DNA of 60,997 bases from Alphaproteobacteria bacterium. GTDB taxonomy: Bacteria; Pseudomonadota; Alphaproteobacteria; JAPYRI01. Of this stretch, positions 1 through 60,997 are shown one piece after another. Location of the stretch: contig JAPYRI010000005.1 of NCBI GenBank assembly GCA_029941135.1, positions 1-60,997 of the forward strand. Reading direction: 5' to 3'. Both the position numbers and the translations under genes were made by a program. Numbering within the stretch: the stretch's first letter is position 1; the number at the start of each line of letters is the position of its first letter. The notes beneath the pieces were generated by a model that worked only from the letters and a program-made list of their open reading frames with translations, ran no database searches and was not told the DNA's origin.

Positions 1-780
1 GGCGACAAGTCCGTAGGCCATAGCCTGACTACCCACGACCGATCGGTAAAGGCCCGGCAATATTTTTGCTTTATCAACTTGATAAGGAACAATATTGATC
101 GGCAACTCGGACGTTTCACCATATATGTGGCCGGCATTCAAAGCGGCAATATTCGCTTCGACCACAATCGGTTTTTTCGCAAATTTTACATGGAGCCAAT
201 CCAAAACCGGTCCCCTCTTGCGGCCAAAAAGCCACAGGACCAATCCCAGCGCCCACATATTTTTGCAGCGCAATGCATCTTTGTTGCTGAGCTCAAGGTC
301 CTCGACAGCCTTGATTGTCAAGTCCGAGATCGCAATGTCGAACACTCGATAATTATCAAGCGATCCGTCTTCAAACGGACTTACTTCGTAACCGGCTTTG
401 CGTAGGTTGGCGGGCTTGAATGCTGACGTGTTAACAATAATCAGTCCGCCCGGCTCGATATCACTGATATTTACTTTCAATGCGGCCGGATTTAGAGCTA
501 CCAATACGTCGGGTGCGTCGCCGGCTGTTAGAATTTGGCGCGACCCAAAATTAATTTGAAATGCGGATACACCAAATGTCGTGCCGACCGGCGCCCTAAT
601 TTCCGCTGGGAAATCCGGGAACGTGGCATAATCATTACCCATAAGAGCAGCGGCTACGGTGAACTGGTCACCTGTGATCTGCATTCCATCGCCGGAATCT
701 CCAGCAAATCGAACGACAACAGATTCAACTTTCTCTCGCTGCGGTTCGACCGAGGGCTGAGCCTCGACACTAGCGTTCAT
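1..780 (-). CDS. korA: 2-oxoacid:acceptor (ferredoxin) oxidoreductase subunit alpha, 5' part only (runs off the window edge)
   Basis: Not in the ORF track. Manual translation from ATG at 780 gives MNASVEAQPSVEPQREKVESVVVRFAGDSGDGMQITGDQFT...TFPDFPAEIRAPVGTTFGVSAFQINFG, the typical KorA N-terminus. GAGG RBS lies upstream. Confidence 0.9.
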   Translation of the reverse strand, partial: MNASVEAQPSVEPQREKVESVVVRFAGDSGDGMQITGDQFTVAAALMGNDYATFPDFPAEIRAPVGTTFGVSAFQINFGSRQILTAGDAPDVLVALNPAALKVNISDIEPGGLIIVNTSAFKPANLRKAGYEVSPFEDGSLDNYRVFDIAISDLTIKAVEDLELSNKDALRCKNMWALGLVLWLFGRKRGPVLDWLHVKFAKKPIVVEANIAALNAGHIYGETSELPINIVPYQVDKAKILPGLYRSVVGSQAMAYGLVA

Positions 781-983
781 CTTAAATCCTCAGGTAGCTT
801 GAGCCCGGTTGAAGTACAATTTACTTTCCAGCGCTCTATGCGTAACTCCAAACTGGAACATACCCCCCGGCACGGCAGGTCAACAACAACATTTACCTGA
901 ATTTTGTCAAAATGTGGCATTTTTGCCGACAAGTTCTGGACAAGGCGGCAGACCACACCGGTAATCCGTATTGGAGCGTCTTT

Positions 984-2147
984 TTACGACCCCCAATCCT
1001 GAAGGCGACGCACCGCCTCCCGCAATTCCTCGGTCGCTCCAGCATAGGATATTCGCAAGCTCGTATGCCCGGACACGAGGTCAAAATCCGTCCCTGGCGT
1101 GAAAGCAACACCTGTCTCCGCCATCACACGGCGGCAGAATTCCTCGCTGTCTTGGGTCAAGTCGCTGACGTCGGCATACAAGTAAAAAGCGCCATCGGAC
1201 GGGGCGAAACGCTGAAAGCCTGCTTTCGGCAATTCTTTCAACAATAGATCCCGATTCACTTGATACCGGGTAACGTGTTCGTCGAGCTCATCCATTCCAT
1301 CAAAAGCCGCCAATGCCGCGTGCTGGGATAATGTTGGCGGCGAAATAAACAAATTTTGAGCGAGCCTCTCCATGGGCCGAACCAGCACCTCCGGCACGAT
1401 CACCCAGCCCAATCGCCATCCCGTCATACTAAAATACTTGGAAAAACTGTTAATCACGATGGCGTCGTCTGAAAATGACAGGGCCGTGTCCGCTCTGCGG
1501 TCATAGGTGATGCCATGATAAATTTCATCGGAAACAAACCAAATATTTCTTGCAGAGCACCAATTGATCAGCTCGCGAAAATCATCGGTCGACATCATGG
1601 TGCCGGTCGGATTTGCCGGACTTGCGACCAAAAGCCCGTTCAAGTCGGCAGCAACCGGTTCGAGCAGTTCTGGAGCCGGCTGATATCGGGTTTCTTCACC
1701 GGCGGTCAGTGAAACCGGTACGAGCCCGAGCGCTTTCATAATATTGCGATAAGCGGGATAGCCGGGTTCGGCTAACGCAATTCGGTCCCCTGCATCAAAT
1801 GCCGCGAGAAACGACATGACAAATGCGCCAGAAGATCCTGCCGTTATTATAATCCGTCCAGGGTCAACATTGACCCTGTAATACTCATTGTAGTGACGGG
1901 CAAGTCGGTCCCGAAGCTGCGAAATGCCGTGCGCCTCGGTGTAACCAATTTTGTCGGATGCCAAAGCTTTTTGAGCCGCTTTAAGAACAGTGACAGGCGC
2001 ACTGGTACTCGGTTGGCCAACTTCCAAGTGAACTATATTGTCCCCCTTGGCTTCACGCTCATTCGCCAATTTCATTACATCCATGGCGATGAATGACGCG
2101 ATGTCACTGCGCGATGACGGGCCAAGTTTCGTATTTTTCGATTTCAT
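984..2147 (-). CDS. PLP-dependent aminotransferase class I/II (aspartate aminotransferase-like)
   Basis: Motifs HLEVGQP, SPANPTG, SDEIYHG and INSFSKYFSMTGWRLGW (PLP lysine). Start moved to MKSK at 2147; the ORF extends to 2216. Confidence 0.9.
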   Translation of the reverse strand: MKSKNTKLGPSSRSDIASFIAMDVMKLANEREAKGDNIVHLEVGQPSTSAPVTVLKAAQKALASDKIGYTEAHGISQLRDRLARHYNEYYRVNVDPGRIIITAGSSGAFVMSFLAAFDAGDRIALAEPGYPAYRNIMKALGLVPVSLTAGEETRYQPAPELLEPVAADLNGLLVASPANPTGTMMSTDDFRELINWCSARNIWFVSDEIYHGITYDRRADTALSFSDDAIVINSFSKYFSMTGWRLGWVIVPEVLVRPMERLAQNLFISPPTLSQHAALAAFDGMDELDEHVTRYQVNRDLLLKELPKAGFQRFAPSDGAFYLYADVSDLTQDSEEFCRRVMAETGVAFTPGTDFDLVSGHTSLRISYAGATEELREAVRRLQDWGS

Positions 2148-2289
2148 CTTTCTGCCCGTTACTGACGCATTAGAGGGAACGCGACCGCAGAATAAGCCCA
2201 GCTTGCTGACATGCAACGAAAATCATGGGATGGTGTTCAAAGAGGGTCTTAATTGATTGGGATGTTTAATCCGACGCAGGAATATTGCC

Positions 2290-2697
2290 ATGTTTAATAT
2301 TTTGGGAATCGATCACATTGTGCTCCGTACCAAGGATGTGAATGGCATGCTGGCGTTTTATACCGAAGTTCTCGGATGCCCCTTGGAGCGTCAATTGACG
2401 GAATTTGGTCTTTTTCAACTCAGAGCCGGGAAATCGCTGATCGATTTGGTGGATGTCGATGGACCAATCGGAAAATCGGCTGGGGAGGCGCCTGGCAACG
2501 AGGCGCGGAACGTAGATCATTTTTGTCTTCGTATCGATCCCTTTGAGCCCACTGCGATATTCCGGCATTTAGACCAGCACAAAGTGACCCACAGTGAGGC
2601 TGAGGAAAGGTACGGGGCCGAAGGTAATGGGCTTTCGATTTATATCTCAGACCCGGAAGGCAATACGGTTGAATTAAAAGGACCAGCCTCAAATTGA
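2290..2697 (+). CDS. VOC/glyoxalase family protein
   Basis: IDHIVLR, FYTEVLG, VDHFCL and YISDPEGNTVELK metal-binding pattern. ATG at 2290 follows AGGA. Confidence 0.85.
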   Translation: MFNILGIDHIVLRTKDVNGMLAFYTEVLGCPLERQLTEFGLFQLRAGKSLIDLVDVDGPIGKSAGEAPGNEARNVDHFCLRIDPFEPTAIFRHLDQHKVTHSEAEERYGAEGNGLSIYISDPEGNTVELKGPASN

Positions 2698-2705
2698 ATC
2701 CAAAT

Positions 2706-3968
2706 TTATGACGTCCGGTTTATATGTTGAAGTAGCAAATCTAACCATTGTTCAGCTCCGCGCTTGGTCTTTTGTTCCAGGGCGGCATGAACAAACGCAT
2801 CTCGCGCTTCTTCATTATTGCCAAGATGAAACTGAGCAATACCGAGTGCAAAGCTGAGTTCTCCAATCCTGTCGCACTCAATTTTCTGAAGCCCTGTCTC
2901 AGCCACCCGAACAACATCTCGCCATCGTTCTTTTCCCAGATACATTTGTGCAAGTCGGACTCGCAGAGCACTGCCAGCCGTTAAGTCGACAGCGTGTTCC
3001 AACGCAAGAGCGGCGGCGTTTTGGTTTTCCGCTGCTACCAAAGCTTCCGCCAGCAACTTCCAATTCTCTGATGTTCCGTCAATAATCCGGTCGTCCAAAC
3101 CTTGACGAACGACACGTGCTGCGCGGTCAGGTAACCCTTCGTGCAAATACAATTGGACAAGGCGCAATAGCTGCTTTTCCTCGATCAACACACCTTGTTT
3201 TTTGGCCATTTCCAGCACGGCGCGCGCTTCAGCCGGTTCTTCCAAACTTTCATAAGCCCAGGCAAGACGGTCCCAATGACGACCTTGTTGAGGCCAATAA
3301 GTGACCATTGTTCTCAAAATAGCGGCCATGCTGGCCACATCACCTACCTCATAATGGAGAACTGACACAAAATGATACCAATCTTCGCGTGGCCGCTTGG
3401 AAAGGCGTACGGCCGAGATTGCCGGAGGCAGTGCCTTGGCGTATTCCGCTAGTTGCGCGTTTACCTGAGCCAGCAGCATGAACGCGGCTGAACTGGGCTT
3501 TTCGGCTTCTTCAAACCAGGCTTTTAAGAGGACGAGCCCAGCGTCTAAATCACCCGCCACCACATAAAGATGGGCCAAATTATATCGAGTTGAACGCGCC
3601 AAAATCTTGTCAAACGCATTCAATGACAGAGCCTCCTCCAGTACCCGAGCCGCTGCCAAATAATCTCCCTGGGCAGCTTTGGTCTGTGACAATATTTGAA
3701 GAGTGATGGCCTTCTCATAAGAGCCTATGTAATTTTCAGCGAGAGTTGCCTCGGCCAAAGTACGCGACTGATTATGGTCGCCGGTCTCGAGAACATTTTG
3801 AAGTTTGGAAATACGCGCATACGCCGCCGGACTCAACATATCACTCGCCGGCACTTCAATCGGCACGGCGATCAATAACCCCCAAATCGAAAACGCGCGA
3901 AAAGCGCGCAAGACCGCCCGATACCAACTCTCAAAAGTGCTTTCATTTTGCCACTGCACAGTGATCAT
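2706..3968 (-). CDS. Tetratricopeptide-repeat periplasmic protein (TtpD-like, last gene of the TonB operon)
   Basis: Ala/Leu-rich helical TPR-like repeats. Overlaps the tonB stop by 4 bp. Confidence 0.75.
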   Translation of the reverse strand: MITVQWQNESTFESWYRAVLRAFRAFSIWGLLIAVPIEVPASDMLSPAAYARISKLQNVLETGDHNQSRTLAEATLAENYIGSYEKAITLQILSQTKAAQGDYLAAARVLEEALSLNAFDKILARSTRYNLAHLYVVAGDLDAGLVLLKAWFEEAEKPSSAAFMLLAQVNAQLAEYAKALPPAISAVRLSKRPREDWYHFVSVLHYEVGDVASMAAILRTMVTYWPQQGRHWDRLAWAYESLEEPAEARAVLEMAKKQGVLIEEKQLLRLVQLYLHEGLPDRAARVVRQGLDDRIIDGTSENWKLLAEALVAAENQNAAALALEHAVDLTAGSALRVRLAQMYLGKERWRDVVRVAETGLQKIECDRIGELSFALGIAQFHLGNNEEARDAFVHAALEQKTKRGAEQWLDLLLQHINRTS

Positions 3969-4582
3969 TCGTCCTGCAGTTCAAACCAAATGCGTACGGT
4001 AAGACCTTCTCGCTCTACCGCCATGCCTTGATCAAATTTAGGGCGATACCGCCATTTTATCACCGCCGCTCGTGCGGCTTGATCAAATACGCCCAGCGGA
4101 TCTGCTCTTAGGACCACAGGTTCAACCACCCTGCCGCTTTTGGAGATTGAAAATTCAAGATCAACCCATCCCTCCAAACCGCGCCTTTTCGCGTGAAGAG
4201 GATATTGCGGGGGAATCCTGTACAAAGGCACTGTATCCATATCCTCACCGGGAAAGAGGAATAGTGGAGGCCCAACAAATCCCAATTCGGAGCTTAACGG
4301 CGGCTGCATAATTGCTGATAAAGATTTTGGTGCCGGTACATATTTATCGGTCAACATCGGCATAGAGGATGGTGCTTTAAGCCGTGTTGGCCGATCTGGG
4401 AGTGCCCGCTTTTTTAGAGTCAGTTGCGGATCCCGTTGTAAACGAATGAAATCTATCGGCAAGCCACGAACAGCGATTAATTCAGTCGGGTCGCCCGGCA
4501 CGATCATTTGCTGAATCATAAAAAATAGGGCAAAAGTCACCAGACCGCCCAATAGAAATGAAATGGGTAGCCGAATGTTCAC
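3965..4582 (-). CDS. tonB: Energy transducer TonB
   Basis: N-terminal TM helix, Pro-rich linker and TonB C-domain (PQYPLHAKRRGLEGWVDLEFSISKSGRV...FDQAARAAVIKWRYRP). Confidence 0.9.
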   Translation of the reverse strand: MNIRLPISFLLGGLVTFALFFMIQQMIVPGDPTELIAVRGLPIDFIRLQRDPQLTLKKRALPDRPTRLKAPSSMPMLTDKYVPAPKSLSAIMQPPLSSELGFVGPPLFLFPGEDMDTVPLYRIPPQYPLHAKRRGLEGWVDLEFSISKSGRVVEPVVLRADPLGVFDQAARAAVIKWRYRPKFDQGMAVEREGLTVRIWFELQDE

Positions 4583-4986
4583 GGTCTCTTTTCGGCAGCA
4601 ATTGAAACGTTTTCGACCCCCGCCAACCGAACCTGATCCATGACTTCGACCAAAGTGCCGGTTCGCGATCCTTTATCCGCTTGAATGATGACGGACCCCT
4701 GTGGATTATCCGCATGCAAGCGCTCAATGTTGGCGCGGACCGCGCGCACATCAATAACTCGATTCTGAACCCAGATTTGATTATCCGCAGCGATGCCAAT
4801 CAAAATATTTCCGCGCACTGACTTAACCGCTGTTTGAGCATGAGGGCGGTCAACCTCGATCCCCGACTCTTTCACGAATGACGCCGTTACAATGAAAAAA
4901 ATCAACATGATGAAAACCACGTCCAACATGGGTGTAAGATCTATAACCGAATCGTCATTGTCGGGGATCGCATGCCTGCGTCGCAT
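4579..4986 (-). CDS. exbD: Biopolymer transporter ExbD
   Basis: IDLTPMLDVVFIMLIFFIVT TM motif with the conserved Asp, and IIQADK. Confidence 0.95.
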   Translation of the reverse strand: MRRRHAIPDNDDSVIDLTPMLDVVFIMLIFFIVTASFVKESGIEVDRPHAQTAVKSVRGNILIGIAADNQIWVQNRVIDVRAVRANIERLHADNPQGSVIIQADKGSRTGTLVEVMDQVRLAGVENVSIAAEKRP

Positions 4987-5000
4987 GGTATTTTCCGCCT

Positions 5001-5528
5001 TTACAAGGTGACTGTGAGACGATTAGCGAAGGTTTGTATTTCTGCCGCCGCCGATCTTCTCAGACGAACATTCAAGCAATATCCGGATAGCGCGACGACC
5101 ATTCCGGCCAAGGTTGGGATGGTCGCCTTGGAAACGCCTGCGGCCATGGCGCGAGGATTACCGGACCCCAAATTTGCCATGACGTCGAATACTTCGATCA
5201 TACCGGTCACAGTGCCTAAAAGCCCGAGCAATGGACAAATGGTAACCAACGACCCAATCAACCCTAGTGAGCGGTTTAATTTTACCGCCAATTCCGAAAT
5301 CAGAGCGTATCGAATACTCTGAGCCGACCATGATTTGCGCTCCACTCGGCATTGCCAATGCTTGATGACCCGCTTTGCTTCCCTCTGATGGCCAATTTTG
5401 AGGTACCAAGCACGCTCTATGATGAGGCTCCACATGACGAGCGTGACCCCCATGATAACAAGAATTATTGGACCGCCGCGGTCAATGAGATCGCTAAATC
5501 CCGCCCAAATGGTTCCAATATCACTCAT
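5001..5528 (-). CDS. exbB: MotA/TolQ/ExbB proton channel, short form
   Basis: PLLGLLGTVTGMI and AAGVSKATIPT motifs. Confidence 0.9.
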   Translation of the reverse strand: MSDIGTIWAGFSDLIDRGGPIILVIMGVTLVMWSLIIERAWYLKIGHQREAKRVIKHWQCRVERKSWSAQSIRYALISELAVKLNRSLGLIGSLVTICPLLGLLGTVTGMIEVFDVMANLGSGNPRAMAAGVSKATIPTLAGMVVALSGYCLNVRLRRSAAAEIQTFANRLTVTL

Positions 5529-6891
5529 TTGATTTGTGCGCGGATTCTGCCCTTAAGGCAACGATTCCCGCACTCTGCTCTTCCAATATATGAATAAGCC
5601 GACTGCTGCGGGCGCGAACGGCGGTGTACATCAAAACCAGGGGAATCGCCGTTATGAGTCCGAGCGCCGTCGTCACCAAGGCCTGCGAGATGCCGCCTGC
5701 CATGAATTTTGGGTCACCAGTTCCAAACAATGTAATCGACTGAAAAGTTTCAATCATTCCGATAACTGTGCCCAACAATCCCAACAAAGGCGCCACTGCC
5801 GCCAAAACACGTATGGTTGGCAGGCCTCTTTCCAGTTTCGGAATTCCATGAAGAACCGCCTCATCCAACTTTAATTCAAGTGTTGCTATATCCACATTTC
5901 GATGATTTTCGTAGGCCGCGATCACATGACCGAGTGGATTGTCCGGACGAGCTTTGTCGCTTGCAAGCTGCATACGTATTCGTCTGTCCATAACGAACAA
6001 ATATAGGGTTCTCTCAAGAACGACACCCAATCCCACGAGAGCAACACAAATAATGACAATCCCGATAATACCCCCTTGGGCAATCCGCTCCCACAAGTTG
6101 GGTGTTTGCAGCAGTAATGCGAGCAATGCGCCGCGTGTCGGGTCAATGGCGACGGCCGTAATATTGTCGCTCGCGGCTTCAAATTCTTCGGCAAGGTCCA
6201 AATACCGCGCAGCGGGTTGTTTGCTCAGCTCGGCCAAACGACCGACGCTCGGCAGGTAAGTTAAATATTGGCCATTGGACAAAGCATTAAAGGCGCCCAC
6301 TCTGACGACATCTCGCAGTTCCTCTTCACCATTCGCCAGGACGACAGGGGCACGAAAACGGGATACTTTCCCATTCTCCGTCATTTCTTTTTGAAGACTG
6401 AACCAAAGACTTCGCAATTCTTCGGTTGACGGTAATTCCCGATTGTCAACAATTTTGGATAATTCTTCCGCGCGCCCCGGAAACTGCGCTGACACGATCG
6501 AAGCCTCGAGAATGTTGCTGGTGTCACCAGCCACAAGCCGCACAACCCCAACCAGTTCCCCCAAATTGCCAAGCCGCGCGGTTAACCTGTTCTCCAGATC
6601 TCCAATGCGTAATTCGTTCTGTTCAAATTTTCCTTCCAGCGCCTCACTTAGTTTTTCTTCCCGTGCAAGTTCTGTTTCGGCTTGCTTGAGCAAAGCAGCT
6701 TGATCTTCTTTATGGGCGAGAAACTCAGCTTCACGTTTGGCGTTTATCTCTTTTTCAGCAGTGCGCCCATTTCTAACCTGCTCCAACAAATGATCTAAAG
6801 TATCGGCCTGCTCTCCCTTCATATTAGCCGAATGAGCAGGCAGACTGCCGAGCACAGCCAGCACGTTAAAAATTGCCCATAATCGCTTCAT
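5521..6891 (-). CDS. Long MotA/TolQ/ExbB protein with periplasmic coiled-coil N-terminus (TtpC-like)
   Basis: Signal peptide, long coiled-coil region, then APLLGLLGTVIGMIETF and AGGISQALVTTALGL. Confidence 0.85.
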   Translation of the reverse strand: MKRLWAIFNVLAVLGSLPAHSANMKGEQADTLDHLLEQVRNGRTAEKEINAKREAEFLAHKEDQAALLKQAETELAREEKLSEALEGKFEQNELRIGDLENRLTARLGNLGELVGVVRLVAGDTSNILEASIVSAQFPGRAEELSKIVDNRELPSTEELRSLWFSLQKEMTENGKVSRFRAPVVLANGEEELRDVVRVGAFNALSNGQYLTYLPSVGRLAELSKQPAARYLDLAEEFEAASDNITAVAIDPTRGALLALLLQTPNLWERIAQGGIIGIVIICVALVGLGVVLERTLYLFVMDRRIRMQLASDKARPDNPLGHVIAAYENHRNVDIATLELKLDEAVLHGIPKLERGLPTIRVLAAVAPLLGLLGTVIGMIETFQSITLFGTGDPKFMAGGISQALVTTALGLITAIPLVLMYTAVRARSSRLIHILEEQSAGIVALRAESAHKSNE

Positions 6892-7706
6892 TGGGACACC
6901 TGACGCATTGCCGCACGCACGGGCAATTCGAGCAAATCCGGCGCCGCTTGTTTGCGGGCAATCATAATTCCGCGACGCAGAGCAGCATCATACTCGTCTG
7001 GCAATGATTGCCATTTATTCGATTCTTGGTCCCAAAAACCCGCAATATTTCCCTCAAGTCCGCGGTAGAGCAAAGCAATTCGCCCTACTCGCAAAACATC
7101 GACGATTCGTTGTCCAGCTTCCAATTCTATGGACGCCCGGTAGGCCTCAATGGTTCGACCGTACTCACTTTCTATTTGGTATGCCTCTATGATCCGCCGG
7201 TACTTTTCGGCGGTCGCCACATCGGACCGGCTCTTCAACTCATTTAGCATTCTCAGTCGCAATGTACGTTCATCAGGCAGGAAAGGGAGGTCTAGGTCGA
7301 CAAATTTTCCCAAGGTGTCGACCATTTCCGTCATGAGTGGAACAATTTCCCTTTCCATCCCCGACGCCCGACCGATTTGATGCTCAATCGAGCTCATTTC
7401 AGCCTTCTGGGCTTCAATCAATTTTTGAATTTCCTGATTATAAGACCGCAAACTGGAGATCTGATGCCGTGTTGCGCGATACGCCTCCAAATATTTTTGG
7501 GTTGCCGCACTCAGTTCCGAAACAATTTTTTGAGAATGTGCTCCTTCAATAGCAACTTGTTTTTCCAATTCAATAATCGGCGATAGTTCTTGCTCACCCC
7601 ATGACTCCGTTAAAGAGAGCATGACTAATGCCCCCACAATGATAATGAGCGCAGGAATTCTCGGCCTAATTGCGGGATGGCAAATAGAATTGAAATATCG
7701 ACTCAT
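6888..7706 (-). CDS. DUF3450 family protein (TtpB-like)
   Basis: DLPFLPDER, AEKYRRIIEAYQIESEYGR, LRVGRIAL and IARKQAAPDLLELP match the family pattern. GGAG RBS. First gene of the TonB operon. Confidence 0.85.
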   Translation of the reverse strand: MSRYFNSICHPAIRPRIPALIIIVGALVMLSLTESWGEQELSPIIELEKQVAIEGAHSQKIVSELSAATQKYLEAYRATRHQISSLRSYNQEIQKLIEAQKAEMSSIEHQIGRASGMEREIVPLMTEMVDTLGKFVDLDLPFLPDERTLRLRMLNELKSRSDVATAEKYRRIIEAYQIESEYGRTIEAYRASIELEAGQRIVDVLRVGRIALLYRGLEGNIAGFWDQESNKWQSLPDEYDAALRRGIMIARKQAAPDLLELPVRAAMRQVSQ

Positions 7707-7824
7707 TCTGTCTCCAATAATCGAAATACTAGCGATTCAGTATTATAATTATCTCGTCGAAATCCATATTGATCTTCGGTTGTTCTTGTATTCCAATTAA
7801 TTGTAGATCGTTCGCCATAAAACT

Positions 7825-7882
7825 GGTCAAATTGACCCAAATTTGATAAACATTAGTGATATCAAATAGTTGTACTACTATT
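7825..7882. promoter_or_regulatory. Cluster of inverted repeats in the AT-rich divergent promoter region (candidate operator sites)
   Basis: GGTCAA-a-TTGACC (7825-7837), ATTTGATA-N11-TATCAAAT (7841-7867) and AATAGT-N6-ACTATT (7865-7882). Confidence 0.35.
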
Positions 7883-8136
7883 CGTAGAACACGTCTTGAA
7901 TTTGGGACATGGGGTGTCATCGAATAGCATGTCTACCACTGGTCACGAAAGCGCCGACTCTCTTAGTCGGTGTACAGAGTTTAATTCCAGTGCCGTTGGT
8001 ACCTATGCGTGGACAAGAGTTTGGTAGCAACGGTCATACGGACGCAAAAAAAATGTAGCACCGAACTCTATTGCCCGGCATCGCTAACTTTTAGACATAC
8101 TAAATGGCGTGAAGATGTTGGTTGGGAGGCAGACAC

Positions 8137-8565
8137 GTGGCGCAAACACTGAACAGGATACTCTCGGTCGAAGATGACCCCGACATCCAAGAGGTCACCC
8201 GACTATCACTCGAAAACGTGGGCGGCTTTACTGTTGAAGTGTGCAGCAGTGGAATGGAAGCACTGAGAGTCGCTCCGGTGTTCAAACCCGACTTGATATT
8301 GTTGGATGCCATAATGCCAGGAATGGACGGGCCTGAAACGCTGCAGGCGCTTCGACGACTGCCAGAAATTGAAACCACTCCAATCGTGTTTATGACTGCT
8401 AAAGTCATGCGCAGCGAAATCGAAAGATTTAAAAAGCTTACGACTCAAGATGTCATTTCAAAACCATTTGACCCGCTCGCACTGCCTGACAAAATCAGGG
8501 AAATTTGGGCCGACCAGAAACCTGGTTACAACTTATGCGGAGTATCGACTGCTTCGGCCAATTAG
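8137..8565 (+). CDS. Single-domain response regulator (CheY-like receiver)
   Basis: ILSVEDD, PDLILLDAIMPGMDG (phospho-Asp), FMTA and KPF. GTG at 8137 follows GGAGG. Confidence 0.9.
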   Translation: MAQTLNRILSVEDDPDIQEVTRLSLENVGGFTVEVCSSGMEALRVAPVFKPDLILLDAIMPGMDGPETLQALRRLPEIETTPIVFMTAKVMRSEIERFKKLTTQDVISKPFDPLALPDKIREIWADQKPGYNLCGVSTASAN

Positions 8566-8637
8566 CAGCGCCTAAAATTAATCAATACTGACCTGCATGA
8601 ATAGAGCGAGAGCCTTATTTTGAAACTCTGTTGAATA

Positions 8638-8679
8638 ATATGTGTATATTACATATATTGTAATTCACATGCATATGCA
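8638..8679. promoter_or_regulatory. Palindromes upstream of the efflux operon, candidate MarR operator
   Basis: ATATGT-N7-ACATAT (8638-8656) and the perfect palindrome TGCATATGCA (8670-8679) in AT-rich DNA upstream of an operon encoding a MarR regulator. Confidence 0.35.
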
Positions 8680-8745
8680 GACGCAGTACCTAGCCTGGAG
8701 ACCTACCTCAATACCCTTGAGAGTGAAATTGAGTTTGCCGTCGCC

Positions 8746-9855
8746 ATGACACCATCCAGAAAACCGATATTGGTAGCAGTTCTTTTAATTGTCACTGCAG
8801 TTGCTGGCATTGCCGTTGCGCAATGGTGGATGGAAGTACGCTTTCACGAGTCCACGAATAACGCTTATATATCTGGCGACATAACCGCATTTAGTCCCAA
8901 AGTATCCGGGTATGTGAAAGAAGTTTTGGTCAGCGATAATCAACTTGTGCAGAAGGGTGATGTGCTGGTGATTATCGAGGACTTGGAGTATGCGGCAAAA
9001 GTTGAACGGGCACAGGCCGCGGTCACGAGGGCACAAGCTGGTCTGGTCAATATTGAGCAAAGGCGCTTGTTGCAAGCTGCCTTGATCGATGAAGCAGAAG
9101 CGTATACCGACGCCCATCAGGCGGATTTAGAGCGAACCACAAAGGACTTGGATCGAGCCAGACAACTGGTTTCCGACGGGTGGGTCAGTAAGCAAGGTGA
9201 GGATTACGCGACAACGGATGAGTTGAGGGCGCGAGCAACTTTGGCGAGCTCTCAAGCGGCTACGTCTGCAGCAAAGCAGAGGCTCGTTGTCCTTGACTCC
9301 GAGAAGCATCAATTACTCGCGGAAGTTTCCCAAGCCGAGGCCGACTTAAGGCTGGCAAAGATTGATTTACGTTCGACAGTAATGAGAGCCCCAACCTCTG
9401 GAACCGTTGGAAATCGTCGCGTACGGGCAGGCGAATATGTACGTCCAGGCACTCGTTTGCTTGCCCTGGTTCCTCTCCAGAGCGTTTGGGTCGTGGCAAA
9501 TTTCAAAGAAACACAACTGACACATATGCGACCGGGTAACATCGCCGAAGTAACCGTTGATACATTTCTTAGCAAACCCTTCCGCGGTATTGTTGACAGC
9601 ATTTCGCCCGCTAGTGGTGCGGAATTTAGTTTGTTGCCACCTGAAAACGCGACTGGGAATTTTACTAAAGTTGTTCAACGGATACCGGTCAAAATAGTTT
9701 TGCCGGCAGACAATCCGCTGATCGGCCGGCTGGCCCCCGGCATGTCGGTCTATGTCACGGTAGATACTCATTCAGGTGACGCGTCGGCAGCCGACTCCAG
9801 CCGAAAGGCGATAAAACACAATGCGACTAAGTACAATTTGAGCGAGATCCGGTAG
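8746..9855 (+). CDS. emrA: HlyD/EmrA family efflux membrane-fusion protein
   Basis: STNNAY, VSDNQLVQKGDVL and FSLLPPENATGNFTKVVQRIPVKI. Confidence 0.9.
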   Translation: MTPSRKPILVAVLLIVTAVAGIAVAQWWMEVRFHESTNNAYISGDITAFSPKVSGYVKEVLVSDNQLVQKGDVLVIIEDLEYAAKVERAQAAVTRAQAGLVNIEQRRLLQAALIDEAEAYTDAHQADLERTTKDLDRARQLVSDGWVSKQGEDYATTDELRARATLASSQAATSAAKQRLVVLDSEKHQLLAEVSQAEADLRLAKIDLRSTVMRAPTSGTVGNRRVRAGEYVRPGTRLLALVPLQSVWVVANFKETQLTHMRPGNIAEVTVDTFLSKPFRGIVDSISPASGAEFSLLPPENATGNFTKVVQRIPVKIVLPADNPLIGRLAPGMSVYVTVDTHSGDASAADSSRKAIKHNATKYNLSEIR

Positions 9856-9862
9856 GCCGAAG

Positions 9863-11461
9863 ATGGCCGACCCTTCGAGCACACAATTCACTCCTCGAGT
9901 CAGCACTGCGGACACTGATCGGGTCTCGATCAGAACTTGGATTGCCGTCCTTTCCGGCGTTCTGGGCGGGTTCATGGCCGTGCTTAACATCATGATCACG
10001 AATGCTTCCCTAAAGGATATTCAAGGGGCAATGTCAGCCACCTTGGAAGAGGGCTCGTGGATTTCGACTTCATTTTTAGCCGCAGAAATTGTGATCATTC
10101 CGTTGTCAGGCTGGCTGTGCCAGGTCCTTTCACTACGACGCTACATCATCGGAACCACAATCGCTTTTCTCTTGCTGTCGGTGCTGACCGCTTTTGCCTG
10201 GGACATCTATTCAATGATTGTGATCCGCGCTTTGAGCGGGCTGGCCGGCGGCGCGTTGATACCCGTATCATTCAGCATCATTCTTACAATGTTGCCAGCC
10301 TCCAAGCAGACGATAGGCCTGGCTATTTGGAGTCTCACTGCCACCCAGGCACCGTCACTTGGACCAACATTAGGCGGGTGGATAACCGAAAGCTTCGGCT
10401 GGGAATACATATTTTATCTTCAACTCATCCCGGGCACGGTGATGATACTTGGTCTGTGGTATGGCTTGCCACGTGACAGGATGAGGTTGTCACTATTAAA
10501 GGACGGTGACTGGCTCGGCATTTTTCTGATGGCGGTAGGGCTGGCGGCGCTTACGATCGTCCTTGAAGAAGGCAATCGTAAGGATTGGTTTGAGTCGGCA
10601 CTTATTGTACGCGGCACGATCATCGGCATCGTGGCAACGTCATTGTTTGTGATTGTCGAACTAAATCACCGCCAGCCGATCATAAACCTGAGACTTCTAA
10701 GTCAGCGAAATTTTGGCACCGCTAATCTAGTCAATATTATTTTTGGCATGGGTCTGTTCGGTTCAATTTACTTGGTGCCGCTCTATTTCGCTCAAATCCA
10801 GGATTACAATTCATTTCAAATCGGCACCGTCATCATGTGGACCGGTTTTCCACAAATTATTTTACTGCCGCTGGTCATCAAATTGATGGAAATCATCGAT
10901 CCCCGAAAGCTTGTAGCCTTTGGTATTGCAGTATTTGGGGCGAGCTATTTTATGAACGTGTTTATCACCCATGATTCGGCTTACGATCAATTCATGTGGG
11001 CCAATATTGTACGGGCCATAGGTCAGCCATTTATCATGGTTTGTCTTTCAGTCGTCGCCACCACGGGCCTCGATAAGGACCACGCCGGATCAGCCTCCGG
11101 ATTGTTCAACGGCATGCGCAGTCTTGGCGGAGCAATCGGCATTGCCGCCTTATCAACGTTTGTTGCGCGCCGGCAACACTTTCACTCAAATCACGTGATG
11201 CAGAATTTGTCTTCTTACGACCCCGAGACTGTCGACAAGATAGCTCTACTACTACAACACTTTCTCGATTTTACTGGAGACCCCGATCTCGCTCGAACCC
11301 AAGCCCTCGCGTCGCTTCGCTATACTGCCCGCCAAGAGACGCTCGTTATGGCCTATAGCGACGCATTTTTCATACTGGGTTGTGCGTTTGCCCTCACCAT
11401 TCCAATTATATTCTTTATGGTGCCTGCAGAATTACCCGCAAAAAAATCAAGTGGAGACTAA
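9863..11461 (+). CDS. emrB: DHA2 family MFS efflux permease (EmrB/QacA-like)
   Basis: Many TM segments; WISTSFL, GPTLGGWIT, LEEGNRKDWFES. Adjacent to the EmrA-like gene. Confidence 0.9.
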   Translation: MADPSSTQFTPRVSTADTDRVSIRTWIAVLSGVLGGFMAVLNIMITNASLKDIQGAMSATLEEGSWISTSFLAAEIVIIPLSGWLCQVLSLRRYIIGTTIAFLLLSVLTAFAWDIYSMIVIRALSGLAGGALIPVSFSIILTMLPASKQTIGLAIWSLTATQAPSLGPTLGGWITESFGWEYIFYLQLIPGTVMILGLWYGLPRDRMRLSLLKDGDWLGIFLMAVGLAALTIVLEEGNRKDWFESALIVRGTIIGIVATSLFVIVELNHRQPIINLRLLSQRNFGTANLVNIIFGMGLFGSIYLVPLYFAQIQDYNSFQIGTVIMWTGFPQIILLPLVIKLMEIIDPRKLVAFGIAVFGASYFMNVFITHDSAYDQFMWANIVRAIGQPFIMVCLSVVATTGLDKDHAGSASGLFNGMRSLGGAIGIAALSTFVARRQHFHSNHVMQNLSSYDPETVDKIALLLQHFLDFTGDPDLARTQALASLRYTARQETLVMAYSDAFFILGCAFALTIPIIFFMVPAELPAKKSSGD

Positions 11462-11465
11462 TAGT

Positions 11466-11960
11466 ATGAAAGCCAAATCAGCAAAAACTGATGGCAAAAA
11501 ATTGCCGAAAAATCTAAAGACGTTCGACATCGATAGTTCGCTTGGATTTATTGTCAACCGAACTGCTTATGTACTTCGACAGCGTTTGCAAGAAGCTTTT
11601 CGCTGGCACAACCATACGACAACACCAGAAGAATTTGCTGTATTGCGGGTGTTGTGGAAGCAAGATGGCCGACGCCAAGGAGAGCTCGCCAATTATTCTT
11701 TTAAAGACAGGACAACAATCACACGCTTAATTGACGGTCTTATGCGCAAGAAATTTGTCGAAAGGAAAGCCGATGCTACTGACCGGCGCGTAATATGTAC
11801 GTGGTTAACTAAAAACGGCAAAGACCTTGAGGCTGAACTAGTTCCAATTGCGCATGCACTTGCCACACAGGCGACACAAAATATTTCCGAGAACGACCTA
11901 GAAGCAACGTTGCGTACATTGAAGACGGTCCAGAAAAATGCAGCCGGAATTTTGCACTAA
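11466..11960 (+). CDS. MarR family transcriptional regulator
   Basis: QGELA...DRTTITRLIDGL...VER...DRR...LT.NG wHTH pattern. Start moved to ATG at 11466. Confidence 0.9.
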   Translation: MKAKSAKTDGKKLPKNLKTFDIDSSLGFIVNRTAYVLRQRLQEAFRWHNHTTTPEEFAVLRVLWKQDGRRQGELANYSFKDRTTITRLIDGLMRKKFVERKADATDRRVICTWLTKNGKDLEAELVPIAHALATQATQNISENDLEATLRTLKTVQKNAAGILH

Positions 11961-11997
11961 ATCATGGCAGAACCAGTAGCAAGTAGTCATGCAGCAT

Positions 11998-12612
11998 CTA
12001 GATGGGCGGAAGTTCTTCGCCTGCCGGCACGGCTACTTTAATGGTGTTTAGGGTCATAGAGACCATCGTATAAAAGCCGATTAATCCTATAAGTTCGACA
12101 ATTCCCTGTTCTCCCAGCAACGCTATTCCGTCTTGATAGGTCTTGTCAGAGACCTGGTGGTCAACGTGCAATTGCTGGCAAAAAGTGTATATCGTTTCAT
12201 CATCCGCACGGGTAAAATCGGGTCGTCTATTTTCCTTTATGGCTTGAATAATTTCCTCTTCCACACCAGCCATGGCGGCGAATTTCGCGTGGGCATACCA
12301 TTCATATTGAGCTGTCCAAAACCGTGCCGTTACGATGATCGCCAGTTCAACTTGGCGGGGCGACAGGCTGGACTCAAACCTTAAAAATTTGGCCATATCT
12401 GTCGTACGAACGGCAAATTCCGGACTTTGCAAAAATGCCGTGAAGGGTCCGCCCAGATTGAACTTTTGTTCAGTTGTACCCAGAATGTTTTTGTAGGTTT
12501 CGGCTTGTGCGTCGGTCACAGTGCCCGGCGACCGACTTGCAACAATAATATCAAATGCTTTGCGCTGAGCAGCCGTCAGGTTTTCGAGTGCTAAATTGGG
12601 GATGCGGGTCAT
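11998..12612 (-). CDS. Carboxymuconolactone decarboxylase/AhpD-like family protein
   Basis: GGPF, ELAIIVTARFWTAQYEWYAH and ELIGLIGFY. Confidence 0.8.
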   Translation of the reverse strand: MTRIPNLALENLTAAQRKAFDIIVASRSPGTVTDAQAETYKNILGTTEQKFNLGGPFTAFLQSPEFAVRTTDMAKFLRFESSLSPRQVELAIIVTARFWTAQYEWYAHAKFAAMAGVEEEIIQAIKENRRPDFTRADDETIYTFCQQLHVDHQVSDKTYQDGIALLGEQGIVELIGLIGFYTMVSMTLNTIKVAVPAGEELPPI

Positions 12613-12659
12613 AGTAAATTCCTGCCTGTCGATGGGTTAAAAGCCAGTGAGAGCTGCGA

Positions 12660-13007
12660 TCATTGTTCTTGCGCGCAATCCGGCGCGACCGGATGGGTGT
12701 TGCCAAAAGTCTCTTCTTCACAGTGGGCTAATTCGTGATACAGCAGCCGCAAGAATTTATGGTCGCCCTCTCCTTTTGGCGGCCGCATCCAGACATCGCA
12801 AGACCCGTTATCTTGTCGGACAGCAAACGCCGGTACATCTGTTTCACCGCCACACTGCTTCCACAGTTGATCGATCACATTATCTGATCTGAAATGTAAC
12901 GCGATATCTCTGTGGCCCACATCGCCGTCATAAGAATGGAACGTTCCACACCCTGGAAGAACAATAACGAACCAACTGAAAAATAGTATCGCAACGCGGT
13001 ACTTCAA
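12660..13007 (-). CDS. Small putative lipoprotein with HExxH motif
   Basis: TTG at 13007 follows GGAG and gives MKYRVAILFFSWFVIVLPGC (lipobox), then LLYHELAHC and four further Cys. Confidence 0.55.
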   Translation of the reverse strand: MKYRVAILFFSWFVIVLPGCGTFHSYDGDVGHRDIALHFRSDNVIDQLWKQCGGETDVPAFAVRQDNGSCDVWMRPPKGEGDHKFLRLLYHELAHCEEETFGNTHPVAPDCAQEQ

Positions 13008-13138
13008 CTTCGTCTCCAGTGACACCCGATAAACGCCAAGGTTCATACCATAGCGTTCAGTCGTTGCCAGGACAGACAAATTAAATACTACGCAGGCCTA
13101 TTTCGCCGGTCATTTAGAAACGCGCAGAAGTTTTTTTA

Positions 13139-13384
13139 TCAGACCAGTTCTTCGGCTTTTGCTTTTTCTTCTTCAGGATCAAGCATCCTGTGTAAATGGA
13201 CGATGAAATACTTGGTGTGGGTATCGTCAACGGTCAACGAGGATTTCTCTCGCCAAACTTTGTAGGCCTCTTGGTAATTGCCGTAGATGCCCACCAGATC
13301 AAGTTCTGACAAATCGACAAAGTCGGTTTCGGACGGGTCTTTCAGCTGACCGCCAAACACCAAATGCGGCAGTTGTTTTGTCAT
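13139..13384 (-). CDS. DUF4170 domain protein
   Basis: HLVFGGQL...DLVGIYGNY.EAY.VWR...TVDD...YFIVHLHR.LDP family pattern. AGGA RBS. Confidence 0.85.
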   Translation of the reverse strand: MTKQLPHLVFGGQLKDPSETDFVDLSELDLVGIYGNYQEAYKVWREKSSLTVDDTHTKYFIVHLHRMLDPEEEKAKAEELV

Positions 13385-13401
13385 ATTGCGTCCTTCAGTA
13401 A

Positions 13402-14532
13402 TCAGTCAGAGGGCGGAACAAATATTTCAGGCTGGTCGGCCGGTAATGTCTCTATGTAAAGGGACTGACTGGGGAAAGCGAAACCGGTTCCCGCGCCCTC
13501 AACAATCTCCTTAATCCGGTAGGCCAAATCCTCTTTGATCTCCAGCCAATCGCCCCAATCGGTCGTTCTGGTGAAGCAATACAACATGATATCGATGGAG
13601 GAATCGTTAAAAGCATCGATTCTCACGAAAGTAGAGACTTCCGGAGGGTGGGCGAAGTCATCGCTGCCAAGCACAAAGGCTTCAATTTGATCGCGAATCA
13701 ATCTTAGCTGGTTTACAGTAGTTCTATATTCTACTCCTAATTTCCAATAGATACGGCGATGGGTCATGCGACTGAAGTTTGTCACCGCATTATCCGCTAA
13801 GTTCGTATTCGGGACATGGACCGGGGCTTTGTCGAAACGCCGGATAAGTGTTGAGCGGAAGCCGATACTTTCGACTGTGCCCTCAACAACACCTTCAACT
13901 TTTATCCAATCTCCTTTCAGAAACCGGCGCTCTGAAAGCACTAAAATTCCAGCGATCAAGTTCTTGAACAAATCCTGAGCGCCCAAAGCGACCGCAATGC
14001 CGAACAGCCCGAGGCCGGCGATCAAGGGGGCTACCTTAATGCCCCAAATTTCAAGCACCGTGGCAGCGCCTACTAACATCACGAAGATTTTGATGGTCTT
14101 GATCAACCACTCGAGCAGAGAATGCGTAAGCACTTCTTCCAGGCGCTGAAACAACAAAGACACGGGTTTTATGGCGTTGTACAGAGCCCAAAATATTGCG
14201 ATCGCAATCAGCGACCGTTCAAAATTTGTGGCGATCACCTGCAGTAATTCCGTTGGCTCCAGATACTCAAGCGAAAAGAAAACACCCATAACCACCGGAA
14301 TGAAGCGGATTGGCTTCTCCAGAGCGTCGATTGCATGATCGTCAAACTCAGTCTCGGTACCTTTGGTCCAATTCTTGATCCGATTAATTACAAAGCGGCT
14401 AAATACTTGGCGGATTATGAGAAATCCGACAAAAATCGCCAGTGCGACAACAATTTTACCAATATCGATGCCAAATAGGCCTTGACGCCAAACGTCGACG
14501 ACGAGAAGCCAAAATTCGTGAAGCATTTCCAT
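13402..14532 (-). CDS. mscS: Small-conductance mechanosensitive channel family protein
   Basis: GLFGIAVALGAQD, GDWI, GTVESIGFRST, VPN and FAFPSQ. Confidence 0.9.
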   Translation of the reverse strand: MEMLHEFWLLVVDVWRQGLFGIDIGKIVVALAIFVGFLIIRQVFSRFVINRIKNWTKGTETEFDDHAIDALEKPIRFIPVVMGVFFSLEYLEPTELLQVIATNFERSLIAIAIFWALYNAIKPVSLLFQRLEEVLTHSLLEWLIKTIKIFVMLVGAATVLEIWGIKVAPLIAGLGLFGIAVALGAQDLFKNLIAGILVLSERRFLKGDWIKVEGVVEGTVESIGFRSTLIRRFDKAPVHVPNTNLADNAVTNFSRMTHRRIYWKLGVEYRTTVNQLRLIRDQIEAFVLGSDDFAHPPEVSTFVRIDAFNDSSIDIMLYCFTRTTDWGDWLEIKEDLAYRIKEIVEGAGTGFAFPSQSLYIETLPADQPEIFVPPSD

Positions 14533-14833
14533 AATTCCCTGGCCTTTGCGTCCCTTGAAAATGAATTGGTGAAAACATACATGGGCTTAAGGCCGGGGGA
14601 AAGTGCGGCAAGTGCGCGGCGCTGCCATTTTACGCACCTTCCACGAAATTATAACTTTCGCTAAAATGTCGGCGCGACGGGTTGAAAGGGAGATCTTATT
14701 TTCTAAAAGTCGGCTGGAACCGGCACTTTTCGCCATCAAATTCTGGGTAGGGTCGAGGTAATTTTCTTACTGATCCGAGCGTGCTAGTTTTGTTCGTTAA
14801 ACAGACGATCTCAACTGATAGGCGGCCGGCCGC

Positions 14834-16330
14834 GTGACTTCAGACGACGTTCTCATTCTTTCAATCGATCAGGGAACGACGAGTACTCGGGCAATTGTCT
14901 TCGATACTGCGGGGTCACCTATCGCAAGCGCTCAGCGGGAGCTGCGCCAGATTTATCCGAAACCCGGATGGGTCGAACACGATCCAGAAGAGATTTGGGA
15001 CTCTACTCTACTGGTTTGCAGAGAAGTTTTAGAAAAAGCAGAGCGAAAGAGCAGAAAAGTCGTTGCAATTGGTATCACCAATCAGCGGGAAACGACCCTT
15101 ATATGGGACCGGAAAACCGGCACCCCGGTGGCGAACGCAATTGTTTGGCAAGACCGTCGCACGACAGAGTTGTGTGCCCACCTCAAAGCGCAGGGTCATG
15201 AAGAATATGTAACTGCGACAACCGGCCTAGTGCTCGATCCATACTTTTCCGCAACCAAAATAAATTGGATTCTGGATAATCATCCTGGCGTGCGCGAAAG
15301 GGCTAATCGAGGTGAACTGGCGTTTGGCACTATCGACAGTTTTCTGCTCTGGCGATTGACCGGCGGTAACGTCCACGCCACAGACGCAACAAATGCTGCA
15401 CGGACCATGCTGTACGATATCCATAATAATTGCTGGGATCAGAATCTTCTGCAGTTGTTCAACGTACCAGCCGAAATCCTGCCGAAGGTAAAAGACAGTT
15501 CTGCAAATTTCGGAGCAACCACACCTAATTTGTTCGGTCGGACAATACCAATCACAGGATTGGCCGGTGATCAACAGGCGGCAACTGTGGGTCAGGCATG
15601 TTTTCAACCGGGCATGATCAAATGCACATACGGCACCGGTTGTTTTGCCTTACTGAACACCGGTCCTGACGCGATCCCTTCGACAAACCGTTTGCTCACT
15701 ACAATTGCTTATCGGTTAGATGGCAAAACTACTTATGCGTTGGAAGGCAGTATTTTTGCCGCCGGAGCAGCCGTTCAATGGCTGCGTGATGGATTGGGAG
15801 TGATCGACGAAACTTCCGACACAGAAAAACTGGCTCGAGGAATTGAAGATACTGGTGGACTTTATGTAGTCCCGGCGTTTACCGGACTGGGGGCACCTTA
15901 TTGGGATCCTGATGCACGGGGCGCAATTACCGGTCTCACTTTTCAAAGTGGCGTGCCACAAATCGCCCGGGCGACGCTGGAGGCAGTCTGCTACCAAACA
16001 TACGATCTCTTGACTTCGATGACAGCAGACGGCGCAGCCAAATCCGATACGTTGCGCGTTGACGGAGGAATGATTGAAAACGATTGGCTGATGCAATTTC
16101 TTGCGGACATACTTGAGATCGCTGTGGACCGTCCCAAGATTGGCGAATCCACGGCGCTGGGCGCCGCCTTCCTCGCTGGGCTGCATATGAGCATATATGG
16201 CTCACTTGAGGACATCGCCCGCAAGCGGCAGGCACGAGACAAATTCCTGCCCGCCATGCGTGCTGAACGCCGGGTTGCTCTCCTCACAGGATGGAATTCT
16301 GCGGTTCGACAAGTTGCCACCCGTTCTTAA
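14834..16330 (+). CDS. glpK: Glycerol kinase
   Basis: IDQGTTSTRA, GITNQRET, IVWQDRRT, DPYFSATK, GDQQAA, KCTYGTG and GLGAPYWD. Confidence 0.95.
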   Translation: MTSDDVLILSIDQGTTSTRAIVFDTAGSPIASAQRELRQIYPKPGWVEHDPEEIWDSTLLVCREVLEKAERKSRKVVAIGITNQRETTLIWDRKTGTPVANAIVWQDRRTTELCAHLKAQGHEEYVTATTGLVLDPYFSATKINWILDNHPGVRERANRGELAFGTIDSFLLWRLTGGNVHATDATNAARTMLYDIHNNCWDQNLLQLFNVPAEILPKVKDSSANFGATTPNLFGRTIPITGLAGDQQAATVGQACFQPGMIKCTYGTGCFALLNTGPDAIPSTNRLLTTIAYRLDGKTTYALEGSIFAAGAAVQWLRDGLGVIDETSDTEKLARGIEDTGGLYVVPAFTGLGAPYWDPDARGAITGLTFQSGVPQIARATLEAVCYQTYDLLTSMTADGAAKSDTLRVDGGMIENDWLMQFLADILEIAVDRPKIGESTALGAAFLAGLHMSIYGSLEDIARKRQARDKFLPAMRAERRVALLTGWNSAVRQVATRS

Positions 16331-16411
16331 TCACCTACTCAGGTAACGAGACAGTTGTCAGATGACGATGGTTGTGCGACCTAGGCGCATATATTTCTGA
16401 GAACCCAAATT

Positions 16412-17440
16412 ATGAGCGCCATCGTCAGCCATGAAGTGCATCTCGCCTCCCGCCCCACTGGGGTACCGACTCGGGATAATTTCGATTTTGTCGAGACCAC
16501 GGTCGGCGAACCCGGCGACAGTGAATTATTGGTCAAAAACCTTTGGATGTCGGTCGATCCGGCGATGCGCCCCAGGATGATCGATCGTAAAAGCTATGTG
16601 ACCCCTTATGAAATCGGAAAAGTCCTTGAGGGCCGGGCGATTGGTGTGGTCGTACGGTCTAATAATAGCAACTTCGAAGTGGGAGACTACGTTTTCGGAA
16701 CCAATGGTTGGCGACAATATTATCTGAGCGCCGGTGAGGGACTATCAAAGATAGAGCCTGGCGATGCGCCCTTGGAAGCTTATTTGGGAGCTCTCGGAAT
16801 GACTGGCTTGACCGCCTACGCAGGATTGTTGCGGATCGGTGAAATCAAAGCTGGTGATACCGTGTTTGTGTCGGCGGCGGCAGGAGCGGTCGGTTCCATT
16901 GCCTGCCAGATTGCGAAGAATAAGGACTGCCGGGTGGTGGCAAGTGCGGGCTCTGACGAGAAAGTAGCTTGGCTAAAGGAAGTTGCTCGTGTTGATGGCG
17001 CGTTTAACTACAAAACAGTATCCGACATAAAGGCTGAGATTGCCCACCTTTGCCCGGAGGGTATTGATGTCAATTTCGAAAATGTTGGAGGGGATCATTT
17101 CGAGGGGGCCCTCGCCCAAATGAACGAATTTGGCCGCATTGTTTTGTGCGGATTGATCAGCACTTACAATGACGCGGAATCGGAGCCCGGACCGCGAGGC
17201 ATGTTTATTGCCATTATGCGGCGGCTCAAAATTCAAGGATACGTTGTCATTGATCACTTGGACATGCTTGAGGATTTCCGTGCTGAAATGGCGGCCTGGA
17301 TACGAGACGGAAAAATGCACTGGAAGGAAACCGTATTCGATGGTCTCGAAAACGCACCGGATGCACTCATTGGTCTCTTCCGAGGCGACAATTTCGGCAA
17401 AATGCTGGTGAAAATTGGATCTGATCAAGATACAGATTAG
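16412..17440 (+). CDS. NADP-dependent oxidoreductase (MDR, prostaglandin reductase/CurA-like)
   Basis: SVDPAMR, LGMTGLTAYAGL, SAAAGAVGS, FENVGG and GDNFGKMLV. Confidence 0.9.
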   Translation: MSAIVSHEVHLASRPTGVPTRDNFDFVETTVGEPGDSELLVKNLWMSVDPAMRPRMIDRKSYVTPYEIGKVLEGRAIGVVVRSNNSNFEVGDYVFGTNGWRQYYLSAGEGLSKIEPGDAPLEAYLGALGMTGLTAYAGLLRIGEIKAGDTVFVSAAAGAVGSIACQIAKNKDCRVVASAGSDEKVAWLKEVARVDGAFNYKTVSDIKAEIAHLCPEGIDVNFENVGGDHFEGALAQMNEFGRIVLCGLISTYNDAESEPGPRGMFIAIMRRLKIQGYVVIDHLDMLEDFRAEMAAWIRDGKMHWKETVFDGLENAPDALIGLFRGDNFGKMLVKIGSDQDTD

Positions 17441-17486
17441 GTCGAGGTGGCAATTTACTCACCAATTGTATGGCGGTCCGGGAAAA

Positions 17487-18509
17487 ATGGTGACACGCTT
17501 CTTTCGCGCTTTAACAAGCCAGTTCATTCTTTGGTCAATCCTTTCGGTGGCGCCAAGCAAGGCAGATCAGCCCGCAATTTCGCCTTGGACGTCGGCGCTT
17601 CTTTCCGAATACGCTTACCGGAAAGATGTGAACGCCTATTGTCTAGCTGTAGTCGCGCAAATCGCGCAAAAACCCGCAAACTTCGGCAAGGTAGTCATGG
17701 AAGCGGTCAATCGAGCGCCGGAATTTCGCGAAGCTATACTCGCCGCTACCTCGCAGGCCTTTCCCGGGTTCGCCGACAACATTGACTTCGTGTTGCGCGG
17801 AGGCCTACCCTCCCCTGCTCCGTCGCAACAATTCAGCACCGCTACAAACATCAAATCAAATGGTCTTTCCCTGTGGTCTGGGGAAGTCGAGCTTGGCGGC
17901 AGTCGCTCCACCGGCAACACAGATCGAGACCAAGCCAGTGGCGCTTTCAAACTCAAACATCAGTACGGCTCCTGGCTCAATGAAGCGAAACTGCATTTTG
18001 ATTACGCGCGAAAAGATGACGAAACCAGCGCCCGGCGTTTTGCGAGTAGTCTGCAATCACGTTTTGGAGCATCGAAAGGTTTATATGCGTTTCTGTTCGT
18101 TCAGTACCAAGACGATCAATTCAGTGGTTTCGATTTTGAGGTCACCGAAAGCGGCGGCGCAGGCTATCATATAGTCGACTCCGAGCGGGTAACTTGGAGA
18201 TTGGAGCTGGGACCAGGTGGACGCCAAAGTGTCGTCAGTGAGAGCCACAAGACCGAGAGTGAATTTGTCGGCCGAGCGAGCTCCGAGTTTGTCTGGCGCC
18301 TTTCTGAAAGCGCAAAAATAACTAATGATACTTCCGTTGTGACCGGTAGTGATCGGACCACAACCGAAAATACAATCGCTTTGTCGACAACCATCATTGG
18401 TCAACTATTGGGCCGTGCGTCGTTTCAAGTTCGGCACAGCTCGTCTCCTGTCACTGAAACCAAAGCGACAGACACTCTCAGCAAATTCTCTCTCGCGTAT
18501 CAGTTTTGA
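17487..18509 (+). CDS. DUF481/YdiY-like outer-membrane beta-barrel with N-terminal helical extension
   Basis: Signal peptide, WSGEVELGGSRSTGNT, alternating beta-strand pattern and a C-terminal YQF Bam signal. Confidence 0.75.
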   Translation: MVTRFFRALTSQFILWSILSVAPSKADQPAISPWTSALLSEYAYRKDVNAYCLAVVAQIAQKPANFGKVVMEAVNRAPEFREAILAATSQAFPGFADNIDFVLRGGLPSPAPSQQFSTATNIKSNGLSLWSGEVELGGSRSTGNTDRDQASGAFKLKHQYGSWLNEAKLHFDYARKDDETSARRFASSLQSRFGASKGLYAFLFVQYQDDQFSGFDFEVTESGGAGYHIVDSERVTWRLELGPGGRQSVVSESHKTESEFVGRASSEFVWRLSESAKITNDTSVVTGSDRTTTENTIALSTTIIGQLLGRASFQVRHSSSPVTETKATDTLSKFSLAYQF

Positions 18510-18545
18510 GCGTCGCACCGCATACCCGTGATAAAGCAATGACTT

Positions 18546-19521
18546 GTGTTACGGTCGCCAACCATGGCCATGTGCGAGATTAAGTTTGCGCCCCGACTGA
18601 CGCTGATTGCTTTGCTAAGCGGTTTTCTGACTGTCACTTGCACAGGTATTAAGCACGTGAATACAAACCAAACGGTTTTGGTCAAAACCCCGGGCGCTGC
18701 CGGGTCTTCGTGCGCGCTGAATAACACCAAAGGCTCATGGCAAATAGATAAAACGCCTGGTACTGCCGAGATTGCGCGGAGTCCGGATAGTTTGCATATT
18801 CTCTGCACCAAAATTGGATTTACTGCTGGCGCCGCAACCGTTGAACCCAAGGCCAATGGAATGCCCTGGCAAAACATTGTAAGCGGCGGTTTCTTCGGAC
18901 AGCGTGCCAATGACGCGTCCGACACTGCTTATGAGTATCCTGTTTTGGTTTCGGTTCAGCTCGAACGCGACACCCGTACGCTGGTGGTGAGCATACCTGC
19001 TCCCGAGCCGAGTTCATTACCAGCCGAAACCGCATTACCTTTATCTTCTGAAGAGACACAGAGAGCAGAAGCTAACAATCAAGCAATCCCCAACATCGCC
19101 GAAGCCGCACTGAAAGTCTTGAAACCTAAATTTTTTGATCAGAAAGTTGCCGGCTTCAAAGCCGCCGTCCTCCGCCACAGCCAATCTGTTGGGCATGCGC
19201 GTCGGGCAACATGACAATTTCGTTCGTGTCGTCTTGGATTTCAACCACCGGACCGAATACAGCAGCGGCTTTGACCCTGACGGCCGCATGATTTTGCGCC
19301 TTCTTTCGGCCAAGGCAGTGCCCAAAAGACGCCGCCTCGGTGCGGATAATACGCCAATATCCCGGATCGAAATCACAGCTTCTCCTGATGGCAATGGGTC
19401 GATTGTCGCCATCGAATCCGACGGCCCAATTTCCAACAAAGTATTCGCATTAACGCCGGACGAAATTGGCAGTCACCGGATTGTCATTGAACTTGCGCCG
19501 TTGCCGTCATTGAACGACTAG
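18546..19521 (+). pseudogene. Probable single exported protein gene (lipoprotein-like N-domain plus C-terminal AMIN-like domain) split by a +1 frameshift
   Basis: ORF 18546-19214 and ORF 19135-19521 overlap. Deleting one T from the T6 run at 19131-19136 fuses them (KPK-FLIRKLP). The second part reads MRVGQHDNFVRVVLDF...FALTPDEIGSHRIVIEL, which is AMIN-like. Confidence 0.5.
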
Positions 19522-19609
19522 GAGTAGTCTCATCAAAAAATATTCCGTTGGCGGGCCCCCACCAATCAGCCGTACTTTTACTTAGACTTGAAAGGCGGAG
19601 AACGGCGCG

Positions 19610-21181
19610 GTGACAACATTTGATCTAACAGACGACACCGTGGTGGTGGTCATCGGCTCGGGCGCAGGGGGTGGGACACTGTCAAATGAATTGGCCCAGA
19701 AAGGGGTCAAAGTCGTTTGCCTCGAAGCCGGTCAGTGGCTCGACTACACTGAAGACTTCGTCAATGACGAATGGACCATGTTCGGGCGTCTGACTTGGCA
19801 GGACAAACGGACTTCGTCTGGCACATGGCAGGTCGCCAAAGATTTTCCTGAACTACCTGCGTGGATCTGTAAGACAGTGGGTGGCACTACAACCCATTGG
19901 GCGGGCGTCAGTATACGGTTTCAAGAACACGAGTTCCGCACAAAGACCGTTTACGGCAACATCCCGGGCGCCAATCTTTTAGATTGGCCCCTCGGCCTCA
20001 ATGACCTGGCACCTTTTTACGATAGAGCCGAAGACAAACTGGGAGTCACGCGCACTCACGGCATACCTGGCCTTCCCGGCAACAATAATTTTAAGGTTAT
20101 GGAAGCTGGCGCGCGCAAACTCGGCTACAAGTCCGTGCATACCGGCTATATGGCAATTAATTCCGAGCCACGGAACGGTCGTACATCATGCCGCCAACTG
20201 GGATTTTGCCTCCAAGGCTGTCGGATGGGCGCTAAATGGTCCACTCTTCACACGGAAATTCCCGAAGCGGAAGCGACCAGTAATTTTGAACTGCGGCCCA
20301 ATGCCCAAGTCTTGAAGATCGAACACAGTCTGACAGGCAAGATCACGGCCGTTGTTTACGACGATGGCAATGGTAATCTGCAACGCCAAAAAGCGCGGGT
20401 CGTATGCGTTGCCGGAAACTCAATCGAAAGTCCCAGATTACTTCTGAATTCAGCGAGCAATCTATTTCCGGATGGACTCGCTAATTCATCCGGGCAAGTC
20501 GGCCAAAACTATATGCGCCATACATCGGGAGCAGTGTTTGGCGTGTTTGAAAAACCAGTCAATATGTATCGGGGCACAACGATGGCTGGCATTATTGAAG
20601 ATGAAGCCACCCACGACCCTTCCCGCGGGTTTGTTGGCGGCTATGAGTTGGAAACCGTTTCCCTGGGTCTACCGTTTTATATTTCGTTTTTGGATCCGAG
20701 TAATTGGGGTAAAGAAGTATCATGGTTTATTGATCGCTTTGACTGCACAGCTGCAATGTCGATTATTGGCGAAGACATGCCGCAGATGAGTAACCGCATC
20801 AGCTTGCACCCCAAACATAAGGATCAGTTTGGACTGCCGGTGCCGAATGTTCACTATGATGACCATGAAAATGATAGTGCCATGCGTGAACACGCATACA
20901 AACAAGGCGCTCGAATATACGAAGCAATTGGTGCTATTAAGGTCAAAAGGGCAGCACCATTGCCGGCGACTCACAACATGGGCACCAATCGGATGAGTGC
21001 ACAGCCACAAGAAGGCGTCGTCAACAAATGGGGGCAATGTCACGATGTTGACAATTTGTTTGTGTCGGATGGTAGCCAGTTCACCACCGGTGGCACTGAA
21101 AACCCCACTTTGACGATCGTCGCTTTAGCCATCCGTCAAGCCGAGTATTTGTCTAATCAGTTGAAAAAGAATAATATTTAG
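19610..21181 (+). CDS. GMC family FAD oxidoreductase (gluconate 2-dehydrogenase flavoprotein-like)
   Basis: VIGSGAGGG, VGGTTTHW, CRQLGFCLQGC, HNMGTNRM and ENPTLTIVALA. Confidence 0.9.
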   Translation: MTTFDLTDDTVVVVIGSGAGGGTLSNELAQKGVKVVCLEAGQWLDYTEDFVNDEWTMFGRLTWQDKRTSSGTWQVAKDFPELPAWICKTVGGTTTHWAGVSIRFQEHEFRTKTVYGNIPGANLLDWPLGLNDLAPFYDRAEDKLGVTRTHGIPGLPGNNNFKVMEAGARKLGYKSVHTGYMAINSEPRNGRTSCRQLGFCLQGCRMGAKWSTLHTEIPEAEATSNFELRPNAQVLKIEHSLTGKITAVVYDDGNGNLQRQKARVVCVAGNSIESPRLLLNSASNLFPDGLANSSGQVGQNYMRHTSGAVFGVFEKPVNMYRGTTMAGIIEDEATHDPSRGFVGGYELETVSLGLPFYISFLDPSNWGKEVSWFIDRFDCTAAMSIIGEDMPQMSNRISLHPKHKDQFGLPVPNVHYDDHENDSAMREHAYKQGARIYEAIGAIKVKRAAPLPATHNMGTNRMSAQPQEGVVNKWGQCHDVDNLFVSDGSQFTTGGTENPTLTIVALAIRQAEYLSNQLKKNNI

Positions 21182-21373
21182 AGCGAAATCGTAGTTTTAG
21201 TATAGCCGTGAGACCGGTTTAACAGAAACCGAGGGCCCGACGGAGCTTCGATAAATGTTAACTTATGTCCTCTAAATACCCGCTTCGTGAATTATCAAAT
21301 CGATGCCCAGGCATTATTGTTCCGGGCGCGTTTCAATTAATTCAAAGTATAATTGTGTTGAAAGGCGAATGTA

Positions 21374-21658
21374 ATGAGTAATGCCTCACACCAAGACAAT
21401 ATAGAAGTCGGTGACCGATATTATAAAGTAGGTCATTGGGAAGTGATCTGGCTTGTGAAGCGCATATTCGTGCCGAACGGCAAAGAAATTACCCATGTTG
21501 TGCTTGAACGCGAAGACTGGACCGGAGATTTCAACGTGATCTCGAGATCTGTTCTTGAAGACCAAAAAGATTACCGGTCTGATCGGCGCAACAAGAACTC
21601 GGTCAACTTAGAAGATAATCGCCGCCGCCGCGATGATCAGCCGCGAAATCCGCGATAA
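21374..21658 (+). CDS. Hypothetical protein (94 aa, Arg/Asp-rich C-terminus)
   Basis: ATG after AAGG; fills the gap between the GMC gene and the convergent dehalogenase gene. Confidence 0.55.
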   Translation: MSNASHQDNIEVGDRYYKVGHWEVIWLVKRIFVPNGKEITHVVLEREDWTGDFNVISRSVLEDQKDYRSDRRNKNSVNLEDNRRRRDDQPRNPR

Positions 21659-21661
21659 TAT

Positions 21662-22390
21662 TTATGCCCAACCACCGGCGAACGGCATGACGTTTCCGGT
21701 AATAAAATCACTGTCACTTGACGCGTAAAACGCAATCAAAGCACCCATTTCTTGTGGCTTACCTAAGCGCCTGAGCGGTATGTTGCGCGTGATTTTAGCC
21801 ATCGCTTCAGTATTTTCGCGTAAGGATTGCGGGAAATAATCAGGGCTCTCGACATAATTGGGAGCAATCGCATTTACTTGAATATTGTGAGGTCCCAACT
21901 CCTTGGCTAGTGACACCACCATCGAATTGGTCGCCCCGCGTGCGGTCACGTACATGGTGTAGTTAGGAAGCCCATGAAAAGGTGCAGCCGACGTGATGAA
22001 TATTAATTTACCCGACTTTCGCTCTTTCATTTGGGGGACCGCGGCGCCCGCCAAGATAAAGGGCCATACAACCATATCCTCAAGTCCGTTCCTCATATCT
22101 TGAGGATTGGCCTCATCGACTGGTGCCCGAATGGCCGGGAATGCATCATTACTCACCACTACATCAATGCGGCCGATTTTATCGGTCACAGCAGCCATCA
22201 ATTTTGCCGGGTCCTGTTCCCACATAACGTGCCGCTTCGGGTGGCCATCGGCATATTCTAGACGCGCTTTCTCGTCGCTAAAGCTCTTATCGTGGCAAAC
22301 GACAATCGCCCCGCGCGCAGCCAATTCTGCAGCCGCGGGCGGACCCGCGAAATGCTCCACATTTGTAATGAGAACCACCCGGTCTTTCAT
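21662..22390 (-). CDS. Halohydrin dehalogenase (haloalcohol dehalogenase, SDR fold)
   Basis: T-x4-F-x-G (TNVEHFAG) replaces the NAD(P)-binding TGxxxGxG. S-x12-Y-x3-R (SAAPFHGLPNYTMYVTAR) replaces YxxxK. Halide loop APNYV and C-terminal FAGGW are present. Start moved to ATG at 22390 (GAGG RBS). Confidence 0.85.
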   Translation of the reverse strand: MKDRVVLITNVEHFAGPPAAAELAARGAIVVCHDKSFSDEKARLEYADGHPKRHVMWEQDPAKLMAAVTDKIGRIDVVVSNDAFPAIRAPVDEANPQDMRNGLEDMVVWPFILAGAAVPQMKERKSGKLIFITSAAPFHGLPNYTMYVTARGATNSMVVSLAKELGPHNIQVNAIAPNYVESPDYFPQSLRENTEAMAKITRNIPLRRLGKPQEMGALIAFYASSDSDFITGNVMPFAGGWA

Positions 22391-22458
22391 AGTCACCTCT
22401 CTCGGCATATATTTGAATGCACAAACTAGCACCGACCAACTCGGGGAAAAAGCAGACC

Positions 22459-23289
22459 ATGTCAACAAAACCGGACATTGATTCGGAAACATTTCGTGAG
22501 TTTGAGCTTACCGGATGGCGAAAAGTGTCTGCCGAGTATCAAGAGTATTATTCGCGGGTCACGCGTCAAACAGTTGAGCCGCTGCTTGATGCGGTGGGCG
22601 CGGGTCAGGGTATGCGCATACTCGACGTTGCTACCGGGCCTGGCTACGTGGCCGCAGCAGCAACAACGCGTGGCGCTGTAGGAGTGGGCATCGATTTTTC
22701 GGAACCGCAAATCGAACTCGCCCGACAGCAGTTTGCCGGTAGTGAATTTCATGTGAGTGATGCGGAGGATCTGCCTTTTCCAGACCAAGACTTCGATGGC
22801 GTCGTCATAAACTTTGGGGTTCTGCATTTTCCGCAGCCGGAAGTAGCGATTTCAGAAGCTTTCCGCGTCCTCAGAAAAGGGGGCCGTCTTGCGTTTACTG
22901 TGTGGGCAGCATCTGAGGTTTCGAAAGCCTTTGATATCGTCGAGCGCGCTCTAAAAACACACGGGAACCTCGATTTGCCCCTGCCGAAAGGTCCGTACCT
23001 CTATCGCTTTAGTGATCCCGAAGAATGCAGCCGGGTGCTGTTGGCAGCTGGATTTGACAACCCGACATCTACATTGGTCAACAGCGTTTGGCGCTTTCCG
23101 GCACCTGAAACTTTATTCGAGGCGGTTAGCTCGGCGGGGGTGCGCATGACTTCGGTACTCAACTTGCAAACCCCGGCAGCGCTCGAAAACATTCGAGCAC
23201 AAATGCGCAACGATTGTGCGAAGTACGTTAGTGGCGACATGATCGAATTGCCGATGGGGGCTATTCTTTCAACGGCTAATAAGACTTAA
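22459..23289 (+). CDS. Class I SAM-dependent methyltransferase
   Basis: ILDVATGPG, GIDFS, DAEDLPFPDQDFD and RVLRKGGRL. Confidence 0.85.
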   Translation: MSTKPDIDSETFREFELTGWRKVSAEYQEYYSRVTRQTVEPLLDAVGAGQGMRILDVATGPGYVAAAATTRGAVGVGIDFSEPQIELARQQFAGSEFHVSDAEDLPFPDQDFDGVVINFGVLHFPQPEVAISEAFRVLRKGGRLAFTVWAASEVSKAFDIVERALKTHGNLDLPLPKGPYLYRFSDPEECSRVLLAAGFDNPTSTLVNSVWRFPAPETLFEAVSSAGVRMTSVLNLQTPAALENIRAQMRNDCAKYVSGDMIELPMGAILSTANKT

Positions 23290-23307
23290 ACAGAGAGGAC
23301 AAAGCCA

Positions 23308-23772
23308 ATGTCTGAAGATAACCCTATTAGCCTTTATAGCCGCATCACAATCATGGCGGAGAGTCTTGTGCCTGTTGTGCGTACTTTACGTAAAGAGATC
23401 GGCATACAGCGCGCGGACGAGATTATCGCCGGCGCACTTGAGGAAATTGGCCGGGGCTGGGGCGCGGCCATTAACGAAATCGAAGGTGATGGCTTGGCGG
23501 AGCGTTTGGCCAAGGGACTCACCGGATTTGAAGAAGACAACGCCCTTGACTATTCAGTGCTGCGCCAAGAAGACGAGGCTTTTGATTTCAACGTGACGCG
23601 CTGCCGGTATGCTGAGTTTATGGAGGGCATTGGCGCCCAAGACTTGGGACCGTTGTTGATTTGCAACTTGGATCACGCTATGGCCGACGAAATCGGCATG
23701 ACGCTTACGCGGGAGCAAACAATTATGACCGGTAAGTCATCCTGCAGTTTCCGCTTCCGCGCCAAAAATTAA
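23308..23772 (+). CDS. L-2-amino-thiazoline-4-carboxylic acid hydrolase (ATC hydrolase)-like protein
   Basis: FDFNVTRCRYAEF...LGPLLICNLD...LTREQTIMTGKSSCSFRF three-Cys pattern. Confidence 0.75.
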   Translation: MSEDNPISLYSRITIMAESLVPVVRTLRKEIGIQRADEIIAGALEEIGRGWGAAINEIEGDGLAERLAKGLTGFEEDNALDYSVLRQEDEAFDFNVTRCRYAEFMEGIGAQDLGPLLICNLDHAMADEIGMTLTREQTIMTGKSSCSFRFRAKN

Positions 23773-23784
23773 TAATTTTGTCAG

Positions 23785-24504
23785 TTATCGAATATCTGCG
23801 TCTTCGAGCAGAATACGCACCACACCTTCCGGGTCGCTAACCATGGCGTCATGCCCCGTGTGCAGAACATGGTGACGCCAAGTGCATTCAGTCTGATAAC
23901 GCTCAGAAAACTGACCGAAGGGCCCCATGGCAGGATCATCGCAGTAAACGAAGCTACGCGGCAGGCTGGCTGCTAGATGATCAGGTAAATTTAATGGCAT
24001 ATCGAACGTATTGTCCGGCTGCGGCACAATGTGATCACGCACCCAAGTTGCATCGGCTGGATCCAACACCCCAAATGCCGACGGATCGGGTGCCGAATTA
24101 CCGTCGCGCGATGGGCCATCTACCAATGCCTGTTCAAGAATCGGCATAAAATCCGGCGGTATATAGTCGAACAGGCATTTGCCGTCCTCAGGCACAAACG
24201 CATCCAAGTAAATCAGCCGCCCAATTCGCTCCGCAGCTTGCTCCGCTACGCCGGTGATCACCATACCGCCGTAGGAATGTCCGACCAGAACAACATCCGT
24301 TAGGTCGCGCCATTCAAGGACTGCAGCCACATCCGTGATATGGGTATCGAGACTTTTGCAAGCGCCACGTAAATGATAACGATCCCCAAGTCCAGTCAAG
24401 GTAATCGTGTGAACTTCATGGCCGGCGCGACGCAGGACCGGTTCTACTCGTGACCAGCACCATGCCCCATGCCATGCCCCGTGAACCAATACAAATGTTG
24501 CCAT
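23785..24504 (-). CDS. Alpha/beta hydrolase (esterase-like)
   Basis: FVLVHGAWHGAWCW, nucleophile elbow GHSYGG and catalytic His in TGHDAM. Confidence 0.9.
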   Translation of the reverse strand: MATFVLVHGAWHGAWCWSRVEPVLRRAGHEVHTITLTGLGDRYHLRGACKSLDTHITDVAAVLEWRDLTDVVLVGHSYGGMVITGVAEQAAERIGRLIYLDAFVPEDGKCLFDYIPPDFMPILEQALVDGPSRDGNSAPDPSAFGVLDPADATWVRDHIVPQPDNTFDMPLNLPDHLAASLPRSFVYCDDPAMGPFGQFSERYQTECTWRHHVLHTGHDAMVSDPEGVVRILLEDADIR

Positions 24505-24533
24505 GTTGATTTCCTGACCTTGACTTCTAAATC

Positions 24534-25709
24534 TTATCCGAGAGCTTCATGTGCGGCTGCAATTGCTACACCTTTATTCACGTTAGCTTGCATGTCGACT
24601 AAGATGGTCTCAAGCGCGCTGAGGCAAAGCAGGACATTATTTGTGCACGCACTTTGCCCCATTAAGCCAATGCGCCAGATCTTTCCAGCAAGCCCGCCAA
24701 GGCCCGCGCCCACTTCCAAATCATAATCCGCGAGGCACCTTCGGCGGACTTCAGCCTCGTCAACGCCCTCCGGTACTTTTACTGCATTTAACTGAGGCAA
24801 TCGATGTTGGGGATCGACTTGGAACGCGAGTCCCATGGCCTCGAGGCCCGCACGCAATGCTGCATGCATTTTCGCATGCCGGGCCCAGGCATTTTCCAGC
24901 CCCTCTTCCTCGACCATCAGCAACGCTTCGTGCAACCCATAAAGCGCATTGATCGGCGCCGTATGATGATAGGCGCGGCCGCCATCGCCATCCCAATAAC
25001 CCATCACCAAATTGAGATCGAGAAACCAGCTCGAAACCTTACTGGTTCGCGCACGTATCGCTTCCACTGCCCGGTCGCTTAGGGTAATCGGCGACAACCC
25101 TGGCGGACACGAGAGACATTTTTGGGTACCGCTATAAACCGCATCTGCCCCCCAGGCATCGACTTCTACAGGTATGCCCGCGACCGACGTCACCGCATCC
25201 ACAATCGACAAACAATCATGCGTCCGCGCAAGTTCGCACAATGCTGCCGCATCCGATTGCACACCAGTTGACGTTTCGGCATGGACAAAAGCCAGTGCCT
25301 TGGCGCCGGGGTGCTTTTTTAGAGCCGCTTCGACCGCCTCCAATTCAATGGCTTCACCCCAGGCGTTTTCGACCATGACCAGCGTGCCGCCGCAGCGCTC
25401 AACGTTTTCTTTCATGCGGCCGCCAAAGGCCCCGTTTTGGCATACAACAACGGTATCGCCCGGCTCCACTAAATTGACGAAACATGTTTCCATGCCCGCC
25501 GAACCTGGTGCCGAAATTGGGATGGTCAATTTGTTTTGGGTTCTAAAGACATAGCGGAGAAGACGTTTGACATCTTCCATCATATCGACAAAAGCCGGAT
25601 CCAGATGACCAATGGTCGGGCGCGCCAAGGCGGACAGAACCCGCGGGTGAACGTCCGAGGGACCAGGACCCATGAGCGTTCGCCGGGGCGGCATGAATGA
25701 ATTCGTCAC
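24534..25709 (-). CDS. Alanine/serine-glyoxylate aminotransferase (class V PLP enzyme)
   Basis: LMGPGPS, VHAETSTG, VDAVTS, SGTQKCLSCPPG, YHHTAP and WRIGLMG. Confidence 0.9.
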   Translation of the reverse strand: MTNSFMPPRRTLMGPGPSDVHPRVLSALARPTIGHLDPAFVDMMEDVKRLLRYVFRTQNKLTIPISAPGSAGMETCFVNLVEPGDTVVVCQNGAFGGRMKENVERCGGTLVMVENAWGEAIELEAVEAALKKHPGAKALAFVHAETSTGVQSDAAALCELARTHDCLSIVDAVTSVAGIPVEVDAWGADAVYSGTQKCLSCPPGLSPITLSDRAVEAIRARTSKVSSWFLDLNLVMGYWDGDGGRAYHHTAPINALYGLHEALLMVEEEGLENAWARHAKMHAALRAGLEAMGLAFQVDPQHRLPQLNAVKVPEGVDEAEVRRRCLADYDLEVGAGLGGLAGKIWRIGLMGQSACTNNVLLCLSALETILVDMQANVNKGVAIAAAHEALG

Positions 25710-25894
25710 AAAATGTCCTCCAAAACGTGCACTGGTGCATAAAGTGGCGGGAAGTTACCACAATTTTGCGGAACTGGATTGAATTCCAGTGTAAATTCCA
25801 CGGACGATTGCGCAGTGAGACAATGATTCCTTGACGGTTACGCGAGAGGTTTTTCTAATGGTCCAAACTGTGTCCGAATAAAAAGGGGGAGAAC

Positions 25895-27496
25895 ATGAAA
25901 CTGGGTGCAGGTGCTTGCTGGAAAATTGCCGTACTGGGATTGACGGCTGGATGGCTGACCACGCCGGAGGCGGGCACTGCGCAGGAACTGGATCCCCGGA
26001 ACATATTGGAAGAGCGATGCTCCAGCTGTCACACCCCGCGCGCCGGCGGCGGCCTTGAACGCATTAGCGACAATCGTAAGACGCCCGAAGGTTGGGAAAT
26101 GACCATTGTTCGCATGGGCATCTGGCATGGTGTCGAAGTCCCTGAAGACGAACTCGCGGTGTTGGTTCGACATTTGTCGAACACTCAGGGCCTCGCACCT
26201 GCAGAAACCGCAGGTCAGCGTTTCATCTTAGAACGTCAGCCAAACGTCGTAGAAAATATCCCCAATGCCGAACTCAATGTCATGTGCGCGCGCTGCCACA
26301 GCTTTGCCCGCGTTGCTCTTCAGCGCCAGGACGAAGACGAATGGCGCAAGCAATCCCACGCTCATCTGGGCCAGTATCCGACAACCGAATATCAATCTTT
26401 GGGACGCGATCGGGATTGGTGGGGCATCGCGCGCGACAAAATGCCAAAGCTGCTTGGCGAGATGTTTCCCCTGAAGACCGACACTTGGGATGATTGGCGA
26501 AAGAGCGCTAAAGCCGACATATCGGGCTCATGGCGGGTGCACGGCGAACGGCCCGGCGTCGGGCGATACGTGGGCTCAGCTGAGATCACAGCAACTGATT
26601 GGGATGAATACGAAGTTACTTACGCATTGCGCTACGCAAATGGGTCCGAAGTTACGGGTCAGGGTGCAGCGATCGTCTACACAGGCTTTGAATGGCGCGG
26701 ATCAGCTACCCTTGGTGACGAAGAAGTGCGCGAAGTATTCGCCTTAAGTGAAGACGGAAATTCGCTGTCGGGTCGTTGGTTCTTGGCCAACGCGGATGAA
26801 GTCGGTGCCCATTTCAATGCCGTGCGGGTCCGAGAGGGAGCCTCAACGATCATTGCTGTAGAGCCCCAAATGTTGCGCGCGGGCGAAAGTACGAACATCA
26901 CCATTCACGGTTTTGGTCTGAAAGGTAACGTCTCCTTGGGCGATGGGGTGACGATATCTGAATTTGTTACTGCCGATGCCAACTCAATAACCGTTGTCGC
27001 TACCGCGGCAACCGACATTGAAGGTGGCAATCGCAGTGTGTCCATTGGCAGTACGATTGCGACTGATTTATTTTCGGTATACAGCCAAATCGATAGACTG
27101 GTAGTCGAGCCACCCTTCGCCATAGCGCGGGTGGGTGGTGGCACAACCCCAGCCGTTGTCGCCCAGTTCACCGCCGTTGCCTATTTGAACGGCCCCGATG
27201 GTGAAGCCGGAACAAATGACGATGTGCGTCTGGGCAGCGTCCCCGCTGAATGGTCAATCGAAAATTTCAGCGAAGAAGCCGAACAGATGGAAGACGCCAA
27301 GTATGTCGGCACCATCGATCAAAATGGAACGTTTATGCCGGCAGGCGCGGGGCCAAACCCGGAGCGTAAATACAAAACCAATAACGCCGGTCGAGTGACG
27401 GTAAAGGCAAATGCTGCAAATGGCGAAAGTCAGATCGCCGGTGACGCCGAAATGGTCGTGACGGTACAACGCTGGAACTCACCACCCATTTTATAA
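25895..27496 (+). CDS. qhpA: Quinohemoprotein amine dehydrogenase alpha subunit (di-heme c)
   Basis: Signal peptide, CSSCH and CARCH heme motifs, RKTPEGWEMT, GPNPER and VTVQRWN. Confidence 0.95.
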   Translation: MKLGAGACWKIAVLGLTAGWLTTPEAGTAQELDPRNILEERCSSCHTPRAGGGLERISDNRKTPEGWEMTIVRMGIWHGVEVPEDELAVLVRHLSNTQGLAPAETAGQRFILERQPNVVENIPNAELNVMCARCHSFARVALQRQDEDEWRKQSHAHLGQYPTTEYQSLGRDRDWWGIARDKMPKLLGEMFPLKTDTWDDWRKSAKADISGSWRVHGERPGVGRYVGSAEITATDWDEYEVTYALRYANGSEVTGQGAAIVYTGFEWRGSATLGDEEVREVFALSEDGNSLSGRWFLANADEVGAHFNAVRVREGASTIIAVEPQMLRAGESTNITIHGFGLKGNVSLGDGVTISEFVTADANSITVVATAATDIEGGNRSVSIGSTIATDLFSVYSQIDRLVVEPPFAIARVGGGTTPAVVAQFTAVAYLNGPDGEAGTNDDVRLGSVPAEWSIENFSEEAEQMEDAKYVGTIDQNGTFMPAGAGPNPERKYKTNNAGRVTVKANAANGESQIAGDAEMVVTVQRWNSPPIL

Positions 27497-27526
27497 CCCC
27501 TTGAACACCTAGAACTGTAGGGTCCA

Positions 27527-28951
27527 ATGACGATACAATTGATTGAGCATAATCTTCACGAAATCGCGGTCGAAGGCCGTCGTGTACTCTTTCACATTCC
27601 GACCAGCGCTTTATTTGAACTTGACCCGGTTGGAGAAGCAGTCATCGACGCTTTGCGCGGGCATCAAACACTTGAAAGCGACGACCTAAATAGCGTGCTG
27701 GCCAAGCACTTCGACACCAACCAAGTCAGCGATACGCTGGATGAATTCCGTCAATTGAATATCATCATTGGCGGGCCTGAAACAACGGCGCGCGCGCCTG
27801 CTGAGATCACAGGTGAAGGTCTGACAACGCTCGTCCTCAACGTCAACACCGGCTGCAATTTGTCGTGTACCTATTGTTACAAGGAAGATCTGACGACACC
27901 TGCTAAGGGCGACTTGATGGACATTGGAACCGCACAACGTTCCGTTGATATGTTGATCAAGCAAGCCGGGCCGGGGGCCAGAGTAAATCTAGTGTTTTTA
28001 GGTGGTGAGCCTTTGACCAATATGAAGCTCATTCGAAGCACGGTCGCTTATGCCGAAGAACAAGCCATCGTTGCGGATGTGAAAGTCGATTTCACCCTCA
28101 CCACCAACGCGACTTTGTTGACCAATGAAATTATCGATTATCTGGACAGTCACCGCTTTGGTCTCACCGTCAGCATGGACGGCCCCAAGGCACTTCATGA
28201 TCGCAACCGCAAAACCATCGGCGGCAAGGGGACCTATGACGTGGTGGCAAAAAATGTCCGGCGCCTGTTGTCCCGGTACCGCTCACGGCCAGTAGGCGCA
28301 CGTGTCACCTTGACCCCTGGGGTTACGGACGTGCATGCCATTCATGATCATTTGGTGGGCGACCTTGGCTTTCATGAAGTTGGTTTTTCGCCCGCAACCG
28401 CCGGCGACAACGATATATTCAACTTAAATGGGCAAGAATTGGCCGACGTATTCGCCGGCATGAAAGCACTGGGGCGACTTTATATGGAAGGCGCCTTGCG
28501 CGGTCTCAATATCGGCTTCTCGAACATGCATCAATTGATGACCGATCTTCATGAAGGGACCCGCAAGTTGATCCCCTGCGGTGCCGGTGTCGGTATGTTG
28601 GCCGTCGATAAGGACGGCAAGTTTAATTTGTGTCACCGATTTACCGGGTCAGAGTTGCCTACTTTCGGCGACGTGGACAGCGGCCTCGACAAAGCTGCAT
28701 TGAGCAAATTCGTCAATGATGCTCAGGATCGCACTAATACCGACTGCGCCACTTGCCGCATCCGTAATTTGTGCTCAGGTGGTTGCTATCATGAATCTTA
28801 CGCGCGTTACGGCGACCCTTTACACCCGACCTACCATTACTGTGATCTGATGCGAGATTGGGTGGACTTCGGCCTGGAAGTGTACACCCGCATCACGACT
28901 GAAAAACCGGAATTTTTTGCGCACCACATCGAGCCCCGGAGGGCGACCTAA
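27527..28951 (+). CDS. qhpD: Radical SAM thioether-forming maturase for the QHNDH gamma subunit
   Basis: CNLSCTYC and SPASM Cys set ([24 protein letters not shown]). Lies between qhpA and qhpC. Confidence 0.95.
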
Positions 28952-29271
28952 TGAAACACCTGAAGCCGCTCAACAATAAGGCGGAACTGCTGGAAAAAGC
29001 GGTAAAAGAAGGCAAGACCGAAGAGGTTTTTCAGATGACCATAGTCGCCGGCTGTACCGCGACTTTGGATCCGGGGTGGGAAGTAGACGTGTTCGGCGGC
29101 GTCGCCGCGTTATGCCAACCTATGGAGGCTGACCTCTATGGCTGCACTGACCCGTGCTGGTGGCCGGCACAAACCGCCGACACCATTAATACCAACCCGG
29201 ATTGGACCGATGGCGCACCCTCCGCTCAAAGGGATTGGCGAGCTCTGCAAACGATATATCCAAAGCGATAG
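28951..29271 (+). CDS. qhpC: QHNDH gamma subunit precursor (CTQ cofactor peptide with 28-aa leader)
   Basis: Counting from M29, the core keeps C7/E16, C27/D33 and C41/D49 (thioether pairs) and C37/W43 (CTQ). Confidence 0.97.
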
Positions 29272-29303
29272 CGGCGAGCAGTCCAGATAAAGGGAGATTG
29301 GTA

Positions 29304-30410
29304 ATGCGGGCATACGGAAAATTCACGGCCATGGCGGCAGTCGCCGTTATTGCGTCAGTGAGCCTTCTGGGGTGCGACAATGAGCTTGGCAAAAAAGAGT
29401 ATTTAGTCACCGCCAATAAGCCCAACAACCTGCACTTAATCGATACCGAAACTCATGAGGTTGCCAAAACGTTTCTTATCCCGGGTGATGGCGCACCGGG
29501 GACGGTTTCCGTTTCGCCTGATGGCCAAGTGGCGTATGTGATCACCAATCACATGGAAAGTCTCGTCGGTATAAATCTGGATTCTGGCGAAGAGGTGTTC
29601 CGAGCCGATGCGTCTTACGACAACATCCGTTCAAAACATATGTTCGCGATGACCGTTAGTCGTGACGGCAAGGAAATATATTCGTTCCAGACCCCTGTGC
29701 GAATTTTGCCCGGCGAATATCAGGTTTTGGATACTCAAATTGCGGTCTACAAGACCGACGCCGGGTTGGATGCAAAACCCGTGCGCGTATTTCCCGCGCC
29801 ACGGCAGATCAGTGTTCTGGCGCCCTCGGTCGATGGCAAAACCATTTATGGACTCGGTCCATCAATTTTCGGCTTTAACGCTAAAACTGGCGAGATCGAG
29901 TCGTCTCATCCGTTGCGCGAATGGGGACGTCCTGATTACGGTGTGCCTGACATCTTGGCCGCTTGGCCAACTTTTGAAGTCTCCAATATTTTGACCGCGC
30001 CCTATTTTGTGCCACGTACAGACAAAGCCCCTGACGCGCCTGACGCAATGAAAACCGGATTGGTTTCTCTCAACCTTAAAACCGGGGAAGTCACTACAGA
30101 AGACTTCGAAAACACGTCGGTGTTGATATTTTCGACGGTCCAAAGTCCGATAAATCCGAACGAAGCCTATGGGGTCTATACCCAATTGACCAAGATTGAT
30201 CAGAAAGCCCATGTTGTTTCTAATCGCATCGACATGGACCATACCTTCTATGCGATCAACGTGTCCCATGACGGCAAAACACTTTACATGGGTGGCACCA
30301 TGGATGATGTCGTCGCTTACGATGCTGCAACTCTGGAGCCCAAATGGGCCGTCAAACTGCCCGGCGGTGGCGATCAGGGTCTCGCGTCCCTTAGGGTCGT
30401 CAGACGGTGA
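29304..30410 (+). CDS. qhpB: QHNDH beta subunit (beta-propeller)
   Basis: KPNNLHLID start and propeller repeats, in the expected position after qhpC. ATG at 29304 follows GGGAG. Signal ends in LLGC. Confidence 0.9.
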   Translation: MRAYGKFTAMAAVAVIASVSLLGCDNELGKKEYLVTANKPNNLHLIDTETHEVAKTFLIPGDGAPGTVSVSPDGQVAYVITNHMESLVGINLDSGEEVFRADASYDNIRSKHMFAMTVSRDGKEIYSFQTPVRILPGEYQVLDTQIAVYKTDAGLDAKPVRVFPAPRQISVLAPSVDGKTIYGLGPSIFGFNAKTGEIESSHPLREWGRPDYGVPDILAAWPTFEVSNILTAPYFVPRTDKAPDAPDAMKTGLVSLNLKTGEVTTEDFENTSVLIFSTVQSPINPNEAYGVYTQLTKIDQKAHVVSNRIDMDHTFYAINVSHDGKTLYMGGTMDDVVAYDAATLEPKWAVKLPGGGDQGLASLRVVRR

Positions 30411-30413
30411 CTT

Positions 30414-32162
30414 GTGGCTTCGGAAAATAGCGGACACTTTCACGAAGGCCAAAGTAACCCCTCTACCGAAGCAGTCGGCACAATTTCGTTTAAGTGGGTG
30501 TTTGAGTTCGTTCGCCCGCATGTACTTGCGCTGTCCGGCGTCGCCGCGCTTTCAATTGTGGCAACCGGCATTGGTCTCGCCCAGCCCTACCTGACAAAAT
30601 TTTTAATCGACGATGGCTTGATCGCGCGCGACAGCCAAATGCTCGCCACATATTGCGGCCTATTGTTTGCCGCTGCAATTATGTCAACCGCACTCGGGGG
30701 AGCCAATCGTTGGTATTACTTAAAAGTGTCGGCGCGGGTTTTATTCGCCATCCGCGAAGCAGTGTATGAGCATATGCAACGGTTATCCCCGCGCTGGTAT
30801 GCGCGCAAAAGTCGCGGCGATCTGATGGCCCGCATTGACGGAGATGTGGCCGAGGTTCAGCGCTTTGCGATTGACCCATTGCTTGCGCTTTCCAATAGCG
30901 CTATCGCGCTCGCCGGATCACTTGCGCTCATGATTTCTCTCAGCGGTGAATTGTCCCTGCTCGCCTTTGTATTGCTACCGCTGCAAGTCATTTACCTGCG
31001 TAAATTACGGCCGACAGTCGAACGGCGCACGCGGATTGTGCGCGAGCGCACTGGCGATATCACCGGGTTTTTCCTCGACCGACTGCAAACCATGAAGCTG
31101 ATCCAATCTTCGGGGGCAGAGGATCGGGAGTTGGACAAATTGGGACAGCTCAATCAAACATACCTCAAGGATTTGCTCTCGCTTCAAATTACAAATTTCT
31201 TTGCCAGCGCTGGGCCGGGCCTCATGACCGCCTTGATGACCACGATTGTATTTCTCACCGGTGGGATGATGGTCATCTATGAGGCGATGTCGTTGGGCAC
31301 CTTGATTGCGTTCTCGGCTTATCTCGCGCGCGCGACTGGACCCGTTAACACGCTTCTAGGCCTCTATGTCGGACTGCAACGGGCCCGTGTCAGTCTCGAC
31401 CGGGTGCGCGAATTGATGGATGCCATTCCCGAAGTGTCGTCTCCTGCGACGCCAATCTCTCTTCCAAGAGAAGCGAACGGAACCGTCGAATTGAAAACAA
31501 TCACGTTCGCCTTCACTGCTTCGGGAGCCAAGGTATTCGATGGCGCAACGCTTAATATACAGGGCGGCCACAAGATTGGGATCACCGGACCCTCCGGCGT
31601 AGGGAAAACCACTTTGATCGACTTACTTCTGCGTCACTATGACCCTGATCATGGGAGCCTTCATTTGGACGGCGTTAATTTGACCGACCTAGATCTCCTC
31701 GAGCTCAGAAGTCGGGTTGTCGTCGTCGCGCAAGACACGGTGATTGTCGCGGGCACAATCGCGGAAAACATCGCCTACGCCTGTCGTGAGGCCACTGACG
31801 AACAGATCGTCCAAGCAGCTAAGTCCGCTCAGATCGATAACGACATCCAGGCTTTCACCGATGGATACCAAACCATGCTTCAGACCGGCGGCGAAACCTT
31901 ATCTGGTGGCCAAAAGCAACGACTAGCCATTGCCCGCGCCCTACTCCAGAACCCTTTGGTACTCATCCTTGATGAAGCTACGGCGTCGGTCGACGAAGAT
32001 ACCGCCGCCGAAATTACACGCTCGGTGGATGCTTTATTTGGTGATCGCACCCGCATTGTCATTAGCCATCACCCGGTAGCGCTTGCGGGCGCAGATCAAA
32101 TAGTAGAGCTGGTCGACGGCGGATTTGTTCGCGCACGAATCGGGCAGCAAGGCCCTCAATGA
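30414..32162 (+). CDS. qhpF: ABC exporter (fused TMD+NBD) for the QHNDH gamma subunit
   Basis: TM domain, Walker A GPSGVGKTT, LSGGQKQR and LILDEAT. Operon position. Confidence 0.85.
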   Translation: MASENSGHFHEGQSNPSTEAVGTISFKWVFEFVRPHVLALSGVAALSIVATGIGLAQPYLTKFLIDDGLIARDSQMLATYCGLLFAAAIMSTALGGANRWYYLKVSARVLFAIREAVYEHMQRLSPRWYARKSRGDLMARIDGDVAEVQRFAIDPLLALSNSAIALAGSLALMISLSGELSLLAFVLLPLQVIYLRKLRPTVERRTRIVRERTGDITGFFLDRLQTMKLIQSSGAEDRELDKLGQLNQTYLKDLLSLQITNFFASAGPGLMTALMTTIVFLTGGMMVIYEAMSLGTLIAFSAYLARATGPVNTLLGLYVGLQRARVSLDRVRELMDAIPEVSSPATPISLPREANGTVELKTITFAFTASGAKVFDGATLNIQGGHKIGITGPSGVGKTTLIDLLLRHYDPDHGSLHLDGVNLTDLDLLELRSRVVVVAQDTVIVAGTIAENIAYACREATDEQIVQAAKSAQIDNDIQAFTDGYQTMLQTGGETLSGGQKQRLAIARALLQNPLVLILDEATASVDEDTAAEITRSVDALFGDRTRIVISHHPVALAGADQIVELVDGGFVRARIGQQGPQ

Positions 32163-32845
32163 CTTTACTTGTCGGAATTTTGGATAGCGGACTTGATGAT
32201 CAGTTGATCAACCGCGCGGCCGGCAGTGCGGCCTTTCAAATGGATGGCTCGTACAACGTCAAACAAGTGCCCGCTGTAAGCGTCCGAACGGGTCATGGCT
32301 CTCGTCTAGCCCGCGTTGTCCTGTCGTCGATCGATGAAATCGAATTCCTCAATGCCCAGGTTTTTACTGACTTGGGATCAAGCAGCCCGGTGGTGATCGC
32401 GACCGGCCTTGATTGGTTGATGGATGCTGGGGCCAAAATCATCAATATGAGTTTCGGGCTCAACGCCGACAGATCCGTATTGCGGGACGCCTGCGTCCGG
32501 GCGTTGGCTGCCGGCATCATACTTGTCGCGTCGTCACCACCACGCGGAAGCCCGGTCTATCCCGCCGCCTATGAAGGTGTGATATCGGTAACCGGTGATG
32601 CCCGGTGTGCGCCAGGTGAAACCTCCTTCCTAAATACGCCGACCGTTCAGTTCGGTGCTTGTGTCCATCCGCGTGGAGATCATCCAGGACAACCGGGTGT
32701 CAGCGGATCCAGCATCGCAGCGGCTCATTTGACGGGATCCATCGCCAAAATCCTCGGTTCTCAGCCGGAATTCTCTCCGGCCCTTGTCATTCAGTCCGTC
32801 GTCGAACAGTGCAGTTATCTCGGAGTTGAGCGGCGGACACAGTGA
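32159..32845 (+). CDS. qhpE: Subtilisin-like leader peptidase
   Basis: ILDSG (Asp), GHGS (His), INMSFG, YPAAY and SGSSIAA (Ser). Confidence 0.85.
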   Translation: MTLLVGILDSGLDDQLINRAAGSAAFQMDGSYNVKQVPAVSVRTGHGSRLARVVLSSIDEIEFLNAQVFTDLGSSSPVVIATGLDWLMDAGAKIINMSFGLNADRSVLRDACVRALAAGIILVASSPPRGSPVYPAAYEGVISVTGDARCAPGETSFLNTPTVQFGACVHPRGDHPGQPGVSGSSIAAAHLTGSIAKILGSQPEFSPALVIQSVVEQCSYLGVERRTQ

Positions 32846-34145
32846 GTCCGTCCGGCCCCATTATGTGCTGTGCCCGCAGCCAATTGAGCGCCATCCCTTC
32901 TTTGACATCCACAGATTCTTGACCATCGATCAGATCTATTAGCGGCACCAAAGGCGTGCCTTCAATAAACCTCACGCCGCGGGGTTGATTGGCCGTAACA
33001 ACGACTTCCCGGCGCTCAATAAAGCCGTTCTCGATAACGGCCGTTCTTTGGATACGGGGAACTTGACCTGCTGGCACAGCATGCGCGGGTACCTCGTCCG
33101 GCCAGTCACGTCGGGTCTGCCAATATGACAGATCTGACCAGCGTTGCTCGGATCGATAAAAATCCCGCCCCACCCGGGCGTGCCGCAGAAACGCCTCACG
33201 TGCGCGGGTTCGATAGAAGTCGCGCGCCAACTCCGCAACTCTGGGTCTTTGCAATATCGTATGCACCACGGGTGCCGCCGCCATCCCGGCGCCGACCGCT
33301 TCAAACATGCCATGCCCTGACAATGGGTCAATTCCAAACGCTGCATCACCCACCCGAATAACTCCCTCTGAAATTGGCTTCTCGTGCAAATAGGGGGTCG
33401 ATTCGCGCACCAAAACTGGACTGATCGCACGAGCATTTTTGCCGAGGCACTGCTGAATTTCCGGAATTTGATCAATCAGCGCATCGAACAAAGGCGTCAA
33501 ATTTGAGTGTCGCGCCCACGATCCTCGTGCGCCATCTACGATGATTTGCAAACTGCCGCCAGACTCGTCATCGCCCGCGAACCACGCCCACCCTTTGGGA
33601 AAACTCGCGATCCAGGTGCCCGCGTGCGAGATCGCACAGTTTTCGAAACGGCGGGACAACGCCAAACCAGGGCACCCACGCGTGGCGACCGCGCGCGACC
33701 GCGGGGCACGGCGTCCCCGGGCCTCAACCAGAAAATGACCGCGCATTTCACTGTACGCACCGCCAAGCCTGACAAACTGAACCCGGCATTCCTCAGCCGT
33801 AGACCGAACGTTTACTATTCGGCCTTCGGTGACGGCAACGCCACTTGCTTGAGCATCGGCCAGGAGGGCTGCGTCGAATTCGCGACGGCTAAGCAGCTGC
33901 TCCGTGTTGGCATCGCTTGTTGCACCATTCCAGCTCGCAGTGCGTGGCACAGGATCGCCCAGAAGGGCGACGGCACGCACGCATCCCGCATTCTTCAGAC
34001 CCTCTAGCACACGGATTGAAAGTCCTTCGATTATGACAGATGTCCGATGTTGAGCGATCAAGTGAACTTGATACCCAAGCCGGCTTAAGTGAAGGGCAGA
34101 CACGCATCCAGCAGGACCACCACCGAGGACAATAACATTTTCCAT
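32787..34145 (-). CDS. qhpG: FAD-dependent monooxygenase (Trp hydroxylase for CTQ)
   Basis: GGGPAG, VEARGR and VGDAAFGIDPLSGHG. Convergent with qhpE, overlapping it by 59 bp. Confidence 0.85.
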   Translation of the reverse strand: MENVIVLGGGPAGCVSALHLSRLGYQVHLIAQHRTSVIIEGLSIRVLEGLKNAGCVRAVALLGDPVPRTASWNGATSDANTEQLLSRREFDAALLADAQASGVAVTEGRIVNVRSTAEECRVQFVRLGGAYSEMRGHFLVEARGRRAPRSRAVATRGCPGLALSRRFENCAISHAGTWIASFPKGWAWFAGDDESGGSLQIIVDGARGSWARHSNLTPLFDALIDQIPEIQQCLGKNARAISPVLVRESTPYLHEKPISEGVIRVGDAAFGIDPLSGHGMFEAVGAGMAAAPVVHTILQRPRVAELARDFYRTRAREAFLRHARVGRDFYRSEQRWSDLSYWQTRRDWPDEVPAHAVPAGQVPRIQRTAVIENGFIERREVVVTANQPRGVRFIEGTPLVPLIDLIDGQESVDVKEGMALNWLRAQHIMGPDGLTVSAAQLRDNCTVRRRTE

Positions 34146-34172
34146 GTCCGTTTACGCTCGATCTTGTGTCGG

Positions 34173-35375
34173 CTACGTGCCGGAGGCCACTCCACGCTGA
34201 GCTGTCAAATGAAAGGCGAGCGCCAGAGACCCACCAAGAGTCATTGCGATTGCCATCGGCCAGGCCGAATCCACTATGAAAAGGCCGATCATGTAAGACA
34301 TGGCTGCGCCCACCATCATTTGAAGGCAACCAGATAGTCCGGCTGCTGCGCCAGCACGGGAAGTATCAACGCTGACAACCCCGGCCAGGGAGTTGGGTGC
34401 GCTCATCCCGTTGCCCAACCCGACGCCCATCATCGGCAAGAATAAGGTTAAAGGGCTTAGCCATTGAAACAACAAAACCAGACTAAAACTAGCCCCCGCC
34501 AGGAGGGTAGTAAGCGTTCCCAGCGTGATCATGAGATTAATTCCCACTTTGGGCGACAGTTTACCCGCAATAAAGTTACCCACGATAAACATCGCAGCAA
34601 CTCCGATAAAATAGCGCCCATAGTCGCTCGCCGATTGTCCCAATAACTCCATCATCACGTAGGGCGCACCGCCAACAAACGCGAAAAATGTTCCAACTGA
34701 AAATGCCCCTTGAAAGGCATAACCGCGAAATACTGGCATCCTCAGCAAATGAGCAAAACTTGCGAATGAGCTCGCGAAGCTAATGGCTTCACCGCCCATA
34801 GGCTTCATGGTTTCATGCAATATTCGCCAAGCCCCCGCAGTTACCAGAGCGCCCAAAGCCAATATCAAAGCAAAAATTGAGCGCCACCCCAACCACTCGT
34901 CCAGATAGCCCCCAACTAGGGGCGCCAGCATCGGCGCAACCACCATCCCCATGTTGACATACGCTAGCCGACTTGCCGTTTGTTCGCGATCAAACAGGTC
35001 GCGAACGATCGTGCGTCCCAATACTAATCCGGCACCTCCGCCCAAGGCTTGAATAACACGGCCAAAAACCAATACTTCGATCGATTGAGCGACCAAGCAA
35101 ATTACTGTTCCGATGAGGAACAGAAATAGCCCGACGAACAGCATCGGACGCCGTCCAAAAATGTCGGATAACGGGCCATAAATTAACTGGGCGATTGCAA
35201 GCCCCACCAAAAACAAAGTCAATACGAGCTGGATGGTTTCGTAATCGGTATCGAAAACGCCGACCAAATCCGGCATTGACGGCAGAAAAATGTTCAGAGT
35301 CAGAGGTCCGAGCGCAATAATCGCGGTCACGGCCACCATGAAGATCAGAGGAACTTTTGGCGCCGCACTGGTCAT
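34173..35375 (-). CDS. Bcr/CflA family MFS transporter
   Basis: NIFLPSMP, YGPLSDIFGRRP, RVIQALG and LGWRSIF. Confidence 0.9.
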   Translation of the reverse strand: MTSAAPKVPLIFMVAVTAIIALGPLTLNIFLPSMPDLVGVFDTDYETIQLVLTLFLVGLAIAQLIYGPLSDIFGRRPMLFVGLFLFLIGTVICLVAQSIEVLVFGRVIQALGGGAGLVLGRTIVRDLFDREQTASRLAYVNMGMVVAPMLAPLVGGYLDEWLGWRSIFALILALGALVTAGAWRILHETMKPMGGEAISFASSFASFAHLLRMPVFRGYAFQGAFSVGTFFAFVGGAPYVMMELLGQSASDYGRYFIGVAAMFIVGNFIAGKLSPKVGINLMITLGTLTTLLAGASFSLVLLFQWLSPLTLFLPMMGVGLGNGMSAPNSLAGVVSVDTSRAGAAAGLSGCLQMMVGAAMSYMIGLFIVDSAWPMAIAMTLGGSLALAFHLTAQRGVASGT

Positions 35376-35451
35376 ACGCAGAAACGCGCTCCCTACAGGT
35401 TACTGGATTGCGGGTTTACGGCGCCCGCTGAGCCGACGTGCAAACGAACAA

Positions 35452-37857
35452 TTATTCTGCGGCTTGCCGATTCTGTTGAATCAGTTTCCAGATGACATTG
35501 GGACGCAGGGGCAGTTCCGTGATTTCGACACCCAAGGGTTCAAGAGCATCAGTGACCGCATTGGACAATGCACCCGGGACCGGTCCCGGAACACCTTCAC
35601 CGATACCACGGCTGCCCAAGGGCGTATAGGGACAGGGGGTCGGCGCATGGGTGACTTCAACATGCGGCACGTCAGCCGCCGTCGCCAATTTGTAGTTTTC
35701 CAGTGTGCTGGTCAATTGCTGACCTGTGTCATCGTAGACAAATTCCTCAAAAATGCAGTTTGAGATGCCTTGAACGACACCACCGGTAATTTGACCATCG
35801 ACAATCTGCGGGTTTATCACCCGGCCCATATCTTCCGATGTCATATAGCGCTTAATCTCGAATTGTCCTGTCGTTGCATCAACTTCAACAATCGCTGCAT
35901 GCGCGGCAAAACAGATCATTGGCATCGCCGCTTCAAAATAAGCCGTGTGCTCAAGACCGGCTTCCTCACCCTCGGGCAAATCCAGTGGTGTCATAACAAT
36001 ACGATAGGCAAGTTCAGCGAAAGTAGTTCGAATGTTTGTGTCTTTCCGATAAATAATTTCGCCATCGATGAAATCGAAATCTTCCGGTTTGGCACTCACC
36101 GAAAAATCATGCGCCGCAATCCGGCTCATCTTTTCCTTGATGTGACGGCACGCTTGGGCCACCGCACTCAATTTGTAGGAACCTGCGCGCGCGCCAATGG
36201 TGCCGCAGCCAAACGGCGTGTTATCCGTATCGCCTTGGCTGTGTTTCACATCGTCCGGAGAAATTCCCATCTCGTGCGCAACCACCTGAGCGACCGTGGT
36301 TTCATGGCCCTGCCCTTGCGAGCAATCGCCGTCGCACACTTGAACTTTTCCCCTCGGATCGACTCGCACCATCGCCGCGCCATAACCGGGTTGATTTTCC
36401 ATTTGAACCAAAACTTCGGACGCCATCCCCGACGCTTCCGCGCCTAGCCCGAAACCAATGCCCAAATAACGACCCTGCTTTCGCGCCTCTTCTTGCTCCC
36501 GGCGAAAACCGGTGAGGTCAATTTTTTCAACCAGATTGTCCAATACCTTTATAAAATTGCCGCTGTCGTAGTTAAAGCCGGTGGCCGTGGTGTACGGAAA
36601 TTCGGTGACTAAGTTCATACGTTGGACCGCCGTCGGCTCCAGACCGAGCTCGCGCGCCACTGTGTGCATTGCGCGCTCCATGGCAAATCGCGCAGGATAA
36701 GATCCGAACGACCGCGCCGGCGACAACACTGCCTTATTGGTAAAGGCCACTTTCAACTTTATGTCGCAATTGGGAATGTCATAGCCGCTGGGCAACAGCA
36801 CCGCGCCCAAAAACGGCATCAGGTAACCCCAATAAACCCCTTCACAGCCATCGCCGCCATCGGCGATTATGCGATCGCGCAATGCCAAGATGCGGCCATC
36901 CGAGCGGGCGGCAATTTCCAGATCATGTATTTGATCCCGCTCCTGGCTGATCGACATGAGATGTTCTTCACGGCTTTCGATCCAGCGTACTGGCCGGCCA
37001 AGTTTTCTCGCCATGTGGCAAATCAATATGGGTTCGCGATAGAACGGCGCTTTGGTGCCGAAGGCGCCTCCTTGGTCGCGCGGCGCCATAACGCGCACTT
37101 GCTCAGCCGGAATACTGAGAATGTCGGATAGCGCAAGCCGATCAATGTGCGGGCGCTGTGTCGTAATCCAGGCACTAAGTCCTTCGGCATGATCCCAATC
37201 GGCGACCACCCCCCGCGGCTCCATGGGCGTGACCCCGCAACGGTGACAACGGTACCGACGTTTAACCACCAAGTCGGCTTCTTCGAATATTTTTGCCACG
37301 CGGACGTCGTTGGCCTCTTGATCGGCAATTTCCTCGCCACCGGTAAGCGATGATTCGTATTGAATATTATCGTCAAACTGTTCGTGCACGCGGGTGGCGT
37401 CGGGGGCCAGTGCCGCTTCCATGTCTCCCACATAGGGCAGCATTTCATAGTCCACCATGACAAGTTCAGCGGCGTCTTCGGCTACGTATTTATCCCTGGC
37501 GACAATTGCCGCGACTGGTTCCCCATGAAATTTGACTTTGCCGATGGCCAAGGGGCCGAAAGTGGGGTGATTGGCCGGAATGTTGGGCACCACGATCGGC
37601 TGGGGCATGAGCAAAATTTCTTCCGCCAATTGCTTGCCCGCGATTACAGCGACAACGCCCTTGAGCTCTTCGGCTGCTGACGTGTCAATGTTTACTATTT
37701 TTGCGTGGGCATGCAGGCTGCGGACAAACACCAAATGAAGCATGCCGGGCAGTTGAATGTCGCCGATGAAATTGCCTTTGCCCGTGGTCAAACGATAATC
37801 TTCCTTACGCTTTAGCTTGCGTCCCAGCCACCCTTTGCCCGCCTCGGTATCGGTCAT
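35452..37857 (-). CDS. Xanthine oxidase family Mo-hydroxylase, molybdopterin-binding large subunit (CoxL-like, not CODH)
   Basis: RKEDYRL.TGKG, GGAFGTK, QGQGHET, INPQIVDGQITGG and SRGIGE. Active-site loop reads PARSFG. Confidence 0.9.
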   Translation of the reverse strand: MTDTEAGKGWLGRKLKRKEDYRLTTGKGNFIGDIQLPGMLHLVFVRSLHAHAKIVNIDTSAAEELKGVVAVIAGKQLAEEILLMPQPIVVPNIPANHPTFGPLAIGKVKFHGEPVAAIVARDKYVAEDAAELVMVDYEMLPYVGDMEAALAPDATRVHEQFDDNIQYESSLTGGEEIADQEANDVRVAKIFEEADLVVKRRYRCHRCGVTPMEPRGVVADWDHAEGLSAWITTQRPHIDRLALSDILSIPAEQVRVMAPRDQGGAFGTKAPFYREPILICHMARKLGRPVRWIESREEHLMSISQERDQIHDLEIAARSDGRILALRDRIIADGGDGCEGVYWGYLMPFLGAVLLPSGYDIPNCDIKLKVAFTNKAVLSPARSFGSYPARFAMERAMHTVARELGLEPTAVQRMNLVTEFPYTTATGFNYDSGNFIKVLDNLVEKIDLTGFRREQEEARKQGRYLGIGFGLGAEASGMASEVLVQMENQPGYGAAMVRVDPRGKVQVCDGDCSQGQGHETTVAQVVAHEMGISPDDVKHSQGDTDNTPFGCGTIGARAGSYKLSAVAQACRHIKEKMSRIAAHDFSVSAKPEDFDFIDGEIIYRKDTNIRTTFAELAYRIVMTPLDLPEGEEAGLEHTAYFEAAMPMICFAAHAAIVEVDATTGQFEIKRYMTSEDMGRVINPQIVDGQITGGVVQGISNCIFEEFVYDDTGQQLTSTLENYKLATAADVPHVEVTHAPTPCPYTPLGSRGIGEGVPGPVPGALSNAVTDALEPLGVEITELPLRPNVIWKLIQQNRQAAE

Positions 37858-38324
37858 GCCATTTTCTCCGCCGCGCTTTTAATCGCTGTAACAATATTTA
37901 CGTAGCCCGTGCATCGGCACAGATTTCCAATCAAAGCTTCGCGTATTTCATCTTCCGACGGATCTGGATTTTCCTTCAAAAACTCTTCCGCATTCATCAA
38001 AATTCCGGGGGTGCAATAGCCGCACTGAAGGGCGTGGTGCTCGTTAAACTCTTCCTGCAGGGGATGCAATTTGCCGTCCTGCGCCAATCCTTCGACCGTG
38101 GCCACCTCATGGCCATCTGCTTGGACAGCGAGCATCAGGCATGATTTAACCGCTTCGCTGTCGATCTGTATGGTGCAGGCGCCACATACACCCTCATACG
38201 TACACCCGACATGTGTGCCAGTGAGGCCGGCCACGTCGCGAATAAAATCCACCAGTAACAAGCGCACCGGAATGTGTTCTTGATACTCTTCACCATTAAT
38301 GGTGATGGTTACATCTTTGTACAT
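37854..38324 (-). CDS. Mo-hydroxylase 2x[2Fe-2S] small subunit (CoxS-like)
   Basis: GCTYEGVCGACT...SC, QCGYCTPG and NLCRCTGY. Confidence 0.95.
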   Translation of the reverse strand: MYKDVTITINGEEYQEHIPVRLLLVDFIRDVAGLTGTHVGCTYEGVCGACTIQIDSEAVKSCLMLAVQADGHEVATVEGLAQDGKLHPLQEEFNEHHALQCGYCTPGILMNAEEFLKENPDPSEDEIREALIGNLCRCTGYVNIVTAIKSAAEKMA

Positions 38325-38352
38325 CTAACTTAAATTTCCCCCAGTTACCGCA

Positions 38353-39237
38353 CTAACTCCCGGTTTCCGCGCGATTGAACGCCGTGGCTGTTACTTCCTT
38401 GCCCAATTCCCGCATGAGCAAGCGGCGATAGTCTTCGTCAGCCCACATGTCAGCTTGAACTTCTAGTTCTGCGGCCGCCGCCTCGAACGCTTCACCGATT
38501 TTGCTGGTTTCGTCTGCCCTTGCACCAATCAAAACTTGCTCCGCTGCCGCCGATCGGCAGGGCCCATCACCTAAGCCACTGAAGGCAACGCGCGCCCGCA
38601 GGCAAATACCGGCCGCATCGGTCTGCACCAACACGGCGACCCCGACCACCGGCAAGGCGTCCGCCACCAATCCCCACTTTTTGTAGGCGCTCCCCGTATT
38701 TGGTTCGGGTGTCGGCAAAGTCACCGCCACCAAGATCTCATTGTCTTCACGCGCAGTCTCCAAGGGTGATCCCAGAAAATCATCCGCAACCAAAGTTCTT
38801 TTCGCACCCGTGCGCGAGACCAGTTCGACGCTTGCGCCTATGCCCAGACAAGCCGCTGGCGTGCACGCGGCAATGTAATTCCAACAAAGACTGCCACCAA
38901 TTGTTCCGCGATTGCGGACTTGCCGGTCACCAACATGGGCCGCCGCGTCAACAAGGGCTCCATAGGCGCCACGTAGTTTGTCGGCATTGGCCATCTCACG
39001 GTAGCGGGTCATGGCGCCAATGCGCAGACCCGTATCATCACTGGAAATGCCCTTAATTTCAGATACATCCTGCAAATCGACCAGGCAGGATGGTGACACC
39101 AGTCGCGACTTTATGGCTTGCATCAAACTCATGCCGCCGGCAATAAACATCGCGTCTTCGCCCCCGTCGACGATGGCTGCAATTGCTTCATCGACAGATT
39201 TTGGCCGAACGTAGTTATCAATGACGGAGGGGTACAT
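38353..39237 (-). CDS. Mo-hydroxylase FAD-binding medium subunit (CoxM-like)
   Basis: IAGGMSL, IGAMT and QVRNRGTIGGSL. Confidence 0.9.
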   Translation of the reverse strand: MYPSVIDNYVRPKSVDEAIAAIVDGGEDAMFIAGGMSLMQAIKSRLVSPSCLVDLQDVSEIKGISSDDTGLRIGAMTRYREMANADKLRGAYGALVDAAAHVGDRQVRNRGTIGGSLCWNYIAACTPAACLGIGASVELVSRTGAKRTLVADDFLGSPLETAREDNEILVAVTLPTPEPNTGSAYKKWGLVADALPVVGVAVLVQTDAAGICLRARVAFSGLGDGPCRSAAAEQVLIGARADETSKIGEAFEAAAAELEVQADMWADEDYRRLLMRELGKEVTATAFNRAETGS

Positions 39238-39286
39238 GGGAGTTTCCCGAAATGGTAATTATCTTGAGGCCATCATTATCCTATTC

Positions 39287-39353
39287 GAGGATCGCATAAA
39301 GCAAGGGCCTGTGCCCTATTCTGATCAATGAATTTGTGTTTTATTCGATCCTC
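39287..39353. promoter_or_regulatory. 14-bp inverted repeat with an internal hairpin in the divergent promoter region
   Basis: GAGGATCGCATAAA (39287-39300) and TTTATTCGATCCTC (39340-39353) are 13/14 complementary. Inner hairpin AGGGC-ctgt-GCCCT. Confidence 0.4.
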
Positions 39354-39417
39354 CAGAATATCGTCACTCGGGCACCCCTTGAACCGAGTAAGAGATTGCA
39401 TGCGAGAGTAAAATGAG

Positions 39418-40620
39418 ATGACCGTAGACACTGTCCTTCCGAATACTCAAATCCCGAGTTACGAACTGTCTACCGATCAGATAGAAATTCGCGATCAGGC
39501 GCTCAAATTTTTCATGTCTGAATTCCACCCCTTGCAAGAGCGGATGGATAACGAGGACTGGTGGCCCGAGCATGCCATCCCGAAGTTGGGAGAAATGGGT
39601 TACTTGGGTCAAACAGTTGGCGAAGAATACGGCGGCGCGGGTCTCGATTACTTGACGTCAAGTGTCATAGCGGAAGTCATGACTTACGCCAATCCGGCCA
39701 TTGCCTTCAGTTGGCTTGGTCATGACAACCTGTGCCTCAACAATATTTATCGCAGCGGCAATGAAGATCAACGCAATCGTTATGTCCCAAAAATGTGTTC
39801 GGGCGAGTGGATTGGCGCATTGGGAATGACTGAGCCGGGAGCGGGATCGGATGCATTGGGGTCCATGCGAACGCGGGCGCGGCGTGAGGGCGATCATTAC
39901 GTCTTGAACGGTACCAAGATATTCATCACCAATGGACCGATCGCCGACGTGCTTTTGGTCTACGCCAAAACCGATATGGAAAAAGGCACGCGGGGTATCT
40001 CCGCCTTTATCGTTGAAAAGGGCTTCGAAGGTTTCCGGGTCGCGCAAAAACTGGACAAAATGGGATTTCGCGGCAGTCCCCTGGGCGAATTGGTGTTCGA
40101 CGACTGCATAGTACCGGTCGAAAACCTGGTCGGTGAAGAAAATCAGGGAGCGCGCATTATGATGACGGGCCTCGACATCGAACGCGCGATGGCGGTTCCT
40201 TTTGCCATTGGCATTGGCCAACGGGCTCTCGACCTCGCGCTTGATTACGCTCAAACTAGAGAACAATTTGGCAAAACGATCTCAAACTTTCAGATGATTC
40301 AGTCGAAGCTTGCAGAAATGTATATTAGGCTGGAAGCCGCCCGCTCTTTTGCTTACCGGGCAATTAGGGCGTGTGATAATATGCCCCATGGTGAAACCGG
40401 CCGTGGTGATATCCACAAATTGACCGCCGCGGCCCTATTTCATTCGGCGGAAGCGGCAACGTTTATCGCCGATGAGGCCGTTCAAATCCACGGTGGGATG
40501 GGGTATATGCGGGAAACCGAGGTCAATCGCTTGTACCGTTGTACAAAGGTCCTCGAGATCGCCGCTGGCACACAAGAAGTTCGCAAAATGATTATTGCCG
40601 GTGAAATGCTGAAAGGCTAA
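39418..40620 (+). CDS. Acyl-CoA dehydrogenase, isovaleryl-CoA dehydrogenase-like
   Basis: GMTEPGAGSD, LNGTKIFITNG, LDIER (IVD-type catalytic Glu), QIHGGMGY and EIAAGTQE (no MCAD-position Glu). Confidence 0.88.
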   Translation: MTVDTVLPNTQIPSYELSTDQIEIRDQALKFFMSEFHPLQERMDNEDWWPEHAIPKLGEMGYLGQTVGEEYGGAGLDYLTSSVIAEVMTYANPAIAFSWLGHDNLCLNNIYRSGNEDQRNRYVPKMCSGEWIGALGMTEPGAGSDALGSMRTRARREGDHYVLNGTKIFITNGPIADVLLVYAKTDMEKGTRGISAFIVEKGFEGFRVAQKLDKMGFRGSPLGELVFDDCIVPVENLVGEENQGARIMMTGLDIERAMAVPFAIGIGQRALDLALDYAQTREQFGKTISNFQMIQSKLAEMYIRLEAARSFAYRAIRACDNMPHGETGRGDIHKLTAAALFHSAEAATFIADEAVQIHGGMGYMRETEVNRLYRCTKVLEIAAGTQEVRKMIIAGEMLKG

Positions 40621-40657
40621 AGACCCCGCAAAACCAACTTTTTAAGGTCACAAAGCT

Positions 40658-41911
40658 ATGGAAGACGTTTACATCATTGGCGCCTCATCAACTCGTTTTC
40701 AGAAATGGCCGGAAAAATCGTACAAAGAACTGACCCGCGAAGCTTATCTGGCGGCCCTGGAAGATGCCGGGATGGCAGAGGGCGGCCCGATCCAAAGCGC
40801 ATGGTTTGGTAATTGCGGCATGTGGACGGAGAAACAGGGCTCAATACGCGGCCAGGTATGCTTCACCCCCCTCGTCCGCGAAGGTTTGTTTCCCGAACGG
40901 GTCCCAATGATCAATGTAGAAAGCGGGTGCGCAACTGCCTCAATGGCGTTGAACGGCGCCTGGAAGGACATTGTCAGCGGCCAATCCAACATGGCCATCG
41001 CCATGGGTGTTGAAAAAACCTACTTCCCTGACGCGCCGGAAAACACGGCAGCCCTCTACAATGGCGGCATAGATCAGTTCAACCCGGAAGAATGGCAAGC
41101 TTATTATGCTGCTGCCGGCGACACTGCCGGCAAGCCTTTTGAACCCGGTTCGGACCGCACCATATTCATGGACACCTACGCCATGCAGGCATGCTTCCAC
41201 ATGAAAAAATATGGCACAACCCAGCGACAAATTGCCGCGAGCGCAGCAAAAAACCATCGCAACGGGGTGGATAACCCCAAAGCGCAATACAGTTTTAATC
41301 TAACCATCGACAAAGTATTGGAAGACCGGCCGGTCACCTATCCGCTCACCCGATCCATGTGCGCGCCTACCGGCGACGGCGCTGCTGCGGCCATCGTCTG
41401 CTCGGGAAGCTATTTGAAGACATTGCCCAGCGAAGTTCAGGAGCGTGCGGTAAAGATCGCGGCAACCACATTAAGCGGCGGCAAATACAGAACGTTGGAC
41501 GAACCTGGTCTCAGCCGCACGGCTGCCGAAAAAGCATACAAAATGGCCGACTTGGCGCCTGATGATATGGATGTCGCCGAAGTGCACGACGCAACTTCGT
41601 TCTGCGAGATTTATCAGTGTGAAATGATGGGGTTCGCCGAAGAGGGCAAGGGCGGTCAGCTGGTTGAGAGCGGCGGCACTTCGAATGGCGGCAAGATACC
41701 CGTCAACATGTCGGGCGGCCTGGTCTCGAAAGGACATCCGGTGGGCGCAACCGGTCTTTCCATGATCGACGAGCTTACCACGCAATTGCGCGGCGAAGCC
41801 GGTGTACGACAAGTTGAAGGCGCACGCCGGGCTTTGGCCGAAAACGGGGGTGGGGTCATCGGATTTGACGAAGCCGCCTGCTCGGTGATTATTCTGGAAA
41901 AGACGACTTAG
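40658..41911 (+). CDS. SCP2/SCP-x-type thiolase family protein
   Basis: ESGCATAS (Cys), DGAAA, EVHDAT, KGHPVGATG and ENGGG. Confidence 0.85.
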   Translation: MEDVYIIGASSTRFQKWPEKSYKELTREAYLAALEDAGMAEGGPIQSAWFGNCGMWTEKQGSIRGQVCFTPLVREGLFPERVPMINVESGCATASMALNGAWKDIVSGQSNMAIAMGVEKTYFPDAPENTAALYNGGIDQFNPEEWQAYYAAAGDTAGKPFEPGSDRTIFMDTYAMQACFHMKKYGTTQRQIAASAAKNHRNGVDNPKAQYSFNLTIDKVLEDRPVTYPLTRSMCAPTGDGAAAAIVCSGSYLKTLPSEVQERAVKIAATTLSGGKYRTLDEPGLSRTAAEKAYKMADLAPDDMDVAEVHDATSFCEIYQCEMMGFAEEGKGGQLVESGGTSNGGKIPVNMSGGLVSKGHPVGATGLSMIDELTTQLRGEAGVRQVEGARRALAENGGGVIGFDEAACSVIILEKTT

Positions 41912-41929
41912 CTGACGAGAGGCCTCTCG

Positions 41930-43168
41930 TCACGTCGCATCAAACTCGACCGGTAGCGCCTTCACCCCGCGCAAAACGACCGAGTCCATAAATTTCAGGT
42001 CCTGTTCTGGTATCGCCAGATGCACATCTTTAAGTCGTTTTGACATCTCGCGGATGGCGATCTGACTTTCCAGTCGCGCCAGTGGTGCTCCCAAACAAAA
42101 GTGGATACCTTGACCAAACGTGAGGTGCCGGTTTCGTTTGCGCGTTATATCAACCGCATCTGGGTTGCTGAACCTTCGGTCGTCACGGTTACCGGAATTT
42201 ACAAAGGCAAATATCCGCTCCCCTTCGTTGAGTTTCTTGCCACCCATTTCTACATCGCGGGCGACAATACGTACTTGCGAACCGCTGGGCCCGTCGTACC
42301 GCAGCAGTTCTTCGATCGCGCTAGTGACCAGATCTGGCTGCCGATTGAGCAATTCCATCTGATCCCGGTGTTTCATCAACGCCAGCATGCCGTTGCCCAT
42401 GAGGTTTGTGGTGGTTTCGTGGCCGGCAAATAGCAGTAGAATGCAGTTGCTGATCAGTTCATCTTCACTCAATTTATCGCCGTCGTCCCCCGCCTCCAAC
42501 ATACCGGTGGTCAAATCGTCCTGGGGAGACTTTCGCCGTTCCTCAATCATCGACCGAAAATATCCTGCCATATCGTGGGTGGCGGCTTCGGCCTTGGCGT
42601 ACTTATCTTCGGCTGATTGTGCACTACCGATAAACAACGCGATGTCATCGGACCAACGTTTGATTTGATCCAATTCCGAACGCGGGACGCCCAATAAATC
42701 CATCATCACGGTCGCCGGCAGTGGATAGGCCAAGTCGGTAATGATATCCATTCGGCCAGTTTCCGACACACGGTCAATCATCCCTGTCACCAGATCTTCG
42801 ATCGACAGGCGCATTTTCTCAACGATGCGTGGGGTGAACGGTTGATTCATTAAATTGCGCAAGTGCGTGTGCTCGGGGGGGTCTTTAAATACGGCCCACT
42901 TTCCCAAATAATGAATGAGGCTCTGAATTTTATTCCGCTCCTCGCCGGTGACCCGCTTAAAAAAAGGAGTCATCCGGTCGGAAGACATATCGTCCCCCAC
43001 CAAAACTTCGCGCACGTCGTCATAACGGGTCAGCACCCAACCGCGCAGGTTTTGGGACCAATGAACTGGATCTTCATCCCGCAAACGCTTGAAAGTGGGA
43101 AAAGGGTTCGCCAAAAACCCAGGATCACGATGGTTGACGTCTAAACTCATGTCTTGCTCGGCGGCCAT
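41930..43168 (-). CDS. Cytochrome P450
   Basis: DPPEH, AGHETT, EELLR and FGQGIHFCLG (heme Cys). Start chosen at MAAEQ after GAGGG. Confidence 0.95.
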   Translation of the reverse strand: MAAEQDMSLDVNHRDPGFLANPFPTFKRLRDEDPVHWSQNLRGWVLTRYDDVREVLVGDDMSSDRMTPFFKRVTGEERNKIQSLIHYLGKWAVFKDPPEHTHLRNLMNQPFTPRIVEKMRLSIEDLVTGMIDRVSETGRMDIITDLAYPLPATVMMDLLGVPRSELDQIKRWSDDIALFIGSAQSAEDKYAKAEAATHDMAGYFRSMIEERRKSPQDDLTTGMLEAGDDGDKLSEDELISNCILLLFAGHETTTNLMGNGMLALMKHRDQMELLNRQPDLVTSAIEELLRYDGPSGSQVRIVARDVEMGGKKLNEGERIFAFVNSGNRDDRRFSNPDAVDITRKRNRHLTFGQGIHFCLGAPLARLESQIAIREMSKRLKDVHLAIPEQDLKFMDSVVLRGVKALPVEFDAT

Positions 43169-43213
43169 TTCAGCCCTCATATTGAAAATTTGGACGTATC
43201 CTAACCCAAACGC

Positions 43214-43267
43214 CTGCGGGCAAACAGCCGCAGACAATCATTGACATTTAAGTTCGATATTACGAAC
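43214..43267. promoter_or_regulatory. Divergent P450/IclR promoter with two inverted repeats and a TTGACA hexamer (candidate IclR operator)
   Basis: CTGCGG-N8-CCGCAG (43214-43233), TTGACA (43241-43246) and GTTCG-N6-CGAAC (43252-43267). Confidence 0.4.
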
Positions 43268-43278
43268 ATATATTTGTA

Positions 43279-44022
43279 ATGTCGAATTCAAACGTAAAAG
43301 CCGCGCGCCGGACCCTCGACTTGCTGGAAGTATTCAGCTCCCGAAGAGAACCCATGTCCCTCACCGAACTGGCGACCGAAATTGGCGCCCCAAAAACCAG
43401 CTGTTTTGAGCTTCTTCAGACCTTAAAGGCACGCGGGTACTTGTATGCTTTAGGCCCCCGGCGCGGATACTATCCAACCCGGCGTTTTCTCGACCATGCG
43501 CAAGTCATAACCGAGAGCGACCCGGTGTTAAAACGTCTGGGATCAGCGCTCAAAAATCTGCGCGATGCAACCGGCGAAACGGTCATTCTGGGCAAGCAAC
43601 AGGGTAATGAAGTTGTCTATCTTCAGGTGATTGAGGGCCGTCAAAGCATTCGCTACTCGGCCCAGGCTGGCGACCAAAAACCCCTTCATTCCAGCGCCAT
43701 CGGAAAAGCATTTTTGGCTCAATTGAATGAAAGTGATCTCGACAATTTGCTCGCATCCCTGCCACTCAAGCAAATCACCTCGAAGACGTTCACCAACCAT
43801 GCTCGCCTTCAAGCCGACCTCGAGAGGGGCCGAAAACTGGGGTATTTTGTGACCCGGGGAGAAAACGTTGCAGACGTGACAGCCGTTGCAACGACCTTGT
43901 ATATTCATAGCGAGCCTTTTGGTGTTGCCGTCGCAGGACCGAGCGGACGTATGGATGCCGGTTTGGACACCGTATCCGCCAAACTGTTATCCCTAAAAGC
44001 GTCTGAGGAGAAAGCGCAGTGA
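43279..44022 (+). CDS. IclR family transcriptional regulator
   Basis: N-terminal HTH (SLTELATEIGAPKTS), TGETV and PLHSSAIGKAFLA. Confidence 0.93.
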   Translation: MSNSNVKAARRTLDLLEVFSSRREPMSLTELATEIGAPKTSCFELLQTLKARGYLYALGPRRGYYPTRRFLDHAQVITESDPVLKRLGSALKNLRDATGETVILGKQQGNEVVYLQVIEGRQSIRYSAQAGDQKPLHSSAIGKAFLAQLNESDLDNLLASLPLKQITSKTFTNHARLQADLERGRKLGYFVTRGENVADVTAVATTLYIHSEPFGVAVAGPSGRMDAGLDTVSAKLLSLKASEEKAQ

Positions 44023-44795
44023 GTAGCCACGACATCGTCGTATCGGTCGAAAATGACATCATCTTGCGGGTGACCGTCAACCGGTCTGAGAAGCGAAACG
44101 CTTTAAGCCGCAAAATTCTCAAATCGCTCGGCGAAATATTTGACGACTATTCGAGCCATGAAAATTTGCGGGTTGCTGTTTTGACCGGCGCGGGCGACAA
44201 AAGCTTTGCGGCAGGGGGTGATTTGAAGGATTTGAGTGTCTTACGCACACGGGAAGAGGCACGCGGTTTGGCGGATTTAGCCAAGAAGGCGCTTAACTCG
44301 GTGCGCAATTTTCCGGTGCCGGTGATCGCCGCACTGAATGGCAGTGCTATGGGCGGCGGCGCCGAATTGGCGATGGCGTGTGACTTTCGGGTTTCCACCA
44401 GGCACGCCCGCATTGGATTTGTGCAAGGGCGTCTCAATATTTCGACGGCATGGGGTGGCGGCGTAGACCTCATGAAATTGGTCGGTCCCAGCAAAGCCCT
44501 CGACCTGTTGTGCCGCAGCAGTATGCTTACCGCTGACGCTGCGTTGGCGATCGGGCTTATCGACCGGATTGCCGACGAGGACGAAGAGCTCGGTCATTGC
44601 GTAACCAATTTTCTGCAACCCTACCTACTGCAGGTGCCGCAAGTTTTGCGCGCGTTCAAGTCACTAACTATCGGCGCACGCCGCGGGTTACAACGAGCCG
44701 ATTTGGACGAAACTGAAACCGAGCAATTTGTCGGCACCTGGGTCCACGACGATCATTGGGCCGCAGCCGACAACGTACTCAGCAAGGGAAAATAG
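44019..44795 (+). CDS. Enoyl-CoA hydratase/isomerase (crotonase) family protein
   Basis: NRSEKRNAL, FAAGGDL and ALNGSAMGGGAELAMACDFR. The second catalytic Glu position appears to be Gln (FVQGRL). Confidence 0.88.
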   Translation: MSSHDIVVSVENDIILRVTVNRSEKRNALSRKILKSLGEIFDDYSSHENLRVAVLTGAGDKSFAAGGDLKDLSVLRTREEARGLADLAKKALNSVRNFPVPVIAALNGSAMGGGAELAMACDFRVSTRHARIGFVQGRLNISTAWGGGVDLMKLVGPSKALDLLCRSSMLTADAALAIGLIDRIADEDEELGHCVTNFLQPYLLQVPQVLRAFKSLTIGARRGLQRADLDETETEQFVGTWVHDDHWAAADNVLSKGK

Positions 44796-44798
44796 GTG

Positions 44799-46424
44799 AT
44801 GACACCGCCCAGCAAAGCAGCTTCCACTAGTTCTGCGGCTACGAAAGAACTCCGGCGCACACCTTCAGGCATTGAAATTCCGCTGATCGCGACCCCGAAC
44901 ATGCGGCAGGGCACTCTGGAAACTCCAGGAGAGGCGCCCTTTACCCGTGGTATTTTTCCCGACGGGTACCGGGGACGCATGTGGACCATGCGCCAGTATT
45001 CGGGATTTGGGACCGCCGAAGAATCGAACGAACGCTACCAATTTCTGATGGAACAAGGTCAAACCGGTTTGTCGGTCGCCCTCGACTTGCCGACACAATG
45101 CGGCTACGACCCAACCGACCCCATGGCGTCGGCAGAGGTCGGCAAAGTCGGGGTATCGCTTTCTAACCTGCGCGAGTTCGAGATACTGTTCAACAACATC
45201 GAACTGGACCGGGTATCCACGTCATTTACCATCAACGGCACGGCAGCAATCGTCTATGCCATGTACGTGGCCGCCGCCGATAAGGCGGGCATTCCGCGCG
45301 ATAAACTAACCGGCACAATCCAAAACGACATCCTCAAGGAATATGTCGCGCGGGGCACCTGGATTTTCCCGGTTCGGCCCTCGATGCGCCTCATCGCCGA
45401 CAGTGTTTTGTTCGCCAACAAAGAAACGCCGCGTTTCAATCCCATCTCCATCGCCGGCGCCCATGTGCGTGACGCGGGTTGCAATGCGGCTGAAGAAATG
45501 GGCTACACCCTGGCCAACGGCGTCGCCTATGTGGAAGAACTTTTGCGGCGCGGTGGCGACGTCAACAAGTTCGCCAAACGGCTAAGTTTTTTCTTCTATG
45601 TCCACATGGATTTCTTTGAAGAAATATCAAAGTTCCGCGCGGCGCGCCGTGTATGGGCCAACATTATGAAAGATAAGTTTGGCGCCACAGACCCCAAGGC
45701 CCTGATGTTCCGGTTTGGCGTCGTGTGTGGCGGATCGTCGCTCACCGCCGCGCAACCGCTGAACAATGTGGTCCGGGTAGGCATCGAAAATATGGCGGCG
45801 GTTCTGGGTGGCGCTCAATCCATCTTCACCTGCGCGTTTGACGAAGCTTTTCAGATCCCGACTGAACAAAGTGCCGAGCTCGCCCTGCGCACACAACAAA
45901 TCGTGGCGCATGAAAGCGGCATCGCCGACTCGGTCGACCCCTTGGGTGGCAGTTATTTTGTCGAGCACATGACCGACCAGATGGAAGCGGAAATCCTCAA
46001 AGTCATGGCGGATATCGACGAATATGGAGGCGTCGAAAAAGCGATTGAGGAAGGCTACATCCAAATGAAGATCGCCCAACGTGCCCGCGAGCGAAAAGAA
46101 AAAGTCGATAACGGGGAACGAATTGTCGTTGGCGTAAACAAGTATCAGCGGGACGAAACTGACCAGGGGTTTGGCGAAGTGTTTGAATTGGACCCTTCCG
46201 CGCGTGACCGAATACTCGATAAGTATCAAATGGTTATGGATACCCGTGACAATACGGAAGCGCAGAAACTTCTGCAACGGCTGGGCACCGCCGCCGCCGC
46301 CGAGGGGGAAAATCTTTTGCCGTATATTGTCGATTGTTGTCATGGCTATGTGACGGTTGGGGAAATGGTCGGTGAGCTAAAAAGTCACTGGGGTGAATTT
46401 CAAGAACCGGTTCGCCTGACATAG
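44799..46424 (+). CDS. Cobalamin-dependent acyl-CoA mutase, large (substrate-binding) subunit
   Basis: WTMRQYSGFG, GLSVALDLPTQ, GTIQNDILKEY and LRTQQIVAHESG. No fused B12 domain. Confidence 0.92.
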   Translation: MTPPSKAASTSSAATKELRRTPSGIEIPLIATPNMRQGTLETPGEAPFTRGIFPDGYRGRMWTMRQYSGFGTAEESNERYQFLMEQGQTGLSVALDLPTQCGYDPTDPMASAEVGKVGVSLSNLREFEILFNNIELDRVSTSFTINGTAAIVYAMYVAAADKAGIPRDKLTGTIQNDILKEYVARGTWIFPVRPSMRLIADSVLFANKETPRFNPISIAGAHVRDAGCNAAEEMGYTLANGVAYVEELLRRGGDVNKFAKRLSFFFYVHMDFFEEISKFRAARRVWANIMKDKFGATDPKALMFRFGVVCGGSSLTAAQPLNNVVRVGIENMAAVLGGAQSIFTCAFDEAFQIPTEQSAELALRTQQIVAHESGIADSVDPLGGSYFVEHMTDQMEAEILKVMADIDEYGGVEKAIEEGYIQMKIAQRARERKEKVDNGERIVVGVNKYQRDETDQGFGEVFELDPSARDRILDKYQMVMDTRDNTEAQKLLQRLGTAAAAEGENLLPYIVDCCHGYVTVGEMVGELKSHWGEFQEPVRLT

Positions 46425-46438
46425 GGGAGAAACATGAC

Positions 46439-46834
46439 GTGTCGCTAAAAGGAAAACGAATATTGATCGCAAAGCCCGGTTTGGACGGTCACGACGTGGG
46501 CGCAAAGATCATTGCCCTCGCCTTGCGGGACGCAGGTGCGGACGTCATCTACACTGGTCTCAGAAAATCACCTGAATACATTGCGCGCATAGCGGTCGAT
46601 GAAGATGTGGACGCGGTGGGACTAAGTATCCTCTCAGGTTCTCACAATGAATTGGTCGCGGAAACCATAAAACTGCTCCGCGAGATGGATGCAGATGATG
46701 TCAAAATTTTTGTCGGGGGCACCGTTTCCGGCGACGACGTGCAAAAACTTAAAGTCGCTGGTGTGGCCGGTGTATTCACCAGCGAAATGAAAATCGAAGA
46801 TACCCTAGCTGAACTTTCCGACGTTCTAGGCTGA
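46439..46834 (+). CDS. Cobalamin-binding small subunit of the acyl-CoA mutase
   Basis: AKPGLDGHDVG (DxHxxG), GLSILSG and VGG. Confidence 0.93.
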   Translation: MSLKGKRILIAKPGLDGHDVGAKIIALALRDAGADVIYTGLRKSPEYIARIAVDEDVDAVGLSILSGSHNELVAETIKLLREMDADDVKIFVGGTVSGDDVQKLKVAGVAGVFTSEMKIEDTLAELSDVLG

Positions 46835-46838
46835 TCTG

Positions 46839-47546
46839 TTGCCGGGTGGATCTTCGCGCCGCCTTGCCGTTTGGATGCTGGCGGCTCTCGCCACTGCAAT
46901 TGCCGCCTTCATTGTTTACCTCATGATCCGATTTCCTGAGGCCTTATCGGATCGGGATTCTAAAATTGGCCTCACCCATCAACTGTTGTGGCTTCTTTTA
47001 TTGGTCAGCAGTTTTGCCGTTCGCTGGCGTACTTCACCTGGCGAAACCTTGCGCAACATTGCCATTTGGGTTGCCGTTGCCGCGACCATCGGCGCTGGTT
47101 ACAGTTTCCGCCATGAATTTGAAGCGGTTGGCAACCGCATGATGTTCGAACTTGTGCCTCATCGCGGTCAAGTGGCGAATAATCGCATTACTTTTCGCGC
47201 GCGAACTAGTGGACATTTTGTTGTCGAGGCGCTTGTTGACGGCACAGCTCTCAGGTTTCTCGTTGACACCGGTGCAACCGACGTGGTTCTCAGCCCCTCA
47301 GACGCTCAACTCTTGGGCTTTGATCTGAAGTCGCTCAAGTTTACGCGCGTTTACCACACGGCAAATGGAACAGTGCGAGGCGCACCTGTGCGTCTGCGGC
47401 AGATTACGTTAGGACCGATCGCAATGCGCGACGTCCGCGCATCCGTCAACGAAGCACCCATGACTTCTTCGCTGCTGGGCATGAGTTTTCTGAGCAGACT
47501 GTCCAGTTACAAGGTCAGTAAAGATACTCTCACCCTTACCCCTTAA
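46839..47546 (+). CDS. TIGR02281-type clan AA (retropepsin-like) aspartic protease, membrane-anchored
   Basis: TM helices, GHF, FLVDTGAT, TANG and SLLGMSFL. Start position uncertain. Confidence 0.85.
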   Translation: MPGGSSRRLAVWMLAALATAIAAFIVYLMIRFPEALSDRDSKIGLTHQLLWLLLLVSSFAVRWRTSPGETLRNIAIWVAVAATIGAGYSFRHEFEAVGNRMMFELVPHRGQVANNRITFRARTSGHFVVEALVDGTALRFLVDTGATDVVLSPSDAQLLGFDLKSLKFTRVYHTANGTVRGAPVRLRQITLGPIAMRDVRASVNEAPMTSSLLGMSFLSRLSSYKVSKDTLTLTP

Positions 47547-47589
47547 GCTATTGATGTGACCTCTTTCTGCGACACATAATGCGATTACC

Positions 47590-48831
47590 ATGGGAGATCC
47601 GGTAGTAAATCAAAATGTAAGCGCCGTTGAAGGTGAAAATGTGCGTGCGTTCGACCTCAACAATCTGTCTCCGGCGTTCCTGGACGACCCCTTCCCGACA
47701 TACCATTTGCTGCGCCGGCTTGACCCGGTCCATCGCAATCCGGACAACTCCTATTTTCTCACGCGCTACGACGATGTGGCGGCAATCTATCGGGACCCGC
47801 GATTTAGTTCGGACAAACAAGCCGCGTTCAAGCCAAAGTTCGGCGACGGAGCCCTCTTTGGCCATCACACAACCAGCCTCGTGTTCCGGGATCCGCCGGA
47901 TCACACGCGTTTGCGCAAACTTATCGCGCCCGCGTTCATGCCCCGCCCGTTGGCGGCGTTGGCACCCAAAATCGATAGCGTGGTAGATCAGTTGCTTGAT
48001 CATGCCGAAGAGATGGGCGAAATGGACTTGATCACTGATTTGGCCGGGGCGTTGCCGATCGAAGTTGTGGGTGACATGCTGGGGGTGCCGCTCGAGGACA
48101 GAGGTCCCTTGCGCGGCTGGTCTCTTGCGATATTGGGGGCGTTGGAGCCCAATATTTCGCCGGAGACTCTGGCGATTGGCAACCGGGCGGTCGAGGAATT
48201 TACGGAATATTTGCGCAGCTTAATTGCCCACCGACGACAGCACCCTAATGACGATCCGAGCGATATTTTGGGTGATCTCATTGCCGCATTGGACGGCGAT
48301 GACAAAATCAGCGAATACGAACTGCTGCAAAACTGCATTTTCTTGCTGAACGCGGGGCACGAAACGACGACCAACCTGGTCGGCAATGGCATCGCCTGTT
48401 TGCTTGAGAATCCGGGCGAAATGCAACGATTGCGCGAAGAACCCACCCTCATTAAAACAGCCGTTGAAGAATTTCTGCGCTTTGAGAGCTCAAACCAAAT
48501 TGGCAATCGAGTGACCCTTGATACCGCGACCATCGGTGATGTTGAAATACCCCTGGGTACGCAAGTGGCGTTATCCATTGGTGGCGCCAACCGGGATCCT
48601 GCACAATTTCCCGATCCGGATCGGCTCGATATTGGCCGCACACCAAACCGCCATCTCGCCTTTGCTGGCGGCATTCATGCCTGTGCCGGCATGACCCTTG
48701 CCCGCATGGAAGGGCAATCCGCCATCAATCGCCTGCTCGCGCGCTTTCCCAACTTGCGCCGTGACGGTGACTTTGTTCGCGGCGGCCGTGCCCGGTTCCG
48801 GGGCTACGCTTCCTTTCCAGTCGCCCTGTAA
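47590..48831 (+). CDS. Cytochrome P450
   Basis: DPPDHTRLR, AGHETT, EEFLR and FAGGIHACAG. Confidence 0.95.
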   Translation: MGDPVVNQNVSAVEGENVRAFDLNNLSPAFLDDPFPTYHLLRRLDPVHRNPDNSYFLTRYDDVAAIYRDPRFSSDKQAAFKPKFGDGALFGHHTTSLVFRDPPDHTRLRKLIAPAFMPRPLAALAPKIDSVVDQLLDHAEEMGEMDLITDLAGALPIEVVGDMLGVPLEDRGPLRGWSLAILGALEPNISPETLAIGNRAVEEFTEYLRSLIAHRRQHPNDDPSDILGDLIAALDGDDKISEYELLQNCIFLLNAGHETTTNLVGNGIACLLENPGEMQRLREEPTLIKTAVEEFLRFESSNQIGNRVTLDTATIGDVEIPLGTQVALSIGGANRDPAQFPDPDRLDIGRTPNRHLAFAGGIHACAGMTLARMEGQSAINRLLARFPNLRRDGDFVRGGRARFRGYASFPVAL

Positions 48832-48975
48832 AGTCTGCCGCGAACACTCAGGAAATTGTTGGTCAGACCGGCGCCATCCGCTACCTTGTGCCGCTGACAG
48901 GGAGGTGGCATCGGCAAGGAGGCGTTTCGTGCCTGTTTCATGCCCAATAGAGGGCGCCACCAAGGGAGGACTAGC

Positions 48976-50055
48976 ATGAAATTCGGCGCAATGGTCGCGA
49001 CCAAAATTGACAACTGGCAATTGCTCAAAGAAGCGGAGGACCTGGGCTACGACCACGCTTGGGTGCCCGATTCTCAAATGATCTGGTCTGACTGCTACGC
49101 GACGCTGGCATTGCTTGCCGAGCATACGTCACGCATCAAAATCGGCACTGGAGTTGCGATTACCGGCACGCGCGCGGCGCCCGTAACCGCGCACTCAATC
49201 GCCACCATCAATCGCTTGGCGCCGGGGAGGACGTTTCTCGGTATTGGCACCGGCCACACCGCCATGCGGGTGATGGGCATGAACCCCACAAAACCGAAGG
49301 CATTTCGCGAATATTTGCGAGTGGTACGCGCGTTGCTGGCGGGCGAAGAAGTTGAATACACCCTGGATGGGCAAACCCAGGCGATCAAGTTCCTCCATCT
49401 CGACCGCAATTTCATCGATATCGCGCATGAAATACCCATTTACGTGGCAGCAAACGGGCCAACCGCGCTCAAATCAGCCGGCGCCTACGGGGATGGTCGG
49501 ATCTCGGCCCTCAGCGAACCCGCCGATATGACCGCCGCGAGCTTGGATCAGGTAAAAGTTGGCGCTGACGAAATTGGGCGCGAATTTCCCTCTGATTTTC
49601 ATACGGCCGCCCTAACCACGGCGACTGTCCTAAAACCTGGCGAGACTCTCAAGACCGATCGGATCATTGACGAATGTGGCTCTCAAGTGATGGCCGCATT
49701 TCACTATGTGTACGAAGTATTCAAGTTGACCCAGGACGAAAGCATCGTACCGCCTTCAATCGAAAACGATTGGGAAGCTTATTGCCAACGAGTAGCCCAA
49801 ATGGAAACACCGGAAGAAAAACGCTATTTGGAACTACACGAAGGTCATTGCTCTTATCTCGTGCCGGAAGAGCGGCGGTTTGTCACGCCGGACGCGATTA
49901 GAACTTTCTGCCTGGCTGGAGAACCCGATGAAATCATTGATGAATTGCGCGAGCGGGAGAGATCCGGCCTGAAGGAAATAACACTACTGCCACCCATGGA
50001 CTACGCACGCAATGTGCTGCGCGATTTCTCGGAATTGGTCATGGCAAAGTACTAA
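48976..50055 (+). CDS. LLM class (luciferase-like) flavin-dependent oxidoreductase
   Basis: AEDLGYDHAWVPDSQ, TSRIKIGTGV, GRTFLGIGTG and PIYVAANGP. GGAGG RBS before ATG at 48976. Confidence 0.88.
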   Translation: MKFGAMVATKIDNWQLLKEAEDLGYDHAWVPDSQMIWSDCYATLALLAEHTSRIKIGTGVAITGTRAAPVTAHSIATINRLAPGRTFLGIGTGHTAMRVMGMNPTKPKAFREYLRVVRALLAGEEVEYTLDGQTQAIKFLHLDRNFIDIAHEIPIYVAANGPTALKSAGAYGDGRISALSEPADMTAASLDQVKVGADEIGREFPSDFHTAALTTATVLKPGETLKTDRIIDECGSQVMAAFHYVYEVFKLTQDESIVPPSIENDWEAYCQRVAQMETPEEKRYLELHEGHCSYLVPEERRFVTPDAIRTFCLAGEPDEIIDELRERERSGLKEITLLPPMDYARNVLRDFSELVMAKY

Positions 50056-50083
50056 GTCCGGCAATCAACATTGGGAGCAAACC

Positions 50084-50794
50084 TTGGTAAAACCCTTTTT
50101 CGACACCGACAAATATACCCGCGAGCCGGCGTCCCCCACGGTGATTGCCTTTCATAAAGCGATCAAAGATCTGGTGCGCAGCCACATGGAAGCGGGCGGT
50201 AATTGGAACGCCTTTGTCTTTGGCGAGCAGGAAAACGTGGTCAACGCCGATGCCCTTCAAGCCATCGAAGATGCGTTTCTGAAAACCGGCTATCGGTATC
50301 AAGGCTCGGCAATGATTTCGATTGAGGAGGAGCCAGAAAAATACCAAATTTTGGCGACCGCCACCAACTCGGAAATTAAATTGCCGCCCCCGGATGCGAA
50401 CGGCCGCATCTTGTGCGGCACCGGCGACAATGTGGTCCAGTTTTCTGAAAATACCGTCGGGACAGCGCTATATGTGCGCACGAGCGAGCAGGTTCTTTCG
50501 CTGCTGGAAGACGGCGTGCCCGACAACACCATTGCCATCATTGACGACAGTGGTGGCACCTTGACTGCGCCCGTACTTGAGTACTTCAAAGGAGTTGTAT
50601 GCATGGGCGGCACGGTGCGCTCTCATTTGGGTATCCTGTGCCGGGAATACGGCATTCCATGTCTCATGAACTCTGGTGTTGCCGGCATCGAGGACGGCGA
50701 CGCGGTCGAGATGGAAACCTCCGCCGCCGCCAAAACTGCCGAGGCCTATCAGAAAAATATTGAGATGACCGCAAACATCTGGAAACAATGCTGA
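50084..50794 (+). CDS. Stand-alone PEP-utilising 'mobile' (swivel phospho-His) domain protein with an unknown N-terminal domain
   Basis: GVVCMGGTVRSHLGILCREYGIPC...GIEDGDAVEM resembles the GGxxSHxAIxAREYGIPAV phospho-His signature. TTG at 50084 follows GGAG. Confidence 0.8.
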   Translation: MVKPFFDTDKYTREPASPTVIAFHKAIKDLVRSHMEAGGNWNAFVFGEQENVVNADALQAIEDAFLKTGYRYQGSAMISIEEEPEKYQILATATNSEIKLPPPDANGRILCGTGDNVVQFSENTVGTALYVRTSEQVLSLLEDGVPDNTIAIIDDSGGTLTAPVLEYFKGVVCMGGTVRSHLGILCREYGIPCLMNSGVAGIEDGDAVEMETSAAAKTAEAYQKNIEMTANIWKQC

Positions 50795-50812
50795 CGAAAG
50801 GCTAATTGCCCC

Positions 50813-52966
50813 GTGACCCTTCCCATTACTTACGCCCAATTATTGGAGACCAACAATCTGGTTCAGGCGTGCAACGACGAATCCTATTGGCTGTGCGTCA
50901 CCCGCACGGTACAAGAATCGAAGTTGTTCCCCGTACCCGCCTATATGTTGCTGTCCTACCTGATGGTCTACTACCGGTATCCTGAGCTGCTGCGCAAAAT
51001 CGAAACCAGCATGCGGGCTGAAGACATCGGCGACCGGTCACGCAACATGGGAATCAAAACCCAAGCGTCCCATATTGCCTGGTGCATGCCCGGATTTTAC
51101 CTTCTTGCGCGCGAATATCTGATCAGCATGGGCCTTATCCGTCCTCAAGACGGGGTCGAAGACTTGGTTTACCTGATGGATTTTTGGAAGCGGCATCAAC
51201 TGTCGTGGCATCGGAACGATGGTCACATCTCCAATAAGGAGTTCGGCCACCGGAGCCAAATCCTGCCTGAACGCCTGCTTCAAATTTTTGAAGCTGATTT
51301 ATTCGAATGCCGTCAGGGCGATAGCCTCCACGAAGCAGCGATGAAGTTCACGGCAACCGTCTCCCAGTATATTTTTCTCATTCACTGCGAAAGTCGAATC
51401 GGCCTCGCCAACACCGGGCCGTACAAGTTTGGTGACAACCGGGAGCTATTGGTCCGTGATTTTATGGACCTCTCCGAGGGCGACTATCCATGGATGGACG
51501 GGGTTGCAACCGACGTCCCCTACAACAATTTGACCATTCCCATGGTGGTCGAGGATTGCCATTTCTATTTGGTGGATGACTGGGCGAGCTTTGAATCCGA
51601 GCCCGAATTCAAAGCCGAGAAAGTCGTGAGCGTTGGCCTCTACACGTCGGACACGTTGAGTGAAGGCTACATGCCGGTCGGCATGGATAGCGCGGAAGAA
51701 CTCGCCAAAACTTTCGTCGATCTGAACGAGACCGTCAAAGAAGCCAGCGCCAAGCTGTGGAAGCGAATTGCCGGCTGGTCCCGGGAAGAGATGATGGACG
51801 CGGGCGCCCTCACCTATTTTTCGGTGATAAAGGACTTAGCCCACGTTGCCGGGGTTTATGAGTTCGATGATTGGATGACCATCGATGCGCGTGCCGAACG
51901 CTTCCGGCCTATATTGAATGATGAGTATGGCCGTGATTGCCTGGGTGAACTGCTCGGCTCGATGACCAACCCCAATCAACAGATAAATGAATATTCAATG
52001 ATGCAGCATTCCAATTTGCCGCAGCGTATGTTCTCCCACGTTCCCTATTCGATATTAGCGGACGGCGACTTCACCGCCACTTGCGGTAGAACGCAGGCAG
52101 GTACCAGTCACATGAGCGCCAAAACCGGTAAGTACCGAACGACACGGGGCTTGCTTGACTTGGACGACTACAATCGGCTTGCGCGCGATTTCACACCCAA
52201 GGTGTGTTCTGACAAATTTCGTTTCCTCGACGAAAATTGGGTCAAATACAATTACGACACGCCGCTTGCCGACGAACTTTACAGGGCGGAGCAAGAATCA
52301 TCTCGCAATCTGCAGGGCAAAGGCGCAGGTCTGAAGCGGGTTGACCTGCCACCTTCTCCCCCGCCAAGCGGCGATTTGCTCGCACTCCACGGATTAGCGA
52401 TCAAAAAGATGAGCACAGCTGACGTGGTTGCAGACATTCTTGGACTCGAGGTCACAGATGTATCAACCGCACTGGAAGCCGCCGTCGCTGCTCAGCAAGT
52501 TGCTATCGTAAGAGACGCCTTTATGTTGAAGCCTGCGGGGCAAGCGGCGCTCGACGCAGCCTACCCAAAAATGTTCGCGGGTTTGCGGGCAAGCGAAGAT
52601 TTCGTTGCTGCTTACGAGCGATTCGAAGTTGTAAATAACGATTTGAAGCAGTTGATTACCGACTGGCAAACCCTGGAAATTGCAGGCTCGAGGGTGCCCA
52701 ATGATCACAGCAACAAAGACTACGATGACGGCATTATCGATCGCTTGGGTACCTTGCATGATCGTGCGGAAACTGTGCTGGATGTCTTAGCGTTGGCCGA
52801 AACCCGGCTCGGCCGCTACACCGACAAATTGCTGGTGGCGCTTGAGAAATCCGAAGATGGCGAAACAGATTTCGTGAGCGGGGCCCGGGTCGAGTCCTAT
52901 CACACGGTTTGGTTTGAGTTACACGAAGATTTGCTGCGGATTTTGGGCCAAGAGCGGGACGAGTAG
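50813..52966 (+). CDS. 717-aa hypothetical fusion protein: ~510-aa unknown domain, Pro linker, ~200-aa wHTH/helical domain resembling mycobacterial Rv1126c
   Basis: Long ORF packed between operon genes. Linker PPSPPPS at about aa 513. The C-terminal AYERF..VN.DLKQLITDWQ...PNDH...YD...SYHTVWFELHEDL resembles, from memory, the protein encoded next to M. tuberculosis ppdK. Confidence 0.75.
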   Translation: MTLPITYAQLLETNNLVQACNDESYWLCVTRTVQESKLFPVPAYMLLSYLMVYYRYPELLRKIETSMRAEDIGDRSRNMGIKTQASHIAWCMPGFYLLAREYLISMGLIRPQDGVEDLVYLMDFWKRHQLSWHRNDGHISNKEFGHRSQILPERLLQIFEADLFECRQGDSLHEAAMKFTATVSQYIFLIHCESRIGLANTGPYKFGDNRELLVRDFMDLSEGDYPWMDGVATDVPYNNLTIPMVVEDCHFYLVDDWASFESEPEFKAEKVVSVGLYTSDTLSEGYMPVGMDSAEELAKTFVDLNETVKEASAKLWKRIAGWSREEMMDAGALTYFSVIKDLAHVAGVYEFDDWMTIDARAERFRPILNDEYGRDCLGELLGSMTNPNQQINEYSMMQHSNLPQRMFSHVPYSILADGDFTATCGRTQAGTSHMSAKTGKYRTTRGLLDLDDYNRLARDFTPKVCSDKFRFLDENWVKYNYDTPLADELYRAEQESSRNLQGKGAGLKRVDLPPSPPPSGDLLALHGLAIKKMSTADVVADILGLEVTDVSTALEAAVAAQQVAIVRDAFMLKPAGQAALDAAYPKMFAGLRASEDFVAAYERFEVVNNDLKQLITDWQTLEIAGSRVPNDHSNKDYDDGIIDRLGTLHDRAETVLDVLALAETRLGRYTDKLLVALEKSEDGETDFVSGARVESYHTVWFELHEDLLRILGQERDE

Positions 52967-52972
52967 TTCGGA

Positions 52973-54700
52973 ATGGAGTCGGCTGAGAACAAGAGGTCCG
53001 AGAACAAATGGGTAATGCGGCTCGACGGTGCGACCTTGCCCGACCGCGATCTGATCGGCGGTAAGGCGTGGAGCATAGCACGCCTGCGCAACCTGGGCTT
53101 GCCCACTTCACCCGCCGTTGCGGCTACCACCGAGGCATGCCGTGCCTTTATGAAAACTGGTGATCTCCCCGCTGGCCTGATGGACGAGCTTCGTGTCGGC
53201 ATTGAAGAGATTGAACACGAGACCGGACGAAAGTTTGGTGGCACTGAACATCCCTTGCTGGTCGCGGTCAGATCGGGTGCGCCGATCAGCATGCCAGGCA
53301 TGATGGACACAGTGCTCAATTTAGGCATGACAGATGCGGTCGAACTGGCACTGGCACAAGAAAGCGGCGATCCGGAATTTGCCGCCGACACCCGGCGTCG
53401 ATTTCTCGAACTTTACGACACCATTGTGCTCAAAAATTCCGGTGCCGAGGTGCCGGAAACTGCCGACGCGCAGTTGGCAGGTGCCGTACGCGCCGTGTTT
53501 GAGTCGTGGAATTCCCGGCGCGCTAAACGTTATCGCAAACACAACGGCATCCCCGACGACCTTGGTACAGCGGTTACAATTCAGGCCATGGTGTTCGGAA
53601 ACCTAGACGATCAGAGCGGCACTGGTGTTTTATTCAGCCGCAATCCCTTGACCGGCGACCCCGCACCCTACGGCGAATATCTCGCTTGTGCGCAAGGAGA
53701 AGACGTGGTGTCAGGCAAAGTGACGCCGCAGCCGCTTTCCGCCCTAGAGGCCGCCCAACCGGGCGCCCACAAAGAATTGTTGAAGGCGGCCGCCTTATTG
53801 GAGTGTGAAAGCGGCGACGTTCAGGATATCGAGTTCACCATCCAACAGGGCAAATTGTATTTGCTCCAATCGCGGTCGGCCAAAAGATCGCCCTCTGCGG
53901 CCGTTCGCTTTGCCATCGATTTCGTGCGCGAAGGAAAGATCGACAAAAGTGAAGCCTTGCGCCGGGTGACATCCGAACAAATACGCACTTTGCTTCGCCC
54001 GCGTCTTGAAGACGGAGCTGACAACCGCCCTAAGCCTGTCGCGGTAGGTGAAGCTGCTTGTCAGGGTGTTGGTGTTGGTGTTGTCGTGACCGCCGCGGAC
54101 AGCGCCGAGGCCGAAGCCGCAAAGGGCCACAAAGTTATACTTGCCCGCCCCACCACCAGCCCCGAAGACGTGCATGGCATGCTGGTTGCCGAAGCCGTCA
54201 TCACCGAACAAGGGGGGCCAACTTCCCATGCAGCGGTGGTCAGTCGGGCGTTGGGTTTACCCTGTGTGGTCGGATGCGGCGATGGTGCGTTGACCAACCT
54301 CGGTGGCCAGACTGTCACCGTGGATGGCGAAAAAGGGCACGTTTATGACGCGGTATTACCGGTAAAAGTGCCGGACGAAAGGGAAGAAGGCGGCCTCAGC
54401 GACCTCATTAATTGGGCTTCTGAGATTTCCCCCGTGGTGGTGTACAGCGCTTCTGACGCCCTACCTGAAAGTCTAGGTGATGCCGACATTGTTGATTTGG
54501 ATCACTTGACCGATGGTGAAGACTCCGATCATATCGCTCGCTTACTTAATGGTGCGATTGCTGCCCGGGGCAGCATCCTGAATTCGGACGCAGGCGTGTC
54601 CGCCGCGATAAGATCCGGTGTCAAAACCATCATTGTCCGCCACACCCTACCGGCCCTCCTGGCCGCGTGCGCGAATACGGATACCATTACAGAAACTTGA
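52973..54700 (+). CDS. Truncated pyruvate phosphate dikinase-like protein (ATP-grasp and phospho-His domains, no PEP/pyruvate barrel)
   Basis: GGKA, VRSGAPISMPGMMDTVLNLG, QAMVFGN, AQGEDVVSG, QDIEFT..GKLYLLQSR and GGPTSHAAVV. Only 575 aa; none of the C-terminal PPDK motifs are present. Confidence 0.88.
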   Translation: MESAENKRSENKWVMRLDGATLPDRDLIGGKAWSIARLRNLGLPTSPAVAATTEACRAFMKTGDLPAGLMDELRVGIEEIEHETGRKFGGTEHPLLVAVRSGAPISMPGMMDTVLNLGMTDAVELALAQESGDPEFAADTRRRFLELYDTIVLKNSGAEVPETADAQLAGAVRAVFESWNSRRAKRYRKHNGIPDDLGTAVTIQAMVFGNLDDQSGTGVLFSRNPLTGDPAPYGEYLACAQGEDVVSGKVTPQPLSALEAAQPGAHKELLKAAALLECESGDVQDIEFTIQQGKLYLLQSRSAKRSPSAAVRFAIDFVREGKIDKSEALRRVTSEQIRTLLRPRLEDGADNRPKPVAVGEAACQGVGVGVVVTAADSAEAEAAKGHKVILARPTTSPEDVHGMLVAEAVITEQGGPTSHAAVVSRALGLPCVVGCGDGALTNLGGQTVTVDGEKGHVYDAVLPVKVPDEREEGGLSDLINWASEISPVVVYSASDALPESLGDADIVDLDHLTDGEDSDHIARLLNGAIAARGSILNSDAGVSAAIRSGVKTIIVRHTLPALLAACANTDTITET

Positions 54701-54710
54701 GGATTGTGGC

Positions 54711-55193
54711 TTGGATCAAACAAAGAACAATATTCGTGCGCTAGTAAGATTGTTCGAGCAATCGGACTGGGATGAACTACGCGTTGAAACCAAAGACTTA
54801 AAGCTCGTAATTTCGAAAAATGCGAACGCACCTGGCCTGACGGTTTTAGAGAATGCACCACGCACACGATTGCCCAGTACCGCGGACGCCGAAATCACGG
54901 ATGCGACTGAACCCGCCGCCAAAAGCGAACCGGCTGAAATTCCTGAAGGATTGGTGGCGGTGCGGGCACCCAATTTGGGCACCTTTTGGCGCGCCCCCAA
55001 ACCTGGCGCCGCGCCCTATATCGAAGTTGGGCAAAAAGTAAATGCCGACACGATGGTGTGCTTGATCGAAGTGATGAAGTTGTTCACCCCAATAAATGCG
55101 GGAATTGCTGGCACCGTCGTCGAACTTGTCGCTGAGAACAGCGCCATGGTCGAATACGGCGATACCCTTGTCCTCATTGATCCCAGCACTTGA
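54711..55193 (+). CDS. Biotin carboxyl carrier protein
   Basis: APNLGTFWRAPKPG, IEVMKL (biotin Lys) and VEYG. TTG at 54711 follows GAGG. Confidence 0.92.
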   Translation: MDQTKNNIRALVRLFEQSDWDELRVETKDLKLVISKNANAPGLTVLENAPRTRLPSTADAEITDATEPAAKSEPAEIPEGLVAVRAPNLGTFWRAPKPGAAPYIEVGQKVNADTMVCLIEVMKLFTPINAGIAGTVVELVAENSAMVEYGDTLVLIDPST

Positions 55194-55214
55194 TCTGGAC
55201 GAGCACCTAATCTC

Positions 55215-56585
55215 ATGAACCTCTCGCGTGTATTTGTCGCCAATCGGGGAGAAATCGCGGTGCGAGTGCTGCGCGCTTGTCGCAAGCTTGAGCTCTCTTC
55301 AGTAATTGGCGTGTCGGAGGCCGACCAGGAAAGCACCGGGGCAATGATGGCTGATCGTGCAATTGTTATAGGCCCAGCTCCCTCAAAGGACAGCTACCTC
55401 AAGCCAGACCTCATCGTTTCGGCAGCGGTAAACAGCGGTTGCGATGCGCTTCATCCTGGCTATGGTTTCTTGTCTGAACGCGGTGAACTGGCCGAAATGT
55501 GTGCCGAAAACGGGATCGCTTTCGTTGGCCCCACAGCCGATACCATTCGTAAAGTGGGCGATAAAATTTCTGCCAGGGAACTAGCCCGCGCGGCCGGAGT
55601 TCCCCTGGTTCCCGGATCCGGCGAAGTGTCCACTGTGGAGCAGGCCAAATCAGCGGCAAGCGACGTGGGTTATCCTATCGTACTGAAAGCGACCGCCGGC
55701 GGCGGCGGGCGTGGTATGGCAGTCGCCCGGGCGGACGAAGACATTGCGAGAACTTTCGACGCCGCGTCCTTAGAAGCCGAAGAAGCGTTCGGCGACGGCA
55801 CTCTTTACGTGGAACGCTTTGTTGAGAACGCCCGCCATGTGGAAGTTCAGATATTGGGTGACGGCAAAGGCAACGTGCTTCATTTCGGCGACCGGGATTG
55901 TTCAGCCCAGCGGCGTTATCAAAAAGTCGTGGAAGAAGCCCCCGCAACTGCTGTGCCGGATGATATTCGCACGAACATGCGTGAAGCTGCCGTGCGCTTG
56001 GCCAAAAGTATCAATTACCGCAATGCGGGCACCGTCGAATTTCTCTACGATCAAAACCACAATGCGTTCTACTTCATCGAAGTGAATGCGCGCATCCAAG
56101 TCGAACATCCGGTCACCGAAGAGATTACCGGCGTTGATCTGGTGGTCGCGCAACTCAAAATCGCGGCCGGCGAACCCCTCGGGTTAACTCAAGACATGAT
56201 CGCACTCAGCGGACACGCCATCGAATGCCGGATCAACGCCGAAATGCCGCTGCGGGACTTCGCGCCATCGCCTGGACGAATTACCGCCTGGTTGCCACCC
56301 GAGGGCGACGGCGTACGTGTCGATAGTCATTGCGAGCAGGGCTACACGGTTCCGCCCTATTATGACAGCATGATTGGGAAGCTGATCGTCCACGGCGCGA
56401 CCCGCACGGAAGCCATATCGCGCATGCGTGGCGCGCTCGCCGATTTCCGCATCGATGGCATACATACCAATACCCACTTGCAAGCCTTTCTGGTGGGCCA
56501 TCGGGATTTCAAAGACAATAAAATTAACACCAAATGGCTGGAGACAACTCTCCTGCCCGCGTATTCAAGCGTAATGGGAGATTAG
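55215..56585 (+). CDS. Biotin carboxylase
   Basis: ANRGEIA, HPGYGFLSE, GGGGRGM, RDCSAQRRYQK, EVNARIQVEHPVTE and YYDSMIGKL. Confidence 0.95.
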   Translation: MNLSRVFVANRGEIAVRVLRACRKLELSSVIGVSEADQESTGAMMADRAIVIGPAPSKDSYLKPDLIVSAAVNSGCDALHPGYGFLSERGELAEMCAENGIAFVGPTADTIRKVGDKISARELARAAGVPLVPGSGEVSTVEQAKSAASDVGYPIVLKATAGGGGRGMAVARADEDIARTFDAASLEAEEAFGDGTLYVERFVENARHVEVQILGDGKGNVLHFGDRDCSAQRRYQKVVEEAPATAVPDDIRTNMREAAVRLAKSINYRNAGTVEFLYDQNHNAFYFIEVNARIQVEHPVTEEITGVDLVVAQLKIAAGEPLGLTQDMIALSGHAIECRINAEMPLRDFAPSPGRITAWLPPEGDGVRVDSHCEQGYTVPPYYDSMIGKLIVHGATRTEAISRMRGALADFRIDGIHTNTHLQAFLVGHRDFKDNKINTKWLETTLLPAYSSVMGD

Positions 56586-56591
56586 ATCGGA

Positions 56592-58061
56592 ATGGCGGTA
56601 ATTGAGTTTCTTGATGAGACCATGCGAGACGGGCAGCAAAGCCTGTGGGGCATGCGCATGCAGGCGGGCATGGCGCTGCCCATTACCCCCACCATCGACA
56701 AGGTTGGTTTTCGGGTCGTTGACCTCACCGGCAGCTCCATGTTCGAAGTGCTGATCCGCCATTGCCAGGAAAACCCCTGGGAGGGCCTCGATCTATTAGT
56801 CAGTTCCATGCCCAACAGCAAAATCCGTGCGGGTATGCGCAGTAACGCGGCAGTGACCTTTGGGGTGACCCCCGACGCTTTAATGGATGTGTGGATGCAT
56901 CAGCTCTGCCGTCACGGCATCAAGAGCATGTGGATTTATGACGTCCTGTTCAACATCGACAAGACCTACCGATTGGCAAAGATCGCCAAGGAATATGATG
57001 TCGAAGTGGCGGGCGCGATCATGTTCACCATGAGCCCCGTGCACACCGACGCACACTACGCAGACAAGGCGCAGAAGCTCGCTGCATGCGCGGATATCGA
57101 CACCCTGTTACTCTACGACACGGCTGGCGTTTTGGGCCCGGAGCGTTTGCGCACCCTGGTGCCGGCTCTCATTGAGCAGGCCAACGGTAAGCCGATCGAA
57201 TTTCACTCGAACAATATACTGGGCGCGTCAGCCATTGCTTATCTGGAGGCGGTCAAGTTGGGCGTCACCATTTTGCATACTGCAAGTCGTCCCATGGCCA
57301 ACGGCCCTTCGGTGCCATCGACCGAGATTATGGTGCGGAACATCGAATTGCTAGGACACAGCCATGGTCTAGATACGTCGTTGTTGCCGCCCATTGCCGA
57401 ACATTTCGAAAAAGTTGCCTCAGCCGCCGGTTTCCCAACAGGCGTGCCCAATGAGTATGATTTGTTTTCAATCGAGCATCAGATCCCCGGCGGCATGGTC
57501 GGCACCTTTAAGGCCCAACTCGATCAGCACAAAATGCCGGAAAAACTGGACGAAGTGCTGGCAGAATCTGCCATCGTCCGGCGCGAACTGGGTTACCCTG
57601 GCATGGCGACCCCGTTTTCGCAATTGGTGGGCACGTTGGCGGTGCTGAACGTGGTGACCGGCAAGCGCTATACAGTCATCCCGGACGAGGTGATCCAATA
57701 CGCCGCCGGATACTACGGTGACCCGGTTGCACCGATCGATCCGAACGTATTGGACATCATTATGGGCTCGGCTCGCGCCAAGGAAATTCTGACCTCTCCG
57801 CCAGCCCAGCCCAGTCTTGAGGACTTAAGAAAAGAGTTCGGCACCGGCGATGACGACGACGAGCTCATCTTGCGGGCTCTGGTTCCCGAAGCCGATCTGG
57901 ATAAAATGCGCGCAGCCGGGCCAGTCAAACAAACTTATCCTATGCTGTCATCGCCAGAGCTTGAATACGCGCGCAAACTGATGGCCAGCACCAGCGCCAA
58001 TTTTCTTGAAATCGAAACCACCGACCTGTCGCTGTCGTTGCGCCGAGGCCCAAACTCTTAG
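56592..58061 (+). CDS. Carboxyltransferase of the pyruvate carboxylase B / oxaloacetate decarboxylase alpha / XccA type, with atypical metal site
   Basis: DETMRDGQQSL, HQIPGGM and LGYPGMATPFSQ. The KD motif reads YD and the HxH motif reads HSN. Confidence 0.85.
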   Translation: MAVIEFLDETMRDGQQSLWGMRMQAGMALPITPTIDKVGFRVVDLTGSSMFEVLIRHCQENPWEGLDLLVSSMPNSKIRAGMRSNAAVTFGVTPDALMDVWMHQLCRHGIKSMWIYDVLFNIDKTYRLAKIAKEYDVEVAGAIMFTMSPVHTDAHYADKAQKLAACADIDTLLLYDTAGVLGPERLRTLVPALIEQANGKPIEFHSNNILGASAIAYLEAVKLGVTILHTASRPMANGPSVPSTEIMVRNIELLGHSHGLDTSLLPPIAEHFEKVASAAGFPTGVPNEYDLFSIEHQIPGGMVGTFKAQLDQHKMPEKLDEVLAESAIVRRELGYPGMATPFSQLVGTLAVLNVVTGKRYTVIPDEVIQYAAGYYGDPVAPIDPNVLDIIMGSARAKEILTSPPAQPSLEDLRKEFGTGDDDDELILRALVPEADLDKMRAAGPVKQTYPMLSSPELEYARKLMASTSANFLEIETTDLSLSLRRGPNS

Positions 58062-58128
58062 AGGGTGATTGCCCGGCCCCCTCAAGACCGCTAGGCTGGA
58101 TGGGTAGGACGCCAACGGGAGGGAAATT

Positions 58129-59349
58129 ATGGCGAATCCGAGCAAGACTCTGTTTTCCGGGTTGCGAATCCTCGACTTGACCCGGGCCGTCGCCGGACCC
58201 ACATGCACGCGCATGTTCTCTGAGCTGGGGGCGGACGTGATTAAAGTGGAGGCTTTTCCGGAAGGTGATCTGACCCGTCAGGTATCCAAAATCAGAAACG
58301 AGCGAAGTCTGTACTTCGTTCAGCAAAATCTTGGCAAAAAAAGCCTATGCGTTGATCTGCGCAATCCGAAAGGTCTGCAATTGGTCAAGGATTTAGTGCC
58401 ATTGGTCGATGTCGTGGTGCAAAACTTCAAGCCCGGGGTGATGGCGTCAATGGGGATGGCCTACGACGATCTGAAGGAGCTAAAGCAAGACATTATCTTG
58501 TGCTCGATATCGTCGCTCGGTCAGACCGGCTCACTTGCTGAAAAGCCCGGCTACGACATGATCGCCCAATCTTACGCGGGCGTAACATCGATGGTCGGTG
58601 ACCCGGACGATGCACCTTGCTTTCCCCAATTGGCGATCGGCGACGTCAGCACCGGTGTCATGGGAGCTTTCTCAGTGCTCGCCGCCCTCTATCACCGGGA
58701 CCGTACCGGCGAAGGTCAACACTTGGACGTGAGCATTCTCGACACTTACTACCATAGCCACGAAGCAAGCGTTCATCAGTACAGCGGCAGCAACGGTAAG
58801 ATCGAACCCAACAGAACCGGTCGCCATATGAATTATTTGGCCCCAGCCGGCGTTTTTCGCGCCAATGGAGGCTATATCACGATCATGTCTTTCCTCCATC
58901 ACTGGAAGGATTTATGCGCGGCAATGGACCGCCCCGAATTGGCAGAAGACGAAAGATTAGGAAACGATGAAGGCCGCCTCGAGAATTTGGATGAAGTCAT
59001 TGAGTTGATCGAAAGCTGGCTCCAGAATTTTCCGGACCGGGATACCGCAATGGACAAACTTGACGAATTTGGTGTGCCGGCGGGCCCTGTCTTAACGATC
59101 GCCGAAACAGTCGCCCATCCTCACCTTCGAGAGCGAGGGACTGTGCGCACAATTGATGATCGGATTGCGGGAAAATTCGAGATCCCCGGCTTGCCGCCGA
59201 AGTTCTCAAAGTTCCCCGACTTGCCCGAGTTCGATGCGCCTACTTTGGGTGAGCACAACGAAGAGATTATAACCAATATCCTGGGTCGTTCAGACGACGA
59301 GCTTGCTGAGTTAAGGAATGCCGGGATCCTAAAAGAGAAAAATATTTGA
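58129..59349 (+). CDS. Class III (CaiB/BaiF) CoA-transferase, copy 1
   Basis: ILDLTRAVAGP, GADVIKVE, NLGKKS, NFKPG, GYD, IGD (catalytic Asp) and PTLGEHN. Confidence 0.93.
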   Translation: MANPSKTLFSGLRILDLTRAVAGPTCTRMFSELGADVIKVEAFPEGDLTRQVSKIRNERSLYFVQQNLGKKSLCVDLRNPKGLQLVKDLVPLVDVVVQNFKPGVMASMGMAYDDLKELKQDIILCSISSLGQTGSLAEKPGYDMIAQSYAGVTSMVGDPDDAPCFPQLAIGDVSTGVMGAFSVLAALYHRDRTGEGQHLDVSILDTYYHSHEASVHQYSGSNGKIEPNRTGRHMNYLAPAGVFRANGGYITIMSFLHHWKDLCAAMDRPELAEDERLGNDEGRLENLDEVIELIESWLQNFPDRDTAMDKLDEFGVPAGPVLTIAETVAHPHLRERGTVRTIDDRIAGKFEIPGLPPKFSKFPDLPEFDAPTLGEHNEEIITNILGRSDDELAELRNAGILKEKNI

Positions 59350-59396
59350 ACGAATAGCGGTTAATCGAATTCAATATTTAGGGGGAAGAAATTATC

Positions 59397-60617
59397 ATGA
59401 CCGGCGCGACTGAACCACTTTTCGAGGGCCTCAAAATACTCGACTTTACACGCGCCCTCGCAGGCCCAACCTGTACCCGCATGTTTGCTGAAATGGGCGC
59501 CGATGTGATCAAGGTCGAGTCGGCGCCAAACGGCGATCTAACCCGTCAAATGTCTAAGATACGGAATGATCGCAGCCTTTATTACATTCAGCAAAATCTT
59601 GGCAAACAAAGTCTTTGTGTAAATTTACGTGACCCTCGCGGCATCGCTCTCATGAAAGAACTCGTTCCCCATATGGATGTGGTGGTTGAAAACTTTAAGC
59701 CGGGCCGGATGGCATCCATGGGACTGGATTATGAAGCGCTCAAAGAACTGAAAGAGGACATCATTCTGTGTTCAATTTCGGCCATGGGGCAAACTGGCCC
59801 GCTGGCAACAAAACCAGGTTACGATTACATCGCCCAAGCCTATACCGGCGTCACTTCCATGATCGGCGATCCTAATGACGCACCCTCTATCCCACTTTTG
59901 GGCATCGGCGATGTCGCCACGGGCGTGCATGGGGCGTTTGCTGTTTTGGCGGCAATTTATCACCGGGAAAGAACCGGTCGGGGGCAGCATTTGGATGTTG
60001 CCCTGGCCGATGTTTATTACCATTGTCACGAAGTGAACGTGCACCAGTACACGGGCAGCAATGGTGAGATTAAGCCGACCCGCGGCGGTCGCCACATGAG
60101 CTACGTGTGCCCGGCTGGGGTGTTTCGCGCCAATGGCGGCGACATCATGATCATGGCGTTTCTCCATCACTTTAAGGATTTATGCGCGGCCATGGACCGC
60201 CCGGAATTGGTCACTAAAGAAGGGTGGACAACCGACCAGGAACGCTTGGCCAGGTTGGATGAAGTTGTGGCACTGGTCGAAACTTGGCTTCAGACTTTTC
60301 CTAGCCACTGGGACGCGATTGCAAAGATGGAAGAGCACGGCGTTCCCGTGGCGCCCATTCTGACCGTAGAAGACACGATCACTCACCCACACTTGCTACA
60401 TCGGGGTACGATCCGCACAATTAACGACCGGCTCGCGGGCGAATTCGGCATTCCCGGGATGCCGATTAAGTTTTCCGAATTTCCTGAGGATTTGCCCTTG
60501 GAGGCTGACACCCTGGGCCAGCACAATGCGCATATAATCACCGAGGTTTTGAATCACAGCGAAGAAGAATTGGCCCAATTACGCGCCGATGGAATATTGA
60601 ACGAAGGGGAGTTCTAA
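59397..60617 (+). CDS. Class III (CaiB/BaiF) CoA-transferase, copy 2
   Basis: Same motifs as copy 1, same 406-aa length and colinear with it. Confidence 0.93.
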   Translation: MTGATEPLFEGLKILDFTRALAGPTCTRMFAEMGADVIKVESAPNGDLTRQMSKIRNDRSLYYIQQNLGKQSLCVNLRDPRGIALMKELVPHMDVVVENFKPGRMASMGLDYEALKELKEDIILCSISAMGQTGPLATKPGYDYIAQAYTGVTSMIGDPNDAPSIPLLGIGDVATGVHGAFAVLAAIYHRERTGRGQHLDVALADVYYHCHEVNVHQYTGSNGEIKPTRGGRHMSYVCPAGVFRANGGDIMIMAFLHHFKDLCAAMDRPELVTKEGWTTDQERLARLDEVVALVETWLQTFPSHWDAIAKMEEHGVPVAPILTVEDTITHPHLLHRGTIRTINDRLAGEFGIPGMPIKFSEFPEDLPLEADTLGQHNAHIITEVLNHSEEELAQLRADGILNEGEF

Positions 60618-60637
60618 TCGTCTCAATCGCCGTCCTC

Positions 60638-60985
60638 ATGATAAGGAAATCAGCCAGACTCTCGATGGGCATTCTATTGTGCGGTCTGGTTTGGCCACAA
60701 ATTTCCGAAGCCAATGACTTTCCAACTGAAGCGCGGGCAGAATATGTCATCGCCTGCATGTCCGGCACCGGAGAAAACGCCCGAAGTCTGAGACACTGTG
60801 CATGCGCCGTCGATCGCATTGCCGCTGAATTGAAGTACGATCAGTATGTTGCCGCTGAGACCGTTCTGCGCATGCGCAAAATGAACGGCGAAAAAGGATC
60901 GTTGTTTCGAGAGTCTGACAGTCTGACAAAAACCGTAAAAGCCTTGGATAGTGCAGTGACAGAAGCGAAGAAGGGATGCTTTTAA
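60638..60985 (+). CDS. Small exported Cys-rich hypothetical protein
   Basis: Signal peptide ending in SEA, then NDFPTEARAEYVIACM...HCACAVD...GCF (four Cys in the mature part). Confidence 0.7.
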   Translation: MIRKSARLSMGILLCGLVWPQISEANDFPTEARAEYVIACMSGTGENARSLRHCACAVDRIAAELKYDQYVAAETVLRMRKMNGEKGSLFRESDSLTKTVKALDSAVTEAKKGCF

Positions 60986-60997
60986 CGGGTAGAAATC

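Follow-up and report, generated by a model that had tools for sequence, protein, structure and literature searches.

A ~25-kb catabolic gene assembly in a marine bacterium and its candidate phosphotransfer-carboxylase module

Gene content and layout

The window (the whole stretch of DNA analysed, 60,997 nucleotides) is an entire contig of a marine bacterium, and the catabolic genes in it are tightly packed. The enzyme families named in an earlier note on this DNA were all found by Pfam and NCBIfam where that note had placed them, although its list omitted an aspartic-protease-like gene at 46839-47546. The co-orientation and short gaps that it described between 43279 and 60617 were likewise borne out: these 16 genes all lie on the + strand and the biggest intergenic gap is 108 nt. 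The contig ends 380 nt past the last CoA-transferase gene, and the cluster may therefore extend beyond the window. The features of the island are:

35452-37857, - strand: molybdenum (Mo-) hydroxylase large subunit, xanthine oxidase/CoxL family (Pfam Ald_Xan_dh_C, MoCoBD_1, MoCoBD_2)
37854-38324, - strand: Mo-hydroxylase 2Fe-2S subunit (Pfam Fer2_2, Fer2)
38353-39237, - strand: Mo-hydroxylase FAD subunit (Pfam FAD_binding_5, CO_deh_flav_C)
39418-40620, + strand: acyl-CoA dehydrogenase, nearest to isovaleryl-CoA dehydrogenases (Pfam; PDB sequence matches)
40658-41911, + strand: SCP2/lipid-transfer-type thiolase (Pfam Thiolase_C_1)
41930-43237, - strand: cytochrome P450, CYP107/109-like (Pfam; PDB sequence matches generic)
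43279-44022, + strand: IclR-family regulator, first gene of the co-oriented block (Pfam)
44019-44795, + strand: crotonase/enoyl-CoA hydratase (Pfam ECH_1)
44796-46424, + strand: B12 acyl-CoA mutase, large subunit (Pfam, NCBIfam)
46439-46834, + strand: B12-binding small subunit of the mutase (Pfam B12-binding, TIGR00640)
46839-47546, + strand: membrane protein with a clan AA (retropepsin-like) aspartic protease domain (Pfam gag-asp_proteas, TIGR02281)
47590-48831, + strand: cytochrome P450 (Pfam; PDB sequence matches generic)
48940-50055, + strand: luciferase-like (F420-type) LLM oxidoreductase (Pfam Bac_luciferase; sub-threshold F420 LLM families)
50012-50794, + strand: small swivel (phospho-His) protein, 260 aa (Pfam PEP-utilizers)
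50813-52966, + strand: 717-aa protein with an N-terminal ~510-aa domain, a winged helix and a four-helix bundle (AF2 model, fold searches)
52973-54700, + strand: 575-aa pyruvate,phosphate dikinase (PPDK) lacking the barrel, with ATP-grasp and swivel-His domains (NF004531)
54618-55193, + strand: biotin carboxyl carrier protein (Pfam Biotin_lipoyl; TIGR00531; EVMKL motif)
55215-56585, + strand: biotin carboxylase (Pfam; NF006367, 640 bits)
56592-58061, + strand: PYC/OadA-type carboxyltransferase with a remodelled metal site (Pfam, NCBIfam, alignment, tree)
58129-59349, + strand: class III CoA-transferase (Pfam CoA_transf_3; NCBIfam)
59397-60617, + strand: class III CoA-transferase, paralogue of the preceding one at 66.6% identity (NCBIfam)

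The phosphotransfer-carboxylase module and its occurrence

The six genes at 50012-58061 (module A) encode a phosphotransfer trio followed by a three-part biotin carboxylase. The trio had been taken to be PPDK-derived, which holds for the 575-aa protein (NF004531, 693 bits against a cut-off of 456; 387 bits to solved PPDKs, covering PPDK residues 167-544) but not for the 717-aa protein, in which no PPDK-derived part is detectable and which has no Pfam, NCBIfam or PDB sequence match. Like PPDK and PEP synthase, the 575-aa protein combines an ATP-grasp with a swivel-His domain, whose GGxTSHAAVV motif is kept in 25/25 loci; unlike them it has no PEP/pyruvate-binding barrel (Pfam), and it is accompanied by the 717-aa protein and by an extra swivel protein. 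No rifampin phosphotransferase appears among its solved-structure matches at E <= 1e-10. The extra swivel protein probably starts downstream of 50012, and its GGTVRSHLGIL motif is kept in 24/24 loci.

The 717-aa protein has 1066 homologues, every one of them named hypothetical. Its AF2 model has a pLDDT of 88.8 overall and 84.8 for the N-terminal ~510-aa domain, for which fold searches returned no representative solved chain above Z 4.3; we regard this domain as a putative phosphoryl-acceptor/substrate domain. In Rhodococcus opacus B4 a single chain of 793 aa is made up of a swivel domain, the novel domain, a winged helix and a C-terminal bundle, and this fusion links the 260-aa and 717-aa proteins as parts of a single unit.

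Within the carboxylase, the carrier protein probably starts later than 54618, and the carboxyltransferase is the divergent member. Specifically, the metal-site Asp is kept, while the position of the carbamylated lysine holds Tyr and the HxH motif reads HxN, the second metal His being replaced by Asn; the lysine and one metal His are lost in all 16 proteobacterial copies. The enzyme scores under every NCBIfam equivalog cut-off, is 36-40% identical to the enzymes of MarK-linked and AcvAB-linked clusters against 28-33% to those annotated as OadA, and falls in a quick tree into a separate clade (SH-aLRT 98) that adjoins the Acv clade. Since two of the four canonical metal ligands are missing, its chemistry may differ from that of Acv-type enzymes. 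Active-site substitutions had been claimed for several enzymes of the island; they were confirmed for two, this one and the mutase described below.

Module A is a conserved unit. Of 12 genome loci, nine contain all six genes in unchanged order and three are interrupted by contig ends; two full metagenome loci contain the six genes as well. Among 18 loci an AMP-binding CoA ligase accompanies it in 15, a classical thiolase in 11 and an SCP2-type thiolase in four, with homologues of the SCP2-type thiolase of the window (40-48% identity) beside the module in L007, L018, L019 and L029. A SurE-family phosphatase lies divergently upstream in 7/18 loci, and the plasmid copy of Rhodococcus oxybenzonivorans adds an OB-fold protein, an SCP2-type thiolase and a Y_phosphatase3 phosphatase. 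Further accessory genes in relatives encode an acyl-CoA dehydrogenase, a short-chain dehydrogenase/reductase (SDR), a member of the acetoacetate-decarboxylase family and a Liv-type ABC transporter. Where flanks are GC-rich, open reading frames were chosen longest-first, and some of these calls are spurious. The module is rare (1/60 same-class genomes, 0/400 in a sample of the phylum) and occurs on catabolic plasmids. Rhodococcus oxybenzonivorans S2-17 and Novosphingobium resinovorum SA1 are among its cultured carriers. No description of this form of kinase and carboxylase was found in the literature.

A predicted route by phosphorylation and carboxylation

Acetone and acetophenone carboxylases (Acx/Apc) are biotin-independent enzymes of the hydantoinase/oxoprolinase type, and Pfam detects no domain of this type in the island. 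They carboxylate ketones with ATP via phosphorylated intermediates (PMC13677872). A closer parallel is the Hpe/Acv hydroxyphenylethanone pathway, which consists of phosphorylation, biotin-dependent carboxylation, CoA thioesterification and cleavage (PMC9618137; PMC12624787), so that the statement of the earlier note that no described pathway has this combination is not supported. Members of this lignin-ketone pathway, described in 2022, are hpeHICBADEF of Rhodococcus rhodochrous GD02, acvABCDEF of Sphingobium SYK-6 and XccABC of Aromatoleum aromaticum; the order of steps, the three-subunit biotin carboxylase and the PYC-type carboxyltransferase (PMC9618137) are the same as here, the carboxyltransferases form the nearest clade in the quick tree, and a phosphatase is often found near module A in relatives. 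However, the putative acceptor protein of 717 aa shows no similarity to an AcvA/HpeH-type protein (E 3.7), identity between the ATP-grasp proteins is only 25%, the system of the island has two swivel-His domains, and Acv-type carboxyltransferases keep the carbamylated lysine and the second His that are both replaced in the island enzyme. Moreover, the window has CoA-transferases instead of a ligase, and no HpeD-like HAD phosphatase was found in the genome.

Exchange of the kinase within this type of pathway has been documented for MarK (PMC12624787). The MarK-AcvCDEF clusters of Novosphingobium aromaticivorans and of plasmids of Sphingomonas bisphenolicum (pBAR1) and Pseudomonas putida YC-AE1 resemble module A in that one carboxylase type is served by a non-homologous kinase (PMC12624787), but MarK is a single UPF0261/Tm-1-like protein that is found neither in the window nor in the genome. 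The two-component small-molecule dikinases PpsAB, CreHI and HpeHI and rifampin phosphotransferase share with module A the concept of an ATP-grasp, a swivel His and a separate small-molecule acceptor domain (PMC12167813), but their acceptor resembles the rifampin-binding domain, whereas the modelled N-terminal domain of the 717-aa protein matches no representative solved chain above Z 4.3. CreHI acts together with the P450 CreJ (PMC9549646), and P450 genes likewise lie near the kinase in the window. A further precedent proposed earlier, a PEP-synthase-like kinase of 25-hydroxysteroid catabolism, is not supported, as that enzyme is a monomeric member of the phosphotransferase family with a mass of 43 kDa (PMC8449060).

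The reading that we put forward, with about even confidence, is that the ~25 kb are an assembly specific to this lineage, in which at least two catabolic modules, each conserved on its own, and oxidative accessory genes form an operon-like block, and that module A phosphorylates and then carboxylates a ketone by the logic of Hpe/Acv, with a different kinase and a divergent carboxyltransferase. Observation covers the gene content, the conservation of the modules, the domain make-up and the states of the motifs; we infer the chemical steps, all of them, and likewise the substrate of the island. The 575-aa protein would move a phosphoryl group from ATP onto its own swivel histidine, from where it would pass, directly or via the second swivel-His protein, to a substrate held on the novel domain of the 717-aa protein. 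The biotin carboxylase would then carboxylate the phosphorylated ketone beside the carbonyl to give a beta-keto acid, which would be activated by the two class III CoA-transferases, presumably replacing the AMP-forming ligase of most relatives. A thiolase would finally yield acetyl-CoA and an acyl- or aroyl-CoA; the SCP2-type enzyme at 40658-41911 is the likely candidate for cleaving the beta-ketoacyl-CoA formed downstream of the carboxylase. By analogy with Hpe/Acv, the phosphate on a hydroxyl would serve as a handle that is later removed: HpeCBA carboxylates the ketone only in its phosphorylated form, and the phosphate is taken off by HpeD (PMC9618137). This removable-handle version is incomplete here, because the window has no phosphatase gene and tblastn of the 95%-complete genome found no homologue of HpeD-like HAD, MarK or Y_phosphatase3; the sole SurE of the genome lies on another contig (C38).

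These absences (none in the window, and the three types tested missing from the genome) would be expected if, instead, the system worked as PPDK does on pyruvate and phosphorylated the enol of a ketone without a hydroxyl handle, and if the phosphoenol-ketone were the nucleophile for the carboxyltransferase, with release of the phosphate. The true PPDK lineage of the 575-aa protein, the loss in all proteobacterial copies of the lysine and one His that bind the pyruvate-enolising metal, and the aliphatic type of the accessory genes in relatives point the same way, and module A would then use biotin to carboxylate plain ketones of the aliphatic, isoprenoid or aryl methyl type. We nevertheless consider this rather unlikely: the SurE or Y_phosphatase3 genes beside the module in relatives fit a retained phosphate, the characterized relatives of the carboxylase class all use substrates phosphorylated on a phenolic hydroxyl (PMC9618137), and spending both an enol phosphate and the ATP of biotin carboxylase on one carboxylation would look redundant.

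The B12 mutase module and the island as a whole

Module B (43279-46834) comprises the IclR regulator, the crotonase and the split B12 mutase. The mutase has separate large and small subunits, as methylmalonyl-CoA mutase (MCM) and 2-hydroxyisobutyryl-CoA mutase (Hcm) can have, and the best solved matches of its large subunit are HcmA (486 bits) and human MCM (447 bits). Read from the alignment, the positions that we take to be Tyr89 and Arg207 of MCM are kept, whereas that of Tyr243 is Ala, within an IAGAH motif found in 119/120 best homologues, and the position presumed to be Asp117 of Hcm is also Ala. Module B would process a carboxylate-bearing acyl-CoA bigger than methylmalonyl-CoA, which may or may not be derived from the products of module A.

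The earlier note had joined both modules in one pathway that degrades a bulky branched, cyclic or aromatic compound by hydroxylation, phosphorylation, carboxylation, CoA activation, B12 rearrangement and beta-oxidation. The unbroken block of co-oriented genes is in line with this, as are the succinyl-CoA-dependent type of the CoA-transferases (NCBIfam) and the mutase itself, whose carboxylate-binding Arg and widened pocket could suit a substituted succinyl- or malonyl-CoA after carboxylation. However, comparison across genomes, which upheld the unit of phosphotransfer, carboxylase and CoA activation, separated the mutase from it and does not support one conserved pathway over the 25 kb. Module B stands without module A in 5/5 other genomes carrying the mutase, with no module-A genes within the 11-20 kb fetched; the crotonase adjoins the mutase in all five, the IclR gene lies upstream in 2/5, four of the five have their own CoA-transferase, and one (G530) has an ABC transporter. 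Conversely, module A occurs without mutase, LLM enzyme or Mo-hydroxylase in all other genome and metagenome loci examined except L014, a P450 being otherwise met only as a weak match (31%) in the plasmid locus L029, next to crotonase matches, and the single same-class copy has no mutase match nearby. The whole island is shared with that one metagenome contig, L014, in which gene order is fully kept between the thiolase and the second CoA-transferase (17 genes, 68-93% protein identity); because L014 is such close kin, its synteny is weak evidence either way. The island also lacks a gene for the MeaB chaperone, homologues of which lie on contigs C12, C56 and C72. A single linear pathway is therefore quite improbable, although the tight packing and the full L014 synteny would fit a functional tie between modules B and A within this lineage.

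If module A were instead a variant of central PEP-pyruvate-oxaloacetate metabolism, in which a PPDK fragment and a split pyruvate carboxylase used pyruvate or some other 2-oxo acid, this would account for the top-scoring named families, pyruvate,phosphate dikinase and pyruvate carboxylase subunit B/OadA, but such a role is scarcely credible given the absent barrel, the sub-cut-off carboxyltransferase with its lost ligands, the constant company of a CoA ligase or transferase and a thiolase, the rare and patchy distribution and the location on catabolic plasmids.

In the assembly of modules that we favour, the P450s, the LLM enzyme and the Mo-hydroxylase would probably prepare the substrate by oxidation. 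The large subunit of the Mo-hydroxylase scores under the cut-off of every NCBIfam equivalog and has a 55% identical paralogue on contig C40, and a CofE homologue is present in the genome alongside the F420-type LLM enzyme. For the acyl-CoA dehydrogenase the top five PDB sequence matches are all isovaleryl-CoA dehydrogenases (337-368 bits), the best at 368 bits against 281 for the best chain not so named. The aspartic-protease-like gene is kept in L014 only.

Composition of the island

The island (35452-60617) is a composite, and its core probably serves phosphorylation-dependent biotin carboxylation of ketones, a kind of pathway already known from the hydroxyphenylethanone (Hpe/Acv) systems, whereas the architecture of its kinase appears to be new and its carboxyltransferase (CT) belongs to a distinct clade. 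The claim in an earlier note that no pathway of this combination has been described is not supported. Ketones are chemically inert, and few biological ways of activating them are known to us; to our knowledge, the route in which they are phosphorylated and then carboxylated was recognised only in 2022, so far just for lignin-derived hydroxyphenyl ketones and with two kinase types. The cluster points to a third kinase type, with a central family made up entirely of hypothetical proteins and a confident structural model that has no solved-fold match.

ORF listing and family scans recovered every gene that the earlier note had named at the coordinates it gave. The region 43279-60617 indeed holds sixteen co-oriented plus-strand genes (longest-ORF calls), with gaps of at most 108 nt and several overlaps; one gene, for a membrane protein, had been left out of the note.

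43279-46834, plus strand: module B (IclR regulator, crotonase, split B12 mutase)
46839-47546, plus strand: membrane protein carrying an aspartic-protease domain of clan AA (TIGR02281), within the operon-like block and flanked by the small subunit of the mutase and a P450
50012-58061, plus strand: module A (260-aa swivel-His protein, 717-aa protein, 575-aa truncated pyruvate,phosphate dikinase (PPDK), BCCP, biotin carboxylase, CT)

The acyl-CoA dehydrogenase has isovaleryl-CoA dehydrogenases as its nearest solved proteins, the two class III CoA-transferases are paralogues (66.6% identity), and the two P450s match PDB sequences only in a generic, CYP107/109-like way that gives no substrate hint. 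The last CoA-transferase gene ends 380 nt before the contig does, so the cluster may extend further. GC content shows no clear island boundary in the window, and a promoter and terminator scan of 41800-60997 gave no more sites than shuffled sequence (11 vs 11.5; 24 vs 23.4), which makes it uninformative on operon structure. The contig (C5) is the whole window and belongs to a genome bin of 3.02 Mb (178 contigs, 95% complete). The 24 listed runs with near-identical DNA come from 18 studies, and each bears the label of a marine or hydrothermal-vent metagenome; ten of the runs each contain half or more of the sampled words, one may be the source sample, and none of the runs listed for 47590-57589 is an RNA run.

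The single ~25-kb pathway with a B12 rearrangement step that had been proposed is not supported. Specifically, a mutase homologue (68-71% identical) was found in 5 of 200 other genomes of the same class (L040-L044), flanked in all five by a crotonase and the small subunit, followed in four by a class III CoA-transferase about 30% identical to the window's, and preceded in two by an IclR gene ahead of the crotonase and mutase; none of the module-A genes lies within the 11-20 kb fetched around it. Homologues of the mutase, the LLM oxidoreductase and the Mo-hydroxylase are likewise absent from the module-A loci examined other than L014; of these loci, L029 alone has a weak P450 match (31%) and crotonase matches. 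L014, a metagenome contig of 22 kb, keeps the complete run of 17 genes that begins with the thiolase and ends with the second CoA-transferase (68-93% identity), and since it is such close kin its synteny says little on function. Judged by these neighbourhoods, module B, together with a class III CoA-transferase, is a conserved stand-alone unit, independent of module A. The clan AA membrane-protein gene is conserved in L014 alone.

Among the residues that we take to be substrate contacts of methylmalonyl-CoA mutase (Propionibacterium numbering), of which Tyr89 and Arg207 presumably bind the carboxylate, the large subunit keeps Tyr89 (RQYSGF), Arg207 (VARGTW) and His244, and has Ala for Tyr243 (IAGAH). 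The contact set is thus incomplete, and the NF006944 equivalog model scores 553 bits against a cut-off of 876. The IAGAH motif recurs in 119 of the best 120 homologues (70-90% identity); module B, whose mutase has Ala at the Tyr243 position throughout, would merit a substrate screen as a second, so far uncharacterised unit. Genome G530, one of the five, has genes for an ABC transporter of Liv type and for a 2-oxoacid:ferredoxin oxidoreductase near the mutase locus. The genome under study has further mutase paralogues, and MeaB homologues on contigs C12, C56 and C72, with none in the window; at C12:33577-38186 the MeaB homologue adjoins three more class III CoA-transferase paralogues, and C12 also carries an LLM paralogue 56% identical to the window's. 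A homologue of the F420 ligase CofE is encoded at C29:25979-26635.

The putative kinase of module A and its spread

The 575-aa protein is a truncated PPDK (NF004531, 693 bits vs a cut-off of 456), which aligns with solved PPDKs at 387 bits over PPDK residues 167-544 and so retains both the ATP-grasp and swivel domains, the latter with its catalytic His. The PEP/pyruvate barrel was not found: the match to PPDK stops at residue 544, and PEP-utilizers_C matches none of the three trio proteins. The catalytic motif GGxTSHAAVV is present in 25/25 loci covering it, some of them duplicates of one contig, and the 260-aa protein contributes a second, divergent swivel domain with the motif GGTVRSHLGIL (24/24 loci).

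The 717-aa protein has no match among Pfam, NCBIfam or PDB sequences. AlphaFold predicts its structure with confidence (pLDDT 88.8 over the full length; 84.8, with a pTM of 0.88, for the N-terminal domain alone), and the model contains a winged helix at residues 517-588 (Z about 10.7 to MarR proteins) and a four-helix bundle at 590-714. With the whole model, Foldseek returned nothing from the PDB at E <= 0.001, and VIA-align matches were confined to the C-terminal winged helix and helical bundle. The N-terminal domain of ~510 aa reached a best VIA Z of 4.3 among 48,161 representative solved chains, a lack of match that is no proof of a new fold, nor of a fold different from that of the rifampin-binding domain. 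A protein atlas gave no usable match for residues 1-512.

A natural fusion argues that the 260-aa and 717-aa proteins belong together. Plasmid pROB02 of Rhodococcus opacus B4 encodes a 793-aa protein that joins, in one chain, a swivel domain, a homologue of the N-terminal domain (26% identity to the window's, E 6e-20), a winged helix and, at 33%, the C-terminal bundle, and the two window proteins accordingly belong to one unit. The idea that the C-terminal 200 aa are a mere fused MarR-type repressor was rejected, as the domain also lies inside the fused Rhodococcus protein; this part may nevertheless bind DNA. The same pROB02 locus (L028, 1-13725) has a truncated PPDK and a P450, dehydrogenases for alcohol and for aldehyde, a gene of the Tyr-phosphatase family and two phosphotransferases of the APH/ecdysteroid-kinase type. 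It has no biotin carboxylase, hence this kinase type also serves outside carboxylation pathways. On plasmid pRB98 of Rhodococcus oxybenzonivorans (L027), a second, more distant kinase-type gene set lies just upstream of the module at 7902-12272 (swivel protein of 125 aa, hypothetical of 398 aa, PEP-utilizing enzyme of 542 aa, hypothetical of 381 aa), which suggests a wider family of such multi-part kinases.

The nearest described system is the Hpe pathway of Rhodococcus rhodochrous GD02, with a kinase, a biotin carboxylase, a phosphatase, a CoA ligase and a cleavage enzyme, to which acvABCDEF of Sphingobium SYK-6 is homologous; HpeHI transfers phosphate to 4-hydroxyacetophenone or acetovanillone at the phenolic hydroxyl, HpeCBA accepts only the phosphorylated ketone for carboxylation, and HpeD takes the phosphate off (PMC9618137). 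HpeHI, which has two components, is homologous to rifampin phosphotransferase (PMC12167813), and in Novosphingobium aromaticivorans the same carboxylase is served by MarK, a non-homologous UPF0261 kinase (PMC12624787). Clusters of the MarK type occur on plasmids of Sphingomonas bisphenolicum (pBAR1) and Pseudomonas putida YC-AE1, and one of the AcvAB type on a Rhizobium leguminosarum plasmid, whose AcvAB-type pair was the reference for comparison. The window kinase differs from this two-component dikinase of the RPH type, in which HpeH/AcvA holds the acceptor and swivel parts and HpeI/AcvB the ATP-grasp: the 717-aa protein shows no similarity to the AcvA/HpeH type (best E 3.7), the 260-aa protein resembles the pair over a swivel stretch of 52 aa only (E 2e-6), and the 575-aa protein is 25% identical to the AcvB/HpeI type in the ATP-grasp only (E 7e-9). 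Such weak or absent similarity indicates that the module-A kinase is a third type beside HpeHI/AcvAB and MarK. The earlier note had also invoked a PEP-synthase-like kinase of 25-hydroxysteroid catabolism as a precedent, which has to be dropped, the Sterolibacterium enzyme being described as a 43.3-kDa monomer of the phosphotransferase family (PMC8449060; PMC11061730). A description of the module-A form was not found in the open-access papers searched; the cluster lists in SI Fig. S5 (PMC9618137) and Datasets S2/S3 (PMC12624787) may already show the arrangement.

Homologues of the 717-aa protein number 1066 at E <= 0.001 in a collection of 5.8 billion proteins, every named one hypothetical, and occur either fused (~720 aa, for instance in Burkholderia and Paraburkholderia) or split (~520 aa). 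A profile of the N-terminal domain retrieved 535, 334 and 111 of 1.84 billion cluster representatives at E <= 1e-3, 1e-10 and 1e-30. Its distribution over genome representatives is rare and patchy: the protein was found in 1/60 genomes of the same class, and it is absent from the one sister genus and, at E <= 1e-30, from an even phylum sample (0/400). The sole same-class carrier, G049, has the module in two opposed parts ~14 kb apart (C1:1895180-1913656; L045, L046), one with the swivel protein and a 518-aa protein, the other with a 200-aa protein, PPDK, BCCP, biotin carboxylase and CT.

The order of the six genes (swivel protein, acceptor protein, truncated PPDK, BCCP, biotin carboxylase, CT) is kept in 9/12 loci of species-representative genomes, the other three being cut by contig ends. 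Metagenome loci agree with it: L021 is complete, and L023 and L025 begin inside the module (L020 and L006 seem to be one contig). Most relatives have the 717-aa gene in two pieces, of 518 aa and 200 aa, separated by the gene of an AMP-binding CoA ligase. When flanking ORFs were clustered over 18 loci (chosen longest-first, so that some calls in GC-rich DNA are spurious), a CoA ligase was found at 15, a classical thiolase after the CT at 11, a SurE-family phosphatase divergent and upstream of the module at seven, an SCP2-type thiolase resembling the window's at four, and GntR regulators, SDRs and acetoacetate-decarboxylase-family genes at three to four each; NCBIfam names for four of the module's neighbours in relatives (ligase, thiolase, dehydrogenase, SDR) point to no specific substrate. 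Catabolic plasmids of cultured Rhodococcus and Novosphingobium strains carry the module, which makes it testable at the bench; the cultured carriers are Rhodococcus oxybenzonivorans S2-17 (pRB98), Rhodococcus pyridinivorans and Novosphingobium resinovorum SA1. On pRB98 the genes after the module encode an OB-fold protein, a thiolase of the SCP2 type and a phosphatase of the Y_phosphatase3 family.

The carboxyltransferase and its relatives

All parts of a three-subunit biotin carboxylase are encoded in the window: BCCP, biotin carboxylase and a PYC_OADA/HMGL-like CT. The CT is 46-75% identical to other module-A copies, 36-40% to Acv-type enzymes and 28-33% to annotated OadA. In a quick IQ-TREE search with 27 sequences, the 18 module-type sequences form one clade (SH-aLRT 98); two of them come from Rhodococcus, and for one of these the 19 kb fetched contain no kinase gene. 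This clade lies beside the Acv clade (SH-aLRT 100) and not inside it, and the kinase-less and OadA sequences are placed elsewhere.

The metal ligands of the pyruvate-carboxylase CT are, as we take them to be, Asp, a carbamylated Lys and two His. The alignments do not show this full pyruvate carboxylase/OadA site in the window CT: here and in 16/16 proteobacterial module copies the positions hold Asp, Tyr for Lys, His, and Asn for the second His, which bears out the altered active sites that the earlier note had pointed to. The two Rhodococcus copies have Glu, His and His at the carbamyl-Lys and two His positions, and Lys, His and His are kept in all nine Acv-type, kinase-less and OadA sequences. 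The altered metal site separates the module clade even from the Acv/Hpe enzymes.

Kinase-less clusters of CT, BCCP and biotin carboxylase in the same CT superfamily were met on plasmids of Cnuibacter physcomitrellae (L050, 6926-13610) and Burkholderia sp. THE68 (L049, 1064-13530) and at L053 and L054. After the Cnuibacter cluster come BioY, 3-oxoacid CoA-transferase A/B and a thiolase, and the Burkholderia cluster has acetoacetate decarboxylase, an acetate symporter and carbonic anhydrase as neighbours. These four clusters are candidates for carboxylating small ketones, for example acetone, with the help of biotin; a 2026 paper states that no enzyme of this sort is yet known (PMC13677872). The window differs from the hydantoinase-type, biotin-independent acetone/acetophenone carboxylases, as no hydantoinase/oxoprolinase-type Pfam family occurs among the 20 island proteins scanned.

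Proposed route and its rival

The best-supported reading of module A, by analogy, is a route like that of Hpe. ATP would charge the swivel His of the truncated PPDK, and the phosphoryl group would pass to a substrate hydroxyl at the novel domain, possibly via the second swivel His. The biotin carboxylase would then add CO2 beside the ketone, the paired class III transferases would add CoA, and the thiolase would cut the resulting beta-ketoacyl-CoA. The neighbouring P450 and F420-type LLM could supply the ketone by oxidation of an alkyl side chain. CreJ presumably acts on a phosphorylated substrate. A precedent for cooperation of a kinase and a P450 is offered by CreHI-CreJ (PMC9549646).

The weak points of this Hpe-like route are the phosphatase and the changed CT metal site. 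The Hpe/Acv pathways have a dedicated HAD phosphatase (HpeD/AcvF), whereas relatives of the module carry SurE or Y_phosphatase3 instead. The window holds no HAD gene and tblastn with the cluster HAD protein against the genome under study gave nothing at E <= 1e-4; homologues of MarK and Y_phosphatase3 are absent from window and genome, and SurE is present there as a single copy outside the window. The lack of HAD and Y_phosphatase3 homologues, the distant position of SurE and the remodelled metal site all favour a rival, an enol-phosphate route in which the PPDK-derived system phosphorylates the enol of the ketone and the CT uses the enol phosphate as nucleophile. We nevertheless regard this route as unlikely; the phosphatase genes that accompany the module in relatives agree with a phosphate that is retained. 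In its full form it would make module A a third class of multi-component small-molecule dikinase, composed of the PPDK-derived ATP-grasp/swivel protein, the second swivel-His protein and the ~510-aa acceptor domain without a solved fold match, which hands a phosphoenol-ketone to a biotin CT with a remodelled metal site; this joint proposal is equally doubtful. Biotin-dependent ketone carboxylases are, according to the 2026 paper, known for 4-hydroxyacetophenone-type substrates only (PMC13677872). If true, the proposal would provide the first biotin-dependent carboxylation of ketones without a phenolic handle, for instance marine aliphatic or isoprenoid methyl ketones, and an alternative to the acetone/acetophenone carboxylase class.

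The observation made in the earlier note stands, and its interpretation is partly supported. Identifying the substrate would give the carbon turnover of sea and soil a further pathway, and enzymology a new phosphotransfer domain.

Two other gene groups lie in the window, outside the island. One, at 25895-32845, is a quinohemoprotein amine dehydrogenase cluster with an alpha subunit that includes a haem domain, a maturase of the radical-SAM type, an ORF of 402 aa that matches no Pfam family, and an ABC exporter. The other, at 3965-7706, comprises TonB, ExbB-like and DUF3450 genes and fits a Gram-negative outer-membrane uptake system.

Follow-up and report, generated by a model that had tools for sequence, protein, structure and literature searches.

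Which acyl-CoA is rearranged by a B12-dependent mutase that keeps the carboxylate-binding residues of methylmalonyl-CoA mutase (MCM) and in which all six of the MCM pocket residues Tyr243, Glu247, His328, Gln330, His364, and Asn366 are replaced? This question is raised by a locus in a window of 60,997 nucleotides, which is the whole stretch of alphaproteobacterial DNA analyzed here (contig JAPYRI010000005.1 of assembly GCA_029941135.1). To our knowledge, the acyl-CoA mutase specificities demonstrated by assay are only a handful (methylmalonyl-, ethylmalonyl-, isobutyryl-, 2-hydroxyisobutyryl-, and pivalyl-CoA), and each new specificity brought a pathway to light or provided a tool for engineering carbon skeletons. 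An earlier note on this DNA placed one mutase gene at positions 44799–46834. A mutase is indeed encoded there, but by two adjacent genes on the forward strand, of which the first begins with a GTG codon at 44796, position 44799 being the ATG codon that follows it. The large (substrate-binding) subunit of 542 aa (44796–46424) matches the complete PF01642 model in a Pfam scan (profile positions 1–512 of 512, 643 bits) and TIGR00641 in an NCBIfam scan (644 bits against a cut-off of 303.8). The small subunit of 131 aa (46439–46834) carries the B12-binding domain, matching PF02310 with 80.5 bits and TIGR00640 with 135.1 bits, and its translation contains D16-G-H18-D-V-G21, an instance of the DxHxxG motif associated with base-off/His-on cobalamin binding. 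Together the two subunits are predicted to carry out an adenosylcobalamin-dependent 1,2-rearrangement. Neither a cobalamin riboswitch nor any other Rfam family was matched at the gathering score within the window.

To place the pocket residues, we counted the register along a HMMER alignment of the large subunit to chain A of Propionibacterium shermanii MCM (PDB 1REQ), in which the chain index plus one gives the published MCM numbering. The motifs concerned are RQYSG at residue 66, YVARGT at 183, IAGAHVRD at 219, RFGVVC at 306, and QSIFTCAFDE at 341, and no gap adjoins any of them. Retained are Tyr89 (Y68), Gln197 (Q176), Arg207 (R186), His244 (H223), and Glu370 (E350); replaced are Tyr243 (A222), Glu247 (D226), His328 (G308), Gln330 (V310), His364 (F344), and Asn366 (C346). 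Four MAFFT alignments of 79, 161, 139, and 145 sequences that include Escherichia coli ScpA gave the same register, so that every residue listed by eye in the earlier note stands in register with the P. shermanii enzyme and none of the substitutions arises from misregistration. In MCM numbering, the full signature is Y89 and R207; A243, H244, and D247; F327, G328, V329, V330, and C331; and F364, T365, C366, A367, and F368.

This signature is highly conserved. In a set of 121 sequences composed of the query and its best 120 homologues (70–90% identity), A243, H244, D247, G328, V330, and F364 are present without exception, and position 366 is occupied by Cys in 91 sequences and by Ala in the other 30, which argues that the replacements are under selection rather than the result of drift. 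Judged from side-chain sizes, the pocket is probably enlarged, although the His364 to Phe replacement adds bulk and runs counter to this. Dozens of other pocket signatures that keep Tyr89 and Arg207 occur among representatives of the family; therefore, an altered pocket on its own does not reveal the direction in which specificity has shifted.

Phylogenetic analysis bears out the suggestion of the earlier note that the query represents a separate class of acyl-CoA mutase, one of the carboxylate type (Tyr89/Arg207). In FastTree trees built from 139 and from 145 sequences, the query stands apart from ordinary two-subunit MCMs and belongs to a monophyletic clade of its own (support 0.999) composed of proteobacterial and actinobacterial branches. 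This clade is placed outside both the split-MCM clade (0.979) and the group of fused MCMs that includes E. coli ScpA, and it is also separate from the genome's own ethylmalonyl-CoA mutase (ECM), which is linked to ccr, from IcmF and other isobutyryl-CoA mutase (ICM)-like sequences, from sequences resembling 2-hydroxyisobutyryl-CoA mutase (HCM), and from mutases linked to iaa-like gene clusters. The actinobacterial sister branch is 56% identical and largely retains the signature, and its actinobacterial nature was established by a homologue search with the representative P0123. Carriers include soil Bradyrhizobium, Burkholderiales, SAR324, actinobacteria, and vent and marine bacteria. Our literature search turned up neither a publication that deals with the clade or its operon nor enzymatic, structural, or genetic-phenotype data for any member; a search for a Cupriavidus necator mutase associated with TRAP and IclR genes found nothing, and PMC11599936 yielded no classification of the family. 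The class is new only in a limited sense, as earlier work has put forward mutases that would act on bulky substituted malonyl- or succinyl-CoA (IaaGH and MatB/ActD).

The mutase genes are part of a tightly spaced cassette on the forward strand. It opens with an IclR-family transcriptional regulator (43279–44022; PF09339 and PF01614) that overlaps by 4 bases with a gene for an atypical crotonase-family protein (44019–44795; PF00378, below every NCBIfam cut-off); the latter is followed by the large subunit without a gap and, after 14 further bases, by the small subunit. Aligned to 3-hydroxybutyryl-CoA dehydratase (PDB 5JBW), the crotonase-family protein keeps the first catalytic Glu (in GGGAELA) and has Gln in place of the second; this Gln is present in 13 of 13 cassette copies. 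An assignment as a ScpB-type decarboxylase is not supported: identity to E. coli ScpB is 24%, and there are no equivalents of the catalytic ScpB residues His66 and Tyr140 (numbered by counting on the alignment).

In related loci the same four genes form the beginning of a longer operon that continues with a family-III CoA-transferase, a MeaB chaperone, and a TRAP transporter. The IclR gene occupies the same place in 16 of 23 related loci with 47–51% identity, and the atypical crotonase gene lies directly upstream of the mutase in all 21 loci with room to see it. Among those of the 23 loci that offer at least 2 kb of downstream sequence, 14 of 16 encode the operon CoA-transferase, 13 MeaB, and 11 the TRAP transporter. 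The best NCBIfam matches of the operon transferase are succinate-glutarate and succinyl-CoA:mesaconate transferases, all below the cut-off. MmgE/PrpD-type and HpcH-type genes are found near some relatives.

The window holds only the first four of these genes. At the position of the relatives' CoA-transferase, 4 bases past the small subunit, lies a gene of the TIGR02281 family of clan AA aspartic-protease-like proteins (46839–47546, forward strand; Pfam and NCBIfam scans), which has a counterpart of 80% identity in the same place in one metagenome locus (L101) and was not observed downstream of the mutase in any further related locus. L101 also shares the reduced cassette and the flanking genes with 76–93% protein identity (76% for the IclR protein). 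The cassette is embedded in an island of P450, monooxygenase, and carboxylase genes that is syntenic in one metagenome contig, and a three-subunit Mo-hydroxylase, an acyl-CoA dehydrogenase, a thiolase, and family-III CoA-transferases are encoded nearby. The island includes a luciferase-like monooxygenase, and the acyl-CoA dehydrogenase has an active-site layout like that of isovaleryl-CoA dehydrogenase. A neighboring protein of 717 aa had no PDB match, was assigned to no family, and gave only sub-threshold Atlas hits.

The earlier note had drawn on the neighboring carboxylase and CoA-transferases as support for its substrate, and neither bears this weight: the carboxyltransferase is of the 5S type of pyruvate carboxylase and oxaloacetate decarboxylase and not of an acyl-CoA carboxylase, and the two CoA-transferases of the window are only 29–31% identical to the operon transferase tested (from locus L007). 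Its statement that the window encodes no MeaB holds, as the PF03308 matches in the genome are on contigs C12, C56, and C72 and not on the contig of the window (C5). In the genome as a whole, the best of 17 family-III matches is 39% identical to the operon CoA-transferase, and the free-standing MeaB is likewise 39% identical to the operon type. With no CoA-transferase, MeaB, or TRAP transporter in the cassette and no close orthologues in the genome, its function here depends on borrowed partners.

We consider it fairly likely that the two genes encode a functional split adenosylcobalamin-dependent mutase that interconverts an R-substituted succinyl-CoA and the corresponding (R-methyl)malonyl-CoA, in which R exceeds in size and hydrophobicity the methyl group that ECM accommodates. 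If the mechanism follows that of MCM and ECM, the cofactor would be bound base-off/His-on on the small subunit, the 5'-deoxyadenosyl radical would take a hydrogen from the substrate, the CoA-thioester carbonyl would move between neighboring carbons, and the hydrogen would be given back. The free carboxylate of the substrate would be held by Arg186, Tyr68, and His223, corresponding to Arg207, Tyr89, and His244 in MCM, and the wall that faces the migrating carbon in MCM would be rebuilt with the small or hydrophobic residues A222, G308, V309, V310, C311, F344, C346, and A347. With such a wall and the carboxylate clamp kept, a bulkier hydrophobic R is to be expected. The CoA-transferase, MeaB, and TRAP carboxylate importer of the relatives point to catabolism of an imported organic acid, and the atypical crotonase could be a decarboxylase or an epimerase of the malonyl-type intermediate.

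One alternative is that the query is a second, catabolic ECM (acting on ethylmalonyl-/methylsuccinyl-CoA) or MCM, used for instance on imported methylsuccinate or succinate, and that its pocket differences are neutral. In its favor, the query keeps Tyr89, Arg207, His244, Gln197, and Glu370 and has G328 and V329 in common with the ECM of the genome; the operon of the relatives mirrors the E. coli scpA-argK-scpB-scpC operon, and the sub-cut-off NCBIfam matches of its transferase noted above also fit. We nevertheless regard this alternative as unlikely. The genome already encodes a canonical MCM and a ccr-linked ECM, as well as an IcmF. Identity as an MCM was rejected because the large and small subunits score 552.7 and 103.7 against NF006944, for which the cut-off is 876 and the canonical MCM of the genome reaches 1281.7; all six pocket residues replaced in the query are kept in that MCM, in E. 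coli ScpA, and in 63 of the 75 related loci aligned (about 50% identity). Identity as an ECM was rejected because the ECM of the genome reads YHE, YGVQV, and QLPAW where the query reads AHD, FGVVC, and FTCAF. This ECM is adjoined by ccr on contig C104 (TIGR01751, 564 bits against a cut-off of 378.55), and no ccr was found among the window ORFs scanned with Pfam and NCBIfam. The paralogues of this genome served as reference for the functions assigned to Tyr243, His328, and Asn366 in MCM and for the ECM signature, and the ccr-linked one agrees with the statement of the earlier note that ECM has Gly for His328 and lacks Asn366. Tyr243, Glu247, and Gln330, which ECM keeps, are replaced in the query clade, the replacements recur in all 121 sequences examined, the clade lies apart from ECM and both MCM clades, and a Y243A mutant of P. 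shermanii MCM is reportedly strongly impaired. Identity as an ICM or HCM was rejected on positions 89 and 207, which are Phe and Gln in the IcmF of the genome, Ile and Gln in HcmA (PDB 4R3U) and HCM-like loci, and Tyr and Arg in the query.

It is also conceivable, if improbable, that the substrate is an aryl compound such as phenylsuccinyl- or benzylmalonyl-CoA, in which case the query would take the role proposed for IaaGH of anaerobic auxin degradation, its pocket having evolved independently. The available text of PMC8360864 describes IaaGH of the Aromatoleum iaa operon as a proposed, not assayed, (2-aminophenyl)succinyl-/benzylmalonyl-CoA mutase and the acyl-CoA dehydrogenases of the IaaF type as having GGG in place of YEG. 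The Mo-hydroxylase, acyl-CoA dehydrogenase, thiolase, and family-III CoA-transferases of the window are enzyme types of iaa-like clusters as they appear in that text, and in the locus of the closest named relative (L018, 75% identical) hydantoinase A/B genes come right after the mutase and CoA-transferase. On the other hand, most clade members have the TRAP operon without a hydantoinase or Mo-enzyme, and the acyl-CoA dehydrogenase of the window (39418–40620) has AAG, not GGG, at the IaaF site. We recognized five iaa-like clusters by an adjoining GGG-motif dehydrogenase and used them as a stand-in for Aromatoleum IaaG. All five encode this dehydrogenase with the small and large mutase subunits, four a CoA ligase, and three each hydantoinase A/B, a Mo-hydroxylase, and a CoA-transferase. 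Their mutases have a different signature (Y243, H244, and E247; M(I/L)AGG; ALCC(Y/F)), share 41–46% identity with the query, and branch as a clade of their own (support 0.979–0.994). Given this separation in the trees, the query is not of the IaaG type as represented by these clusters.

A polar-substituted carboxylated acyl-CoA (e.g., a hydroxy-, oxo-, or amino-C4–C6 dicarboxylyl-CoA) in place of a simple alkyl homologue of the ECM reaction appears quite improbable. Hydroxyacyl specificity is known in the family, and HcmA gives the best-scoring match of the query to a solved structure (485.5 bits, E value 2e-144); Asp in place of Glu247, the retention of Arg246, and the MmgE/PrpD-type and HpcH-type neighbors of some relatives would also fit. 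The replacements, however, remove polar groups (Tyr, His, Gln, His, and Asn to Ala, Gly, Val, Phe, and Cys), and none of the positions examined has gained a new polar side chain. A more speculative elaboration, to which we give little credence, is that the clade resolves quaternary or heavily branched carbons, for example by interconverting 2,2-dimethylsuccinyl-CoA and isopropylmalonyl-CoA, or a comparably branched pair, through a tertiary radical, the crotonase then decarboxylating the product to an isovaleryl-type CoA ester. If true, this would amount to a B12 route in aerobic bacteria for dead-end fragments of terpenoids and branched hydrocarbons, and the vent and marine lineage would have wired a cassette without an importer into an island of P450, luciferase-like monooxygenase, and carboxylase genes. 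Finally, although three partner genes of most relatives are missing and have no clear orthologue in this genome (95% complete), it is very improbable that the cassette is a disused remnant left after loss of the CoA-transferase, MeaB, and transporter, because the four retained genes are intact and tightly spaced and the same reduced arrangement is kept in L101, which is not as expected of decaying genes.

A split mutase for a bulkier hydrophobic substituent thus remains our preferred reading, and its substrate can be sought among the relatives. The clade is sharply defined and highly conserved and comes with a dedicated importer, regulator, and CoA-transferase; with its cultivable carriers, this makes the substrate question directly testable there. 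With the substrate identified, a gene that many genomes now label "methylmalonyl-CoA mutase" would gain an assigned function, and a B12-dependent route of catabolism might come to light. The survey further indicates many additional pocket types in the family that have no assignment, the iaa-type mutases enlarging the pocket by another way.

Among known systems, the reaction type that we propose is the one described for MatB/MatQ and ActD, proposed (2R)-hexylmalonyl-CoA to 2-pentylsuccinyl-CoA mutases of matlystatin and actinonin biosynthesis, which likewise have split large and small subunits and are said to act on a long-chain alkylmalonyl-CoA (PMC5719088, in the text available). These are biosynthetic enzymes of actinomycete clusters that also encode a CCR, an epimerase, an AsnB-like enzyme, and an N-oxygenase; Pfam and NCBIfam scans of the window found none of these four. 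The window scans likewise showed no glycyl-radical enzyme, the kind of partner (alkylsuccinate synthase) that would be looked for beside a (1-methylalkyl)succinyl-CoA mutase of anaerobic alkane degradation. Searching the literature for names of substituted malonyl-CoA mutases gave only IaaGH and hexylmalonyl-CoA mutase; for substituted succinyl-CoA mutases, it gave PMC8360864, where the name denotes IaaGH, and one paper listed under methylmalonic acidemia. Methylmalonyl-CoA mutase goes unmentioned in papers on the Variovorax iad auxin locus. IaaGH resembles the query as a split carboxylate-type mutase for a bulky substituent associated with a family-III CoA-transferase, and among split mutases the iaa-linked enzymes and the query share one large radiation (35 terminals, support 0.909). 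The iaa-linked mutases, however, keep Tyr243 and Glu247 and have opened the pocket elsewhere (Ile/Leu at 328, Gly at 330 and 331, and Ala at 364), and in iaa-like clusters the small subunit precedes the large one beside the GGG-type dehydrogenase, whereas in the query the large subunit comes first.

The E. coli scpA-argK-scpB-scpC operon ("sleeping beauty") has the same parts list as the operon of the relatives, namely a mutase, a MeaB-type GTPase, a crotonase-family protein, and a CoA-transferase, but ScpC is not known to be a family-III transferase, the crotonase of the window is not ScpB-like, and the window lacks MeaB and the operon transferase. HcmAB shares the two-subunit organization of the query; its HcmA subunit has Ile89 and Gln207 and thus no carboxylate clamp, and it keeps Tyr243, His328, Gln330, His364, and Asn366. 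MCM (P. shermanii MutB, human MMUT [PDB 2XIJ], and E. coli ScpA) shares with the query PF01642 and the B12-binding domain as well as the carboxylate clamp and radical-handling residues Tyr89, Gln197, Arg207, His244, and Glu370; the query is about 42% identical to E. coli ScpA and to the MCM of its own genome and, unlike these MCMs, is split over two genes. ECM (Ecm/MeaA), represented by the paralogue in this genome, is fused (678 aa), 38% identical to the query, and on another branch; besides Tyr243, Glu247, and Gln330 it has Q364, L365, and P366, and of the varied positions it shares only G328, V329, and A367 with the query, both enzymes lacking Asn366. ECM is a mutase of the carboxylate type with space for a substrate one carbon larger than that of MCM, and the query, of the same type, would likewise have space for a larger one.

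ORF calling and Pfam searches showed that the span 44799–46834, treated in an earlier note as one gene, is filled by two adjoining genes on the + strand. The first (44796–46424) encodes an acyl-CoA mutase large subunit of 542 aa that matches the entire PF01642 profile (643 bits), and the second (46439–46834), separated from it by a gap of 14 bases, encodes a B12-binding small subunit of 131 aa that matches PF02310 and TIGR00640; its translation contains D16-x-H18-x-x-G21, which we take to be the base-off/His-on cobalamin motif. The start of the large subunit gene abuts the end of a crotonase-family gene (44019–44795, + strand), which in turn overlaps an IclR regulator gene (43279–44022, + strand) by 4 bases, and a gene for a TIGR02281 clan AA aspartic protease-like protein (46839–47546, + strand) starts 4 bases past the small subunit.

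The register of the pocket residues was determined by counting along a HMMER alignment to chain A of P. shermanii methylmalonyl-CoA mutase (MCM; 1REQ), for which the published number is the chain index plus one. MCM residues Tyr89, Gln197, Arg207, His244, and Glu370 are kept as Y68, Q176, R186, H223, and E350, respectively, and Tyr243, Glu247, His328, Gln330, His364, and Asn366 are changed to A222, D226, G308, V310, F344, and C346. The residues that the earlier note had called kept or changed are all in register with 1REQ chain A, the motifs are gap-free nearby, and MAFFT alignments with E. coli ScpA as the named reference give the identical register. Among the query and its 120 best homologs (70–90% identity), which come chiefly from alpha- and gammaproteobacterial MAGs but also from Binataceae and one Pararhizobium, A243, H244, D247, F327, G328, V329, V330, C331, F364, and A367 (MCM numbering) are present in all 121 sequences, and position 366 is occupied by Cys in 91 of them and by Ala in the other 30. 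We could align 75 of the 80 fetched genome loci, the other five having matches shorter than 450 residues. The query signature is found in 11 of these 75 loci (68–74% identical; Bradyrhizobium, Burkholderiales, SAR324, and Pseudomonadota MAGs), the full MCM residue set in 63 (about 50% identical; Chloroflexota, Bacteroidota, Acidobacteriota, and others), and the odd one, L006, fits neither set. An actinobacterial branch represented by P0123 (56% identity), with Acidimicrobiia and Frankiaceae as named members, keeps A243, H244, D247, G328, F364, T365, and A367 and is variable at positions 327, 329, 331, and 368.

FastTree phylogenies (LG + gamma) were built from full-coverage representatives of 50%-identity clusters, related loci, paralogs from the window's genome, and E. 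coli ScpA, using 139 sequences and 499 columns and then 145 sequences. Seven proteobacterial and five actinobacterial sequences form a single clade (support 0.999) outside the split-MCM clade (0.979), the fused MCMs, the F/Q (isobutyryl-CoA mutase type) and I/Q (2-hydroxyisobutyryl-CoA mutase type) sequences, and the ethylmalonyl-CoA mutase (ECM) of the same genome. Therefore, the grouping with ordinary two-subunit MCMs that the earlier note had named as evidence against a new class does not occur. The closest neighbors of the query clade are other pocket types without an assigned specificity, with support of only 0.77–0.79. The clade is sparse yet very widely spread: it was found in 1 of 400 sampled genomes of the window's phylum, none of 80 relatives of the window's genome, 1 of 400 sampled genomes from the order of a Burkholderiales MAG in addition to the MAG itself, and 7 of 201 genomes of the Bradyrhizobium family, and cassette DNA occurs in hydrothermal-vent and marine metagenome runs.

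The window's genome (3.0 Mb, 178 contigs, 95% complete) encodes four mutases including the query. The others are a canonical fused MCM (NF006944, 1281.7 bits vs. a cut-off of 876), IcmF (1757 bits vs. 1500), and a 678-aa mutase that divergently adjoins a crotonyl-CoA carboxylase/reductase (TIGR01751, 564 bits vs. 378.55) and is the ECM. The signature of this ECM, YHE/YGVQV/QLPAW, agrees with the earlier note, which ascribed H328G and the loss of Asn366 to ECM; the query clade goes further than ECM because Y243, E247, Q330, and H364 are replaced as well.

Genome context was counted over 23 related loci. An atypical crotonase is encoded immediately upstream of the mutase in all 21 loci with room for it, and an orthologous family-III CoA-transferase (mutually 60–100% identical) immediately downstream in 14 of the 16 with at least 2 kb of downstream sequence; MeaB is present in 13 of 16 related loci and a TRAP transporter in 11 of 16. 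Another CoA-transferase and another crotonase frequently come next, acyl-CoA carboxylase subunits are close by in several loci (L007, L012, L102, and L108), and hydantoinase A/B is close to the mutase in L018. Bradyrhizobium manausense (G472 C12; L007, L196) has two clade copies about 30 kb apart, one in a full operon and the other consisting of crotonase, both mutase subunits, and MeaB without the CoA-transferase. The cassette crotonase keeps the first catalytic Glu and has Gln at the second position in 13 of 13 copies. Comparison with ScpB did not support a ScpB-like identity. At a guess, this protein may decarboxylate or epimerize a malonyl-type intermediate.

In line with the earlier note, which reported no MeaB in the window, a profile search of the genome's contigs found none on the window's contig; matches lie on C12, on C56, where the gene is in two parts and adjoins the canonical MCM, and on C72, where the match is the G-domain of IcmF. 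The free-standing MeaB has 39% identity to the operon MeaBs. The C56 copy (about 11954–12773; L086, L088) reads as one ORF of 205 aa and another of 179 aa; the break could be genuine or could stem from a frameshift or an assembly error. On C12 (L095), three tandem family-III CoA-transferases flank the free-standing MeaB, and at a distance of a few kb a fourth accompanies a crotonase and an acyl-CoA dehydrogenase. Of the 17 family-III CoA-transferase matches in the genome, none exceeds 39% identity to the operon type.

Around the mutase, the window departs from the operon pattern of its relatives. The TIGR02281 gene occupies the position of the CoA-transferase and is followed by genes for a P450, a luciferase-like monooxygenase, a PEP-utilizer/PPDK-like pair around a 717-aa protein, BCCP, biotin carboxylase, a 5S-type carboxyltransferase, and two CoA-transferases; upstream of the cassette are a P450, an SCP-x-type thiolase, an acyl-CoA dehydrogenase, and a three-subunit Mo-hydroxylase. 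The entire arrangement, including the TIGR02281 gene, recurs in one metagenome contig (L101) with 68–93% protein identity. The co-directional block at 50012–58061 (and 58129–60617), syntenic in L101, comprises a 260-aa protein with a PEP-utilizer mobile domain as its sole domain, the 717-aa protein, which has no match in Pfam, NCBIfam, PDB, or Atlas, a 575-aa PPDK-like protein, BCCP, biotin carboxylase, and the carboxyltransferase, which is of PYC_OADA type; the two CoA-transferases, both of family III, come after these. A carboxylase system so far undescribed, dependent on ATP and biotin, may be encoded here. The acyl-CoA dehydrogenase (39418–40620) has AAG in place of the catalytic YEG found in most of its family and contains a GLDIER stretch, a combination resembling the isovaleryl-CoA dehydrogenase layout in which the base has moved to another helix. 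A quinohemoprotein amine dehydrogenase-like cluster farther upstream (25895–32845; alpha subunit, radical-SAM maturase, ABC exporter, and subtilase) is unrelated to the mutase.

Almost certainly, the query functions as an AdoCbl mutase on a carboxylate-bearing acyl-CoA other than methylmalonyl- or ethylmalonyl-CoA. The loss of one phenol, two imidazole, and two amide side groups to Ala, Gly, Val, Phe, and Cys points to a pocket that is larger and hydrophobic next to the migrating carbon, from which we infer that the substrate pair would be R-succinyl-CoA/(R-methyl)malonyl-CoA in which R is a bulky alkyl or aryl group. Among 150 representatives of 50%-identity mutase-family clusters (P0123–P0272), Tyr89 and Arg207 are retained in dozens of different pocket signatures, most of which match no characterized specificity; because of these, the query clade is no lone oddity but one among many specificities still to be assigned. 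Two further split mutases combine Tyr89/Arg207 with unusual pockets, one from L006 (Dehalococcoidia MAG; YIAAS/GVHTK) and one from L192 (TFSGS/HTACW), the latter surrounded by a Mo-hydroxylase, two CoA ligases, a carboxyltransferase, and a TRAP transporter.

Only two bulky-substrate mutases are named in the literature searched. According to PMC8360864, IaaGH of the Aromatoleum iaa operon is a proposed phenylsuccinyl-/benzylmalonyl-CoA mutase, and the IaaF-type dehydrogenases, in which GGG replaces the YEG of other acyl-CoA dehydrogenases, are always encoded in iaa-like operons, in Rhodopseudomonas among others. A search of 201 genomes of the Bradyrhizobium locus's family, from which six intermediate matches were fetched, yielded five iaa-like clusters (L198–L202). 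In each of the five, a gene for a dehydrogenase with ...LIGGGTS... precedes those for the small and large mutase subunits; four also show a CoA ligase, and hydantoinase A/B, Mo-hydroxylase, and family-III CoA-transferase are each seen in three. These putative phenylsuccinyl-CoA mutases have the pocket Y243 H244 E247/M(I/L)AGG/ALCC(Y/F), are 41–46% identical to the query, and form their own clade (support 0.979–0.994). Therefore, an IaaG-type identity for the query is ruled out; the IaaG-type pocket appears to have been opened at positions other than those in the query lineage. The same mutase type adjoins a Mo-hydroxylase and a dehydrogenase in a Burkholderiaceae MAG (L188). The window dehydrogenase likewise differs, with its AAG, from the GGG motif given for benzylmalonyl-CoA dehydrogenase (PMC8360864). 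The second is MatB/MatQ and ActD, put forward as a hexylmalonyl-CoA mutase in the biosynthesis of matlystatin and actinonin (PMC5719088).

Follow-up and report, generated by a model that had tools for sequence, protein, structure and literature searches.

The window, by which we mean the whole 60,997-nucleotide stretch of DNA analysed here, carries on its forward strand three closely spaced genes that encode HisS, a His-swivel protein of 236 aa (50084..50794), a 717-aa protein (50813..52966) and P0003, a truncated PPDK-like protein of 575 aa (52973..54700). The gaps read from the sequence are 18 bp between HisS and the 717-aa gene and 6 bp between the latter and P0003. Judged by comparison of their sequences, the three are genuine genes rather than chance ORFs, because 1066 proteins match the 717-aa protein at E<=0.001 and orthologues of the trio, 48-65% identical, are present in 11 other genomes. 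An earlier, sequence-only reading of this DNA had taken the trio as a phosphotransfer unit of three genes; their linkage stands, but the unit is not limited to them, and the operon runs on at least through genes for a BCCP (54711..55193), a biotin carboxylase (BC; 55215..56585) and a carboxyltransferase (CT; 56592..58061), all on the same strand. That reading had also suggested that the trio might act before a carboxylation, and the position of biotin carboxylase genes immediately 3' of it agrees with this.

The BCCP (Pfam Biotin_lipoyl; TIGR00531 BCCP, 119 bits) probably starts at the TTG at 54711, which follows a GAGGA; the mechanical ORF opens at 54618 and overlaps the P0003 gene, and in most loci the orthologue alignments open at residue 35-37 of that ORF (overall range 11-42). 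The biotin carboxylase is an ATP-grasp protein (Pfam CPSase_L_D2, Biotin_carb_N and Biotin_carb_C; NF006367, 640 bits). The CT (Pfam HMGL-like and PYC_OADA) is of the pyruvate-carboxylase-B, oxaloacetate-decarboxylase-alpha or 5S type, lacks a BCCP domain, and finds its best PDB matches in PycB (5ks8_C, 3.9e-60), OadA (2nx9) and 5S (1rqb). Two tandem family-III CoA-transferases are encoded further downstream on the forward strand (58129-59349 and 59397-60617; Pfam CoA_transf_3, E 4.5e-109 and 1.7e-101), and they probably stand in for an acyl-CoA synthetase, which in relatives is encoded within the cluster.

P0003 consists of an ATP-grasp domain, a His-swivel domain containing His419 within a GGPTSH motif, and a tail of about 75 aa (Pfam, NCBIfam and PDB alignment); as first described, it ends without the C-terminal TIM barrel. 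The Pfam scan gave the outcome that had been predicted for the trio, with PPDK_N (PF01326, E 4.8e-43) and PEP-utilizers (PF00391, E 1.8e-24) present in P0003 and no match to PEP-utilizers_C (PF02896) in P0001, P0002 or P0003 at E<=0.01. The likeness to PPDK (EC 2.7.9.1) is otherwise close: ATP-grasp and central swivel domains with the motif GG.TSHAAVV.R align with residues 3-545 of the 874-aa solved PPDK chain 9pzl_A (E 1.3e-114), and the catalytic His region GGPTSHAAVVSR pairs with GGMTSHAAVVAR of that chain. P0003 departs from PPDK in the missing barrel and in having a second His carrier and a family-less domain alongside it. The GG.TSH motif is kept in all 14 orthologues and in 3/3 distant partners with alignment coverage, so that selection must be acting on the His domain as a carrier of phosphoryl groups. 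NCBIfam NF004531 is matched over the full length of P0003 at 693 bits, against a cut-off of 456, and labels barrel-less proteins of this kind 'pyruvate, phosphate dikinase', a name that is probably misleading for them. A full-length canonical PPDK frame of 894 aa lies elsewhere in the genome.

HisS is helical in its N-terminal part and ends in a PEP-utilizers mobile domain, the only Pfam family found in it (E 3.5e-07, residues 172-233 of the 260-aa ORF), so that its description as a stand-alone His-swivel protein with the signature GGTVRSH...REYGIPC was correct. The ORF opens at 50012; the start chosen here is the TTG at 50084, with GGAG 5 nt upstream, and orthologue alignments begin at or near it (residue 1 in 9/10, residue 7 in locus L007). 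The motif DDSGGTLTAP...GGT.RSHL.IL.REYGIPC, including its His, is invariant in 11/11 sequences and makes His181 the candidate phospho-His of HisS.

The protein between the two His carriers matches no Pfam family, no NCBIfam family and no PDB sequence at E<=1, and in this respect had been read correctly as family-less. It had also been taken for a single protein; it is instead made up of two proteins, fused here, that are encoded apart elsewhere. In 10 loci a tblastn search with the 717-aa query places residues 1-512 and 523-717 about 1.5 kb from each other, and in most relatives the two parts, here called U-N (512 aa) and U-C (200 aa), are separate genes. In the window U-N occupies residues 1-512 (50813..52348) and U-C residues 523-717 (52379..52966). 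The fusion point, at about 52349-52382, is bridged by contigs from three other runs in three studies (X2, X5 and X6), and the study behind X2 also produced the possible source sample. The two parts are also joined in P0246 and in 26 of the 120 best of the 1066 homologues, a family whose hosts are marine, vent, groundwater and soil bacteria.

The 33 stand-alone homologues aligned with U-N, mostly of 512-536 aa, show 62-68% identity to it. Its AF2 model has a pLDDT of 86 and a pTM of 0.88, and a search for fold relatives with this model returned none in Foldseek at E<=1e-3 and a best Z of 3.4 among 48161 chains in the wide VIA search. In the AF2 model U-C is composed of a winged helix (519-588) and a helical bundle (589-713); the winged helix is MarR-like (VIA Z 11-12, rmsd 1.1-1.7 over about 70 residues), with matches only of the common-fold kind. 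U-N keeps the company of a PEP-utilizers His domain, either as an adjacent gene, in 11/11 loci, or by fusion, in four of the ten U-N relatives scanned by profile search (P0177, P0182, P0221 and P0246), where the His domain is N-terminal; in P0246 the His domain, U-N and U-C follow one another in a single chain.

The complex of HisS with the 717-aa protein was modelled with ipSAE values of 0.86, 0.86 and 0.85, and the best control reached 0.00; 58 of 80 solved complexes and 2 of 110 mismatched pairs score that high, counts that apply only roughly here because the models were run on our own alignments. The runs have at least 78% of contacts in common, with partner pLDDT of at least 83. HisS residues 179-181 (R-S-H) lie inside the confident interface, so that the docking of a His on the 717-aa protein, for which a modelling test had been suggested earlier, appears in the model with His181. 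The model speaks of the docking of HisS on the 717-aa protein only, phosphotransfer being beyond its reach. The earlier proposal of an acceptor site in the 717-aa protein is backed both by this predicted complex and by the chains in which a His domain, U-N and U-C are fused, and we propose U-N as the putative site of substrate binding and phosphoryl acceptance.

Our comparison covered 11 related genome loci together with three megaplasmids, pRB98 of Rhodococcus oxybenzonivorans, pA of R. pyridinivorans and pSA1 of Novosphingobium resinovorum. Linkage of the trio in other genomes, on which the sequence-only reading had staked its proposal in advance, is borne out: HisS lies directly upstream of U-N at each of the 11 loci that include the start of U-N, the PPDK-like gene directly follows U-C at each of the 11 loci long enough, and BCCP, BC and CT come next at 9/9. 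Both adjacencies are repeated on the two Rhodococcus plasmids; on pSA1 all parts are present, with U-N apart from HisS-U-C-PPDK and a different gene order. Conserved alongside the trio are genes for BCCP, BC, the PycB/5S-type CT, a thiolase and an acyl-CoA synthetase, in many cases joined by one for a phosphatase. In relatives the acyl-CoA synthetase is encoded between U-N and U-C (one common blastp cluster in 7/10 loci; Pfam AMP-binding in L004 and L008), and the thiolase directly after CT at seven of the nine loci that we judged, by reading, to be long enough. A SurE-family gene is found near the clusters of L004, L006, L007 and L009 (blastp clustering, with Pfam checked for L006 and L007) and in the pSA1 cluster (tblastn), and both Rhodococcus operons end with a 'tyrosine-protein phosphatase'. 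No phosphatase gene is present among the 48 window proteins scanned with Pfam, and the sole SurE of the genome sits on another contig. In R. opacus G13 (L051) a CT of the same clade has BCCP, BC and ACS alongside it, and kinase genes are absent within 12 kb. The more distant fused kinases of the P0246 type have a PPDK-like partner in four loci, and no biotin carboxylase was seen in their 13 loci; the kinase module is thus not tied to carboxylation as such.

A three-part biotin carboxylase with separate BCCP, BC and PycB/5S-type CT is also the hallmark of the Hpe, Acv and Xcc systems, found respectively in Rhodococcus rhodochrous GD02 (HpeHI-CBA-D-E-F), Sphingobium SYK-6 (AcvABCDEF) and Aromatoleum (XccABC) (PMC9618137, in its accessible part; bioRxiv 10.1101/2022.04.28.489975). 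The resemblance extends to a PEP-utilizer-type kinase, BCCP, BC and a PycB-like CT, a phosphatase, CoA activation and C-C cleavage. As described in the portion of the report available, the Hpe/Acv pathways act on acetovanillone and 4-hydroxyacetophenone, and HpeCBA carboxylates phosphorylated ketones only (PMC9618137). A second report shows, from MarK as against AcvAB, that the kinases of such clusters are interchangeable (PMC12624787). In a tree of 20 CT rows, built with one long-branched OadA outgroup and without a proven PycB, 5S or 2-oxoglutarate carboxylase, the CTs of the present system form a clade of 14 rows (100/99) that is sister, at 98/94 and among the rows sampled, to three CTs of MarK/AcvAB-type clusters, cluster-typed stand-ins taking the place of HpeA, AcvE and XccA. 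Identity to the Acv/MarK-cluster CTs is 37-40%. The accessory genes differ: the phosphatase is SurE or PTP-like in seven related clusters and of the HAD type in Hpe/Acv, and the CoA ligase of the relatives is of the FadD/MenE type, whereas that of Hpe/Acv is acetoacetyl-CoA-synthetase-like.

The systems also diverge in the kinase. Like phenylphosphate synthase, CreHI, HpeHI and AcvAB, the trio has the makings of a split dikinase with a swivel His and a (here predicted) non-pyruvate acceptor. In PpsAB, CreHI, HpeHI and AcvAB, however, it is the large, substrate-binding subunit that ends in the His domain, and the ATP-grasp subunit is free of such a domain (L047 is an example). Here the ATP-grasp protein, a close PPDK relative, does carry a His domain, and a further His is borne by HisS, a small protein distinct from the acceptor domain. 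The system thus has two His domains, and in its fused relatives the His domain precedes the acceptor domain. The HisS His domain is related to the C-terminal His domain of AcvA-like proteins (hhalign probability 90%), but U-N has no detectable homology to the AcvA-like alpha subunit (0.3%), and a UPF0261/Tm-1-like protein, the MarK kind, is absent from the 48 window proteins scanned. Rifampicin phosphotransferase (RPH) unites an ATP-grasp, a single His-swivel and a foreign substrate-binding domain in one chain. RPH models and structures are weakly matched by the His region of P0003 (NF041857, 1.1e-14; 5hv1 and 5fbs, about 2e-08), and NCBIfam and PDB sequence searches detect no similarity of U-N to RPH outside the His domain.

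We consider it fairly probable that the trio is the kinase half of a catabolic operon, in which a chemically inert ketone-type compound is phosphorylated and then carboxylated in a biotin-dependent reaction, much as in Hpe, by means of a third type of kinase. According to the mechanism that we propose, P0003 would spend ATP at its ATP-grasp domain and load its own swivel His419. The phosphoryl group would then pass to His181 of HisS, which would be stably bound to the 717-aa protein and would swing into a conserved pocket of U-N predicted to be rich in Arg, Lys and His. U-N would take the place of the PEP/pyruvate barrel and hold the substrate, a hydroxyl being the likeliest point of phosphorylation; U-C, its constant companion, might serve P0003 as an adaptor for docking. 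BCCP, biotin carboxylase and the 5S-type CT would add CO2 beside the carbonyl to give a beta-keto acid, which the CoA-transferases (the acyl-CoA synthetase in relatives) would convert to a CoA ester for cleavage by a thiolase, and the SurE or Tyr-phosphatase-like enzyme of the relatives would take the phosphate off. The His-to-His relay, the substrate and the phosphorylation site are each matters that we infer.

The relay is open to a different account. HisS might be the sole carrier for U-N, loaded in trans by the ATP-grasp domain of P0003, and the P0003 His might be tasked otherwise, with gamma-phosphate handling, other acceptor modules or regulation, an arrangement that we regard as possible though doubtful. 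It would resemble AcvAB and HpeHI, whose ATP-grasp and His subunits are separate and both needed for phosphorylation (PMC9618137). The Rhodococcus plasmids carry two more modules of a His domain and a U-like protein that have no PPDK-like gene of their own, so that several His carriers may share one ATP-using protein. The retention of the P0003 His motif in every orthologue and covered distant partner speaks against this account, and direct loading and relay fit the present data alike.

If the relay does take place, it may be part of something wider. In the sugar phosphotransferase system the swivel His of Enzyme I passes phosphate to a His of HPr, which serves substrate-specific components, and to our knowledge this is the sole precedent for a relay from a PEP-utilizer-type swivel domain; we know of no case of His-to-His transfer from swivel to swivel. 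There the donor is PEP rather than ATP, the fold of HPr is unrelated, and the system serves transport, which is no part of the present one. By analogy P0003 could be a general 'enzyme I' of an ATP phosphorelay for catabolism, with His419 feeding the swivel His of interchangeable acceptor modules, a thought that we offer tentatively and would not yet favour. One module of His domain plus U-N lies in the window and three lie on the Rhodococcus plasmids. A bolder form of the idea would have the two His residues capture the beta- and gamma-phosphate of one ATP. Were the analogy correct, phosphate would be seen for the first time to pass from His to His between a pair of PEP-utilizer mobile domains, and U-N would be a small-molecule kinase domain of new fold present in over a thousand metagenomic proteins.

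A second alternative, which we judge unlikely, concerns what is phosphorylated: the module could make the enol phosphate of an unactivated ketone, as PPDK does from pyruvate, and the CT could use the pre-formed enolate and free the phosphate while carboxylating. Neither a substrate hydroxyl nor a phosphatase would then be necessary. Consistent with this, P0003 is far nearer to true PPDK, over the aligned region described above, than to kinases of the phenylphosphate-synthase type, the CT belongs to the pyruvate-carboxylase type, which works on an enolate, and the window has no linked phosphatase. However, a phosphatase is linked in seven related clusters (SurE in five, PTP-like in two) and would be superfluous if the phosphate left at carboxylation; U-N is unlike the PEP/pyruvate barrel (Pfam, Foldseek and VIA); and in the sister system the phosphate is on a distant phenolic oxygen and outlasts carboxylation (PMC9618137).

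It is also conceivable, but in our view improbable, that the phospho-His proteins and U-C sense a metabolite or energy state and control the carboxylase or its transcription, the substrate not being phosphorylated by them. The MarR-like winged helix of U-C would suit such a role, and PEP-utilizer His domains do serve regulatory phosphorelays of the sugar phosphotransferase system, but winged helices at Z 11-12 are a common fold, and the clusters are accompanied by IclR, GntR or LuxR regulators as separate genes. Moreover, U-C is joined to the enzyme-like U-N in the fusions described above, and the strong conservation of U-N, in which many charged residues never vary, is what one expects of a catalytic domain. 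Finally, a split PPDK and a split pyruvate carboxylase serving ordinary PEP-pyruvate-oxaloacetate metabolism, as the NF004531 name and the PycB and OadA relatives of the CT would have it, is hardly credible, given that a PEP/pyruvate-binding domain is absent throughout the cluster (Pfam), that the genome has its canonical PPDK frame, that the embedded acyl-CoA synthetase or CoA-transferases and the thiolase would be needless for oxaloacetate, and that U-N turned up in none of 40 relatives and none of 400 genomes of the phylum and the system sits on catabolic megaplasmids, unlike central metabolism.

The preferred reading, phosphorylation by the trio followed by carboxylation, bears on the carboxylation of inert ketones, which is among the few oxygen-independent entries to such molecules and for which a handful of enzyme systems are known. 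If it is correct, the strategy of phosphorylating first and carboxylating afterwards would have a third kinase type, structurally unrelated to the others, and may therefore be general and modular and reach beyond lignin-derived acetophenones. The conserved U family, which has neither a Pfam model nor a structural relative, would for the first time be placed in a functional setting. The reading also raises the question of why two phospho-histidine carriers are so strictly conserved. With cultured Rhodococcus and Novosphingobium among the carriers, genetics and enzymology are feasible.

Three further forward-strand genes of the window may belong to the same pathway. An SCP2/lipid-transfer-type thiolase (40658..41911; Pfam Thiolase_C_1 and Thiolase_N), which is 48% identical to the L007 thiolase, 40% to that of the Novosphingobium cluster and 33% to that of the Rhodococcus cluster, is a possible downstream step. 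A cytochrome P450 (47590-48831; Pfam p450) and an LLM-class oxidoreductase (48940-50055; Pfam Bac_luciferase), encoded immediately 5' of HisS, are tentatively considered as makers of the hydroxy or keto substrate. The oxidoreductase is probably F420-dependent; its matches to F420 LLM families of NCBIfam are all below cut-off, and CofD is found above cut-off in the genome. In L027, L028 and L038, too, the distant fused kinases have P450 genes next to them.

As far as computation can go, the analysis supports the split-kinase interpretation of the three PPDK-related genes and extends it to a kinase-carboxylase operon, which combines a protein family without known relative with a conserved two-histidine design. 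On the forward strand, the gene for HisS, a 236-aa His-swivel protein in which Pfam recognises PEP-utilizers only (50084-50794), is followed by that for a 717-aa protein matching no Pfam or NCBIfam family (50813-52966), and then by that for P0003, a 575-aa PPDK-like protein with PPDK_N and PEP-utilizers domains (52973-54700). Pfam finds PEP-utilizers_C in none of the three. P0003 aligns with residues 3-545 of a solved 874-aa PPDK, the catalytic GG.TSH histidine included, and ends at the point where the PEP/pyruvate barrel of that enzyme would start; a separate, canonical 894-aa PPDK frame lies elsewhere in the same genome. Domain content, truncation point and the separate PPDK together confirm what the sequence-only reading had described, a truncated PPDK beside a stand-alone His domain and an unmatched protein, and the Pfam result that it had predicted for the trio. 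P0003 also matches NCBIfam NF004531, 'pyruvate, phosphate dikinase', over its full length (693 bits, cut-off 456). As barrel-less proteins of this type (~530-580 aa) have no PEP/pyruvate domain, the name is probably wrong for them; the NF004531 model may also cover the mycobacterial 'PpdK'. Within the P0003 gene, contigs of two independent runs (X6 and X9) diverge from the window sequence at the same two places in 53813-53844 and their loose ends have identical terminal letters, which suggests that this segment is a strain variant.

The conserved unit exceeds three genes. A search with the 717-aa protein found 1066 homologues at E<=0.001, and among the best 120 of these, 26 are 717-748 aa long while 92 are 512-536 aa long and align with residues 1-512 only. 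We refer to this N-terminal part as U-N and to residues 523-717 as U-C; the point at which they are fused in the window is spanned by contigs from three other runs. A scan of species-representative genomes identified 12 loci in alpha-, beta- and gammaproteobacterial metagenome-assembled genomes, Sterolibacterium and Roseiarcus among them, and tblastn with the window proteins showed a constant gene order in these relatives: HisS, U-N, a gene of ~1.5 kb, U-C, the PPDK-like gene, and genes for biotin carboxyl carrier protein, biotin carboxylase and carboxyltransferase. HisS is upstream of U-N in all 11 loci that contain the U-N start, and the PPDK-like gene comes after U-C in 11 of the 11 that are long enough, so that the three genes of the sequence-only reading are indeed linked elsewhere. 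The three biotin-enzyme genes come next wherever the locus is long enough (9/9), as they do in the window (carrier protein, 54711, a probable start, to 55193; biotin carboxylase, 55215-56585; carboxyltransferase, 56592-58061; all +). The ~1.5-kb gene encodes an AMP-forming acyl-CoA synthetase (Pfam in L004 and L008) that falls into a single blastp cluster in at least 7 of 10 loci, and a thiolase follows the carboxyltransferase in at least 7 of 9 (blastp clusters; Pfam in L002 and L005), both counts being lower bounds because ORF picking preferred long ORFs on the antisense strand at some high-GC loci. Genes for GntR regulators and SDR proteins are recurrent neighbours, and a SurE-family phosphatase gene is nearby in four loci. 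The window lacks the synthetase and has U-N and U-C as a fusion; the carboxyltransferase is followed there by two family-III CoA-transferases (58129-60617, +), plausibly a functional swap for the synthetase.

The confident AlphaFold2 models of the 717-aa protein (pLDDT 87) and of U-N alone (pLDDT 86, pTM 0.88) had no Foldseek match in the PDB at E<=0.001, the weak Bet v 1/START-like rows having E values of 0.2-2, and the ESM Atlas gave no usable match for the 717-aa protein. In a wide VIA search of 48161 chains, U-N, entered as a whole domain, reached a best Z of 3.4; with the full model, VIA found matches for its C-terminal winged helix and helical bundle only. On these whole-domain fold searches U-N is a protein family without known relative, a known fold in one of its sub-domains being conceivable. 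U-C comprises the winged helix (519-588) and the helical bundle (model and VIA); these folds are common and therefore no function can be deduced from them.

A U-N profile gave 528 matches among 1.84 billion representatives, and an N-terminal PEP-utilizers His domain is present in four of the ten distant relatives scanned. One such distant fused homologue, P0246 (777 aa), matches, from its N- to its C-terminus, the His domain of HisS (35% identity), U-N (28% over 398 residues) and U-C (29% over 164 residues). Since the three occur elsewhere as a single polypeptide, this alignment argues that HisS, U-N and U-C would act together. A PPDK-like gene with its His motif intact directly follows a P0246-type gene in four metagenome loci, and a P450 gene adjoins one in three. 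No biotin carboxylase was seen in the 13 metagenome loci of this fused type, and a Pfam scan of the genes around these distant kinases in L028 and L031 yielded no informative match. Binding of HisS to the 717-aa protein is supported by the predicted complex, which scored ipSAE values of 0.86, 0.86 and 0.85 with a best control of 0.00. Of 80 solved complexes 58 attain this ipSAE mark, and of 110 mismatched pairs two do, counts that apply only roughly here because we used our own alignments. The runs shared at least 78% of their contacts, the partner pLDDT was at least 83, and the confident interface includes residues 179-181 of HisS (Arg-Ser-His) as well as many invariant residues of U-N.

Both candidate phospho-histidines are retained. 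The HisS motif with His181 does not vary among the 11 sequences compared, and the P0003 motif with His419 is kept in all 14 orthologues and in the three distant partners whose alignment spans it, so that the two-carrier design is conserved down to 28% identity. The simplest reading is a relay in which a phosphoryl group would pass from ATP to His419, then to His181 and finally to the substrate, although HisS may instead be loaded directly by the ATP-grasp domain with no relay. On two of the plasmids that carry the cluster, two extra modules, each of a His domain and a U-like domain, lie directly upstream of it (L042 7902-12272 on pRB98; L045 6308-9879 on pA). The first consists of a small His-domain protein and a 398-aa U-like protein, and the second is a fusion of the two domains in one protein of 542 to 577 aa. 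Neither has an ATP-grasp or PPDK-like gene of its own, and several acceptor modules may share a single PPDK-like protein.

Phosphorylation before biotin-dependent carboxylation has a precedent. In the published Hpe pathway of Rhodococcus rhodochrous GD02, the two-subunit kinase HpeHI acts first, with acetovanillone and 4-hydroxyacetophenone as its substrates; the biotin enzyme HpeCBA accepts these ketones for carboxylation in their phosphorylated form only, HpeD is the enzyme that takes off the phosphate, and HpeE and HpeF form and cleave the CoA ester (PMC9618137). AcvABCDEF of Sphingobium SYK-6 is homologous to Hpe, and its carboxyltransferase is described as PycB-like (bioRxiv 10.1101/2022.04.28.489975). 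In Novosphingobium aromaticivorans the first step is assigned to an unrelated kinase, MarK (UPF0261), both kinase types being co-located with carboxylase genes (PMC12624787). Our plasmid examples comprise two clusters of the MarK type (L044, L046) and one of the AcvAB type (L047). In a maximum-likelihood tree of 20 carboxyltransferases, a thin sampling with no proven PycB, the 14 of the present system form one clade (support 100/99) that is sister (98/94) to three from Acv/MarK clusters, and two kinase-less clusters and one OadA fall outside both groups. No homology was detected between U-N and the AcvA-like alpha subunit, which binds the substrate (hhalign probability 0.3%), and HisS matches that subunit through the His domains alone (90%). 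From these comparisons we propose that the present system would work in the manner of Hpe/Acv, but by its kinase it stands outside that family. We found no published account of the cluster, the lists of hpe/acv-like clusters (PMC9618137 SI Fig. S5; PMC12624787 Datasets S2/S3) lying outside the search.

Two clusters without a kinase gene, on plasmids of Cnuibacter (L049 4926-11446) and Burkholderia sp. THE68 (L048 5980-9392), have the order carboxyltransferase, carrier protein, biotin carboxylase, with a carboxyltransferase of the same superfamily. The former is followed by BioY, 3-oxoacid CoA-transferase A/B and thiolase, and the latter is near acetoacetate decarboxylase and carbonic anhydrase; it is possible that both encode biotin-dependent enzymes that carboxylate small ketones without a preceding phosphorylation step. 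On a plasmid of R. opacus G13 (L051 10108-15032), genes for carrier protein, biotin carboxylase and carboxyltransferase lie near those for an acyl-CoA synthetase and a P450, with HisS, U-N and the PPDK-like gene absent within 12 kb; this carboxyltransferase lies on a long branch inside the present clade.

The associated genes suggest that the substrate is a bulky or hydrophobic hydroxy-ketone, perhaps made by hydroxylation and alcohol oxidation. The ligase of the relatives is of the FadD/MenE and not the acetoacetate type, thiolases of the SCP2 type occur in the clusters together with OB-fold partners, genes for P450 and LLM/SDR proteins adjoin the clusters, and the R. pyridinivorans cluster is adjoined by an HpaB-like hydroxylase. 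A CofD hit above the cut-off (G000:C29:26743-27648, 299.5 bits) indicates that the window genome may make coenzyme F420, which would agree with the LLM-class oxidoreductase encoded immediately before HisS. Because phosphatases are linked in seven clusters, a phosphorylated hydroxyl group that persists through carboxylation seems likelier than an enol-phosphate route; the latter is still a live rival because no phosphatase is linked in the window, where none was found among the 48 proteins scanned.

The complete cluster is carried on three replicons (tblastn against plasmids) of cultured organisms: pRB98 of Rhodococcus oxybenzonivorans S2-17, pA of R. pyridinivorans P23 and pSA1 of Novosphingobium resinovorum SA1. 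On pRB98 and pA the order is HisS, U-N, an AMP-binding protein, U-C, 'pyruvate, phosphate dikinase', carrier protein, biotin carboxylase and carboxyltransferase, followed by an OB-fold protein, thiolase, a tyrosine-protein-phosphatase-like protein and an SRPBCC protein; on pSA1 it is rearranged, with a SurE gene within the cluster. U-N was found neither in a sample of 40 relatives of the window genome (query U-N) nor in a phylum-wide sample of 400 genomes (distant query P0246), and the system is an accessory trait with a patchy distribution. Datasets that contain the window sequence include metagenomes labelled hydrothermal vent and marine, and these labels, with the Gram-negative-type genes of the window, point to a marine proteobacterium; none of the datasets listed for 50084-58061 is an RNA dataset.

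Elsewhere in the window, which has the Gram-negative-type genes DUF481, ExbB and DUF3450, a quinohemoprotein amine dehydrogenase set (25895-32845) encodes, besides the alpha subunit, a radical-SAM maturase, an ABC exporter, a subtilase and a 402-aa protein in which Pfam recognises no domain. The minus strand at 35452-39237 encodes a molybdenum hydroxylase of three subunits (MoCo, 2Fe-2S and FAD), which belongs to the xanthine dehydrogenase/CO dehydrogenase type; next to it are genes for an MFS transporter and for a protein resembling FAD monooxygenases. The genes at 44796-47546 encode a large subunit resembling methylmalonyl-CoA mutase (542 aa), a small, B12-binding subunit and then a 235-aa protein containing a retroviral-type aspartyl protease domain (PF13975, E 4.9e-26), which is an odd neighbour within a CoA-ester catabolic block.
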